Part shown: positions 1 to 64,000 of the stretch, piece by piece | Layout of the letters: each line of letters starts with the position of its first letter | Numbering within the stretch: position 1 is the first letter of the stretch | Source: Adineta vaga | Lineage: Eukaryota > Animalia > Rotifera | Assembly: GCA_021613535.1 (NCBI GenBank) | Contig: CP075496.1 | Location: 15,004,001 to 15,068,000, forward strand | Direction of reading: 5' to 3' | DNA length: 64,000 nucleotides | Notes under the pieces: model-generated | Databases searched by the model: none | What the model was told of the DNA's origin: nothing | What the model saw: only the letters and a program-made list of their open reading frames with translations | Made by a program: the position numbers and the translations under genes

Positions 1-230
1 GGCTTCGAAACAATAATATTTGAAAAGGGAATTGCTAGAGAATTTGCAGGACAATTGAGTGAAATGATACATCAACGACGAAATCGATATTTTATTGAAC
101 AAAATGAAAATAAAGGATCACATTTACTATACCAGAACCATTAGCACCAATGGCAACGATAGATATTACTGGAACTGACATGAAAACTGGAAATGAATAC
201 ATCTACGAACCTTTATCAAACGTTCTATAA
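1..230 (+). pseudogene. 3' end of an unidentified coding region, apparently frameshifted
   Basis: Frame 1 reads GFETIIFEKGIAREFAGQLSEM...; a shifted frame continues FTIPEPLAPMATIDITG...NVL*. Family not recognised. Confidence 0.3.
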
Positions 231-649
231 AATAGAGACCGGTGGACAAGGAATTTTCTGTTTCATCCCGTTCCCTCTTGCCCCGCCTATCCTATGAAGA
301 TTTTTCAACAAGATATTTTAGATGAACAATCATTAGCTTAATATTTTTAAACTGTATCTTATTATATATTTTCACAATGAATTTGCTCTACATGATTGAA
401 AAATATAAATTCATTTGGACCTATGTATAAAATTTGAGAAACTTCTATTGATACTACAGAAAATATTTTAACCATCATTCCTGTAGCAAATATATAAAAT
501 ATAAGCTATTGGTAAATTTACGGGAATAAAAAGATTCAGTTTTTTTTCATACAGACAGTTTTGGAAAGCTCAATTGAACTATATAAGAAACATCACAATA
601 AATCTTTTATTCGATTGCACTTCAAAGAATTTTTTCTATTATACAGGTG

Positions 650-651
<2 letters not shown>

Positions 652-706
<55 letters not shown>

Positions 707-730
707 TATATATATATAGAGAGAGAGAGA
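652..730. repeat. (TA)n/(GA)n compound microsatellite
   Basis: Directly visible dinucleotide runs. Confidence 0.95.
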
Positions 731-1199
731 AATAGTGATAGATACATAGTACTCGCCTTACGCTATCAAATGACGAAAAAACAATCGAAACGTCTGAGAT
801 CGAAATTATCCTAACGAGGAAACTTCCAGCAAATTTGTAACGATATTTAGAAATAGAAAAAAGGTAAAGCAGGGTTTACGAAGGCAATATGCATAATTTT
901 GATGCGGTGTAGATGTCCTATAACATTTTCTACTATTTTTGTTCACGATCTTTCATATTAATTTAAAAAACTATTGTATAAAAAAGAGTTAAAGCATATG
1001 CAGTATTTTTGATATTATTAGACTGAAATAGTTCAACTTCATCAGATAATCTAAATATATGGCTCAAAACTAAAAACTGAATCAAGACTTTTGATCATCA
1101 CTATATTTAATAAAAACATACGGTTCTAAAAAAAGTCATTGTTTTTCTTTTTGTAGAAAAATAACGAATAAATAATTAACAGATTTGGTGCAATGGTTA

Positions 1200-1860
1200 A
1201 TGATAAAAGAAATATTCCTCGCGGAACAATTCAATTCAATATCACTGTTCTTCAATGTGATTGATTTGACGATCGTCAATTATGGCGAATCACTACCAAA
1301 GATAAAAAATGTTTTTATGGTCGATATTTGATTGGTGCTTATAGTTTATTATCCAACGGATATCAAAAGATTCGAAACATTTCAAGGTAAAATGTGTCAT
1401 ATAGCTGAATGGAATGATGAAATTAGTTCTCAAGGAAAGCGAGTTGCTATGGTTAGTACAGGTTCAAATGCGATACAACGTATTCTTCAATTACATAAAA
1501 ATCATGGTGTATTTCGTGTCTTTATGTTTTTCAACGAACATCACCTTGAGTTATTGCTTTAAAAAATCGAATATTAACATGATTTGAGAAGAAACTATTT
1601 ACCAATTTTACATTTCTATTCGAGCTTGTATTTAGTGGAGACTCGAATCAATGGTTTTATCATTTGTTTATCGAGCACCGATTCGTTTTGTTGCACAAAA
1701 TTTAGTTCAAAACATCTTTTTCTTATAAGTTAAAGATCGAAAATTACATGAGAAATTAATGCCGAAATCAGATTATGATTGTAAACGAAATTTAGTAACT
1801 CTTGTTACAAATCAACTAACTATGCCTGCTATTATTTTTCTTTCTGCTCTTCAATAAGAA
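1200..1860 (+). pseudogene. Baeyer-Villiger/flavin monooxygenase pseudogene
   Basis: BVMO fingerprint FxGxxxHxxxW (FQGKMCHIAEW), degenerate Rossmann motif GKRVAMVSTGSNAIQ, VFQRTSP and KLMPKSDYDCKR in shifting frames with stops. Confidence 0.75.
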
Positions 1861-2632
1861 AAAGTTCGAAGTTCTTCTTTGGATACCTAAACAACATACT
1901 TGATCTATTGACATGTCCAATCAGACTAACGACAATTAGCCGTACTATCACAAAGATGATGAAACGAACAATAATAGCGATCTTGACCATTGTTACGTCA
2001 GTGAACAATATGAAAATTTCAAATAATCTCTATAATATAGGAGAAAATGGGATAGAACTACGTATTTTAATCTTAAAAGGATTGAATTTCATTTCTGAAA
2101 TCGGTAATACTGCCTCTCTAGTGAGTCTGTTAGTCTATCTCGACGAATTGACTATGATCAATGAACAAAACTTAGAAAAGGATTAAAAAGGGTGGAAATA
2201 AAAGAACTTAGAGGTGTAATGTCGTTTGACTAACAAACATTGATGAAAAACTATGAATTTATCTATAAAAACTCTCTATTAATAAGTTAAGTATCTGAAT
2301 TCGATTCATTCTTATTAAGAAAATTTATTAATTGATTGATGTAAAAGTGAATTTGTTTTAATTGATAAAAGAAAATGTATGGAAAATATTGTGTATCTTT
2401 TTCTAATCATTATCAAACAAAAATCATCGAAATTTTATTTGAAAAAGAATGATAATGTTTGTATAATAACACTTTTGTAAGAGAACAAACATCTCTAATA
2501 AATTGTAAATCTCTTTACTCAAAAACTCATTTGACAAACGCGTGAAAATAAATAATTGTTTCTTTTATTAATGAAACATTAAGATATGTCGTTCATTTCA
2601 TATCAAATCATTAGAAATATTCATATTTGATC

Positions 2633-4456
2633 CTAAAAAATAATACATAAATTATCCAAACAAGTATCCCAATAACCTGTTCCAGTTGGTTGAAGTACAA
2701 TTTTATTCAAACCAGTCCAATTAAATACCTGTGAATATCGTGAATATACATTCAAAGGAATTGTAATATTGTACAATTGTGTACTTGAATAATAACCAGT
2801 TACTAATAGACGATTTCCATTAGCATATGCAGATGACAATTGCCATGATATAACTTGGATAGTTGAATTATTTGGTGATGTTTCAATTATTACAGTACTT
2901 TTTAAGAACGATACATAATCACCAGAAGTACGAGCATAAATACAACCAGTAGTTGAAAATGCAGTTGCATTTATATACTTTCCATTAGTCCAATTAAGTC
3001 CACCATAGTTTGATGGTAGGATACCTTGAACAGGATCTGCTGCTGGTATATTATCAAATGTAAGTGGAATTCCACCCCATGGACATGCTAAAAGACATAA
3101 TTAATGGAATTTATTAGAAACAAAACACGAAAAGTTGCGGTGTGTTTTACTAGTCATGTTATTTATTGACTTACGTGGAGCAGTTGTTGTTGACGTTGAT
3201 GTCGACGACGACGATGTTGTTGATGTTGCTGTTGTCGATGTTGAGGACGTTGTTGTCATTGACGAAGTTGTTGATTGAGATGTTGTTGTTTTGGATGTCG
3301 ACGACGATGATGTTGTCGATGTTGTTGTTGCCGATGTTGAAGAGGTGGTTGATTGGGATGTTGTTGTGTCGGAGGTTGAAGTCGAAGATGATGATGAAGT
3401 TGTTGAATCAGATGTTGAGGTCGAAGATGATGATGAAGTTGTTGAATCAGATGTTGAGGTCGAAGATGATGATGAAGTTGTTGTTGCTGTTGTTGTCACT
3501 GTTGTTGTTGACGTTGATGTTGATGTTGTTGAATCGGATGTTGAGGTCGACGATGATGATGACGAAGTTGTTGTTGTTGTTGTTGACGTTGATGTTGATG
3601 AATCAGATGTTGAGGTCGAAGATGATGATGAAGTTGTTGTTGCTGTTGTTGACGTTGACGTCGATGAATCGGATGTTGAGGTCGAAGATGATGATGAAGT
3701 TGTTATTGTTGTTGTTGTTGACGTTGATGTTGTTGAATCGGATGTTGAGGTCGACGATGATGATGACGAAGTTGTTGAATCAGATGTTGAGGTCGAGGAT
3801 GATGATGATGGAGTTGTTGATTGGAATGTTGTTGAATCGGATGTCAAGGTTGAGAGTGATGATGAAGTTGTTGTTGTGGATTGGGATGTCGAGGTCGAAG
3901 GTGTATTTATTGATGCGGACATCAAGGTTGTTGATGACGCTGGTGTTATAGAAGTCATCGTCGGTTCTATTTCTGAGGAGAAAAGAATAAAACCGAACGA
4001 GTTATAATGAAGAATAAATTCTTTATGTTGAGTTTCTCTACATATCATATGATATTTATGCTCATCTATACAATGAAAATGATCTCGGATGACATAAATA
4101 CGTATTTTTGAGATATACTTACCAGATGGTAATCTTGTTCCACTCATAACTATCATACTTATTGTATTTATATCAGCCAACATATTTTCATTGGAAACAG
4201 TTAAAGTATCAAATAAATCACAGCGATAGGTTAGTTGAGAAAAACTAGCTGCTTTACAAAACATCTTAGTTAAACAACTTGTTTGACAATTTCGAATATT
4301 TGACACAATAAAAGTGTCAAATGGTAAACAAGTGGTGTTAGTACAGGGGAATTTCCATCCATTGTTTATGGAGATAAGAAACGATCGTGTATCTTGTGCA
4401 ATCGATTGATTAATAAATACGAATAACAACAAGAAACAAATATTCATCGAAGGCAT
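2633..4456 (-). CDS. Secreted protein: signal peptide + PAN/Apple-like Cys domain + Ser/Thr mucin stalk + C-terminal beta domain (3 exons)
   Basis: MNICFLLLFVFINQSIAQ signal; Cys pattern CQTSC...CKAASF...CDLF; GT-AG introns near 4122-3974 and 3174-3088; last exon CPWGGIPLTFDNI...DNLCIIF*. Confidence 0.8.
3180..3960. repeat. Coding low-complexity tandem repeat (TTSSSSSTSTSDS units)
   Basis: Repeated GAATCAGATGTTGAGGTCGAAGATGATGATGAAGTTGTT-like units. Confidence 0.9.
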
Positions 4457-5517
4457 GAAAAAAGGAACTTGATTTGCCTGAAAAGATAGAAGAATCAGTA
4501 GTTTATTTAGTTCTGAAAATTGTTTTATTCTTCCTTCTTCTCTCCTTACATTCAACGTCATAGAATGTTTTCATTTATAAAATGACAAAACAGTTGTTTG
4601 ACGTTGTTTCTCTTTGAGTTTTTCTCGTGTGTTCTTATTCCTGACTTTTGTGCAGATAGAAAAAGAAAACAAAAAATGAATGTATAGTTTACTAAATTAA
4701 AACGTCGTTTTCAACCTCGATGTAATTTCAATCCATATAAAACACTAATAGAAATGTTTTTGCTAATGATAATTAAAAACTATAATTATTCAACATTGTA
4801 TTTTATCATTGTTATGTTGCTATGGCATGAGCTAAGTGTATGAAAAACAGTAAATTCACACAGTACTTGATTAATATTCAGAACTAACGAGAAGGGCAGC
4901 TGTTATTTGTATGATTTCTGCGCATTTATGCGAATAAAAATAATGTTGATGTGATTAAAAAAGACGTATGATAATATACTGAAATTGAAATCTTTATAAC
5001 ACATATTTATTCTCTCAAACAAACTAGAATTTGTTCAGCGTTGCCAACAAAATGCCTCATTTTTAGCATCAGAAAAATTTTATTTTGATAATAATAGAAG
5101 AGAATCCATTCTTTAACTAATTTTCACTTTGTAAATTAAATCTTTCAACTTCAACAGTCTGTTGCATGCTGTATAAACACAAAACAATATAGAAAATATA
5201 TCTCTGCTGTATTCAATCAGTTGTATTTGTATCGAATGTAATCATTGAAGCGACATGAAAGAATTGTTCTATTCATCCGATACGATGATTAGTATTTCTG
5301 AATAAATTAGTAAAAATCTATTCTGATGAATTCATTAATTTGTTATTTAGAGAAATCATCTTTATGATATTGATGTTAAACAGAAATACAAATGAGACCA
5401 TATTAAATTTAATTTTTAACGATATTCATGATCAAAGTTTCAAATATCTTCTCAATATTTTATAAAATAATCGAATAATTTAAATTAAATTTCATTTCGT
5501 TCAAATTTACGATACAA

Positions 5518-5594
5518 TTGAGGATGTGAGTGTGTTGATGGATATACATGAAACTATGCTCTGAACTTACACTCTCACCAATACCCACACTCGA
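5518..5594. repeat. Telomere-like hairpin junction motif (copy 1)
   Basis: TTGAGGATGTGAGTGTG ... ACTCTCACCAATACCCACACTCGA. Confidence 0.75.
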
Positions 5595-5904
5595 TTATGG
5601 GTTATGGACTATATCTTTCTATAGTATTGAGAACAGTTGTTTTGTCAAGTTGGTTTTGGATGTTACTTTATGACATTTTCACAAAGCATACGTTTATATG
5701 TAGATTAGGTAAATTAACCCAGTGAGAATGATGCACCATATAGCTTTATACTATAGTTTGATATGAAAGAATACATCTAATGAAGTTCGAAAAGGTTTCT
5801 ATTTCGAGTTTCATTAGCAGAATACTTTAAAACATAATAAAAAAACTTCGTATTTGTTTTGTTTCTGGTTGTAAAAACTGACGAACTATTTTTATGTTTC
5901 AATA

Positions 5905-6320
5905 AAAAATCAATTGAACTTCTGAGTATTCTACAGAATTTTGTATATCCTTTTTTGAAGTAACAAGAAGACGATAACTAACAAATGGTATCGAAGGATT
6001 AGTCATTGCTTGTAACACACCGAATTTTGATCGTCCAGGATCAGAGATGAGTCCTGAGGAACCATTATAGATCAAAGTTCAACTTGATCCCAAAGTAAGA
6101 GTCGATCCATTGAAATTACTTTCTTCGATAGTCACTGTCAGCAGATCCTGTTTTACATAAGCGGCATTTGTACCTAAACGAAATGGCCCAAGTCTCATTG
6201 GTCTATAGTACCTATTGTTATATAGAAACCAGTGTTTTCTCCACATTGTTTACCACCAGCAGTTGTATTCCATATTACATATACAATCTCATTTGTTTGC
6301 TTAAATAATGTCACATCTAT
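5905..6320 (-). pseudogene. Remnant of an uncharacterised lineage-expanded extracellular domain gene
   Basis: Reads VIWNTTAGG...NTGFYIT...LTVTIEESN...LGSS*TLIYNGSSGLISDPGR...SYRLLVTSK...VEYSEVQL with an internal stop. Confidence 0.55.
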
Positions 6321-6426
6321 TAAAATGAAAAAGGAAATTAATTTTTCTGTATGTATATTATATGTTATAATATGTAAAATTTGAATGTTCAGTCATGTAA
6401 AATAAAATAGTTATTATGAGAATACT

Positions 6427-7228
6427 TCCTATTCCCAAAAGTTACACATTCCGGAATCGCTTAATCCACACTACTAATGACAGTTCAATTCCGGAATTCC
6501 TCTTATTCCAATCCGGAACTGCTTGATTCCATTCCTACAAATGCTATCAAATTCCTGCTTATTCCGGAATAGCTAAGATATATTAGTTGAAGAAAAGATC
6601 ATCCTAAACGCTCAACTGAATTTCCGAGCGGAATTCCGGAATTCATGCATATCCGGAGCAACTGGGATTTGGCAGGAATTCCTGCATTTCCTGCACATTC
6701 CTGCCTATTCTGGATATGCACGAATTCCGGAATTCCGCTTTTACTTTTCATGGCTACTAATGTATGATTATCTGGTTATACTATATAGATTCGCAATTCC
6801 GGAATGTGTAGGAATTCCTGTATTTCCTAGTAAATCCGGAATTGCTAAGATATGTTAGTTGAAGAATACGCCAACCTCATCAATCGATCGAAATCCCGAG
6901 CGGAATTCCGGAATTCCGCTTTTACTTTTTATGGCTACTTATGCAGGGTTATGTGATTATACTATATAGATTTGCAATTGCGGAATAGGCAGGAATTCCT
7001 GGTCATTTCTTGTGGGTGCAATGCTAGGAATGCACATCCATCTGCACGTTAATCCTTTTCTATATGTCAGACAATTCCGGAATTGGCAGGAGTTGCTAGG
7101 AATTAGATTGGATCAGTAATAATCGAGTATAAGGAATTCCGGAATGGGATGAGATGAATTCCGGAATTGAATGACAGTCACTTTAGTGGGTCAAACAATT
7201 CCGGAATGTGTAACTTTTTGGAATAGGA
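6427..7228. mobile_element. MITE with long terminal inverted repeats, rich in TTCCGGAA palindromes
   Basis: TCCTATTCCCAAAAGTTACACATTCCGGAAT at the left end and ATTCCGGAATGTGTAACTTTTTGGAATAGGA at the right; internal duplicated blocks; no clear TSD. Confidence 0.85.
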
Positions 7229-7835
7229 TGACTGCTCGAAAAATAATGGTTCCTATTGAGAACGTGTTGTTCAATGAGTTGAATATAAATATGTGGTTTT
7301 CTAATGGAAAAAAAGACGTAAAAATCTATAATGTTATTTCGAAAGAAATTGAGATATTCTTGATTTTTGCTTTAGTAACAATTATTTATTCGACAGATTT
7401 TAAAGAAAAATAAAGAACACATACCATATATATATTTATTTGTTAAAATACTGAAACACTTAAGGAGAAAATACTAGAAAGACTCTTTTTCTTTTTATCA
7501 TACATCCTTTTTCTTTGTTTTCCTCTGTCTTCATCCACTGACTAACGTCTTAAATTGAAGTGTGGCAATAAATTATAATATCGTATTATTATCAAACAAA
7601 AACTATGTTTTCAATTTTAGTTTTATTGACACTTTTTATTCTTTATTATTTTATTAGAGAAAATTATTGTAACCACAGAAAGAGAAATATAATTCAATGG
7701 TTTATAAGATAACGATCACAGTATATTATTGTACTTTTTTTAATCTATCATACGACTAATCTTGGTAAAGTATTCACTTAGTGATAAAGAACATTTTTCA
7801 TATTGTTTTTATTAAATCACGAGCTCGTTGTTTTA

Positions 7836-7970
7836 GAGAACTCAGTGTGAATGTGACTTAAACGTGAAGAATACATCCATACTCTCACTCGGACCCTCAG
7901 GAATGTAAAAAGAAGCGAGCATATACATGAGTTTGAATAAAAAAAACATATCTACACCCTCACACCCTAA
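7836..7970. repeat. Telomere-like junction motif (copy 2; two C-rich arms)
   Basis: ACATCCATACTCTCACTCGGACCCTCAG (7873-7900) and TCTACACCCTCACACCCTAA (7951-7970); weak G-rich arm AGTGTGAATGTGA upstream. Confidence 0.6.
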
Positions 7971-7984
7971 ACAATATGTTTTTT

Positions 7985-8119
7985 AACGGTTTTCGTTTAA
8001 CTAGTCTGTCGTTCAGACCGGTTTTCGTTTAATCGCTTTTTCTATTAGAGCGGTTTTCGTTTTAGAACGGTTAACTGTATACGGTGAAGCGGTGAATAAC
8101 CGTTACCGTTGCATCCCTA
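7985..8119. mobile_element. End of a hAT-like element with CGGTTTTCGTTT subterminal repeats
   Basis: Three CGGTTTTCGTTT repeats ending in GCATCCCTA (reverse complement TAGGGATGC). Confidence 0.55.
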
Positions 8120-8340
8120 ACAATCACCAACAGACTTTCATCCGTACGATCATCTTATAACGATTTCCTTTGAATTTCTGTGTAACTCACTTCGGCTATT
8201 CATTGAATAGTCGATTCTTCATGGAATAGTGATGCGAAGAAAAAGAATAAAACGTGAAAAAAAATCATTTTTCTATCAGGCTCTTTTTTCTATTGTGTCG
8301 CACATCTCACATCAAATATATTCTATCTATCTGAGACAAA
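8120..8340 (+). repeat. About 220-bp dispersed repeat, copy A (copy B at 20297-20540)
   Basis: ACAATCACCAACAGACTTTCATCCGTACG ... CTGAGACAAA is nearly identical at both loci. Confidence 0.9.
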
Positions 8341-9392
8341 CCCAGGTCGAAACCATCCCATCGGATCCTGTCGGATCCCTATATAATCCGGCAACATCCG
8401 ATGGTCGGCACATCCAGGAATCGACAGCAGGATCCAGAGAGTTCCGACATACGGAACCTGTCAGATCTCACATAATCCGACTGTCGGAAAGTGTCGGAAC
8501 CGTCAGGGCTTTATACTATCAAATACTATGTGATCTACTCCAGTCAATTCTTACTGATGATAGGTTTTTCAATCGTCTTTAGACAATATTTGACTCATTA
8601 TAACTGATATTTATCAGTATGTTTGCAAGAAGTAGATGTTTATTATTTAGAAAGATTAAATGTACGCTTAAGCGACATCTATTAACAGTTTTTCTAGATG
8701 GTCAGCAAGTCATGTGACGATCTGTTTGAAAAAATGTTCATTTCGTTCGTTCATTTCTTCGACATGATACAGTCATTTTTACTTCCTTTCTACTCGAATT
8801 ATATTTGTAAAAAATTTTTATTAACAATTGTATTTTGTCTTAATTTTAGAATCGAATATTTAATATAAAATTTTTTTTTATAGATGAACAATTTTTTTTA
8901 ATTTTTTTAATTTTAGAACAAAATAGTTCATTTCAACTTCTTTTTTTTATATATTAATAATTTTATTTTATTTTTTCCATTTTGGAATCGAATATTTTAT
9001 CTGAAATTTTTTTTTATACACTAACAGTTTAAAAAAAATCTTTTCTATGAAAAGATTCCTTAGGTAAAAATTGTTTTTCAACTATCTATTTGTCTTTTTT
9101 TTATAATATAGTCTTTTCGTTGTTTTATATAAATATAAAATTTGAAAAAAGTAATGAAAATCCTGGGTATGAAAACCTGTAAAAAACCTGCTGGATCCTG
9201 TCGGCTCCGGGTGTCGGAAATCGGCGGATCCGACATCCGATCATTTCCGGTCGGATTCCTGTACCAAAGATTCTGGCGATTTCCGACACGGATCCTGTCG
9301 GAAGTTGTCGGATTCCTGACGGAATTCATCGGATTTAGTAGGGTTTCCGACAGGATCCGACGGTATGCGGATCCCGGATTACTCGTCCTGGG
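8341..9392. mobile_element. Non-autonomous CCCAGG...CCTGGG element (CMC/EnSpm-like)
   Basis: CCCAGG and CCTGGG termini, AA on both flanks (possible 2-bp TSD), GGATCC/TCCGAC-rich subterminal arrays. Confidence 0.7.
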
Positions 9393-9533
9393 AAGATCTA
9401 ATTCAAAAAATTCTGTTGATAAAATTTAGGATGTTTTGAAATAAATCATGGCGAATATGAATTTATTTAAAAATAGTATGATTAAAATAAAGAAATGCAA
9501 AAAGTTAGATAGTTTATAGAGATATGTGATGGA

Positions 9534-10745
9534 TTAAGGTAAGTTCCATTCACTTTTATTGGATGAACGACGACGGCGACTTAATCCAGTATCTTCTTTT
9601 GGTAAAATGTAATCGTAATCATACTTTTTACCCTTATCCAAACGACCATAGATCTTCCATTCCCACGGATATACACCCTTGTTACAAGTTAATCCAACAT
9701 TTGTATAACCAGGTTCGCATTCTTTCAAACAATCTTCAGATGCTTCATCATCACCTGCCAAACATTCAGATTGATAACAACCAGCACTTTTTACTTTATA
9801 CGTTGGACTTCCTGAGCAAGCACGCTCGTGATTTGAATCGAACGGACTCTGCTTAGTTGGATGAGTACTAATGCCATCGGGACCCCAAGAAAAACCTCCG
9901 TTCTCATCAGCAGCCATCCAAGCTTCATCATCACTATCAAGACTAACGAGATTATCCCAAGTGTGCATATAATCAGCGCTTGTTTTTGGATTACGAAAGT
10001 CAGCATAATAAGCACAATTACCAGCACCGGCTGGACCAACAGAATTTTTATCATGATAAGAGCCATGAGCAATTTTTCCCACATAGATGACTGGATGATC
10101 GCCAGCACTGTCGAAACCGCGAGAACCGGCGCAGCGTCCTGTACCTGAAGGAGTACAGGGAGCATCTCGTGGACCTGAGATACGCGTGTAATGACCATCG
10201 TGTTGGAAAAGACTAACAGCAGCCACTTTACTATTATCTTCAGTGAGAATAACCATAATATGTTCCCAATCTCCATTATGTGCCCCTTCACCATTGTAAC
10301 ATGGATGTTGATAACCATAAAACCACCAATACAGAATGCGAATTTGTTTTCCATCATTACGAAGCCTATAATAGGTTGGAATGCTTCCATTATTTATTGT
10401 TTTTATTTCTGTATTTTCTTTTCGAAAGGAGCTTGACGTATCTTTCTTCATGGCATCGTAATATGTTTGAACTGACATTGGGTATCCTATTGCAGCACGG
10501 TCAAAACGAAGTTCTGGCGCAAATTTTTCTACATATGCACGATATTGTGCTTGTACAGCATCACCGTCCACGCCGTCTTTTGGTTTAATGTCTAGATTGA
10601 TCTTGATCGACTTTTTAAGATAAGACATACGACGATTATATTGAAGTTCTTCTTCTGAACTTTCATCCGAGTCAATACCAATTGATTGTACAAACCAAAA
10701 CTGCCATACACAAATAAGCACAATGGTGAAAACTAATATGTTCAT
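9534..10745 (-). CDS. Secreted Vps62/NPP1-like domain protein with Cys-rich C-terminus, intronless
   Basis: Signal peptide; KFAPELRF, YWWFYGYQ, HNGDWEH, HPVIYVGKIAHGSY motifs; 403-aa intact ORF. Confidence 0.75.
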   Translation of the reverse strand: MNILVFTIVLICVWQFWFVQSIGIDSDESSEEELQYNRRMSYLKKSIKINLDIKPKDGVDGDAVQAQYRAYVEKFAPELRFDRAAIGYPMSVQTYYDAMKKDTSSSFRKENTEIKTINNGSIPTYYRLRNDGKQIRILYWWFYGYQHPCYNGEGAHNGDWEHIMVILTEDNSKVAAVSLFQHDGHYTRISGPRDAPCTPSGTGRCAGSRGFDSAGDHPVIYVGKIAHGSYHDKNSVGPAGAGNCAYYADFRNPKTSADYMHTWDNLVSLDSDDEAWMAADENGGFSWGPDGISTHPTKQSPFDSNHERACSGSPTYKVKSAGCYQSECLAGDDEASEDCLKECEPGYTNVGLTCNKGVYPWEWKIYGRLDKGKKYDYDYILPKEDTGLSRRRRSSNKSEWNLP

Positions 10746-12099
10746 TTGAAGATTTTGTTTTAGAATATGACTGAATATAGGTGAAGCTATATTAATGCTA
10801 TATATATATGATCATAATTATACGGTGTCATTCATATCGATGATAAACACAAACAGATAATAAACTTGTTTTTTTAATATTTTTGCGTTGGAGAGAAAAT
10901 ACTTTAGAACGTACTAAGTACGTTTATGCTTTATCCATTAGTACGTACTAAAAAATACTACCTTGGATGCACAATTACTCTTTAATGTTCTCCTTCGTTT
11001 GACCTGTCGTATATTTTACCTTGAAATATAAATAAACAATCTATTTTTGTTGATATAGAAGATTTTGACGATATATTTTTTGAATCTATTTCTTGATACA
11101 ACCAAAGAAATAATTCTCATTTTCAATTCATTTGTTAACATGCACTGACCATAAACATTCAAATTTGTATTTGATTGAATTTCAGTTGAATCAAACTTAA
11201 ATGTTCGAAGTCATTTCAACGAGTCTTAAGAATAACTCACTATAATGACATATTGAGACAAACAGAGATTATTCTTTTTCATTTTGCACATCAAATTTAT
11301 ATTAGTTAAATTATTAAAATAATATATTTCTAATTAATTATTTGTTATTCACGTCAATGTTTTCAGAGGCCAGAATCCTCAGTATCTTACAAAATATCTT
11401 TCGGAATTATTACATAAATACTCGAAAACAGACCGTATTCGTGTGAAAAAGCGCCGTATACTAAAATTTCCCATCCTACTAAATAATTACCAATCACAAT
11501 TTACAACAAAATCAACAACCATTCATAATAAAATTCTCATCAATTTTCACATCAATTGCATTCAGCATTCATTGGTACTCCGACTCTGTTTCACTGTGAC
11601 ATGCAGTTTTCAGTGATATCACTATAGGATTTCGTTCTGATTTCAGTTAATTTCTCGCCAAAAACCAGTTTTCTCCTCGTTAATGTAAAGAAAGAAAATA
11701 TTTCAGTCGCTCCTTGATGTTATTAAAATTCTTGCTATTTTATTCGATTTAGCTAATTTCTTTGAAAATCTGGTTCTATATTTTAGTAGTCGGACAGAAA
11801 ACGATAGTATACGATCCATATGCAGTGGTCCATGAAAAAAAGCATGGAAACAGCACGCAGGACAGCTCTGTATACTATAACCGGATCTAGATTTCAAATC
11901 AAGAATATCTACTATAATATATCACGTCTTGATCTGGAAAGTCAACAATTAAATGAACACTTTGACATTTATAATAAGAAAAAATCGGACAAATAGTCGC
12001 TGAAAAATAAAAAGAGAATCAAAACAATTATTGAACTTTACGGCAATTAATTTTATTGTCTTTCATCCAACAAGACAATCGCTTTTTCTTTGTTTATTT

Positions 12100-12702
12100 T
12101 TTCACAATGGTATCCATTGATAATTTAAAATTATCGATCAACATCATAATTATTCGACAAGTATCAGATATATCAATAAGTAGAAAATATACATGGGTAT
12201 CTTTTTATATTTAGCACTTTTGTATAATCGATTAAGATTTTATCAAAGTACATCATAGAATCCGAATGCCATAACTTTCACCGAGAATAACACAATTGAA
12301 ATGAATTCATATGAGATTTTTGTACCAAGTTACGAGTATAACCGTATTTTGATTTGGTCTATAGTGGACGTTCTACATGGACAAATAATATTTCCGATAT
12401 AATATAATAAGTTCGTATTGTGCCTTTGTTATACAGCAACAGATGAGATTTATGTTAATAATAACAATCTCTTAGATCGAATTGACAAATGTATTGATAT
12501 TTTTATCCTTCAAAGTATGACAATCATCAACATAATACTTGGAAATATATTGACAATTATTAATGGTATTGGTATAGCAGGAAACACATTAGATATTCTC
12601 AATAGTCCTTATGGAGAATTTGTTAATTCAGATGATTTTATGTTTATTGCCTGTACCCTCTTGACAGTTAACATGAAAATTTGTTTTGATTATATTTATT
12701 AA
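12100..12702 (+). pseudogene. Degraded NHL-repeat gene remnant
   Basis: GIGIAGNTLDILNSPYGEFVN matches the NHL repeat pattern; surrounding frames are broken. Confidence 0.5.
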
Positions 12703-12723
12703 GCAATAAATAATAGAATGAAA

Positions 12724-12858
12724 CAGAGATGGATAAGTCAAGTCAAGCCATATTTAGTGAAGTTCCATATAGATACTTTCTGAGCAGTTTCGTTTCTGTT
12801 CATGATCAGATATACAAGTGACTTTAGATATGGCTATGACTTAACTTGACCATCTCCG
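12724..12858. mobile_element. 135-bp hAT-type MITE
   Basis: Inverted termini CAGAGATGG..AGTCAAGCCATAT and ATATGGCTATGACTT..CCATCTCCG; 8-bp TSD GAATGAAA/GAATAAAA (7 of 8 match). Confidence 0.75.
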
Positions 12859-13629
12859 GAATAAAATGAGTAAAGAAGATAAAGTGACGCAGAAGGTGAG
12901 TCTAACGCATTGATAAGAAGAAATTTTACGAAAGTTTCTTGTCATAAATCAGCATTGCACGACTATCTAATGTATTGAACATTCACGTGTATTCAAGAGA
13001 AAATATGCGTTAGTAGATTGAATACTCATCATAACAATATCTTGACATGTGTCAGAAAACAAATATGAAAATTGTGGTGATAAATTATTATATGTTTCAA
13101 TAAGATCAATATTAAAATCCAATATATCAATTTTAATAGATATTGAAGTAGATTTATTTTGTCAAAAATTTAAATTATTATTCATAGGTAGTATATTATA
13201 GATTTTACTTGTGAAAATGCTATAATATGGAGATCAGAAATAATAAATCCATTAAAATTTCCATTTTATTTTAATTCATCATTAATATTAACATTATTTA
13301 TTTTACATTATATTGATATTGAAAAGAAGCTTTATCCATTCGAATATAATCATATTGTTATTGTTCTTTCATTTTTTTTGCTTTGAAATGATTTATAAAA
13401 TATAATTCATCCAAGTTAATTTGTAATACGTGCAAGATTATTAAAATTACCATATTGAAATTCTATGATTATTATGAAAGAACAAATCGAAAATTTCATT
13501 ATGCAAATATAATTCAACAATAAGTTTTACAAATGGGTGAAGAAATTAATCTAATTATTTTCGTTTGAAAAATTTCAAAAGAATTATAAAAAGTAATTAT
13601 CGTATTCATATAGAAAATCATAAGAAAAT

Positions 13630-14022
13630 ATGAAAATCTATCGATACTTCCTTTTATTTCTTTTAATTCAAATTGGAAATAGTGATTTTCATTATTTAAA
13701 ACATCGTCGTGATACAAATGGATGTGGACCAAGATTTTTAAATATTGATCCATTATTGAAAATAACTGGTCTTGATGAGATAATAAAATGTTGTAATGGA
13801 CATGATAATTGTTATGGTACATGTGGAAAATCAAAAGATACATGTGATGATGAATTTGGAAAAAATCTTAATCAAACATGTGAACAATATGGTGGATGGT
13901 TGAAATTGGATGATCAATCAAAAAAAGTAACATGTTCAGTTGGAGGAAAAATTTTATATACAATTGTTAATAATCTTGGACAACCTTTTTATGAAAAAGC
14001 ACAAAAAAAGAATAATTGTTAA
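13630..14022 (+). CDS. Group XII-like secretory phospholipase A2
   Basis: Signal peptide, RR processing site, NGCG, CCNGHDNCYGTCGKSKDTCDDEF with the His-Asp catalytic dyad. Confidence 0.85.
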   Translation: MKIYRYFLLFLLIQIGNSDFHYLKHRRDTNGCGPRFLNIDPLLKITGLDEIIKCCNGHDNCYGTCGKSKDTCDDEFGKNLNQTCEQYGGWLKLDDQSKKVTCSVGGKILYTIVNNLGQPFYEKAQKKNNC

Positions 14023-14229
14023 AGATTTTAATCGAAATATCGAATTTTAATTCTATTTCATAATAAATTAATAAACAATAATAGAAAATGAATATATATA
14101 TATATATACGATTTATAATGTGAAGCTTTGAATTATGTTCAATTTTAAAATAATATTTGATTTTTTTTTCTATATTTTCGATGAAAATATTATCAATTTC
14201 AAATTATTTTTTTTCTATTATCTTTTACC

Positions 14230-14900
14230 AAAACGAGATGGATAAAACTGATGGAAAAATCGCTTTAATCGTTATAGTGATTTGAAAGGTAATTATTAGT
14301 TTTGCACTGTTCAAGAAATCTTTTCCGAAAGTGTAGAATATATTTTTATTATTCGATGTTTCAAAGCATCAACATTTAGCTAATCTTGATCATTTATATG
14401 ATATTATTCGAAAAGAAAAAGGACGTTTAGATATTGTTTTTGATAATGTTAATATTTATTCATTTACATCATTAGAATCAATTATAGAAAAATATTTTCA
14501 TGATATTTTTAATATCAATATTATTTACTGTTCGAAAAACTATATCTTCATTGATTGATGATAAATCAATTATATTCAGTGGTCTTTTATGTTTCTGTGA
14601 AAGGACTTACATTGGTACAAAAGCAGCACTTCGTTCATGTACTCGTTATTGAACTGTTAATTTAAAAGAACAAAAAATTCATGTTAATGTTATAAATTCA
14701 GATATTATTGATACATTTGTATGAGATACGATTTGGACGAAAGAACAAACAGATATATTTCTTGCAAATGTAAAACGTGCTATACCAATGAATCATATTG
14801 ATACAGTTGTGAGAACTATTATTTTTCTTGCTTCAAATAATAGTAATTATATTACTGAAATTGAACTATTTCTTGATGGAAGTTTTTAGCACAAATATAA
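14230..14900 (+). pseudogene. Short-chain dehydrogenase/reductase pseudogene, intronless
   Basis: EKGRLDIVFDNV, YIGTKAALRS, IHVNVINSDIIDT, IFLASNNSNYITEIELFLDG; stops and frameshifts. Confidence 0.7.
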
Positions 14901-15311
14901 AAATTGAGAAATATCTTTTTTTTTTTGTTTTAAATTTAATAAATTTTCCAAGGATACAAATCACATTACTATACAATGTATATAAATGAATAAATAAATA
15001 TTTAATTTAGTTTATCATTTTTTTAGAGATTTGTTGATGTTGGTTCAATACGACGATTTTGACTCAGATAGAATGTAGAATATAACATAGGCCATAATTC
15101 ATTTCTAAACATACTTGATGTTAATGTAGAAAAATAAAATGAAACTGCAAGAAATACATAACTTAATCTACCAGATATACTTGTTATAAAATTTTCTATT
15201 GATATTCGATCAGAACTCTTGTTCAGAATATATAAGAAGAAATAATACTTTAAATCATTCATGGCATTATTATTATTATATAAACAATGATTTGAGCAAA
15301 TAACATTCCAT

Positions 15312-15360
15312 CTTGAGGGCGTGGGTCTACATGAGACTATGCTCTTAACCCATACCCATC
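15312..15360. repeat. Telomere-like hairpin junction motif (copy 3)
   Basis: CTTGAGGGCGTGGGT-ctacatgagactatgctctta-ACCCATACCCATC. Confidence 0.85.
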
Positions 15361-15932
15361 TCTTTTTGCCTTTAAATTTATATTTATGTCGATTCTTTAC
15401 ATTTCCTTATACATAAAGAATGCTATATGTTGGTAAAAAAGAGTCGAAAATAATAACAACATTCTCAAACATCCTTATGGTTTATTACGAAATTTATAAT
15501 TAGCGATAGCAAGCAGAAAAAATATTAACAAATAATAAAAATAAAATCAGTCTTTGGTAAATAGTGTATATAGTATTAGATAAGAATATTCACATAGATA
15601 GTATAGAATTTTGCATTCTTGTGTTTTTGAAAATAAATAGGACTTTTTTTTCTCTTACAAAATAGATCCAACACGACACATTTCATTCATTTTTTGTATA
15701 AAAATCTTTTTCAAAACATAAAATATATAATACAACTGTAAATAGTGAGTATTATTTATAAAAAAGTAATTGATACATTTTTATGTAAAAGATAAATATT
15801 TCTTATAGTGAATGCAATTCTGATCTTATTTTTATATTAATTATTATTGTATCAGTAAATTCGGAAATTATTATTAACTCTTATTTAACAGCAAATAATC
15901 AATAAAGTGATAGTTTAAATAAATCTATTTAG

Positions 15933-16550
15933 AATGGTCTGAAACTGGTGACCTCCGTTATGGACGATGTATGCACGCAGTGTTCTTACTGAAAAATGGA
16001 AATGTTATAGTCACTGGTGCAGGTTCTGGAGACTATTTACATACGACAGAATTGTTTCATATATCAACAGGAAATTGGTCACTTACCTGATAGTGTGAAT
16101 ACTAGTCGATACAAACATACAGCATCTATTTTATCGAATGGAAAAGTATTAGTCAATAGTGGATTTACTGATGGTGAAGGTTTTGTACGTAGTAGTGAAT
16201 TGTATGATCCATTGACAGGAACATAAAAATTAGTTGCTAGCATGCCATATCCAGCACGTCTTCATGCAGCTGTCTCATTAAAAAATCGTAAATTATTAGT
16301 CAATGGTGGATACAATGAAAATCGAGATGCTTTAAAAACTGCTGCTGTATTTGATCCATCGACAGAAACGTGGACAACGACTAGTAGTATGCATCATATA
16401 CGAGGTATGAATACAGCATCTCTATTGCCAAGTGGAAATGTTTTAGTAGCTGGTGAATGTCGTACTAGTGTTTATGCTAGTAGTAAAAATACTGCTGAGA
16501 TATGTAATCTAAAAACAGAAAAATAGACAAATACTAGTAGTGTGGTAACT
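15933..16550 (+). pseudogene. Kelch-repeat pseudogene
   Basis: RYKHTASILSNGKVLV...SSELYDPLTGT*; repeats interrupted by stops and frameshifts. Confidence 0.8.
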
Positions 16551-16661
16551 AAACATACTTTCAAAAGAGTTCTCTATGTGGGTACGTAAAAGATCAACAG
16601 TAATCATAGACATGCATATATATATATATATAGATAGATTTCTTTATTTATTAATCGAACA

Positions 16662-18388
16662 TTAACTTTCCAATTTCGTTTTTACAATATCAATATTTTC
16701 CTGAACAATTTGAATATGAGATTGATTCGATGGTACTGGCAATTTTAAAATATCTAGAGCATGTTCATAATATGAGAGTGCTGTCGAATATTCTTTCATC
16801 TGGCCATAAACTCGACCGATGTTGTTATAGATATTAGCGAAGTATAGATGCTTTTGTGAAAGAGTTTTCTCGAAGATTTCAACTGATTTTTCATAAAATG
16901 AAAGTGCTTTCGAAAATTCTCCAATCTGTTGATATCGTACACCGATATTATTGTAGGAACCGGCCACATCAGGATGATTTGAAGCAAGTGCTTTTTCATA
17001 AAATGGAAGTGCATTTGTATACATGCCCATATTCTCGCACACTTTAACAATATGTTATTGATTGCATTAGCAAGCGAAATATGATCTCGAGGAAACATCT
17101 TTTCATCAATTATAAGTGATTCTTGAAAGAATAATAATGCCTGTTTGTAGTCACGCTGTTCAGTTTTAACTACCCCAAGTTGATAATAAGTATCACGTTT
17201 TTCTTTTTCATCTGTTGTTCGTTCTTGTACAGCTGAATAAATTTGTTCGGCTTGACTAAAAGCACCAAGTTTCATTAATAGTTGCCCCATTCGATGCCAT
17301 CCTTTTGCATTCGGAAAAGTTTCTTTACGTATCTGTTCGGTAAGAGTGAGAAGTTATTGATCATTGTCAGTATTTTAGTTAATTGAAGTTCTACTTCATA
17401 TAGACGATCATTATTTTCGATAATCTTCAACTTTTTTATACGAAATATAGTGTGCATAGAGAATAGAATTTCTCGTTCAGTATCGAAGTAGCTCATCTCG
17501 TCAATAAGAGCGAATGGAATTGATGAAACAGATGGATCAACTGATACTTTGAAAAGTATTCCACAGAGCACCTCTAGCAAACGTAAGAGATGTCTCTTGT
17601 TCTACACTGGTAGAGAGAAAACTGTTAAATGATATGAGATCTTCTATATTTTTAAGTTTTTCAAATCTTTATTGGATAATCCCTGTCCACGATATACGAT
17701 GCGGAGATTAGTAAGTTGCCTTTCACATTGTTCTCGATGAAGTTTTTGTATTTTTTGATGTAAGTCACGAATAAAGAAATCCATTTTCATGATAGTCTCT
17801 GATTCCAGACTGCGTAACGCTCGATTGGTCATTTTATATATAAAACAGTCCCGTGTGTACCACGATATAGCTGTATTATATTGATAAGTATTTTCAAATT
17901 CCTCAATAATTTTTTGGTGATTCGGACTGTTGATGAATTCCTTACGACAATAAATACCCAAATCTTGGATAGAGATCGATGATCATAATTCAAATCGAAT
18001 AGAATTTTCTTAAAAATCTGCGTATACATAAATGATGATTCTAGTTGGTCGCAATTTTGATTCAATACATTGTTAATCCCCACCTATATATATATATAGA
18101 ATCTATTTGTATTCTATCATGAATTAATGGCACTAAATATTGTTCGGATTTTCCCAAAATAATCGCAAATACAGCGTCATTCTCAGCATTGGTAATGTAA
18201 TCGATACATTGATCAGGATTAGTAAATAAATTTGTATCATAAATAATTTCTTGTAATTTTTCTAAGATATTTTGATGATCTTCTTTATGTTCATCGATGT
18301 TTACATCTAACCAAATTACTAAGTAATTTTCAAATAGCCGACACTGTCGATGTATCGTATTTGTTTGATCCAAAGTTGTTTTTGACAT
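16662..18388 (-). pseudogene. ADP-ribosyltransferase + TPR protein pseudogene
   Basis: VIWLD N-terminus, AISWYTRD, VYRGQGL, EREILFSMHTIFRI, C-terminal TPR repeats; split over at least 6 ORFs. Confidence 0.85.
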
Positions 18389-18820
18389 GGAAGTTTTCGT
18401 ATTGAATGAATCAGTTAATTCTAACTAGCAATAGTTTCGTTTGTTGAGTATATTGTAACGAACGATATAAATGATAAATAGTGGTCAGAAGGCAACGAAC
18501 AAAAATTTTCCATTGTGTATTTCTTGTTTCTTCCTTTTCTACTCGATGATTGATTGTAACGCTTTGATAATTTCGTATAAAATAATGAAGAATATACATA
18601 TTGAGATTTTACTAAAATTGATTCAGACTTATTTTTTTCAATTTTCTTAACTATGATTATAAGGAAAAGGTAAGATAAAGTGGATGAAAATGAGAAGTGA
18701 GCAATTAAATATAGCGTTTAGTGTTCAATTGCATTCATGCGCACAAGAGCAGTCATTCTATTTTACAATGTTGAAGATATGGAAATCATATCCGACCGGA
18801 AAACGATTCGAGGAATTGTT

Positions 18821-18894
18821 AAGGATGTAGTATTAACATATTTACAGATCAGTCTCATCTAAAACGCCATCCTCATTCTCACACCCTCTTCAAG
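18821..18894. repeat. Telomere-like junction motif (copy 4)
   Basis: AAGGATGTAG ... CCATCCTCATTCTCACACCCTCTTCAAG. Confidence 0.65.
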
Positions 18895-19197
18895 ATTTAT
18901 ACAAAACAATTAATTACCATTATAGATCGTTATGAATAGTACAGACACAGAATATTATGATGATAAAAAGTTTTTGAATATTTTTTTATCTGTATCACAA
19001 TTTTATTTAGTTTTTTTTTATCACGTTCAAATATTGTTTTTTTTTGTGAGAATATGTGATTGGAGATATTTAATAAATCGATGAATGACAAAATGTCATA
19101 TCATAAATAAATTCAACACTAAATTATATAGAAGTCTATTTCAGATAAGAGATAATTTATGTGCCTCATTCTTTTTTTTATTATTCAAAATAGTTCA

Positions 19198-20133
19198 ATG
19201 ATGGTAAACAAAGTGTTAATATCGCTGCTTCTCGTCTTGGCTACGCATGTTCATATTGAGTTATCTGCAATGAAATGTTCAATATATTGTTCACTTAAAT
19301 ATAATCTTTCTTCAAATCATTGAACTTGGTACAATTGTTCGAATGATCGCCCGCAACTTCAAATTGATGCCTGTTCTGCAAATATCGCTTTTCGCTACGA
19401 ACTCAGTTTGATCCAAATCTTTCTCGAGTACCATCTTTTTTCTTCAGTGATTCCGATCCGTTTAGATCGGTATGGTGAGCGCAAAATTATTCAGACAGTT
19501 ATTGATCTACATACTGGTATATTCAGTAATACTATTTTTTATCTATGTAATTATCATGAAAACTGTAGTTACATTTTTGTTCTCGATGCTATTGAGAAAT
19601 ATCGTTCAATATCTTATGAAAATTTGACCAATGGTGTACGATCAATGCTAATAAATCCTAATGATAACAATACATCATCATCAAAATTTTATTGTTTTTC
19701 CGGAAAGATTAAGACAAGACTTTGTGAAATACGTAGTTGTTATGCCCTAGTAAAAGAAGTTCAAGGAAATATATCAGTAAATTGGGAATGCGGTAAACAA
19801 ACCAATCAGTCATATATTAATATTCAAAGAGACTATTCGTTTAACAGAGCATTATATGAGCTCAGACTTGAATGCAACCAATCATTATGTAATAATGGAA
19901 CAACTATGACAATGGTCTATCAATTGATCATACGCGAATATCAGATTCCTGGTGAAGTTTCAAATGCTGTAACAGTAATTTACAACGATTTATCTACTCA
20001 TCCACCAACATATGAAATTAGCACGATCACTGCACTCACAAATACCATGAGCTTTACGACTAAAGATGATAGTAGTTGTTTTTTAAATAGAATCTATGTA
20101 CTTCTTTTATTAATGGTCTTCTTTTCTATCTAA
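19198..20133 (+). pseudogene. Cys-rich secreted/GPI-anchored protein with one in-frame TGA (19321-19323)
   Basis: Signal peptide MMVNKVLISLLLVLA in frame with ORF 19408-20133; CNQSLCN motif; hydrophobic C-terminus. Confidence 0.65.
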
Positions 20134-20296
20134 TACGATCAGAAGTAAAATAAGTCTGAAAACTCTCTTCGGTAACTCTCTCTTCTACAACTTCGCCTCA
20201 CCTTCAACTTTTTTTATTGTGCATAAAATTATTTTTTTTCTCTTTCTTATTTTCATTCAACACTTATAAACTAACATCAATTTAATAGAATAAATG

Positions 20297-20540
20297 ACAA
20301 TCACCAACAGACTTTCATCCGTACGATCATCTTATAAATATTTCCTTTGAATTTCTGTGTAACTCACTGCGGCTATTCATTGAATAGTCGATTCCTCATG
20401 AGATAGGGATGCAAAGAAAAAGAATAAAACGTGAAAAAAAATCATTTTTATTCTATCAGGCTCTTTTTTCTATTGTGTCGCATATCTCACATCAAATATA
20501 TTCTATCTATCTTCCTTCTTTTCGATCTATCTGAGACAAA
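20297..20540 (+). repeat. Dispersed repeat, copy B of 8120-8340
   Basis: Near-identical to copy A, with about 20 extra bases near the 3' end. Confidence 0.9.
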
Positions 20541-22785
20541 TGTCGTCAGGACAAAAATCTCTAAATTTGTATTTTAAAAGAAAAGAAATTGCCGAAGAGT
20601 CGGACTACAATTTAACAAAAAAGAATAAATTAAATGATAATTTAAATAATATTACGAATGAATAGAAGAGAAATTGTAATTATGTTGTAAAAAAATTAAT
20701 TAAGTTTTGTATAATTTATTATAGAACAAAAAATTTTGGAGGTAGTAGCCCATCCTAAAACACCAGCCGCTCACCCGAAGAATGAAACCTAGATAAAACA
20801 CTGCATACATGTACATCAAATCAATCAATACCTGGTATTGAGTAGTATTGAGTCAATATCTGTCAATTCCAAGTATTGGTACTGCGACATGCCTAATTCG
20901 ATCCAAGAATAGTAAATACAAATCGAATTGTTTCTAACTATATCTTCTTGTTTCCTTCCTAAAAATTTGGATAAGCCAAATATGTCAGTGATTCTTGACC
21001 AAGCATAAGACGAAAATCATAGGAGAAAATGATAAAAATCAGAAGGTTTGGCAACCCTGGTTCAGAAATTATATCGAATGCTTGAAATAAACTTTCAGAA
21101 CGAGAAGGAAGACAGAAACACTGACTTAATTTGCTTGTACAGGTATATACATTTTTGTTGAAGAAAATTTTGGGGAATCTAAATCTTTATTCTGAAGATT
21201 ATAGTTGTTATCTTAATAAACATGATAGTCAAAGTGAAGTGGAATCTGAAGAAAATATTTCAGTTGAAGTTGATGATGAAGTAGATTCAAAAGAATCATT
21301 AAGAATGAGTTCACAGAATCGATTTAAAAGTTTTCAAAGATCATAAATAGTTATTCCAAGTGAACGTTCAAATAAATTAATGTCTTTCATCGCTAGATTT
21401 AATTATAGTTCGAATAGAAATCTTCTTTTCTTTTTCCTTTATTTTATATATAAGGTTACATTTATTACTACAAAGGAAGATACCTTCTAAAGATAGATTC
21501 CTTTGTTTTATTATAATTATATATTTTGATGGATTCTGTTCAATTTTTTCTTTTACTATTAATTCTTGTGAAAATAGTGTATATGAATGGAACAAACAGT
21601 CAATCGTTATAAGTTTAATCCTTAGATATAGTCACCGGAAAGAGAAAGAAAATGTGTTCTTTTATGAGAAATCAGCGTGTATACCTGCAAAAATTTAAGA
21701 AAGAGAAATGTATAAATTTCTCAATCACGTGGAAATGTCCTGCACTTTCCACAATTTAAACGAGAATGAGATTGGATTGTGATTTGATTCTATAGTATAG
21801 ATATATTCGATCATGTCGTTGTTTTCTACCTTTTATACAAATTTTAGATGGGTAATGAAACTTACAACGTCGGTTTTGATGGAGCTGCTTTCGTTCGCTA
21901 TCGATACAACAACAGCCATATCCAGTTGTAATTGCAACGGTAAATATAAATTGTAAAAATCCTATTAATTTAACATTACTTTTTTAGTTCGAAAAAATAG
22001 AAAACAAGAATACAGTCGTTTATCAATACTTGAACAAGTACTGGATCGCGTAGATCATAATTTAAATGATGAAGAACAAGACCGATTAATAGTCTCTCAT
22101 ACAGCGATTCGTTCGATCTAACGATACTGTGGTAAATAAAAAAATTAATACTACTGATAGAAGTTTTTTGTTTAGAAATTGAACTTCTCAATAATTGAAC
22201 GATATTCGATATGATTAAACAAGAAGAAAAGAATTTAATAAAACTAGAACAACGTGTTCTTTATTGACATATATACCAGAAGTGTCAAACTTGAAACTTG
22301 AATTAAATCGAATATAAATTTCAAGCTTGACACGTATGACTCTGACCGAGAATTATTATACGCCGTCTGGTGATAAAGGTGACCGATATCAATAAAACAA
22401 TTTAAATCAATATCATGGATGAAAGAAACCCAAATTTCTAATGTATACGACGATATTTCATCAACGCTGAGTAATACTCTTTTCGCTCGTACTGCAGATA
22501 TTGTTAGGTAGTGATTGACCAAAGACCAGCTGATACCACATATATGACGTCATGTAGATCACTTTTTCACACTATATATATATATATCTTTTGATCTCTG
22601 AATAAAAGTAGTTCATATATCGAATAACATCTTTCTCAAACATTGATATTTCACGTTTACGAAAGAAACTAGCTTTACAATATTGATTTTAACGGAAGCT
22701 CTTTACTGCTTTATTCCATTTTTCCACCGGATACAAATTCACTAATTCATCACAAACCATATAATACATTTGAAATGCCAACGTG

Positions 22786-22832
22786 CTGAGGGTGGGTGTG
22801 AATAAAGGCAACAACACCCACCCACACTCGAG
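22786..22832. repeat. Telomere-like hairpin junction motif (copy 5)
   Basis: CTGAGGGTGGGTGTG-aataaaggcaacaa-CACCCACCCACACTCGAG. Confidence 0.85.
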
Positions 22833-23606
22833 TCGATAACTAGATATAATATCGCGTAACCAAAACGGATCTAATGAAAATATAAAAATCAATAATCATC
22901 AATTTTTTGTTATACGAAATAACTATCCGTTTTCGACTCCTGGACAAATTTCGTCACTTCCGAATAAAACTTAACCTTTCATGATATATATATATATATA
23001 TATTATTGTATTATTTATCATGTCTCGATTTGAATACATTTTGTGTATAATCAGTCCACTGTAAGATATTATATATGTGATACATAATGTGCGAAACGAA
23101 AGAATAAGTTAGGATTCACGTGAAAAAGAAAGGAAATAAAAAGGTAAATATTAAGCGAATGTCCGACTATCGTCTATGTTTATATCATTGATCAATACTT
23201 ATTTACTATTATTTGTGTTTGAAAGTTTGAAGGTAAGAGAATATTTCTAAGACAAAATATATTTTATCAAATCTTCTTTCTGTTTTATTTGATAAATAAC
23301 CAGCGATTTACGTGAGAATGTTCATATTCAACAAGATATCATACTTCTATTATACCTCATTTCGAAGTACTTTCTCATTGTTTTTATTAAATATGTATAA
23401 TATTAAAGAACGGTTCATAAATAACACGACGACAGAAATTTTATTCGCTAAGTATAATGAAGATCAAAATTTCGTTGTGATGTTTAATTAAGAGTTTATG
23501 TAATCATGTCTATATGATTTTTCAAAGTTAAATACTTTCATTCGTGGAAAAATGAATCTTTATTATCAACACTCTCTTTCAGATCGTGTTTCACAAAAAA
23601 ACGGTT

Positions 23607-24657
23607 ATGTCATCTTCGAATGATCTTGGTGAATGGTATAGACGTATACCAGCAATAACTCGTGTTTGGTTTACATGTTCTATTATATTTCCATTAGCTG
23701 TAGCATTAAACATAGTTTATATGCATCAACTTCTTCTTATTATTAATCCTATTATAAAACATTTCGAAGTATGAGTGGTTTTTCTTTATAAATCTTCTTC
23801 TTTAATGTTTTATCTTTCTAACAGATATGGCGATTATTGACGTCTGTTTTTGTTTATTTTTTGGGCTTGAAATATCTCGTCAAATTATATTTTCTTTATC
23901 AATATAGTTCACGTCTGGAAACAGGTAAATTCTTGTTTAGAAAAACAAAATCCAATGTTTATGTGTTATTTGACTTTTTTCTTCTTCTTTGAACAGATAC
24001 ATTTAGTGATAGACCAGCTGATTATATTTTTTGTTTAACATTTCTTTGGATATGTAATATTATTGTCGGTTTAACTTTTTCAATGCCTGTAAATGAATAT
24101 TTTGTTAATTTCAATTTGATAAAAATTTATTTTTTTTTCTTGAAAGATATTGATGATTAGTATGATTATGAGTGTTGTTTATATTTGGTGTCAATTAAAT
24201 CAACAAATAATTGTATCATTTTGGTTCGGTATGAAATTCAAAGCAATGTATTTGCCATGGGCTCTTTTAATATTCAACTGGATTGTTAACAAATCGTATG
24301 TTAATTCTTTTGTTTTTTCTTCATAATTTATTTTTATTTTATTTAGATTTAAAGAAGATTTCTTTGGTATTATTATTGGTCATCTTTATTATTTTCTTAT
24401 TTTTAAATATCCACGAGATTTTGGTGGTGCACGATTAATTCGTACACCAACATTTTTGTATGTATATTTGATAAATAATAAAAAAGAAATATGTGAATTG
24501 TATTTTTATATATCGTTATTTTCCGAGTAAACGACGTAGTATGAGTGGTTTTAGTACAGAATCAGTAAATCGTCAAGAATCGAATAACGTCGATGATAAC
24601 AACTATGATGGTTTTCGAATATTTGGAGGTCGTGGTCATGTTCTCGGGACTCGTTAA
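23607..24657 (+). CDS. DERL1: Derlin-1-like ERAD membrane protein (6 exons)
   Basis: WYRRIPAITRVWF, IWRLLT, YFLYQYSSRLET, RPADY, VSFWFGMKFKAMYLPW, GHLYYFL..KYP, C-terminal SHP box FGGRGHVLG. Confidence 0.9.
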
Positions 24658-25080
24658 AAGGAAAAACTTTATCTATTTTCTTATATTTTGTTCAAATAAA
24701 GTGATGAAAACAAAATTAGAAAAAAAAACAAACAAATCGATTCTTTTTCTTTTTGTTTATACGATATAAGTTCTAAACGAATCTTTCGATTGTTATGAAA
24801 TTTCGTACACAGATTTGACTCACCGATATCTCGATCGAGTTCGAAGACGAGAATAATTTATTCAGAATTCACGGAGTTACAAGAAAAAATGATCATGAAA
24901 CGTTCTATATGTTGTAAATGCATTAACAACAATTATATTATTGTTTATTAATTGTAATTTTTTATTTATTCGTCTATTCATTTTTAGATGATGGTGAGAG
25001 AATATAAAATGAAATTATAAAAAGAGTTAACTGATTATGAAAGTCTCTTCTCAAGAAATCAATTCATTTATCATTCATGT

Positions 25081-25118
25081 ACACACACACACACACACAC
25101 CCTCACCCACACCCTCAA
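25081..25118. repeat. Telomere-like junction motif (copy 6; C-rich arm extended by (CA)n)
   Basis: (AC)n-CCTCACCCACACCCTCAA. Confidence 0.8.
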
Positions 25119-25860
25119 TAATTGAAGAAAAATAATCAGCTAAATATAACCATAGAGAATCTCGAGTTGATTTCATACAAGTTGAAATAATTAAATATGG
25201 TAAAGTTAAACTAATAAGAATCAATTGTGTAATAAGAATATTTTTATATTGTTGAAATTGATTTTTTAAATTTTGTTTTGTATGTTTGATTTATTTATAT
25301 AATTGAACGTCGACGAACTGATTGAAATATAATTAATTATAAATTCAATTAATATAGAAGCAACGATATGATTTGATAAAATTCTCATTTGTGTAAATAA
25401 TAAATAGCAAAATATAATTTGAAATAAATTCATTGTTAACAAAGATAATATTTCGATTAGAAAAAAAGCATGTGACTTTGTAATCATATATGATGATGAT
25501 TTCTTTTTCTATTTAGAATAAGTTTCTAATTTAGTTTTTTCTTTAACGTCACTACTATTTTGTTTAATTAATCGAGTGTTATAAGGATACATAAATTCTT
25601 CAACACCTACGCGATAATAAAAAGAAAATGTATTTTTTTTTATATGCTAATTAGAATATTTTCGGAACAGTCATATGACATAAAAAATGAGAGGCAACAT
25701 GAACATTTATTTTGTATTTAAACAAAAAAAAGAAAATTTCAATTAGTTGTTTTTATAAATAATAAAATGAAAGAGAGAGAAAAAAGAGATATAAAAAGGA
25801 CATTCATTAGTAGTTAATACTTATATTTTCAAGGAAGAAATTGAAATTTGACAAATTAGA

Positions 25861-28800
25861 ATGACTTGGATAAAAATATTAATATTATTTTTCATCGTTA
25901 TTCTTGAACAATCAATCGGACAAAATATAAGATCATTTCAAATGCATATTATCAATGAACATCTATTTCAATGTATAACAACAACTTGTTTACCATATTC
26001 AAACAATATTGTATCAAATATTTTTCAGTGTCAAATTAATTGTTTATCAGACATACAATGTAGAGCTGCTAGTTTTCATCAATTCAATTCTACTTGTCAA
26101 TTGTTTAATAATACAACAGATAACTACAACAATTTGGAAATAGTTATTGGATCTGTTACTATGATAGTCATATCTAAAACACAAATAACGTCTGGTAAGT
26201 AGAAATTTAATATTTATTGAAAGTATGAAATAATGAATTTGTGTAAATTCAAGATTTGTCCTAATTATCTGCAAATACAAGTTTTGTTAATTTCCTATTT
26301 TTTATGAAAAACTCGAAGGATAACGAGAATAGAGTACGAAATTTAGATTGTAAAGTACTATGTATTATCATCTGAAATAGTGTTCTTTATTATAATTCCC
26401 TTTTCTGAAACAAAAGGATTATAAGCTCGTTAAAATGCTTAATGTTTGTTTGATTGTTCAAGCCAATCAGGAAAAAGCATTTCATCGAACGAGAAGAACT
26501 TACTTATATCCACACTAGTCGATGATCTTGCTTGTCGTCTTTCCAGATTCTTGTATTTGAGAATGATCATTAATACAGCTCGCAGTTACAATTATGTTTC
26601 TCCGATATTTTATTGAAATCTTTGCGCAGAAAGTATAATGAATTAAGAAAAATATTTATAAAAATATTAAGAAATTCTTCACGTGTACGCACTTTGAGAT
26701 AATTTTAACCGAGGAAGTCGATATAAATCTGAAGAAGAAAAACAAAAGCAGTTGTTAATTGAAATATTTACGTACTTTATTTTTAAGATGTTGTTAAGAA
26801 CTTAAAGACTAAAATAGAAAAAAATAAAAATGAACAATAAAGTACATGTAAACGATTTATATAGATATTCACATAGAGCATGACTCATTTTATCTCTCTC
26901 CTACAAATCTGCCTATAGGCTCGTTGAAAGAATCAATTCAAAAATGTCGATTAGTGCACTATGAAACGATTATCTTGAGCTAGTCGGGGTCGAGCAACAC
27001 TAATCTATAGTGTTAGTTTTTTTTTATAAAATAAATTCTGCTCCTGTTTTTGAGACAAAGGATCCTTTTTTTGCAAAAGTATTTCTTTTAAAAGGATTCA
27101 CTGAAGGCTAATCGACCATGTTGTATCTGTGTCTAGTATTCGAATGGTGGTTTGTTTTAGCGTTTGTTGTCAGTATTTATAATAGCGCATACTGGTAATG
27201 TCGCAAAAAGAGAACGGAAGAGAAACTATTTATTCGCCTTAATAAAGAACAGAAAAGCGATCGACATAATTGTGGTGCCACTTGAAACGGTTAGTCGCGA
27301 GTGGCCGATCGGAGGAAGACCAACGAACGACTAGACATTAATTTGAGAGATTTACAGCGAGTAAATTGATTAAAAGCAAAATGCTTTTGAAGAAGTGGGC
27401 AAGTGATTTAATTCAAGAGCTGATAAAATCTTTATTGTATCGTAAGGTTGGTCACCGATATGATCACATCCTTTGAGTAGAGGGACAGCAGCGTTGCGCT
27501 GCGTTACTTGTTATTTAAGAATAGATTAGCCATACCGTCTAAAGAAATAAGAGTCGACATTGTCAAGTAATAGCACGATTACTGGTTAGTATAGACTCTT
27601 CTCTGGAAGAACAAGAGTATTCTGTTATTTGTATTTCACAGATATCGATTGTTTTGTAGTAATATTTTCTTGAAAGGTCCACGAAATAACTCACAATTCT
27701 AAATGGTGGCGTCATATCATTCGCCACGTTTCTATGTGAGAATTCCTGCTTATTTGTATTCTGAATTTTAAGCGTAATAAATGATGCTTTCTCAATGGAC
27801 ATTGAGTGAAAATGACGAGAATGAGTCATATTATATATATGAGAGGTATAGCATTCTTATAGAGCATATATAGCTCAAAACTGTACATTTACTTGTCAGT
27901 TCTCTTATAGTTAAGAAACCTCTGACATCAAAACTATAATTCTAGACCCGTTTTTTTCCCCATAAAACTCATTATGAATTTTCTTTTAGAAAAGGGTCAG
28001 CGAATCCCTCGAATGAGAGCTGCTTGTGAATATTATTCAACTAGTTTTAAATTTTACGAATTATCTTAGATAGAAATAAACTGAACTTTCATAGAAACTC
28101 AATTTCAAATATAAATACCCATAAACTTCATTTTTATTTCTTTCACAAACTAAAGAATCAACCTCAACGTCAAGCTCTACGTCAATGCCAACCTCAACCT
28201 CCACATCAACATCAAGTACTAGCGCAACATCAACGTCAACAACAGCATCAACTTCAACATCGACAACAACAACAACAACAACAACAACAACAGAAGCTAA
28301 AGGTATGTCGTAGCCTAAAAAGCTGCTGTTTTGTATAAAATGAGGCTATGTCTCGATATGTGCAAATGACCATATCCATACTCACACCCAAGACGAATAT
28401 CTTTAACTTAAGAATACATTTTGTTTATTTATTCGTATTATTTAGTGTGGAGAACTGCAGGAAGTATGAATATTACACGAGGATATTGCACAAGATCGGT
28501 CTTAAAAAACGGAATAGTGTTGGTGGCAGGTGGACAGAATAGTAGTGCTTATCTAAAAAGTTCTGAATTGTATAATCCATCAACAAATATTTGGACAACA
28601 ACAGGAAACATGAATACTATACGAAAGGCTTATTTAATGTCCATTCTATCTGATGGAACAGTGTTAGCCGCAGGCGGATATGATGGCGTTAATTATGTCA
28701 ACAGTGCTGAACTGTATGATCCATCAACAGGTATTTGGACAACTACGGGAAGTATGAATGTAATACGAGGCTATTACACATCAAGCATCTTAGGAAATGG

Positions 28801-29440
28801 AAAAGTGTTAGTTGCAGGTGGATTTGATGGTTATGTTGTTCTGAACAGTGCTGAATTGTATGATCCATCAACAGGTAATTGGACTTCCATAGGTAATATG
28901 AGTACTCCACGAAGATTACCTGCATCATGCAGCTTAACAAATGAAACAGTGTTAGTGATTGGTGGATTTAGTGGCAGTGCTTTTCTAAATAGTGCTGAAT
29001 TGTATAATTCATCTACAGGTACTTGGACACCAACAGGAAATATGAACACTGTACGAGGAGTTCATACAGCATCGATCTTACCAAATGGTTTTGTGCTAAT
29101 TGCAGGTGGACGGGATAGCAGTGGTTATGTGAACAGTGCTGAATTATATAATCCATTAACTGGTATTTGGAATACAACAGGTAGTATGAATTATGCACGA
29201 GGATTTCACACAGCGTCCAACCTACCAAATGGAATGGTGCTCGTTACAGGTGGAATTAATGGCCCTTCTTATCTGGACACTGCCGAATTATATGATCCAT
29301 CGAAAGGTACTTGGACAGTAATAGCAAATATGAATACTTCACGAGCATATAGTGTGGCATCCGTCTTAGCTAATGGCACTTTACTAGTCGCAGGTGGGCA
29401 AAATAGTGGTGGTTATCTCAATAGTGCTGAGTTATATTAA
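25861..29440 (+). CDS. Secreted PAN/Apple + Thr-rich linker + Kelch beta-propeller protein (3 exons)
   Basis: Exon 1 (about 25861-26194) has signal + PAN; exon 2 (about 28155-28302) is a Ser/Thr run; exon 3 (about 28446-29440) has about 7 Kelch repeats. Joining is inferred from splice sites and from the paralog at 2633-4456. Confidence 0.75.
28341..28392. repeat. Degenerate junction motif (copy 7) inside an intron
   Basis: TGAGGCTATG ... CCATATCCATACTCACACCCAAG. Confidence 0.5.
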
Positions 29441-29717
29441 TAAACACTCTAATGAAAAACATTTTCTTTTAAAAACTAAATTATCAAATAAAATATTGTA
29501 TTCATATGATTTATTTATCACTGCTTCTAACTCTTCAATTATTAATAAATAATATTCGATCACTTTTAAAAAAAACTTGAGATTTCCTCCAAATCAACAT
29601 AATAGATTTTCGATTTTGCTCGATGACTTTCTCTGTATTTAATTATGAACATAGCGCCTGTTTATATATCTAAAAAACTTTTTTTAACTTTACATTAACG
29701 TTATTTTTTACAAGAGA

Positions 29718-29752
29718 TCCACACCCTGACTTTGAGTAATAGTCACATCCTA
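29718..29752. repeat. Degenerate junction motif (copy 8)
   Basis: TCCACACCCTGA ... TCACATCCTA. Confidence 0.45.
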
Positions 29753-31135
29753 AAATACCTTTTGAATTGGAAATATATTAAATCATTGCAAAAGAAACAT
29801 CGCAATAGCTAACATTGTCAGAATGTTTTTTATTTGTTCTGTAAGCAAACTAAGTGATTCTTGATGAAATTAGAAAATAATCGATGTTCTATACTCATTC
29901 GTTGTTCTATTTGTTTTTGATCAAAAACGTTAAATTATGACTCACAAATTTGAAAAGTTTCATATAAATATCATAATGAAATGAAAATATTTGTATAGTA
30001 TAGCGTCAGATGATTGAAAGTTGTTCGAATCTTCCCTATTAGAGAATACATCCTATTCCATTATGTTGTACATTATAGGAATTACGCACATCTAATTCGA
30101 TATACTTCGCTTGCTTTAACGATGACAATAAAGCTTGAAATGATCTACAGATCTCACATATTCTTACATTTTATATAGATGATAATATGAATCGTCAATT
30201 CTATAATAAAAATGGCTACAGTCGAAGAACAACTACATTTATCAATGACGGGAACTAGTGATTTTTATATAATGCAAGTGTTGTTAATCTTTTACTAAGA
30301 TTTAGTATTTTAGGTTCGATTAAAAATAACCATCCACAATATACTTATATCGGCTGTGTATATCGCGGTTTGAAAATAGTATAATAAAGAATAAGTACTT
30401 CTTATGTCTTTAAGAACATTTTGAATTTTTGTTATTAAATTCGATAAAAATCAAATATTATATGATATTATTTTTCAAGATTATGATTTTGTTGAAAAGT
30501 ATTTGAAATTTCATTTCGAAATAATAAGAATATTCTAAATAAAATATTGAACATTGTAAAATAGTAAAAAAATCGATTAATATATTTGAAAAGGAAGATT
30601 TTCTTTACGAAAATATTTTCTCTTAACTATTTTATATGATATTTTGAGAATAATATTCTTATTTCTAAATTCTGAATACTTATCATTAAACATCTATTTC
30701 ATAATATTCCCAAAAGTCACTGTTATTTTACATGAAAATCTATATTTGTTCTTCTAAGTAACATGTCATAAAAAAATAATTCATTTTAATTAATATAAAT
30801 TAATATAAACAAATAAATAAATAATAACTTTAATGATATTTTATTAAAACTTTTCAACACAATCTTTTCATAAAAACAAAACTAAATAGAATTTTTAAAG
30901 AAAAATATTCTCTTGATTAATTAATAATTCTAACAAAAAAAAATGATTAATTTTGTTTGTATTGACATTGATAGATCATAAAAGTGTATTATGAGTATGA
31001 CACTACACACATTGATATTCTCAAAGGAAATGATCTTATTTGACATGTTAAAGAGAAAAAGAACAGAAAATGAGAAATATTAGATAAAAAGAACATCATT
31101 ATTCTCTTTCATTTTCATAAATTAATTTTTTCATT

Positions 31136-33164
31136 ATGTCAATCGCATTAGTTGTACGTGAAAATAAAAAACTTCTTTTGGAAAAACTTTCTGTAAGTTT
31201 CAAATTTCTTTGTTACTTTTTTTTTTCGTCTATTATCAACAATAATGAATATTTCTAGTTACCTGAATATGGACCAAAAGATCTTTTAATAAAAGTAACT
31301 CATACAGCACAAAATCCAACTGATTGGAAACATGTTCATTTTGGTTTAGCAAAACCAGGATCAATTGTTGGATGTGATTTTGTTGGAAAAATTGTTAAAA
31401 TAGGAAAAGAAGCTGTTGGTATGTTTAAGGAAAATCTTTCTATTCTTTTATTTTATTCATCAGACTATTTTTCAAGTTTCAAAAAAAAAAGAAAAGAAAT
31501 TCTTTTGTGAGGATAAGGTTTAAGTCGAAAACATTTTGTTAGATTATTCCATTGAAGACAAGACATTATTCTATTACATAAACTATAAATTTCGTTACAT
31601 ATATAATTATATTTTCGAATTAAATTACTTTTAAATAAAAAAATTAGAATTCAAAGACTCATTGATAGTTTTTATCAAATTTATAGATTTATTCTTAACA
31701 ACAACAATATATTTTCAACTTCAAAAATATAAGGAAATGTGAGTTTCATATTTTAGTCTCAAAGAGAAGTTACGTTGACAAACGTTTTTAATTATATCTT
31801 TGATATATCAAGGAAATTATTATCTTAATCATTTCCTTTCGTTAATATTTCCGATTGTTTATCAACAATGATTATTAATAATGAAAAGATATTATATTTA
31901 TAAATTTTATGTTTTCAATTGAAATCTAAAAATATTGAGAGTGTCTATGAAGTTTTTTTTAAACCTTGAGAACATGAAAAGCTTTGAGAAGATTTTCTTG
32001 TAAATATGTGTTTATAATTATCAAGATTATGAAGAATATTTTAATAGAGAATGCATTTGAAAAGATGTTTTTAGTGTACTCAAAAAGTGAGTACACTACT
32101 TGTAATCGATCTGTTTGTCCGTTTATACGATAACTCTTCACAACTATACATTCGATTGAGATGAAACTTTGTGCACGTATAATTGTCTCATCAATATCTC
32201 GGTCGAGAAATGGCTGATGAGTTATTGAAAAAGGAAAAAGATTTGAGTGAATTTTATGAAATACTTAATTTATTATTTTATAGGTAATTATAAAAAAGGT
32301 GAATATGTTGCTGGTTGTGTTCATGGTGGTCTTGATCCTGAAATGAATATTCGTGGTGCATTTTCTGAATATGTTGTACAACAAGCATCACTTGTTTTTC
32401 ATTATCCTGAAACAATTTTACCCGAAGCAATTGTAACACTTCCACTTGTATCAATAACAGCAGCACTTGGAATATTTCATGAAATGGGTTTACCATTTCC
32501 ACCATCTCAAATAAAAATTAATTTTCTTGTTTGGGCAGGAAGTACAAGTGTTGGACAATGTGTTATACAATTAGCTAAATCAATTGGTTGTTATGTTATA
32601 ACAACAGCATCACCACAACGTCATGATTATTTAAAAGGACTTGGTGCTGATATTTGTTTTGATTATAAAGATCCAAATGTTGTTTCATTAATAAAACAAT
32701 CAACACATGGTGATTTAGCATATGCATTTGATTGTTTTTCAGAAATTGAATCAACAAAACAAGTTTGTGCAACATTAACTGCACAAAATTCACAATTAGT
32801 TACTGTTTTACCATTTATTAAAACTGAATTACCATCACATATAAAAGAACATCGTATTTTAATGTATACAATATTTGGTATTGAAAGAAATCTTTTTGGA
32901 CAATTATATCCTCAAAAATCAAAAGATAAAGAATTTGCAGAAAAATTTTATAAATTATTAACAAATTATTTCTTACCAAATGGATTATTAAAACCAAATC
33001 GTGTTACAAAAATACCTGGAGGATTAAATGGTATTAAAGAAGGTTTTCAAAGAATGATGGAAAATAAAGTTGCTGCAGAAAAATTAGTTTATACTTTAAA
33101 TGAAACTGATCATTCATCTTTATCTAAATATTCTTGGATTTGTTGTAAAAAATTATGTTATTAA
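31136..33164 (+). CDS. Zinc-independent MDR enoyl reductase (LovC/ToxD-like), 3 exons
   Basis: AQNPTDWKH, GCDFVG, GAFSEY, LVWAGSTSVGQ, TTASP, LGADICFDYKD, GGLNGI..G, KLVY. Confidence 0.85.
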
Positions 33165-33200
33165 TCATCATTCATCTTTTTTTTAAGAACATTTAATCGA

Positions 33201-33261
33201 TAGGGTGTGATTAACACTGGTTTTTACTGTATATCATCACTCACATCCACACACACCCGTC
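33201..33261. repeat. Telomere-like hairpin junction motif (copy 9)
   Basis: TAGGGTGTGA ... CACTCACATCCACACACACCCGTC, about 36 nt after the reductase stop codon. Confidence 0.75.
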
Positions 33262-33607
33262 ATTCGAACCCTTCTTAATATTAACTTTTAATTCGTTAAA
33301 TTATTCATTCTGTATAATCATAGAAGATTCCAATACATACGCAAATAGAGATAACAAATAATGCAATATCATTTTGATTTGAAGAAGAAAAAAAACGTTT
33401 GTTTCTTTCGTTTTTTAAAACGCAAAATGCTTTTTTATCTTTACATCGTCATGATTAACTTACAATAGATTTTTATTCCAATGAAGTGAATATATCTGGT
33501 AATTCTATGTTACTTGTACCTTAAGTTGAAAATTTTGTGCTTTAATGTTCGATTTTATTTGAATGATAATAGAAATTCAAACAAAGTTAATTAAAAAAAT
33601 AAATCAT

Positions 33608-34864
33608 TTATTGAATTCTTTCAAATTTTTGTATACGTTGATTATATGTATCTGTAACATATAAATTCATGTCTGCATCCAAAGCTACATCACGAGGAAA
33701 ATATAATTCATTAGCTCCCGATCCTGTTTGACCAGTACCAGCAATTGTAATACCAAATACAGAATCTGGACAAAACATTTGAATTCGATTATTTTGACAA
33801 TCAGTAACATATAAATTACGATATTTATCAAGAGTAATACCTTGTGGACTTTGTAATTGTACTGAAGTACTTCCTGGTCTACCAGGAATACCAGCATAAA
33901 TATTTTTTTCTCCATAACTATCTCGATTCCATTGTATAACTGTATGAGCTTCTTCATTTGAAATATAGAAAATATCTTGTGGTTCATCATAATATAAACC
34001 AATTGGTCCATCTAATTGTGTTGGACTAAGACCACCACCACGACCACCCTAAAAAGATAATTTCAAAAGAATGAAAATATGAGAGAATCAAAAATCAAAT
34101 TCTTACAGCTACAATAGTTCCAGTAGTTGTTTTTGGATCATATGTTGGTGGCCATTGTGTTATACGTTGATTTTGAAAATCAACAGCAAGTATATTTTTC
34201 TTTGAATCGAGTATAACATTACTTGGATAACTAAATTCATTCAATGCATTACCACGTGTTCCATTTCCTGCAACTGTACTTCCACTTTTAGCATCTTTTG
34301 TCCATAATTGAATTCGTTGATTACTCCAATCAGCAATATAAACATTTTCATTTTCATCTGCATAAACACCTTTTGGACCACTCAATTTGTCCGGTGTTGC
34401 TCCACCACTATGATCTGCTTGACCAGCAGCTACTTGAATTTTTCCATTTGGATAACGTTTAAGTACATAATTATTACTCATATCAGTAACATATAAGATT
34501 TGTGTTTTAGGTTCAATAAATAAACCACTAGGAAAATTTAACATATCTTTTCCCATTATTGTTATTCCATTTGAATTCCATTTCAGATTACCTGGACCTA
34601 ATTAAAAAGATTTCATCTTGAAATATTATCATAATTTCATAGAAACTTACAATCGCTTGAGTCTTTGTATACAGTTCCACCTAAAATTTAGGAAAAAAAA
34701 CGAAAAATTAATTCATTAAAATCATAAAATTATTTATTATTATTCAATTACCATTACTTATTGTGATAATTCTAAAAAGAAGTTAAATTATATATATATA
34801 TAATTGTAGTAAGAGAAAATTTCAATACTTACGCAAAGAAACATAATAAATAATCCAATATCAT
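33608..34864 (-). CDS. Secreted NHL-repeat protein (multi-exon)
   Basis: YIADWSNQRIQ, TVAGNGTRG, YVTDTYNQRIQKF; short 5' exons with GT-AG introns. Confidence 0.85.
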
Positions 34865-35108
34865 TTTGATTGTTGTTGTGAAAGATAGAAAAAATATGAC
34901 AAATGTATCTGTTTCTCACATTCTTTTAAACTCTGAATATATACGTACTTTATCTTTGCATTATCATTCTATATTTTTATATTCAACAATGACGAATGAA
35001 AAACAAGATTGTGAGAAAATACAAAATATTTTTACATTAAATGTCTGTCATGAAGAATATACAGATTCAGAATTAAAATAACATTATATATCCAATAAGT
35101 TTAACAAT

Positions 35109-35156
35109 CTTGAGGATGTGGGTAAAGAGTATGGCGTGACTCACATCCACATCCTT
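35109..35156. repeat. Telomere-like hairpin junction motif (copy 10)
   Basis: CTTGAGGATGTGGGT-aaagagtatggcgtg-ACTCACATCCACATCCTT. Confidence 0.85.
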
Positions 35157-35431
35157 TGTTTATAATGTATAAGTCGTGACTAAATTTAATATTTTGTCAT
35201 AAGCCTTATGTTCAGCACAAGCATTAAGTGATCGAGACATGATTAATTTGTACGTGTGGATTGTTTTGTTCAAGTTTTTGATGTTTCATTTGTATCGGTC
35301 AATCTCCTATTATAACCAGTAGATTGATTTCCATCTTTATCAATCATTGTAACAGAAATATGTTCATTGACGTTTGCGTTCGGACGAGGATTTTTCATAG
35401 ATTTTCGCTGCAGCATAACCAGTTATGTCAT

Positions 35432-36658
35432 CCCAGGTCGAACAATCCGGCGCGGAACTGGCCGGATCCAGAACATTCCGCCTATTACATGGAAGCAGGA
35501 TTCCAGGCCGGAATCTTTCGGACCAAATCCGTTGATTTCCGTTCATATCCGCACGTAAAATCTCGGAAACTGACGGAAAAAAACCGAAACATTCCGACCA
35601 GGAACCGCATATGTGGCATCCCATAGGAAACCAATAGATCCTACAGGAACATTCTGACGGTCGGAAACCCAAATTTTCCGTGATATTACCGCTTCTTTCC
35701 TTCCTCGTCGCATTCCTTCACCAATACCGCGTAACCCCCAAACGTGTAGTTTAATTCATCCATCACCTTCAACAAACCTGCATGCCCAAACAACACCGCC
35801 TAAGACTGGCCTCTCGTCTGGATTTTAGAGCCGACTAACATCGGATTCTTAATCCAATCGTGGACACACGAAAAACAACCCTGGTGATTCGTCTGTTCGT
35901 TATATTTTGAGCCGATTTTAATCCTCTCAAAAATCCTATCACGAACTGACCAAAATAAGTTTTGAGAATTTTTCCAAAGTCATTCGTATATGGGAAGATG
36001 GAGTTGAGATATGATCTCATACAGTTTTGGACTATTTCAATAGTCAAAATAGGTTAATAAGGTGATATTAGTTGGACAAATAGAGAGGTATGATTTATTT
36101 CGTATTATAATAATATTATGATATAATTTTTTTAGAAGATATATTATTCATGAATTAGCGTGATGTGGGTAAGTCATGATTTTTTATGCGTTATATTTGA
36201 ATAGTCTTCTTGTCTTTTATGTTGTAGGGTGTTATTTAGAACTTCACGGAAAGTATTTCGTTAGGTAAGTGCGTAGATGTTGCTGATTTTGATTGTTAAC
36301 TTTGTTAACTGATGTTTGGATTTTATTTAGGTACATCGTCTCTCGATCTGTGAATTTTGTTTTAGTAAGTTAAAATTATATTGTGATTTACTCCGGCTTT
36401 TGTCGTAGGGGAATAATTTTTATGAAGTTTCGATCGGTCGGTTCCGGCTGGTTCCATTGAGAACCGTGTCCATGGCTTTACCCGGAATGAGACGGTTCCA
36501 GTTCCGAGAAATTCCGGTCTGGAATACTGCTTCCATTTTCCGGTCCTTTTCCTTTCGGCTCCTTTGGGATCTGGTCGGAACTGGACGGAATGAGGCAGAA
36601 AAGAGGTGCTTTCCTGCGGGTTCCGATCGGTTCCGGAGGCCGGAACGTTTGTCCTGGG
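35432..36658. mobile_element. Non-autonomous CCCAGG...CCTGGG element (CMC/EnSpm-like)
   Basis: CCCAGGTCGAACAATCCGG ... CCGGAACGTTTGTCCTGGG; AT on both flanks; CCGGAA-rich subterminal arrays. Confidence 0.75.
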
Positions 36659-37305
36659 ATGTTTCCAACACAATTACCAAACGTATTCAATGTATCTTTA
36701 GCACTCTCTGAATCCCCTGTAACTATACTTCGATGACAAGACGAGTTGGCGTAAAAAGAAGATTCGTTTTCGAGAACATACCCATTATTCTCTCCGCTTC
36801 CTTTGTGTCACCACATAATGCTTCGAATCCTTCTTTTACAGGAGCAAACAACATTGTCATCATCTTGAGATAGTTTTCTTGAAAAATAATTTAGTTATTA
36901 TTATCATATAGAATGACAAAGGTCGCGTCTCTCTCTCTATATATATGTGATATCTCTTGCCGTTTTTCCAACATAAAATTCTGTTTCGTTTGGGTATATT
37001 GTGTAATAATATATTGAAACAAAAATGAAAAAAAGATATACTACCTAATACAAATGAATTTCTTTTGATTATATTCGAAATATCGATATTCTTTTAGAAG
37101 AAACTATATATCTTTTAATAGTTATTCACATCTAATGACCTTAAAAAACATTTGGCTTGTTCGCATCTGATCGTGTGCTCGTAACCATTGTTTAATAAGT
37201 TAATCATAAGTCAGAATATAGTTGATACATATCTTCATTCGACACAAAATATCAAGAAGAAATATCATTTCTATATTTATAAATCAAAAAGAAACAAAAA
37301 GTAGA

Positions 37306-37393
37306 CAAGGATGTAGGTGTAGTTGGGTAGGTATAAGTATTCTGTTAGTTCTTAACTACACCTATCCATATCTTCACTCACACCGTTCACAAG
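37306..37393. repeat. Telomere-like hairpin junction motif (copy 11)
   Basis: CAAGGATGTAGGTGTAGTTGGGT ... ACACCTATCCATATCTTCACTCACACCGTTCACAAG. Confidence 0.7.
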
Positions 37394-39548
37394 AACTTTC
37401 TTGGAATTCGACTGAAGATATTTCATTATATGAATTTGTTAAAATTTGATGATGTTGAACAATCATATCTAAAATTTCATTTTTATTATTTAGATTTTTT
37501 TTAATATATCATTGTTGAATAAATCGACTGAACGGCATAATTATTACGTTAAAGAGTACAACAGATAATCCAAATAGTTCAAGATAAGACACTATAAAAT
37601 AGAATTGAAAAATATTCTTTATATTTGAAATTGTTGCTCACAAATTTTGGACCTAATAAACAAATTCTTAGACCACCAATAAAATATAGACCTATTAAAT
37701 TAAATTGTAAATTAATTCGATGTTGAGGTAAATGAGTAGAAAGAGATAAAATAAAATAATCATCATCAAACGAACAATTGAATTCTGTAAATGATTTATG
37801 TCGATCTCTATCCATATTCTGTTGCATTGTGATATTATCACAAAAAAATCCTGTACTAACAAATTCAACATTGAGAGTAATGGGTTGTTCATCTAACATG
37901 ATAAATTTCATGATTGATCAAATCAAATTGTTTAAAGATCTTTTTTAATAATGTTCGATTTGATTTTTGTTTTGGAAAACAATGTAAAATACTAAGAATT
38001 ATAATGAAAATTAATCCTAAACCAATAGCAATCGATGTCCAGAATAAAGGTGAATATAAAAGACATTTAAAATTCAATTTAAAAATCTTATCCAATAAAA
38101 CATCATCGAATTGTATTGATTCAGATGATTCAGAATATGAATTGATTTGATCAGAATCAGATATATGAATTTTATTAATTTCTTTCACAACTGATCGAAC
38201 ACAAAACGAATCATTAATTGAACATTGATTACATTCAATACGTGATCCATTATTTTTAGTATTTGATGGACAAATAAAACAAGGACTAAAATGTGTTGTA
38301 TTTCGTGAAGTACCTGTTATACATGGTCGAGACAAATATATTCCTAAACTGATTGAATCATCTATATGTGTACTACAATAAACCGATGGACTTGCTGGAA
38401 CAATAAAAGCTTCACCATATGATTGACAATAAAACCAAAATGATTATTCCAAGCAACTAGACGAACTATATGATCAAGTCGTTCATTCAGTTTTGGAATA
38501 AATTGTTGATTATTCGGAAAGATAAAGATAGGATATTTACTAGTTGAAGATGAATTATCGATTGAATAGATCTTTAATAAAACAAAATAAAAAGTGAAAT
38601 ATAGTTTTACTCAAATTTTATCCTTTTCCTACCTGAACTTGAGATTTGGTCCATGGCAAAGTTGGTAGAAAGTGAGCAAGTACACCAAACATTCGATCAT
38701 TGAATACAACCACTGATTGACCAAATAAAACTCCAGTTTGTGATGAAATATATTCTGTTACAACGACTGGTTGATAAAGTCTATTGAGAGATACGATAAT
38801 AACTTTATACAAATAGGGAATACCGATGACAATTATTCGCGTTTTTTCATGAGCTGAAATGGACATATGTGTACTTTTGGCTGAAAATTGATCAAATTTT
38901 GAATTTGATAACCGTATGGATGCAAGTTTTGTTCCATTATTTATTGTAAATACGAATAAGTTTGAAGTATCATACCAGCGAACAGTCAAAAGTGCAATAT
39001 ATTCGTCAATAATATAGTCATATCTGTAGGAGAAACATAACGATAACCATCCCATATTTTTGTATGATTGATTTTTAAGATAGATTTTGTTGAAATATCA
39101 TAACGATAAGTATACTGTAATGAAAATGCATATGCCGAATTGCCAGAAAAAATCATATTCGTCTGAAAAGTTAAATTCAAATTAATCGTTACACTTTCAT
39201 TGATCTGCATAAAATCACGACTATCTGCTTGTAAAATAATCACACCTAATCGCCATGTTTCATCAAAAATTGTACTACCACTATTACCAAGAATAGCTAA
39301 ACTATTGATATTGATAATATTGGAATAATTAAGTTGTACATATCGTAGAATAATCAGAGATATTAGGAGAATTTTCTTATTTGATTATCTGCGAATATAA
39401 CTATAGAATCACTAATTGCTAAATGTGATCCGAAAGTAACAGATATTGTAGTATCATCTATATTGAAATTCTGTTTTCGTGCAAATTGAATAGAATTTAT
39501 ATTAATATATAAATTCGAAATGAAAATATAGAACAGTAAAAGTAACAT
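37374..39548 (-). pseudogene. Membrane protein with Cys-rich (GCC2/ephrin-receptor-like) repeat; frameshifted and 3'-truncated
   Basis: Signal peptide, PCITGTSRNTTHFSPCFICPSNTKN, TM segment SPLFWTSIAIGLGLIFIIIL; several frameshifts; last frame stops inside junction motif 11. Confidence 0.65.
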
Positions 39549-39868
39549 AACTCAACTTGATTTATGATTATAAAAAATATCAAAAGAATATTGTCAATAT
39601 TATTATTTTTCAGAGAGTAAACATATCAAATAACATTTGTTCATAATCAATATAAGTATTTTTGTAAATATATTTTGATTTTCATATAATCATAAAGATA
39701 TATGAGAGATTGACAATTTTTAATATTTATTAGTTTGATAAAATAATAAGATAAAAAGAAATACAATATAAGTTATAATATTATCATTAAATATGAAAGA
39801 ATGAGTAAAAGCAAACAGAATATACTCATACCTTTAATAATTAAAATATTGAATTAGAATTTTTTATT

Positions 39869-40875
39869 TTAATATCGACTAATATCTCTTCCATAAATAT
39901 GAGTTCTAATCCAATCAAAAGCTAATAAAGCTTTTGTACGTCCAGTAAACATTTCTGTTAAATAAAATGATTTCCATAAATAAAGAGCACTACGACCAGA
40001 TAAAGATTTTAATGAAAACATATCTAAAATTGTTTTAGAATCATTAAAATCCAGTACAGCTGCATCACCACCAATATATGCTAATGAACCTTTATGTTTA
40101 TAATTAAATGCTTTCAAATTTTCTTGTTCAAAATTATTTAATTTAAAATCATTGATTTGATTTAATAAATTAGCAAGATAACGACCTTGTTGATGTGCAA
40201 CTTGTGCTGTAGCTGGTAAAGTACGAATTTTTTGATCAGCTTTTTCTAATATTAAACGAAGAGTTGAAAGTGTTAAATAACCTGATTTTTCTTTATCAGC
40301 TTCTGTAAATGCTTTTTCAATACTTGTTGAAAATATTTCAAGCTAAAAAAACAAAACAAAACAAAGTAAAAAAGAAAAAGAAATTTCATTTAATTTAATT
40401 TTTACTTGTGGATATTGAGATATTTTATTTTGAACTAAATTATGAAATTCTTGTAAATCTAAACCATCTTGATGATCTGTATCAGCTTCTTCAAATAATA
40501 ATTGAATTTTATCAATAAGTTTTAATTGTTCAATTGTTGCACAATCACCTAAAGCAAATATTGATTGATCTGAAATACCTTTAACACGTAAATATTGATC
40601 TGTTAAAAGACCCATTCGATTATGTTGAATATTTAATCCAATTAATTGTCGAATTTGATTTGTTAATGGTCTTGATTGTATTCCTGTTGCCCAAACAATA
40701 ACTGAACATGGAATTATTCTTTGTTCATTCGAATTTTTTGATTGAATTATAACTTCACGTTCTTTAACTTCTTTTACACGTGTATTTGTTAATACTTCAA
40801 TATTTTCACGATGAAAATGTTTTTCAGTATATTCACTTATTTTCTTATCCTAATTTAATAAAAGAAAAAGAAAAA

Positions 40876-40906
<31 letters not shown>

Positions 40907-41992
40907 AAACCATTGTTGATAAAATATGATCAGTTGATTGAATTAATGTTATTTTAACATCATTAGAAACAAGTTGAGGATAATAATTTTTAAGATCATC
41001 ATGAATTAAATCTGAAAGCTTAAAAAGAAAATTATGAAATATAAAAAAAACTAAATATATATACTTCAGCAGCAAATTCAACACCAGTTGGTCCACCACC
41101 AACAATAATAAATTGTAAAAGACGTTTTTTTTCTTCAATTGTTTGTGTTGGTATCATTGCTAATTCAAAAGCATCACTTATTTTTGCACGTATACGTCGA
41201 GCATCAGGAATTTCTTTAAGAAAATTTGCATATTTCTCAACACCTGGTGTATTAAATGTATTATTTTCTGAACCAATAGCCAAAATAAGTATATCATAAT
41301 CAATATTAAATATTGATTGATTAGAATCTAAATAAAATAAATATATTTCTTTTTTTCTTTAAAAATATTATTAATTTTTACTTTCTATTGATGTTAATGT
41401 TGTTTTTATTTGATCATTTGTAGAACATATGATCTTTTTAGTATTAACATCTACATTTATACAATTTGCTTCAATAAATTGAATACATGGTCCAATTAAT
41501 GAACGAATTGATTCAATAACAGTTCGAGTTTCAATTGTTCCAACACTAACAGATGGTAATAATGGTGTCATTAAAAAATAATTTCGTGGTGAAATACAAA
41601 TCACTTCATATTTTATTGTATCTATATGTTTTAAAAGTGATACAGCACCCCATCCTAGAAAATATTATTTAAAATATTTAAATATTTAAATATTCTTTTA
41701 CCTGTTCCTAAAACAATTAATCGTGGTTTTGTACCAATATTTTTATTTGAATTATTTATTAAATTAATCAATTGATATTGATGATATTTTTTATAACCAT
41801 AATATGTTCCAATACCAATAATATTAAATAGAATTAGATTTCTTAGATTTCGTTTTAATCTTTTACCTAAATAAAAACAAAAAAATATTATTTAGAAAAA
41901 TAAATGTTAAACTAACCAAAAGATGTTTTATTATTTGATCGTCCAGAAAACAAAGTCAAATTTCGAGTAAAGATAGATTTTATTCCATTCAT
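39869..41992 (-). CDS. Type II (alternative) NADH:ubiquinone oxidoreductase with EF-hand, multi-exon
   Basis: VLGTGWGA, SPRNYFLMTPLLPS, VGGGPTGVEFAAE, VWATG, FALGDCA, EF-hand DTDHQDGLDLQEF, LPATAQVAHQQGRYLA, FNYKHKGSLAYIG, DW..IYGRDISRY. Confidence 0.93.
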
Positions 41993-42300
41993 TTTCTTTT
42001 TTCTCCAAATAACAAATAAACAAGTAAGTTTATGGGGTTTTTTTTATGAAATTATTACCTTCAATTAATATTTTCACGTGTGTTTGAATAGAAATAAATA
42101 ATTTTACCTGTAAACGAAAAAGAAATCATTCAAACGTTACTCTATAATTAAGAATACAATCATTCTTTCTTTATACATGTTCGTCATCTGTATATATATT
42201 CGAAAGGAAAGAAAAATATATCGAAAGACATTAGACAAGATTTTGCTTCAATGAAAAAGAAATTTGAGTATATTTTTGAAATAAAGATATAATTCAGTTT

Positions 42301-42351
42301 TAGGGTGGGTGTGAGTGAGGGTCTCTTGTATAGACACTCACCCACACCCTA
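42301..42351. repeat. Telomere-like hairpin junction motif (copy 12)
   Basis: TAGGGTGGGTGTGAGTGAGGGT-ctcttgtatag-ACACTCACCCACACCCTA. Confidence 0.9.
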
Positions 42352-42458
42352 CTTTGTTTTTCATATTTCTATCAGTTAGTTAATTCAACAATATCGTTTA
42401 ACATCGGCTTATATTAATTTCGGAATTTTTCCACTGATTTTATTATACATGAATGTAT

Positions 42459-43315
42459 CAGAGCTTGGACGAGTACAAGAACTACAAGTAAAATTATTAT
42501 ACTTGTACTTAAAGAAGATGAACTCGTACTTATACTTTTACTTCAAGCAAATACTTTCGTACTTATATACTTAAGTAAAATAACCCGTACTTCTGTACTT
42601 TCCACTTGAGAAATAAGTAAAATATGCAATGAGTATAGTAGATTTCAACTGTTAAAATACGCTATATTTTATCGAATCCTGCACTCTACTTTTTTATTTA
42701 TCCCAGGTCAAACAATCCTTGCCATAGGATTCCGACGCGGAATTCACCGGATTTCGTCGAAATCCGACCAGATCACGATGAGAAATGATAGAAATTCGGT
42801 TGGAACCGACACTCGGAATCCTGTGGCAAAGATTCCGGCATAACTCGACAGAACCCGGTTGAAATTATCCGCATCTGACAGAACAAGATTCACCTATGAT
42901 ATATATGCTAATAAAATCGAAACATTAAACTAATTAAAACTGATACTTGAACGAAATAAAGAAAGTTAGTATAAGATTTTGCTTTAAATTGATGAAAATA
43001 ACATATGGATCTGTAGTTAAATAATCATCAAGAATCGAATCATAAGATGGTCATTTATGCGTAACAAATCAGCTGTCGACATTTAAATGAAGCAAAGACT
43101 ACCTCGATTAGCAAAAAAAAGATATTGCTCTCTACTAATCTCAAGTAAAAAGTACAAAAGTACGAGTTTTTGTACTTGGATGGAAGTACCAAAGTATTCC
43201 CCTAAAGTAAAAGTATAAGTACGAGTAGATTTTAAAAATACTTGTACTTGTACTTGTACTTTTTTACTCAAAAAGCCCGAAATACTCGAATACAAATACT
43301 TACATCCTAGCTCTG
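42459..43315. mobile_element. hAT-like MITE with GTAC-rich subterminal repeats; contains a nested CCCAGG-element end at about 42702-42880
   Basis: CAGAGCTTGGACGAGTA and TACTTACATCCTAGCTCTG inverted termini; many AGTAC/GTACT repeats; no matching TSD. Confidence 0.7.
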
Positions 43316-43624
43316 AAATAAAGTCGATGTTACGCTAAAGCATATTCCCTTTCTTCAACAAAAAATGCACAAAATGGAACAGAACGAGATGAAAGCAATT
43401 GTATTCGATGAAGACTTACTGTTCGTCATAAAATGACTCACTATTTGCATGAAAATACCCATTCCATCATGTAAAATAACAATTCCCATTGTGGGTTGAA
43501 ACATGTTTAACCTATAAAAGGTACAGACAAACTTGTTGCAATACTCATTACTTGCAATATATTCTTTCAACAATACAGCCGATCGAAGATTTATATTTCT
43601 TTTAATTTTCTGGTTGTTACTACT

Positions 43625-44170
43625 ATGCCTGTTCTATTAGCATCGGAACGAAAGTCGATGATCAGTTTGAATTTCTCTGCAATGGTTGGATCTAAATTCA
43701 GTCATCCGTTTCCATCTGGATGCAAACCGCAAGATCTTTACAAAGTGGTTGCTGAAAAACTTTATCCAAATTTCAAAGACGATGTCCAGCCAGGATGTGA
43801 GAATCGAATTGTGTTTCCATTTAAACTTCTAATAGCAGGGAAAACAATCCCATTTAATGATAGTACTATTGAAGACAAGAATTGTTTCGAAGAAATGAAA
43901 AAACAGATGAATCCTCGAACTGTTATTCTAGTTGGTGAGAAATTATCAGGTGGTAGCGACAGAGAGTTATTTGGTATGGATGCTCTCACCGCAAAATTTT
44001 TTACTGAATTTAAATCGGAATTGAACAAACTTCCAACGTCGTCGGGAGTCCAATGTTTAGTGTGTCACGGGACGAAAGATTGCATTCAGTTCACTTGTCC
44101 TACAAAACAATGTCTGAATCGTGTGTGCAGAGCATGCTTGCCTGAACATTTCGCTCAAAAAGCATCTTGA
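43625..44170 (+). CDS. Ubiquitin-like + RING-like protein, probably 3'-truncated
   Basis: Ubl-like N-terminus ending KLSGG; Cys cluster CLVC..C...C..C..VCRAC; the stop codon is supplied by junction motif 13. Confidence 0.55.
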   Translation: MPVLLASERKSMISLNFSAMVGSKFSHPFPSGCKPQDLYKVVAEKLYPNFKDDVQPGCENRIVFPFKLLIAGKTIPFNDSTIEDKNCFEEMKKQMNPRTVILVGEKLSGGSDRELFGMDALTAKFFTEFKSELNKLPTSSGVQCLVCHGTKDCIQFTCPTKQCLNRVCRACLPEHFAQKAS

Positions 44171-44213
44171 GGGTGTGGGTGAAAGTGATAGTTGTATCTG
44201 ATACCCACACCCT
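44166..44213. repeat. Telomere-like hairpin junction motif (copy 13)
   Basis: CTTGAGGGTGTGGGT-gaaagtgatagttgtatctgat-ACCCACACCCT; perfect 11-bp stem. Confidence 0.9.
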
Positions 44214-44593
44214 TTATTAATCAATTTGTAGTATTTGATTTTCTATTTCAATAAATCAATTGAAATAAAATTGAAATGACCAGAATTGTAATATTCCATA
44301 TTTTTATGAACGTTTCATGTCCACACCATTGATAACTTGTTTTTGTTAAACTTTTTACTTTTGCATCATAACAGATTTTTAATTTTATTCCTTATTTAAA
44401 ATAATACTTTACTAACAAGAAGTTAATTTTAATCTTCAACATTTGAAATGTAATCAATGATTATTTATTGATTTGAACTAATAATAAAAATTGATGTGTT
44501 TTTCTGTTTTCTCTAAAAAATCTTAAAAAAGAACGATTCATTGGTATTTTTATTTTGAAACGAAATTAATAGCTAATTTGCGTGACCGTGAAC

Positions 44594-44728
44594 AAAAAAG
44601 TACAAACATAGTACTGGAACGTTCTTTTTTATCGTAATACACATGAAAAAGTACGATCATAATACTCGAACGTTCTTTTTTATCGTAAATAAACATGAAA
44701 AAGTACGATCATAGTCCTTGGTGTTCTT
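44594..44728. repeat. About 52-bp tandem repeat, 2.5 copies
   Basis: AAAAAGTACGATCATAATACTCGAACGTTCTTTTTTATCGTAA-like units. Confidence 0.75.
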
Positions 44729-45153
44729 CATAATTATATGTCACAAAAAGAATTAGTTGAAACGGATAATTGTAATATTTTCGAATGAAATCTATATCAT
44801 TAGATTTACAAAAGAACAAATTTCTTTCTTCATTGAACTATTCGGAAAAAAAGAAGAGAATTTTGTTTTTGCTTTTTCTGGAATATATGAAACGAAATTC
44901 ATCGCAAAATATAGATGATTTTAGCAACATAACAATATACGTCACGCTTCAATGCCCACTTATTTTTAGCGATTAAATAATTATATACGGGGTCAAATTT
45001 TCATCTGTATAAATACCTTTGAAGATACATTTATCTTCATGATCATTTCTTCTATATAATTTTTTTTATATATTCTACTCCTACGGTAAGATATTAGATA
45101 ATATTTCTATTCAGCATTATTCTTCTTTTTTAATTTATTTAGTATTCAACAAT

Positions 45154-45607
45154 ATGAATTCACCAATTGTCGCTTTTGTCCTTTTTGGCATTCTCTTCAT
45201 CAACTCAATCAATGCAAGAAGAATTAATGTTGACGATTCAGATGAACGACGTTTTGAAACTCTATTTACGAAACGAGGTGCTACTTACGGAGGTATTTCA
45301 TAATATTCTTCGTTTATCATAATATTATTAATGAATGTATTATTTATTTTCTTTTATAGTTATCGAAACATCAAGTAGATGTGTAAGTATAATTAGTGGT
45401 AAAGATTATAATGGTGGTGATATAGATATTAATCATCCAGTACAATTACGTTCAGCTGCTGCATGTGCTGGATTATGCGATTCAGTTCCCGATTGTTTTC
45501 GTTGGTCATTTGATACAACAAATGGAAAATGCTTCCTCAAAGATACAGCAGCTCGTTATATCGACAATTCCAAGACTTACACAGGTGAATGTACCAAATC
45601 TACTTAA
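45154..45607 (+). CDS. Small secreted prepro-peptide with a single PAN/Apple domain (2 coding exons)
   Basis: Signal MNSPIVAFVLFGILFINSINA, RR/KR sites, DYNGGDI...CAGLC...C..WSF....CFLK...YTGEC. Confidence 0.8.
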
Positions 45608-45984
45608 AATTTTCTTCATCGATGGTGATGAAATAATAAAGAACTTTTGAATACTAAAAATATACTTCATATCCATTTTATTCTTTTCTTTTCTTTTCTT
45701 TTCTCTAATAACTAACAATAATCATTCTTTTTATCATATTATTAATAAAATTTTAAGTTTCAATTGCATACCTGTCGATACATTTACTGATAATTATTTA
45801 ATTTTATCATGCTTTCATATCGATATCATATATTAAAATGAAGTAAATAAGAATAATTAAATTTTGTTTAATCAACAAAGGGTTCGAATATGCTATCGAT
45901 CAATGTATTCTATATTTACTTATGAATTAATTTCTCATCAGTTCGATCACACACATTCATCGTTTAATATCTGAATAAACTACG

Positions 45985-46420
45985 TAGGGTATCTTAGACT
46001 AGGATTCGAGTTTTTTCTAGAAGGATTCGCCTATAGGTTAGACCAAGATGCAGCTCGACGAGCTCTATCGAATGAACACCTTTTTAGTTCAATTCGGATA
46101 AGTTTTAGTAGTAAAAATCGCTCAATACACCAGTTTTTACTAGTAAATCTTACTAAAACCTGTATGGATTCGCTCATAGGTTAGATCAAACGCTGAAACT
46201 TCATACATCCATAGAGCAACGCTAGCTCTATCGATTGAATATCTTGGATGCTATCTTTGAATGTACTACAGTGGTAAAAATCACTAAATAGTAAACCATT
46301 ACTAATGAATTTACTATATCCAAAAAATATTGACTTAAAGGTTAGATCAGGTTAGATCAGCGTTGGACCAAGATAGAACTCGATGAGATCTAACGATTGA
46401 GCACCATGGATGCTATGTTG
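45985..46420. repeat. Degenerate ~150-bp repeat, 3 copies (transposon-internal type)
   Basis: Recurring GGTTAGA(C/T)CA ... GCTCTATCGA(A/T)TGA blocks. Confidence 0.55.
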
Positions 46421-46627
46421 AAATTAATTATAATCAACAAAGGCTGTTGTGAATGAATTTAAGACAGAATAATAGCAGGAAAAATGAAGTATATGCGCTG
46501 ATTCTTTAAAAACGTTTCTATTTAGTGATAGTACTACATAACAAAACATGAATATTGAATATTAACATTTATTAGAGAAAAATTAAGTACAGAAAAACTA
46601 GATGTATACAATTATACAGTAAAGATG

Positions 46628-47490
46628 TCATCTAGAACTGTGTTGAAGAGACGTACAGACCTGCGTACTTTGTTTAGAAAATATCTCCATATATAAAAAA
46701 AGTATAGAGCAGATAATAGTTACTAAGAGAACTATAATATATAATATTATATCGTGAATTGTCATTAATTGCTTCGAGGCAAAAATTGTTGATAATTCGT
46801 TAATAGACTGTTGTGATTGTTTCTGATAAGATGATATTAGTGTGTTGGTCATGTTTCTTAATGATACGACCACATTTGGTAGATGTCGAAACTTTGATTC
46901 CATATTTGATTTAACAATAGTCGGATGACGTTGTGTACAAGATGATGACGATAATCGAACATTCGCGCAAGTGATTGTCTTGTCGCATGACAGATTTATG
47001 AGTGCTGTTTCTGATATTGACAATGGTTCACTAAATTCGTTTGAAGTTGAAGAAACCTGACAATATTCAGTTTGATAAATATTAACAAAAATAACCAAAT
47101 ACCGTTGTCAATATGAATTACATCTTGATCGATATGTTGTGATCTGCTAGTTTTGCACATATTGGTGACTACTTGGTTATCGTCCAATAATTGAGATAGG
47201 CATAATGATTTAGATATTGGCACCGATATACGCTTTTTATCACATTGAATGATAGACGAGAATATACATTGCTTGATATCACTTTCATCATTCCATGTGA
47301 TTAACGATTGTTTTAGTGGATTAATTCCAATTATTTTTGGAAGGTTCGAATAAATATATTTATTCCCATTAGAAACAATAGGTAGTGGAATTAAATGATA
47401 AACTAAGAACTATGTCGTTATGTCAGATGGAACTCGTAGAAATAATGTAGATATATGATACTTAGAAAGAATGAAAAGATGAAAAACACT
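46628..47490 (-). pseudogene. Env/fusion-glycoprotein-like C-terminal remnant
   Basis: YHLIPLPIVSNGNKYIYSNLP, spaced Cys, heptad-like region, C-terminal TM IILYIIVLLVTIICSILFLY; stop and frameshift present. Confidence 0.5.
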
Positions 47491-47782
47491 TTTAAAAGTC
47501 TTTTATGTATAAATTTTGATTGGATCCGGATCGGGTCAGGTCCCGGTCCCGCTTTATGGCTTTGATGAGCACTCCTATTATTCTTTCAGAAAAGGGTCAG
47601 CGAATCCAAAGGATGAGCGTTACTTGTTAAATAAATAGACAATATAATACTACTTGATTATTTTGTAATGCATCACTAGGGATGTAACAATACCAATACG
47701 GTATTGGTATTAGTACTCAGGTCTACAAATCCGACAACGGATCCGATAGGATCTTATAGAATCCATTCATCTTACGTAATCC

Positions 47783-47858
47783 TAGAGTGAGGGTGTCATT
47801 CCTTTACGTAGTCAGACACACCCTCACCCACGCCCACGCCCGCACTCTCACCGTCAAG
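47783..47858. repeat. Telomere-like hairpin junction motif (copy 14)
   Basis: TAGAGTGAGGGTGT ... ACACACCCTCACCCACGCCCACGCCCGCACTCTCACCGTCAAG; about 6 hexamer units. Confidence 0.9.
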
Positions 47859-48444
47859 AATTACATTCAGACACGTCTGCATATGTGATTTTTCGCATTA
47901 TGTTCGGTGTTATTAAGCAACCACAAATTAGATAGCAAAACTTAGGTGTAAAGAGCGGGTTTGTGATTACGTCATTAATGTGAAATCTCATGAAAAGAAT
48001 GGCAAAAAAGTAACGTAGTATTTCTAAATATACCGTATTTGTATGGGTTTTCATGTTTTGTGGCATGCTTTATCTTTCCAACGTAGAAAAGAAAAAAGAT
48101 AAGAATATTTAAACAGCATAAATACTGCCTGCAAATATGATTCAATCCTTAAAGGGAATTCTCCCTCTCAATCATAAATCTGTAGATAAATGCGCAGAAG
48201 GCAGAGAATGTCTGTTATGGTAGAATATATCTCTTCTGCAATGAGTATATATTTTCTTACATCTCTCTTTGTTTCATTCTATCATGTCTCGATATATTCT
48301 GTTCTGTTTCACGTTTTGAGTATTTAAAGGAGTGAATAACACACGAAAGGGAGTTGATAAATAAGAATCATCTTTAACTTATTTCTCTTAAACTCGACTT
48401 TACTGATCACATTAATCTACGAAGAAAATACATATTCCTAAAAA

Positions 48445-48681
48445 ATGAGTAGCTATGAAGGTGACGATTACTGCCATCGTGGATCTGGTCCGAGTGGTAA
48501 ACCAAAGCTACATTTTATTCAATACAATAGCCAACAAGCTGCTAGAGACGGTGCATTTCATGCAGGTGGAAAAAATGAACCGGCACATCACGCACATCCG
48601 AAAGAAGGAAAAGCTCATTATCATGCAGCTGACAAAAGTGGAAATATTATCAAAGATGGAGTACATCATTGTTATGGTTAG
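48445..48681 (+). CDS. 78-aa His-rich protein resembling a polymorphic-toxin tip domain
   Basis: AAAAATG start, upstream TATTTAA, downstream AATAAA; EPAHHAHPKEGKAHYHAADKSGNIIKDGVHHCY. Confidence 0.6.
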   Translation: MSSYEGDDYCHRGSGPSGKPKLHFIQYNSQQAARDGAFHAGGKNEPAHHAHPKEGKAHYHAADKSGNIIKDGVHHCYG

Positions 48682-48912
48682 ACTGTTGTAGACTATTACA
48701 TAGATAATCAAAAAAATTATTTATTTATTCTTGAAATAAATATATGGAAATTAGTAAAGATACCGTTTGGGTTTGATACGTCTATTTTCAATCATCTTCA
48801 TGTCTTTGTGGTTAATTTCGTTGCAAACTCACAGTTTGAAGAATTCTTGCAATTAATTGTTTTATTGTTCAAAAAGAATGAAAACACCACTTTGAGTCTA
48901 TAATACGTTCTA

Positions 48913-49017
48913 CAAGGATATGTGTGGATCTGAGGGTAACAAAAAAGTGTTTTTTTTTAAATGAGATTATTGGTAGAAGTACGAGTGTGAGTTAGACTTC
49001 GTATTTACATTCTTAAG
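48913..49017. repeat. Degenerate junction motif (copy 15)
   Basis: CAAGGATATGTGTGGATCTGAGGGT ... GAGTGTGAGT ... ACATTCTTAAG. Confidence 0.5.
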
Positions 49018-49045
49018 AGTGATCTGCTGGATGTTCTAATCAAGG

Positions 49046-51473
49046 TCAACCACATGTCCATTTAAGTGTGATACTTTTATCAAAACTCTGAAAACTTCTA
49101 GATGACGTTGATCTTAGAGAATCTTGAATGACTTTTCGAAGTGCGTCTTGAACAGTGTTCCCATTCATGCCTTCATTCGTATGTTCACATAAATAGTCCA
49201 ATACAGTAATTCCATCAGTAGATGCACTACTACTGAGTGAATGCACACGAAAACTGAGTCGTTTTAGTTCGGTGAGCACACGCATAGAATGTGGTGCTTC
49301 TGGTTGATAGCGATCACCGCTCCGGATCCATGTAATTTGGCAGAATGACACTATCTCTGGTTCTGAAGTAGTTGTTGAAAGAACAGTAGTGGTCGAAACT
49401 AGAATAATCATTATATCATCAATTAATTCTTTGATCTTAGGTATGAAGTGTAGATGACATTATTATCATACAAATCTTTTCTTTAAATTTACATCGACTT
49501 ATTGTTTTTTCACGCAAATTAAGCAATATAGAATGCAGTTGTTTCAGATATATTATCCACTTTTCAAAACTAACAAGAAGAATTTCTTACCGATGCCATC
49601 TTATATTTAATAAAAATACAAAATTCAAAGAAACAACTCATCATAAACTTTGAAACTTACGTTCACACTCTTCGTCACTATTATCACCACAATCGTTGTC
49701 ACCATCGCATAGAAATGCACGAGGGATGCATTGACCATTATGACAAGTTGCCTGATCAGCATTACATTGGTTTCTTTCTTCTTGGACTGTCACGCCTAAA
49801 TGGGGACAAAATAGCTATATACGCGTTGTGTATCGCATAGGACACTTTACTTGGTGTTGAAACTGGATCTTAATCGATAAGATAAAAAAAAGCGGAATAT
49901 TTAAAATATCAAGATATTATTCGAATTACTTTTGAATTTCAAATCGATGAAACCATCTCTATGAATAGAAAGCCGAGTACTACAGCGATATCTACCCAAA
50001 TAAGTTTGTGTAATTGGATGAATATAAAGGCTGGTACCATTTTGATGGAATGGGTAAACATTATAAATCCGCTTTACAAAAAAAAATATTAATTTTATGG
50101 ATATTAAAATCAAAGGTTGCGTAGACTTCACTGATGTTTCAAGAAACTGTAAGGCATAAATTAAAAATGTATTTCTCGTGAAATAATGTGATCATTTTTC
50201 TCTCAAAAAATGTTATATTGTAATACATGGAATGTCGTGAAAACCATTATACATACTTGATCATTGAAGTACCATTTCAGGCTTTCTGCATCCTCTAGCG
50301 CTGCACCTGTACATTGAAGTTCGACAAAATCACCTTCTTCCATATCCGGTGCAGTGATAATTAAATTTATGATACCATCATTTCCAAAACCTGTGGAATC
50401 AGGTGCTAAAAAACCTATTATAAAACACGATAATATTAGAATTAAAATGAAATTAACTTTTTGATGTAACTTACAAGCAGATACCTGAGCGTCAGGATCT
50501 GCTGTTTGTGTTCCATGGCTATCACTAACTTCTTGTATAGTAAGAGTAGCTGAATCAATAATGCCATTGATGTCGTACGCTGTACATGTATATTTACCAA
50601 TTTTTCTTCTATCGTCAAATGTAATACGTGCTTTTAACATTATTCCTAATGCAAATTCTTCTCTGGAAACTGATTCTGTGGGAGAAAGACGCTAAAAATA
50701 ATTTTCTGAATAAAGAAAATTTGATATCTATTAGAAATGTTTTACACGTTGGAATTCTTCTTGAGTCCAATAAATAGTTGTATTGGAATTACCTCCATAG
50801 ACAAAACAATTTAATTCAACTGTTTTTCCACGTTCAACTCGAAGAAAAGGTGAAATAACGACAACACGAAATGCAACTCCACTATATGCATTGGATTGAA
50901 CTGAAAATGAGGCAATATATGAATAATATTTCTCTCATTTTACACATTCACTTCATAATACTAACCTGTAGTATCATTGATCTGTATCTCATCTTCTAAA
51001 AATTAATTATAAATTATTTCAATTAAAAAAAAATAGAAAATAGGAAAGCGAAAAAAGAAATAAGCTATATTCTTTCATTGATATGCGTACACAAATCATT
51101 TCATTCGTAGTTAAAATAAGAGAATCAATATTTATTATATAAATATTACCAATAGTTTCTGTTTTTCTTTCTTCATCTTCATTAAACTCATCCACTATAA
51201 AATATATTTAAAAATGAATCCTATGTAATTTATGAGACAAAAGAATATACAAAATTTCGTTTTTCCTTCTCATTGACATTAACTTACTTTCATCATCTTG
51301 TCGTTTCAATCTTAGTTTTGAATCCAGATGAGTAGAAGCACTCTTATACAAATAATTTATTAATTATTATGTTAATTGAATAAAAATAAAAGAATTTGTT
51401 TTACCTCTGATATAAATATATTTGTTATAAAACAGAAAAATAGAACTAAACTGGTGATGATTTTTACATTCAT
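49046..51473 (-). CDS. Secreted Ig-domain + LDLa + SEA-like protein (perlecan N-terminal-like modules), multi-exon
   Basis: Signal [15 protein letters not shown]; Ig motifs VELNC..Y..W..GKYTC and ELQC..W..GRYRC; LDLa [33 protein letters not shown]. Confidence 0.7.
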
Positions 51474-52662
51474 TTCGTGAAAAACTATATTGAAAATAAT
51501 CTTCGATGAATACACTGAATAGTTAATAATGAATGATTTAGTTATCACAAGTATAATATCTTTTTTCCCCTATACGTATTATCTTCCAGTCAACAAATGA
51601 TATGTATCACAGTACTTACGCTTATCTATAAAAGAAAGCACAAAATATAGTTGAAATTCTTTAGGATATATCGAGACAAACGTAATTTGTTTATCATTTT
51701 TGTCTTTCATCGTTATACGAGTGTAGAAAGAACAAGGAAAAGAATGGTCGTTTTATTCAATAGATTATGGAAAAGTTATTCTAGAAAACATAAGTCAAAG
51801 TACGAAAGATCAAAACTTAAACTATTGAGATATCAAATAAATAAAAAACAATTACGAAAGAAAAAGAGTAGAGACCGTGAAAGTACAGAAAAGAGATCTT
51901 CACGCACGTTCTCATTTATTTCTTCTACATATCTCGTTTATTTCTGATGAATTAACTTCTAAAAAGGAAAGTAAACAATTCAAGAGAGAAAAGACAGACT
52001 TGAAGTACAAAAGTAATTCAAAGTATGTAGAAGTAGCTGAAAGTACTTCAAGTCCAGAATTTTACCTTTTTCTCCTTGATTCTTGAACACAAGTATAACG
52101 ACAAACTAAAGGAGTAAAGCTTTATTACTTTCTTTGATATGATGTTTATTGATTATTCTACATATTCAGAATGCAAAGATTTGATATATAATATACTTTT
52201 GTATACGAGAGAAAGAGATAAATATACAAGTAAAGAAAAAACGATGGAATCTATAGCAAACAAGTTTAACAAAAATCAACTTGAGAAAACTTTATACTTC
52301 TGAATAAATTAGTTTGTGTGACTATATTGTTTTCATTTTAGACTTGATGAATAAGAGAAAAACTTCTTATGATAATTCATTATATATACTTTAAGCCAAC
52401 GTAGTATTCATTGAAATTATGATCTATTTAGAGTATATATTTGGATACCATGCTCGTTTAAGATAATGATCACTAGATTTTCAATAATAAAGATGAATAT
52501 ATTTTGTTGAGGAGAATTTAATCTAACATTCATTTGATCGACGTTATATTGAAAACTCCTTAGTATTCCAAATAAAACATAAATTTTGTTTGAAGGCTAT
52601 TATTCTTTGTTTTACTTTTAAAACATTTTGTGCCAATTTCTCAAATTAGTTGTATTTTCTTG

Positions 52663-52723
52663 TTGAGGAAGTGTATCGATGGGATTCATTTGTAAATATG
52701 CTATCCACACCCACACCCTCAAG
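52663..52723. repeat. Telomere-like hairpin junction motif (copy 16)
   Basis: TTGAGGAAGTGT ... ATCCACACCCACACCCTCAAG. Confidence 0.85.
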
Positions 52724-52915
52724 ATTTTCTTTCTTCCTTCTTCTGTAGTTAGGACAATAACGTATGGTGAAATAACATAGTAACGGAAAAAAATAAAACG
52801 CACTGCATAGAGTTCTTTTTTTTTCATCACCGATCATATTTTCTTGTTGCTATAGATGTGAAAGAACAGAAAGCGAAAAAAAACACAGAATATGTTATTT
52901 ATGTAAAGAAGAGAA

Positions 52916-53791
52916 ATGGCAACTGCTTCAACATCATCAAGAACTAAAGCGTCCATTCCTCATTTGAGAGAAGAGAGATTTTTGTTTCCAATCACAATAG
53001 CACCCACACCCTCACCTTCACCTTCACGTGTAACAAATGACGACAAAGTAGCATTCTACTTACGAAATGGTCAATTTACGAAAACCTACGCCTATTTACA
53101 TATAGAACCCAAAGAGAAAACAGTCGCTGATGTTGTCGAAGAAGCTGCTCGAGGAATTATCGAAGAAGGAGCTAGCCTTGGCAAGGAAAAAGAAGCTCAA
53201 GAATTGGCTGATCAACTCCTCACCGTCAAACACTTTGGTGATAAACTATTAACGAGTATCTGGACAGACATACCTTCACAGATTGGTGAAACATGTGTTC
53301 ATCTCTACACGAAAGAGTCCTTCTGGTACCGACTGATTAATCAAACTCTTCGTCATTGTGAGACAGCCACACCTGAACAAGTTAAATCAATGGGACCATT
53401 CTGCTATCTTCTGAACAAATATCTCGAGAAGAATGCAACAACTGATGTATTAACTACCTACCGTGGTCTAACTCTCACGGATGAAGAGCGCAAAGCTTTT
53501 ATGAAGAAAAAGATGACATTCGCAGCTTTCACATCGACCAGTAAAAGTCGAGTGCAAGCAGAGCAGTTTGGCAACACACTGCTCATCATTGATTTGAATG
53601 TAAAGTGCAAAATTGGGAATCCTGATCAAAATGTTCGATGTGTCACTCATATTTCTCATCTCTCTGATTTCCCGAATGAAGAAGAGGTCTTAGTGTGGCC
53701 TTGGAGAGTATTTCACTTTGTTAAGTATGAGTTTGATACTGTAAAGAAAAAACATGTTGTGTATCTGAAATCTGCAGATTCTAATTACTAG
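52916..53791 (+). CDS. R-S-E clade mono-ADP-ribosyltransferase, intronless
   Basis: LYTKESFWYRLINQTLR, TYRG, FTSTSK, SDFPNEEEVL. Confidence 0.85.
   Translation: MATASTSSRTKASIPHLREERFLFPITIAPTPSPSPSRVTNDDKVAFYLRNGQFTKTYAYLHIEPKEKTVADVVEEAARGIIEEGASLGKEKEAQELADQLLTVKHFGDKLLTSIWTDIPSQIGETCVHLYTKESFWYRLINQTLRHCETATPEQVKSMGPFCYLLNKYLEKNATTDVLTTYRGLTLTDEERKAFMKKKMTFAAFTSTSKSRVQAEQFGNTLLIIDLNVKCKIGNPDQNVRCVTHISHLSDFPNEEEVLVWPWRVFHFVKYEFDTVKKKHVVYLKSADSNY
53001..53027. repeat. Junction motif C-rich arm (copy 17) inside the ART ORF
   Basis: CACCCACACCCTCACCTTCACCTTCAC, translated as APTPSPSPS. Confidence 0.65.
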
Positions 53792-54128
53792 GAAACAACA
53801 GATCTGTCTGTTTGCTCTTATTTTAAATATATATATATGCATATATATTTGTTGAAATTAGTTTTTCCTGCATTATATTTGTTCATATTCTATAGTACAA
53901 CTTTGTGCATTCTCTCTACATGTACCAATCTTCTCAAACTCTACCAAATTGCCCTTTCATCGACACAATTTCAATTAGAGTGATGTTATTTCGAGTAAAC
54001 ACATCTATCGGACTAGTTCGGAATAGATGAAAATTATGAAAAAAAGTATTCCTCTCATAATAACGAGACTTTGCGGCATAACTTGAACCATCAATACCTC
54101 GACAGAATAAAAGAAAAAGATAGAATAT

Positions 54129-54297
54129 TGTCACGGCATTTTGCCGTGATATCTCATGAGTCAAGGCATTCCTTACTCATGTGTATATGATTCCTGAGTC
54201 ATGTATACATGAGCAAGGATATATATACGCGCTTCGCTTATGCTTGAGGGTGTCTTCCCTATTGTATTCTCTTTGATCACAATACATACTCATCACA
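54129..54297 (+). repeat. 5' LTR
   Basis: TGTCACGGCA...TCATCACA; contains TATATATA. Confidence 0.97.
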
Positions 54298-54298
54298 A

Positions 54299-54313
54299 TG
54301 GTGCACTGGCCGG
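54299..54313 (+). promoter_or_regulatory. Primer-binding site, tRNA-Gly(GCC)-type
   Basis: TGGTGCACTGGCCGG one base after the LTR; complementary to a tRNA-Gly 3' end (..CCGGCCARTGCACCA). Confidence 0.8.
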
Positions 54314-54374
54314 TCTACTGTAACCACTGAACAGTAGATCCTCCACATCAAACAATATTGGTCTCCTCTACTAT

Positions 54375-57300
54375 ATGATCCAAGAAGAAATACGTCAAGC
54401 TCGAGAACGTGCTGCCAAACAAGCTGATCAACGTGACCAACGCTCCGAAGCCCGCAACCAAACAATATCACGTTCTACTTCAACTACTTCCAAACCAACA
54501 AAAAATCTTTCAGTATCTTCTGAACTTCAAACTCCACCACAACATATTGTATCTCCAAATCCTGTCCCTGCTGCTATTGAATCAACTATCGATATTCCAA
54601 ATAATAATCTCCAATTAGAATCCGTCAACTGTGGTACAGAATCGCTTCTCTCTCAAAACACTACTCAAAACCACAACGAAATTATAAATATTAAGCCACC
54701 TGTCGAAGTCAAACACGAATCACTAGATTCTCCTATGGATTCCCATCAATCCAAAGCCATAATTGATAGTATTCCAACTTTTTCTGGAAATACACAAGAA
54801 AACGTTAACGAATGGTTAGAACTCGTCTCCCTCAAATTTGATATTCTTGGATATGATCAAGCACAGAGACGTCGTTTTATACCACAATACTTGACTGGAA
54901 ATGCTGTTAAGTGGCATCTAGCTCATCGTGACGGTCTTGCCAATTGGAATGAATATACAACAGCACTCACTGCTGCATTTCCTCAGACAAATGTCACCTC
55001 ACGTGATATGAACCTGCAAAACCTATGTAACCGCAAACAACAACAAACAGAACCATTTGTTGACTACTACGCTTCTATGCTTGAACTTTGTCGTCAACAT
55101 GATCCAGACATGGCAGATGTCCAAATTGTGGACTGGTTAAAAGCTGGTATGAAGAACTTTCTATATGAACGTCTTCAAGGTGAAGATTTTACTACACCTC
55201 AACTTCTCTTGGCTCGTGCTCAACGTCTCGAATTGGATCATGCTGTTCTTCAAGCTCGTAGAAATGGTTATGATTCTTCCTCATTTACTACTCCCAACAA
55301 TACAACATCTGAACCAATGTATTCTACTTGGCATGACAATCCATCATCATATCAATCTTTTTCCAATCAATCTGTCATGCCATCGTACCCATCACCATTA
55401 ATGTCTACTCCTGTTCCGTACCACACAAACACATTTACATCTCCGCACAACATCATCACCTCGTTCGCGTTCATCACGCCGTCCTATTATATGCTACACC
55501 TGCAATCAACCTGGTCATATCTCTCCGCAATGCCCACTACGCCCAAAATACTAAAGGGAGCCCGAGATGGTCGTGCCTCCCTCACCTCAATCAATCCATC
55601 ACTCATCGTCGTTTCTACATACATTAATGGTAATATTATTCCCGCAATGATTGATACAGGTGCTACTCATACATTAATAACCTATTCGCTTTTCAAATCT
55701 ATTTCTTCTGCTCGTATTGAAAAATCCTTCGCTACTACTGCTATGCTTGGTGATGCATCCACTACTATCAAAGTTTACGGTTCGGTTCCCCTATGCATAT
55801 ATATTAATCACATACCTACACATGTTTCAGCATTTGTTGTCGATTCCTTAGGTGTTGATCTTATTCTAGGACTCGATTGGTGTCGTACATATGATGTCAC
55901 AATCCGTGTTCGTCAACAACAACTTCTCCTGCACCATCCACAATTTGGCTATACAACCGTCTCATTTCAAGATCAATTTTCAATTCCTGTTCGTCTTAAA
56001 CAATCGATTCAACTTGCTCCTCACCATGAACATATTGTAACCTTAGTTACACCTTTATCATCTGCTCGTCAAGTAATTTACACTCCCGAATCAAACTTTT
56101 GCAAACAAAAGAATATTTTTATTCCAGAAGCAATTTTAAATATTAACTCTTTTGAAACTTCTATTGTCATTTCTAATCTTGTCAAAACACCATGTACATT
56201 GCGCAAAAATACAATCATTGGATTTATTAATTTCTTTCCTAGTCTATCTACTTCAACCAAAATTAGCGATCTTTCTTCTTCTCAAACTACAGCCTCCCTT
56301 ATCAGTCTCTCTTCCGTCATAACTAGCCTTCCTTCAGAGGTCGATTCAGTCATTCAAAACTTAGTTTCCTCTATATCTGATCCAACTGAACGAAATATTT
56401 TTTCCACCATTCTTCAACGGTATCGTCGAGTATTTGATACATCTCAACATACGATTGCAAAAACCAAACTTCCTCACGTCATCATTACAGGGGATCATTC
56501 ACCAATTAGCGTTCGTCCTTACTATCGCAATATTCAACAGCGTAAAGAACTTCAACAAGAAGTTGACAAACTCATCCTCGATAACATTGTCCGGCCGTCC
56601 ACTTCTCCTTGGTCCTCTCCAGCTTTATTGAAAAAGAAACCAGATGGTACTTTCCGTTTTCTCGTTGATTTCCGTCGACTCAATAAAATTACGAAGAAAG
56701 ACGCATATCCTCAACCCTCAGCCGAAGAATTAATTTATCGTCTTTCAGGACATAGCTACTTCACTAAACTTGATTTAAAAAGTGGTTATTTCCAGATTCC
56801 TATTGCAGAAGCGGATAAAGAGAAAACAGCATTCGTAACACCTGATGGACATTATGAATTTAATGTTCTCCCTCAAGGTCTTACGAATGCTCCTGCTAGC
56901 TTTCAGCGTGTGATGAACAATCTTCTTGCTACTGGTCGTTGGGATTATGTCGTTATCTATCTTGATGACATTGTAGTTTTTTCTCATTCATTGGAGGAAC
57001 ACGAGCGGCACGTCGATGAAGTCTTATCTATTTTGAACAATGCTCACTTCAAAGTTTCTCCATCTAAATGTACCATCGCCGCAAGAAAAATTGAGTTTCT
57101 TGGCCACGTAGTCACTTCAGCTACGGTTGAACCTTCACCTGATAAATTACAAGCCATTCTAGATATTCCACCACCACGCACATTATCACAAGCTAATCGT
57201 TTCCTTGGCAAAATTGGCTACTACCGTAAATTTATAGATGATTTTGCAAATATCGCCGCTCCACTTCATAAAGTCACCAACAAGACTCGAACCAAGCGAG

Positions 57301-59270
57301 ATGAGTTTTACTGGCATGCAGAACAACAGGCTGCGTTTGAAAAATTCAAGAAAATTCTCACTAGTGCTCCACTCTTTCTTCACTTTCCAGATTCTTCTCT
57401 TCCTTTTATTTTATCTACTGATGCTAGTCTTACACGTATTGCTGGTATACTCAAACAAAATACTCCTAGTGGTATGAAGATTTGCTACTATAAGTCTCGA
57501 CTGCTGTCAGACACCGAAACTAGATATTCGGCTACTGAACGCGAAGCACTTGCAATTTGCTGGTGTTTGGAACAACTTCGATCATGTATCGGCACTTCAC
57601 CAATCACAATAGAAACTGACCATGAACCTCTCTCAAAAATCGATAAAAATTTCACTATCCGCAATAAAAGAATCGATTATTGGTTTCTAAAACTACAGGA
57701 TATTCTGCCGCAAATTACTGCAATTAAATATCGCCGAGGAGTTGATAATGTTGGTCCTGACTTTCTTACTCGATATGAACCACTCCAAGATGAATCGTCC
57801 TTGTCACTATCAACTCCTTCTGTGGCTCTTCCACCACGAACCCTACCGTCACCAGCAATTGACAATAACTGGCCCGCCGGTACTGAAAATTGGGACCAGA
57901 TTGTTATCTCTCCTGTCGTAACTCGATCAAAAGCTCGAGCCATTTCTAATTCGAGTTGTAACACTTCTTCTACTACCACAAATGAGGATGATGGTGATAC
58001 TCTTATTTCAACTGATCTAACTTCACCTAAAAATCTTAGTCTACCACATATTCGCCAAGAGCAACATTCTGATCCTGAGATCTTTAGTATCACAGAACGC
58101 CTACGACAGAACCCTTCTGATTCACTATTTATCTTAAAAGATGACATGGTCTATCGCGTTCTCTCACCTGGAAAACATTCTAATCCTTCTACTGCTATAT
58201 ATCTTCCAAAATCTCTCCTTTCTCTTGTTCTTCATTTATATCATGATCACCCATTAAGCGGTCATTTTGGTGTTCATCGTACACTATCTCGAATTCGCGG
58301 AAAATACTGGTGGCCTAAAATGCACGCATCTGTTCGAAATTATATTGCCTCCTGCTCCCAATGCATACAACACAATATATCTCGAATTAAACCTCCGGGT
58401 CATCTAAAATCAATCACTCCTCCATCGAGTGTTTTTCAAATCCTACACATGGACTTTTGGGGTCCCGTCCGTACACCTTCCGCTAATGGTAATCGATATG
58501 TGCTAGTCCTTACGGACAATTTATCTAAATATGTGATAGCTGAAGCTCTACCCGACTGCACTGCTAAAACAGTCGCTCAAGTCCTGATCGATCGATTTAT
58601 CCTTATTCATGGAGCTCCAGAACGAATCATCACCGATAACGGCACTCACTTCAATAACCACCTACTGCGTAGCATCACAAACTCCATGAACATACCTCAT
58701 GCATTCTCCGCTGCGTATCATCCGCAAACGAACGGCCAAGTCGAGAGATTCAACGCAACTTTCGCTACCCAACTGGCCAAATATTGTGATGCGGATAAAA
58801 CAGACTGGGACAAATTTCTTCCATCGGTTGTATACGCTTACAATACCAGTGTCCACTCCACAACTCAACTAACCCCATATGAACTTGCTTTTGCGCGTCA
58901 CCCAAAAAGTCCTTTCGATCCTATTTCTCCTACCATCACATTACCCCCTTTCCACTCTTTTTATACATACCTAACACAAGCCCGACAACTTCTAACCAAT
59001 ACAGCGCGGACCAACATATTACAACAACAGTCTCATTGGCAACAACGGTACAACAATCATCGGCTCAACATCTCCTACCACAATGGTGACCTTGTTTATG
59101 TACATGTCAGTAATGGTCGTTCCAAACTCGATGCTCGCTATCGGGGTCCATGTACTGTTATTGACGTATCTGGTACCCAACACTATCTCGTACAGGATAA
59201 TCATACCGGTGCACAAGACTGGTGTCACGTTAATCAGCTATTACCTGCTATTAATCGTCATTCATCTTAG
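54375..59270 (+). CDS. Gag-Pol polyprotein
   Basis: Retrotrans-gag region, protease IDTGA, RT YLDD, RNase H TDAS, integrase HHCC and DDE (MDF, TDNG, VERFN). Confidence 0.97.
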   Translation: MIQEEIRQARERAAKQADQRDQRSEARNQTISRSTSTTSKPTKNLSVSSELQTPPQHIVSPNPVPAAIESTIDIPNNNLQLESVNCGTESLLSQNTTQNHNEIINIKPPVEVKHESLDSPMDSHQSKAIIDSIPTFSGNTQENVNEWLELVSLKFDILGYDQAQRRRFIPQYLTGNAVKWHLAHRDGLANWNEYTTALTAAFPQTNVTSRDMNLQNLCNRKQQQTEPFVDYYASMLELCRQHDPDMADVQIVDWLKAGMKNFLYERLQGEDFTTPQLLLARAQRLELDHAVLQARRNGYDSSSFTTPNNTTSEPMYSTWHDNPSSYQSFSNQSVMPSYPSPLMSTPVPYHTNTFTSPHNIITSFAFITPSYYMLHLQSTWSYLSAMPTTPKILKGARDGRASLTSINPSLIVVSTYINGNIIPAMIDTGATHTLITYSLFKSISSARIEKSFATTAMLGDASTTIKVYGSVPLCIYINHIPTHVSAFVVDSLGVDLILGLDWCRTYDVTIRVRQQQLLLHHPQFGYTTVSFQDQFSIPVRLKQSIQLAPHHEHIVTLVTPLSSARQVIYTPESNFCKQKNIFIPEAILNINSFETSIVISNLVKTPCTLRKNTIIGFINFFPSLSTSTKISDLSSSQTTASLISLSSVITSLPSEVDSVIQNLVSSISDPTERNIFSTILQRYRRVFDTSQHTIAKTKLPHVIITGDHSPISVRPYYRNIQQRKELQQEVDKLILDNIVRPSTSPWSSPALLKKKPDGTFRFLVDFRRLNKITKKDAYPQPSAEELIYRLSGHSYFTKLDLKSGYFQIPIAEADKEKTAFVTPDGHYEFNVLPQGLTNAPASFQRVMNNLLATGRWDYVVIYLDDIVVFSHSLEEHERHVDEVLSILNNAHFKVSPSKCTIAARKIEFLGHVVTSATVEPSPDKLQAILDIPPPRTLSQANRFLGKIGYYRKFIDDFANIAAPLHKVTNKTRTKRDEFYWHAEQQAAFEKFKKILTSAPLFLHFPDSSLPFILSTDASLTRIAGILKQNTPSGMKICYYKSRLLSDTETRYSATEREALAICWCLEQLRSCIGTSPITIETDHEPLSKIDKNFTIRNKRIDYWFLKLQDILPQITAIKYRRGVDNVGPDFLTRYEPLQDESSLSLSTPSVALPPRTLPSPAIDNNWPAGTENWDQIVISPVVTRSKARAISNSSCNTSSTTTNEDDGDTLISTDLTSPKNLSLPHIRQEQHSDPEIFSITERLRQNPSDSLFILKDDMVYRVLSPGKHSNPSTAIYLPKSLLSLVLHLYHDHPLSGHFGVHRTLSRIRGKYWWPKMHASVRNYIASCSQCIQHNISRIKPPGHLKSITPPSSVFQILHMDFWGPVRTPSANGNRYVLVLTDNLSKYVIAEALPDCTAKTVAQVLIDRFILIHGAPERIITDNGTHFNNHLLRSITNSMNIPHAFSAAYHPQTNGQVERFNATFATQLAKYCDADKTDWDKFLPSVVYAYNTSVHSTTQLTPYELAFARHPKSPFDPISPTITLPPFHSFYTYLTQARQLLTNTARTNILQQQSHWQQRYNNHRLNISYHNGDLVYVHVSNGRSKLDARYRGPCTVIDVSGTQHYLVQDNHTGAQDWCHVNQLLPAINRHSS
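55542..55582 (+). promoter_or_regulatory. Putative -1 ribosomal frameshift signal
   Basis: Heptamer C CCA AAA, 6-nt spacer containing the gag TAA, then stem AGGGAG...CTCCCT. Confidence 0.65.
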
Positions 59271-59559
59271 TGTTATTGATCGTCCAATTTACTGTGAAGT
59301 TTACTGGGATGTGGCAGCCCATATATATCACATCAATCATCATACTATTTATTTCTACATGTCATTATTCTTTCCTCTTTCTTCATTTCATTCTTACACA
59401 TACCATCATGCGAGTTGTGGCAGCTCGTATCATCATGGTTTACATGACTCATTCTCAATATACAACATTCTTGTCCATTCTGATTCCTTACATCATTGTT
59501 TATTTTTTATCATATATATACTCTCATTACTTGAGTATCTTATATACTTTCTTTTCATC

Positions 59560-59901
59560 ATGAAGTTTTTTCTTCTACTTTTCATTTTGATACAATTACA
59601 TCTCCTCAATGGCTCATGGTTCTCACCAAAAGTTGCTTCTCCTACCTCAGATGTCCACGTCAATGTTGTTAACCATGTCGCCGATGTCGTGCATAATTAT
59701 TCGAATCAATTTCAACCAACATGGCGCGATTACTCCATTATCTTTCTTCTTATTGTGGTTATTGGATCTTGTCTCATCGGTTGCTGTTGTCTGGCCTTTG
59801 TGTGCTTATATCGTCGGCTGCTGTTCCAACTTCTTCATCGCACTCCTACTACAGCTCATCATTCTGATAAGCCTACCACTCCTGTCTACATGATTACATA
59901 A
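59560..59901 (+). CDS. ORF3: 113-aa type I membrane protein in the env position
   Basis: Signal MKFFLLLFILIQLHLLNG, short ectodomain, TM followed by CCC and RR; lies between pol and the PPT. Confidence 0.75.
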   Translation: MKFFLLLFILIQLHLLNGSWFSPKVASPTSDVHVNVVNHVADVVHNYSNQFQPTWRDYSIIFLLIVVIGSCLIGCCCLAFVCLYRRLLFQLLHRTPTTAHHSDKPTTPVYMIT

Positions 59902-59997
59902 ATGCGCGTATTATGGCCATCATTTATCTTTTTTTTCTTCTTTTCTCTCTTTTTCTGTTTTTCAACATTTTTTCGCTACCATGTGCTCTGCTTGTTT

Positions 59998-60009
59998 GAA
60001 GGGGGGAGG
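59998..60009 (+). promoter_or_regulatory. Polypurine tract
   Basis: GAAGGGGGGAGG abutting the 3' LTR. Confidence 0.9.
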
Positions 60010-60178
60010 TGTCACGGCATTTTGCCGTGATATCTCATGAGTCAAGGCATTCCTTACTCATGTGTATATGATTCCTGAGTCATGTATACATGAGCAAGGA
60101 TATATATACGCGCTTCGCTTATGCTTGAGGGTGTCTTCCCTATTGTATTCTCTTTGATCACAATACATACTCATCACA
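60010..60178 (+). repeat. 3' LTR
   Basis: Same sequence as 54129-54297. Confidence 0.97.
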
Positions 60179-60765
60179 AATATCATTTGTATTTGAATCA
60201 AATTCCACAAATCAATTGATGATCATCAACTCCAGAAAATCGAGAAATATATTTTTCATATAGGGGGGTCTATCTTATGCCATCGGCTGATCACCATCTC
60301 TTATTGCTAAAATAAAATAATGATTTTTGTTATACCCTGAAGCTTATCTCGACCGCCTCTTAATTATAATTTATTACTCAGATTGACGTGTTTTGGGGGA
60401 AAAAACTACCTTAATTTCTTTAGTCATATCATGATCAACCATTTTCTGACACAGTTGACACGTAATCTATAAATAAACTTTTCATACACTACTATTATCC
60501 ATTTCAAAATAAAAGACGTGATTGTTTTTCCAATAACTTTATCATAATGATAGCTAGTAATGACGATGTTTTCGAATTTAAATTTAGTAGATGTTCTTGA
60601 AATATTCGATCTATTTGAATAAAGTTTTTTATTGACGATGATGAATATTGAATTGAACACCAACAGCGATAACTATAAACTACCGATAATCATTCATTTC
60701 GATATTTCTTTTCAAACTTTGTACTTTCACTAGTAATACACACATAGTTGGTATCATCAACTTAT

Positions 60766-61504
60766 TCAATGGAAAGAAAATGAATCACTCAACAACCATG
60801 GTATGATTTTCATAGTAGTATTTGTCGTTGTACAATCAATCATATTCTTTTGTTCGAAGTTTTTTCTCAATTTTACCATCCGTTTAGTACAAATACTCAA
60901 GATTACTGTCAGTACGACGTTTAATAATACCGAGAATAATGACAACATCTTCGCTTTCTTTATAGGTAACATTATTGGATATTTATTAGCAATCGTAGTT
61001 GTTGTATTATGATTTATTTGAATCAAATTCACTAAACATCTTAAATACTTTATTATCAAGAAAAAAAAGATTTTACTTCTTATAACTTTTTATGTTATGT
61101 TTATCTTCTTCTTCTTCTTGATCTTGGAGTAGAATTGTTGTTAGATTTTTTTATGGATTGATGTTGTCCAGTTTGTTGCATTTTTGTTCTATGTATAGGT
61201 GTAAATAGATATATAAACATAATTCTAATCGAAAAATACTGACAAATCATCTTTGAAAATTTTCACTGAGTCAATAAATTTTATTTTTCAGATGCTTTTA
61301 TAAATAAACTAACATCTCGTTCATTGATTTTATCTTAATGAAAAAGAGATTCTATTATAGATTAATCGCAACAACAAATGATGGATCATCTTGAATTCGT
61401 CGTGGAACATCAGAACCCAAAAAGAAATATAAACGTTTTCAATCATTATCACTGAAATAATCTTGAATTTTTAATATAGAAGCACGTAAATCACGAGGAT
61501 CCAT
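60766..61504 (-). pseudogene. Death-effector-domain-like protein pseudogene
   Basis: MDPRDLRASILKIQDYFSDND*KRLYFFLGSDVPRRIQDD...IESLFH*DKINERD; multiple stops. Confidence 0.5.
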
Positions 61505-61739
61505 CGATTTTGATTGAAAAGAAAAGAAAGTGGAATCAATGATTGTTTGCATTTTTTATTACACAATCTTCTATTTCATTATTGTAAAAAGAAGATTTTA
61601 TGAAGTAATTACATCATACCAATATAATTACAATGTATATCACAAATTTCTTAGACGTGAGAAAGAATGAGAAAGCTATGATGTTTCGATTACATCGCTT
61701 TGTAAATCAACGGAAGATTATTTTGCTACAGACAAAAAC

Positions 61740-61769
61740 GTTGCGGGTTCGATCCCCGCCGAAGCACCA
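61740..61769 (+). pseudogene. tRNA 3'-half fragment ending in CCA
   Basis: T-arm GCGGG-TTCGATC-CCCGC followed by CGAAGCA-CCA; no recognisable D-arm. Confidence 0.55.
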
Positions 61770-61912
61770 CTTAAATCGAACGTGCACTCTTTCTCTTTAT
61801 TTTTATTATAATTGAGTAATATTTTTTACTTGTTTAACATTTATTCACCGTTTTATTTCTACTGTTATTAATTCAATATATAAGAAACTTGCAAACGATT
61901 GCTTATCGCCTA

Positions 61913-61922
61913 GTGCACATTA

Positions 61923-61954
<32 letters not shown>

Positions 61955-61961
61955 GGCCCCT
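61913..61961 (+). ncRNA. U6: U6 snRNA, 3'-truncated
   Basis: AAAATTGGAACGATACAGAGAAGATTAGCATGGCCCCT matches conserved U6; the expected GCGCAAGGATGAC continuation is missing. Confidence 0.9.
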
Positions 61962-61981
61962 AGGTTGTGGATGTGTAAGTG
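61961..61981. repeat. Junction motif G-rich arm (copy 18) at the U6 breakpoint
   Basis: TAGGTTGTGGATGTGTAAGTG. Confidence 0.65.
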
Positions 61982-62004
61982 AATCTTCGGATAAACGGTA
62001 ATTG

Positions 62005-63657
62005 TTAACATAAATTTAAAAGAATATTTAAAGTAAATTTTCCATCACCAGTCACAGCAATATCAATCTTTCCATCAAGATTAAAATCTCCTGTTATAAT
62101 TGCAACAATATAAGGATCAGTTTGTAATGTTTGATAATGAATAAATGTTCCATCTTGATTATTTAATAAAATATGAATAAAATGATCATAATTATTTGAA
62201 ACAATAATATCAATAAATGAATCATTATTTAAATCAGCAACAGCAACTGGTATCGGAAGACCATTAATATAATATGAATGACGTTTATAAAAATTTCCTT
62301 GTCCATCATTAAATAAAACTTCGACTGTTGATGAACCATGATTAGCAGTAATAATATCAATAAAAGAATCATTATTTATATCAGCAATTGTTATTCCCCA
62401 TGGTGAAATTCCAGTTGAATATGTTTTTCTAGGTTTAAAAAAACCTTTTTTATCATTTATATAAATACTAATTGTATTATCACTATAATCAGTAACAACA
62501 AAATCTAAATAAGAATCTTGATTAAAATCTGCAATTGATACAGCTGTACAATCATGACCAGCTTGATACATTATTGAATAATTAAATGATAAATTATGAT
62601 AATCATAGAAAATAGTTACAGAAGAATCATGATCATTAACAACAACAATATCTAATAAAGAATTTTTATTAAAATCTTCTATATCAAGCCAATATGGATA
62701 ATATTCAATTGGATCATTTCCAACTAAATATTCTTTTATCGAACTAAAACTTCGATTTCCATTATTAATTATAATTCCAATTGTACCAGTATAAAGAAAT
62801 GATATTATTATATCAAATTTATTATCATTATTCATATCTTTAATAGTTACATAAACAGGATTTTGAGGAGTTCGATATATAATTGCTGATTGAAATGTTC
62901 CATTTCCGATACCATAATAAAATCCAACTGCACTTTCTCCTCGAAAAATAACAGCAATATCAAGATAAAGATCTTCATCTATATAACCAGTACTTAATGA
63001 CCAAGGAGTATTTCCAGTTAAATAACTTGAATAATTTGAAAATTGTATTGGATTACATAAAATAACTAAAAGAATTTTTTGATTTAATTTAATTATTAAA
63101 ATTAAAATTAAATTAATTACTTTGAGATATATTCTTTATTGGAATTGATGGTGTTACTAAAGAAATTTATTTTAATTATTTTCTTTTCGTCTTCACTTAC
63201 TTTCTGTTGAATTTAGTTTAATTTCAGTTGTTTTTTTAGATCTTTTTGAAACAATTGTTGTTTCTAAAAATAATTATCATTATAATACTCTTCTGTTCGA
63301 ATTCTCTCACTATAATTGAGGGTGTGTGAGTATTAGATAGTTAAAATATACACATGTACATCCTCAAGATTGATGTATAATTTTTGAAGAGATTTTAAAA
63401 AAATGAATATTCTTACCGATATTATATTTCGTATTATTGACAAAAAAAACTGCTTGAATACGAAGAAAGATAATGACAATAATAATACTAATAAAGATAA
63501 ATATTGGTATTATAAAACAACTCCAAAGAAGAAATCGAGATCTTTTTGATATAGGATTTTCTCTTCAATAAATTTATATTTTAAAAAAAATATATATTAA
63601 TTCAATAGTTAAGTATTACTTTGAAGACAATATTTCTTCATTTGATAATTGTTCCAT
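62005..63657 (-). CDS. FG-GAP/VCBS-repeat protein with N-terminal TM segment (multi-exon; 5' structure uncertain)
   Basis: Repeated D-[FIL]-N-x-D-xx-[LI]-D-[IF] motifs; upstream short exons and a hydrophobic exon at about 63420-63570. Confidence 0.75.
63316..63368. repeat. Telomere-like hairpin junction motif (copy 19), in a predicted intron
   Basis: TTGAGGGTGTGTGAGT ... ACACATGTACATCCTCAAG. Confidence 0.85.
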
Positions 63658-64000
63658 TGATATTCATATACTTATGAAATATATTTTCTTGAAAGTGACG
63701 AAGTATAGATCAGTAAAAACTTAATTACAGAAATTGTTAATAACAAATAAGACTTTCTTTTGCATAGACACTTTTTTTTCTTTTTTAATTTTTAAAATTA
63801 TTTAATATCAGACAAGAAAAAGAAGTGTTATTCACTCAAATAATTGTTTTTCTATTATACTGATGAATATAATCAATGTATTTCTTTATATTTGTCTTTA
63901 TTTAATAATCAATTGATCTTCGAAAAAAGATCTAATAACTTCTTCATTTTGAATAAGAGTCGAAATATTCATTAAATCAAAACAATTTATGATGTACAAA

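Follow-up and report, generated by a model that had tools for sequence, protein, structure and literature searches.

Hairpins with Telomere-Repeat Arms in the Window

The window analyzed here is a stretch of 64,000 nucleotides of Adineta vaga (GCA_021613535.1, contig CP075496.1, positions 15,004,001 to 15,068,000 of the forward strand). It contains derlin-like, reductase, Kelch, RING-like, PAN-domain and FG-GAP genes, an ORF with an ADP-ribosyltransferase domain, a partial U6 snRNA copy and a young LTR element. Dispersed among these, at a density of about one site per 3 kb, is a family of 50–90-bp hairpins in which two runs of bdelloid telomere repeats face each other around a shared linker (table 1). 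The same motif was found in two metagenome contigs.

An earlier note on this DNA had listed about 19 inverted repeats with the G-rich arm first, and both the motif and its polarity were borne out. At three mismatches or fewer from TTGAGGGTGTGGGTG, the whole window contains 18 arms (7 G-rich and 11 C-rich, overlapping matches), compared with 0.23 and 0.37 (about 0.6 in total) in 100 local dinucleotide shuffles, and all 19 coordinates hold G- or C-rich arm sequence. At five mismatches or fewer, 10 clusters have the order G..C and one has C..G (0.62 and 0.58 in shuffles). A scan with a matrix trained on only four arms from the two metagenome contigs, one of them one base out of register, yielded 16 peaks with scores of at least 14 (1.5 expected).

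By eye, 14 of the 19 sites are two-armed (5518, 7836, 15312, 18821, 22786, 28341, 33201, 35109, 37306, 42301, 44166, 47783, 52663 and 63316; 7836 and 28341 are weak), but four are one-armed or weak (single arms at 25081 and 61961, weak single arms at 29718 and 48913). The site at 53001 was dropped as a coding coincidence, because it lies in frame within the Ser/Thr/Pro linker of the ADP-ribosyltransferase-domain ORF and homologs cross it collinearly. One further C-arm, absent from the earlier list, is located at 7949–7973.

The previously proposed consensus describes the G- and C-rich arms but stops short of the outer end, which extends to ATCTTGAGGG and carries a fixed prefix (ATCTTG, followed by AGGG). 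The arm hexamers TGTGGG and TGAGGG had rightly been taken for bdelloid telomere repeats: TGTGGG is given as the A. vaga repeat in the available text of PMC8494291, and, in the part of PMC6431247 that describes them, Terminon ends carry both hexamers in reverse complement. Folding 13 window copies gave z ≤ −2 for only 6, the other 7 doing no better than shuffles; complementarity between the arms of one copy was no greater than between different copies (P = 0.17 and 0.41).

Table 1. Hairpin copies and associated features in the window.
Feature	Position	Strand	Remark
Two-armed copy, loop subfamily A	5515..5597	.	Right end with TCGAGTGTGGG, also at 22786
Weak two-armed copy	7836..7904	.	
Extra C-arm, TACATGAG before C-arm	7915..7973	.	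New relative to the earlier list
Two-armed copy, full left prefix, subfamily A	15310..15365	.	Loop 20/22 identical to 5518
Two-armed copy, subfamily B	18816..18896	.	
Two-armed copy upstream of derlin-like gene (name from earlier reading)	22783..22834	.	Fold z −3.3
Single C-arm with CA run, inner end TCATGTA	25075..25121	.	
Weak two-armed copy in 143-nt intron (28303–28445)	28336..28396	.	
Weak C-arm remnants	29714..29755	.	
Two-armed copy about 35 nt past reductase stop codon	33197..33264	.	
Two-armed copy, full left prefix, right end halts at CCT	35107..35161	.	
Long two-armed copy	37303..37395	.	
Two-armed copy	42297..42356	.	Inner arm and loop (42315–42349) recur at genomic loci with unrelated flanks
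Open 5' fragment of RING-like Cys-rich gene, ending at hairpin	43625..44163	+	Homolog comparison
Two-armed copy at truncation point	44164..44220	.	Left arm perfect, right arm halts at CCCT
Right flank of 44166 copy, small PAN-domain gene	44240..45650	.	Contig depth, paralogous contigs
Two-armed copy, long irregular C-arm	47779..47860	.	
Weak G-arm remnants	48912..49012	.	
Two-armed copy (52662–52723) with exact 8-bp direct repeat, subfamily B	52654..52731	.	Perfect right end 52708–52725
Element-like 3' end of left LTR	54243..54297	+	Same in right LTR from 60124
5' part of U6 snRNA copy, model positions 1–64	61901..61961	+	Rfam match
Single G-arm between U6 fragment and FG-GAP stop codon (62005, other strand)	61962..61985	+	
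Two-armed copy upstream of FG-GAP gene, full right prefix	63313..63370	.	

Ragged Ends, Shared Loops, and Target Duplications

The hairpins are short and noncoding and have terminal inverted repeats, as do MITEs and other TIR elements, but the uniform and precise termini of such elements were not observed. Among 18 well-kept arms, defined as having at least 9 of 11 core matches, 13 retain three or fewer of the six prefix bases, compared with 0.6 expected under even decay, an expectation that selection by core match itself lowers. Core and prefix conservation were uncorrelated (rho = 0.13, n = 31), and the right arms of 44166 and 42301 are ragged despite a perfect core.

The spacer had been described as variable, roughly 11–30 nt long. 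Instead, with gene blocks, loop limits and ends set by eye and the positions of copies known beforehand, the loops measure 15–38 nt and fall into subfamilies common to several loci. The loops of 5518 and 15312 are identical at 20 of 22 positions (subfamily A; 0 of 100,000 random draws), and those of 18821 and 52663 at 20 of 26 (subfamily B; 25 of 100,000), while the loop of 42301 recurs at other loci with different arm lengths and flanks. Common internal sequence is thus evident within subfamilies and weak over all copies: summed pairwise loop similarity was not above that of random window segments (130/300), and with orientation optimised it exceeded random only modestly (8/200). Arm variants are also shared. 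The TCGAGTGTGGG variant has exactly two sites in the window, both of them right arms (5518 and 22786), and three of the five sites of TGA(A)CGG(T)G are right arms.

Flanking target duplications, which the earlier note had named as the sign of an ordinary tiny MITE, proved scarce: a direct repeat longer than 5 bp flanks 1 of 14 window copies and neither of the two metagenome copies, in counts where a 2-bp AT duplication is indistinguishable from the element end. The single case is the exact 8-bp repeat at 52663, the sole match of at least 7/8 among all pairs of 30 ends, one right end having been placed one base off. The metagenome copy L122 has perfect 19-bp arms with the full ATCTTGAG at both ends and no flanking duplication. 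A TNA duplication, as in Harbinger and NuwaII, was rejected, the flanking TGA and TCA being inverted rather than direct.

Location Relative to Genes, the LTR Element, and Contigs

The motifs had been thought to punctuate gene-sized units. The 18 intergenic copies do fill 16 of 26 gaps, close to one per gap, compared with 11.8 at random (P = 0.005; P = 0.056 for the 13 strictest copies), but the copy at 28341 lies inside an intron, flanked by a Ser/Thr-rich exon that is in frame and by a Kelch exon, and the frame is intact across it. Proximity to gene edges does not exceed chance (P = 0.31), there is no fixed side or distance, and GC content shows no step at the copies (P = 0.37). A comparison of the Kelch exon with the atlas retrieved rotifer Kelch clusters.

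The interior of the young LTR element had been reported to be free of the motif. Its coding interior indeed holds no clear copy (two C-type peaks and one G-type peak, scores 10.1–10.4, within shuffle background), but an element-like stretch of 57 nt, starting with CTTGAGGGTGTCTTC, forms the end of both LTRs.

Single contigs bridge the copy at 42301 in all three DNA-type runs, and this copy is not an assembly artefact. In the RNA-type run, only four short pieces matched the window. Matches to the reductase (82%) and NDH2 (85%) in A. ricciae were never close together among the accessions listed, whose contigs are short; this gives a weak hint of broken gene order.

Gene Truncations at G-Arms

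At two copies, comparison with homologs places a break at the hairpin. The RING-like gene ends within 1–2 nt of the prefix at 44164; all four full-domain homologs run on for about 46 aa, and the remainder is absent from the window. Likewise, the U6 match stops at 61961 and a G-arm begins at 61962. The chance of two such coincidences is roughly 0.002–0.006. A Dada-U6 transposon, which would duplicate U6 positions 65–70 and has no TIRs, was rejected: the match ends at 64, and GCGCAA is missing.

In all three DNA-type runs, a contig with roughly half the depth joins at 44157, and in X4 there are loose contig ends before 44156. In the right flank (44240–45650), contig depth is above that of the RING part and paralogous contigs are present. 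Several further gene fragments end with no adjoining hairpin. The ORF at 52916 has lost its N-terminal domain, but some 215 nt separate this loss from the 52663 copy, and it was therefore not counted as a hairpin truncation.

Possible Origin of the Hairpins

We favor, at about an even chance, the interpretation that the hairpins mark repair junctions primed by telomerase and spanned by a templated linker, and hence scars of break repair rather than clean transposon insertions. In its favor are the geometry, the telomere-repeat content, the ragged ends, the shared linkers, the few duplications, the two truncations and the occupancy of 16 of 26 gaps; like telomerase-made interstitial telomeric repeats (ITS), the arms consist of the host telomere repeat, and their G strand points away from the broken flank. 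Counted against it are the loops and arm variants shared as in MITE families, both at odds with fresh synthesis of every arm; the 8-bp repeat at 52663, the intronic copy with its intact frame and the absence of a GC step; the gap test with the strictest copies (P = 0.056), the gene-edge test (P = 0.31) and the gene fragments that end free of hairpins; and the weak overall loop similarity (130/300, or 8/200 with orientation optimised).

A broken 3' end might receive G-rich repeats, probably added by telomerase, that are copied from a fixed template with the sequence ATCTTGAGGGTGTGGGTG, and a variable priming point would leave ragged outer ends. This capped end could then pair with the C-arm of a hairpin already present, or with the RNA template, and copy the linker and the far arm; a bare end sharing a few bases of microhomology might do likewise. 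If synthesis rejoins the opposite end of the break, the result would be an insertion; if it continues into the flank of the donor, unrelated gene-sized pieces would become joined. Each such repair would create one more hairpin, so that the family could multiply with no transposase. Neotelomeres have been observed at deletion breakpoints of A. vaga lines (PMC13564844, available text). For mouse TERC-ITS, the part of PMC2246262 at hand reports a few template-adjacent bases before the repeats at 8 of 14 loci, and duplications at 5–16% of ITS insertions. If repair junctions are the correct reading, the fixed first letters of the hairpins would predict part of the rotifer telomerase RNA. More speculatively, and rather improbably in our estimation, the hairpins would be self-propagating repair joints: a break capped by telomerase would invade a hairpin elsewhere and copy it, often along with the gene beside it, and patchworks of gene-sized pieces would thus arise with neither transposase nor recombinase; the prefix would then be the read-in flank of the telomerase template, and the telomerase RNA would contain CACCCACACCCTCAAGAT (52708–52725). 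No bdelloid telomerase RNA was found among the Rfam matches in the window or the matches listed in a database lookup.

The main rival, a possible but doubtful one, is a very small and old family of foldback MITEs whose ends resemble telomere hexamers by chance and whose transposase acts in trans. It would account for the polarised shared loops, the subfamilies and shared arm variants, the exact 8-bp repeat at 52663, the copy in the intron, arms that decay independently as in dead copies, and the full ATCTTGAG at both L122 ends, and neighboring deletions or recombination between copies could explain the truncations and lost duplications. What it explains poorly are ends that are ragged where the core is perfect (right arms of 44166 and 42301), the lack of a duplication at L122 despite perfect arms, and the spacing near one per gap; nor was a transposase partner seen in the window. 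hAT elements start with YA, which the hairpin termini do not fit. Galileo shows that variable, internally repetitive terminal repeats can cause inversions (PMC3573991, in part), and the termini are unlike those of ISL2EU, which has an AT duplication but a GG start in the accessible text of PMC4482050.

The earlier note had offered two readings. Under one of them, capped ends were simply joined. The geometry, ragged ends, few duplications, two G-arm truncations and spacing agree with it, but its literal form, two freshly capped ends fused with random filler, fails because the middle is a templated linker common to several loci and some arm variants are shared, which implies that something was copied from a template. 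With loops homologous and polarised across copies, plain fusion is largely refuted for subfamilies A and B and the 42301 type, and overall we regard it as unlikely. The other reading, attC-like sites bounding gene cassettes, suits the gene-sized spacing and the conserved ends with variable loops, yet it seems to us the least probable of all: arms within a copy do not covary (P = 0.17 and 0.41), 7 of 13 copies fold like shuffles, one copy is intronic, and genes beside two copies are truncated rather than whole. As the earlier note had it, no linked tyrosine recombinase was detected: of the 40 window ORFs listed, 35 were scanned against Pfam, and the LTR integrase alone was found. Hairpin arms also resemble the CACCC-box. 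The hairpins might act in cis as boundaries or promoters, each offering a pair of sites to a CACCC-box or telomere-binding protein and retained about once per gap. This would match the spacing, the similar sequence ending both LTRs and the presence of the motif in two metagenome contigs, but some copies lie at gene truncations, the decay is heavy and uneven, and no fixed side or distance to genes is seen; we consider it very unlikely. Even less credible is the idea that the hairpins are programmed break-and-heal motifs whose cut loops leave a telomere seed on each side. The hairpin, a degenerate palindrome whose two sides both hold telomere-priming sequence, recalls the nematode SFE (10.64898/2026.03.06.709695, in part), but a site every 3 kb or so is ill-suited to the chromosome-level long-read assembly described in the available text of PMC8494291, contigs bridge 42301 in all three DNA-type runs, and the breaks seen fall outside the arms, none in the loop.

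Relative to the earlier reading, the ragged fixed prefix, the loop subfamilies, the two gene truncations at G-arms, the scarcity of duplications and the lack of arm covariation are new. It has long been asked how bdelloids repair desiccation breaks in their DNA, enlarge their gene families and acquire genes from other organisms; a scar that can be counted at the joints would allow such events to be mapped and dated across published assemblies, and the fixed prefix offers a specific string with which to look for the rotifer telomerase RNA template. Should the MITE explanation be correct, the hairpins would hold moderate interest: a tiny and very densely spaced element, so far overlooked, in a genome said to be poor in transposons.

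Comparison with Other Genomes and Known Systems

In viral contigs, a single-arm scan gave 120 chance-like loci, one of which (L092) has a second arm within 150 nt; a two-arm scan gave two GC-rich matches, a third scan eight single matches, and two protein scans no bdelloid DNA. Three matches were found in prokaryote genomes. The two cyanobacterial ones contain tandem CCCACACCC-TCAA-GGGTGTGGG stems whose ends are arranged differently, and both were judged convergent. The N4CMT target motif (YACGTR in the available text) is unrelated to the hairpins. A term search of the accessible supplements of PMC8885841 gave no match, and we found no published description of such hairpins, while the Terminon (PMC5850863) and 2007 Athena literature may mention such junctions.

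Several known systems share features with the hairpins, as far as the available parts of the cited papers describe them. MITEs and foldbacks such as Galileo (PMC3573991) are likewise short and noncoding, with inverted ends, internal repeats, subfamilies and a presence at rearrangements, whereas the hairpins are 50–90 bp long and ragged, with no regular duplication and no transposase partner seen in the window. In A. vaga Penelope gene capture (PMC3846280), short pLTR termini flank intron-containing genes of expanded families, and Kelch, NHL, FG-GAP and TPR families lie beside pLTRs and hairpins alike; however, pLTRs are about 200 bp long, have 8–10-bp duplications and low copy number, and are described there without telomere-like arms. 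The Oscheius SFE (10.64898/2026.03.06.709695) is also a degenerate palindrome with telomere-priming ends facing the center, but it is 29 bp long and cut in the middle, and the window hairpins carry no sign of cutting. Neotelomeres and Athena/Terminon ends (PMC13564844, PMC6431247) share the hexamers, the species, the link to breaks and captured host genes; Athena/Terminon ends have one-strand G-rich repeats, head-to-tail chains and a hammerhead ribozyme (PMC6431247), whereas the hairpin arms face each other. No hammerhead followed by C-rich repeats in head-to-tail order was found at the hairpins, and an Rfam scan of the window at the gathering threshold gave only U6 and no ribozyme. Mammalian ITS and TERC-ITS (PMC2246262) also place telomere repeats at breaks, at times after template-adjacent bases and sometimes with a recurring extra templated segment, and site duplication is uncommon; TERC-ITS consist of a single repeat run after a TERC 3' fragment, whereas the hairpins have two facing runs, a linker and outer prefixes.

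Reality and Census of the Hairpins

Searches for the arm sequence TTGAGGGTGTGGGTG with at most three mismatches gave 7 G-rich and 11 C-rich overlapping matches, compared with 0.23 and 0.37 in shuffled sequences (n = 100). The earlier note had listed 19 sites, with the G-rich arm always on the left in two-armed copies. Arm-like sequence is indeed present at all 19, but our by-eye census recognized 14 two-armed copies, two single arms, and two weak single arms. Site 53001 was rejected as a copy because it lies in frame within a linker that homologs cross. Clusters in G-then-C order outnumber the single C-then-G cluster by 10:1.

Six of the 13 window copies that were folded had a fold z-score of −2 or lower. 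The exact two-arm pattern matched two metagenome contigs (33% GC), one of which contains two copies within 1.5 kb. The copy at 42301 is spanned by single contigs in all three DNA-type runs, and bin depths suggest that the 44163/44164 junction is also contig-bridged, although none of the contig pieces listed spans it. Telomere-armed hairpins are a real and dense family. No description of it was found in the largely open-access literature searched, and a sequence search of the literature returned only titles on unrelated subjects.

Three window proteins match A. vaga I4U23_021877, 021881, and 021882, encoded on a 15.2-Mb contig, at 99–100%; the gene names derlin and Ig-LDLa come from the earlier note and from readings of the window sequence. 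Both identical LTRs in the window end in an element-like segment, whose summed similarity to 18 copies was 420, compared with 333 ± 21 for GC-matched segments (0/400). A hairpin captured by the LTR and a shared binding site are candidate explanations for this LTR end.

Features other than the hairpin copies in the window and in cyanobacterial matches
Position	Feature	Remarks
6418–7237	Conventional MITE-like repeat	Of the MITE-like repeats, two have ~50-bp inverted repeats
8120–8332, 20297–20512	Conventional MITE-like repeat	One of the MITE-like repeats is 216 bp, present twice at 94%
42460–43314	Conventional MITE-like repeat	
9534–10811	NPP1-domain gene	Intact (Pfam E 8.5e-5); 40% GC amid AT-rich neighbors
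43625–45607	Gene model I4U23_021882	Spans hairpin, fusing RING-like fragment with downstream PAN-domain gene; probably an annotation chimera
	Gene model I4U23_021877	Likewise fuses Ser/Thr-rich exon of Kelch gene with reductase
46631–47409	Isolated fragment	By eye like a retroelement envelope-like ORF; no Pfam match
48447–48683	His-rich ORF	78 aa; flanked by two hairpin sites
52916–53791	ADP-ribosyltransferase-domain ORF	Large family; lacks ~85-aa N-terminal region present in most closest relatives
54243–54297, 60124–60178	Ends of the two LTRs	Element-like 57 nt
61696–61768	Degenerate tRNA-like gene	~130 bp upstream of U6 5′ fragment
61901–61961	U6 5′ fragment	Match stops one base short of segment duplicated by Dada-U6 transposons
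L126 4986–5054, L127 2136–2204	Cyanobacterial tandem hairpins	Stem CCCACACCC, loop TCAA; arm-like by convergence

Ends, Target Sites, and Loops

The full end sequence consists of the prefix ATCTTG followed by AGGGTGTGGGT. We examined 31 anchored window ends (one further end has no anchor), 18 of which match the core at 9 or more of 11 positions. Three or fewer prefix bases are kept in 13 of these 18 ends, compared with 0.6 predicted by even decay, and all six are kept in four; selecting ends by core match lowers the expected decay, and the kept/lost split persists under this bias. Two ends with a perfect core keep 0 and 1 prefix bases. The ends do not fit the YA start of hAT elements. Such ragged ends look like the result of variable priming or trimming rather than precise transposon ends.

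We looked for target site duplications, a check proposed in the earlier note. An exact 8-bp flanking repeat, a length reached by none of 182 cross-pairs, is present at one of the 14 window copies (52662–52723); however, the surrounding sequence is rich in T, and some of the left repeat may belong to the end of the copy itself. Flanking repeats do not exceed 5 bp at the other 13 window copies and at both metagenome copies tested.

Two of the 171 loop pairs stand out. Loops of the copies at 5518 and 15312 are identical at 20 of 22 positions (0 of 100,000 random intergenic draws), and those at 18821 and 52663 at 20 of 26 (25 of 100,000); the loop at 28341 groups with the latter two (12/14 identical). 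Over all loops the similarity signal is modest: the summed score exceeded 300/300 shuffles, yet was reached by 130/300 random segments, and the orientation-optimised score was reached by 0/200 shuffles and 8/200 GC-matched segments. In addition, 42315–42349 aligns to contigs from other loci that differ in arm length and have unrelated flanks, and certain arm variants are common to several copies. The middle is therefore a copy, made either on a template or on hairpins that already existed.

Placement among Genes

Of the 26 gaps between gene blocks delimited by eye, 16 contain at least one of the 18 intergenic copies, compared with 11.8 at random (P = 0.005; P = 0.056 with 13 strict copies). 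Several observations count against a junction reading: the 28341 copy is intronic with the reading frame intact, distances to gene edges are unremarkable (P = 0.31), no GC step is seen at the copies (P = 0.37), and other truncated genes have no hairpin at their ends.

The reading frame of a Cys-rich RING-like gene stays open for ~180 codons up to position 44163, where the gene ends, whereas all four full-domain homologs run ~46 residues further; the missing part has no tblastn match in the window. Contig depth is higher to the right of 44166, with paralogous contigs, and in all three DNA-type runs a half-depth contig, whose shorter side has only 25 letters, is joined to the window at position 44157, which lies 7 nt beyond the outer edge of the prefix. 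A U6 copy closely matches the Rfam model through position 64 and loses this match where the G-arm at 61962 begins, although the 3′ half of U6 may instead be present in a drifted form. A rough model gave P = 0.002–0.006 for the two coincidences. The stop codon of an FG-GAP gene lies ~20 nt past the G-arm at 61962.

Possible Origin of the Hairpins

The hairpins are most likely templated repair joints, a reading that accounts for most observations and that we hold at about an even chance. Its enzymatic steps, each of which we infer, would begin with a broken end acquiring G-rich repeats off a fixed template, the first-round products of telomerase being predicted to start within ATCTTGAGGG. The capped end would next be extended through the linker and the far arm, with a hairpin already present or the RNA as template, and synthesis would then reseal the break or run on into the flank of the donor. 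The fusion of capped ends suggested in the earlier note survives in this repair form; plain fusion with random filler is contradicted by the loop groups and by the other-locus matches to 42315–42349.

The main rival, a tiny foldback MITE, appears less likely. It accounts for the loops, the common arm variants, the single 8-bp duplication, and the intronic copy, but leaves unexplained both the ragged ends and the absence of a duplication at the metagenome copy with perfect 19-bp arms. The attC-like recombination sites of the earlier note found no support, since complementarity between the two arms of a copy does not exceed that between arms of different copies (P = 0.17 and 0.41), and thus selection for pairing is not indicated. 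A cis-element, with arms that resemble a CACCC box, and an SFE-like break site each fail a test as well.

Comparison with Known Systems

In A. vaga, neotelomeres are reported at deletion breakpoints (PMC13564844). A mouse study of TERC-ITS reports template-adjacent bases ahead of the repeats at 8 of 14 loci (PMC2246262), and such a template-adjacent run resembles the prefix on the A. vaga hairpin ends.
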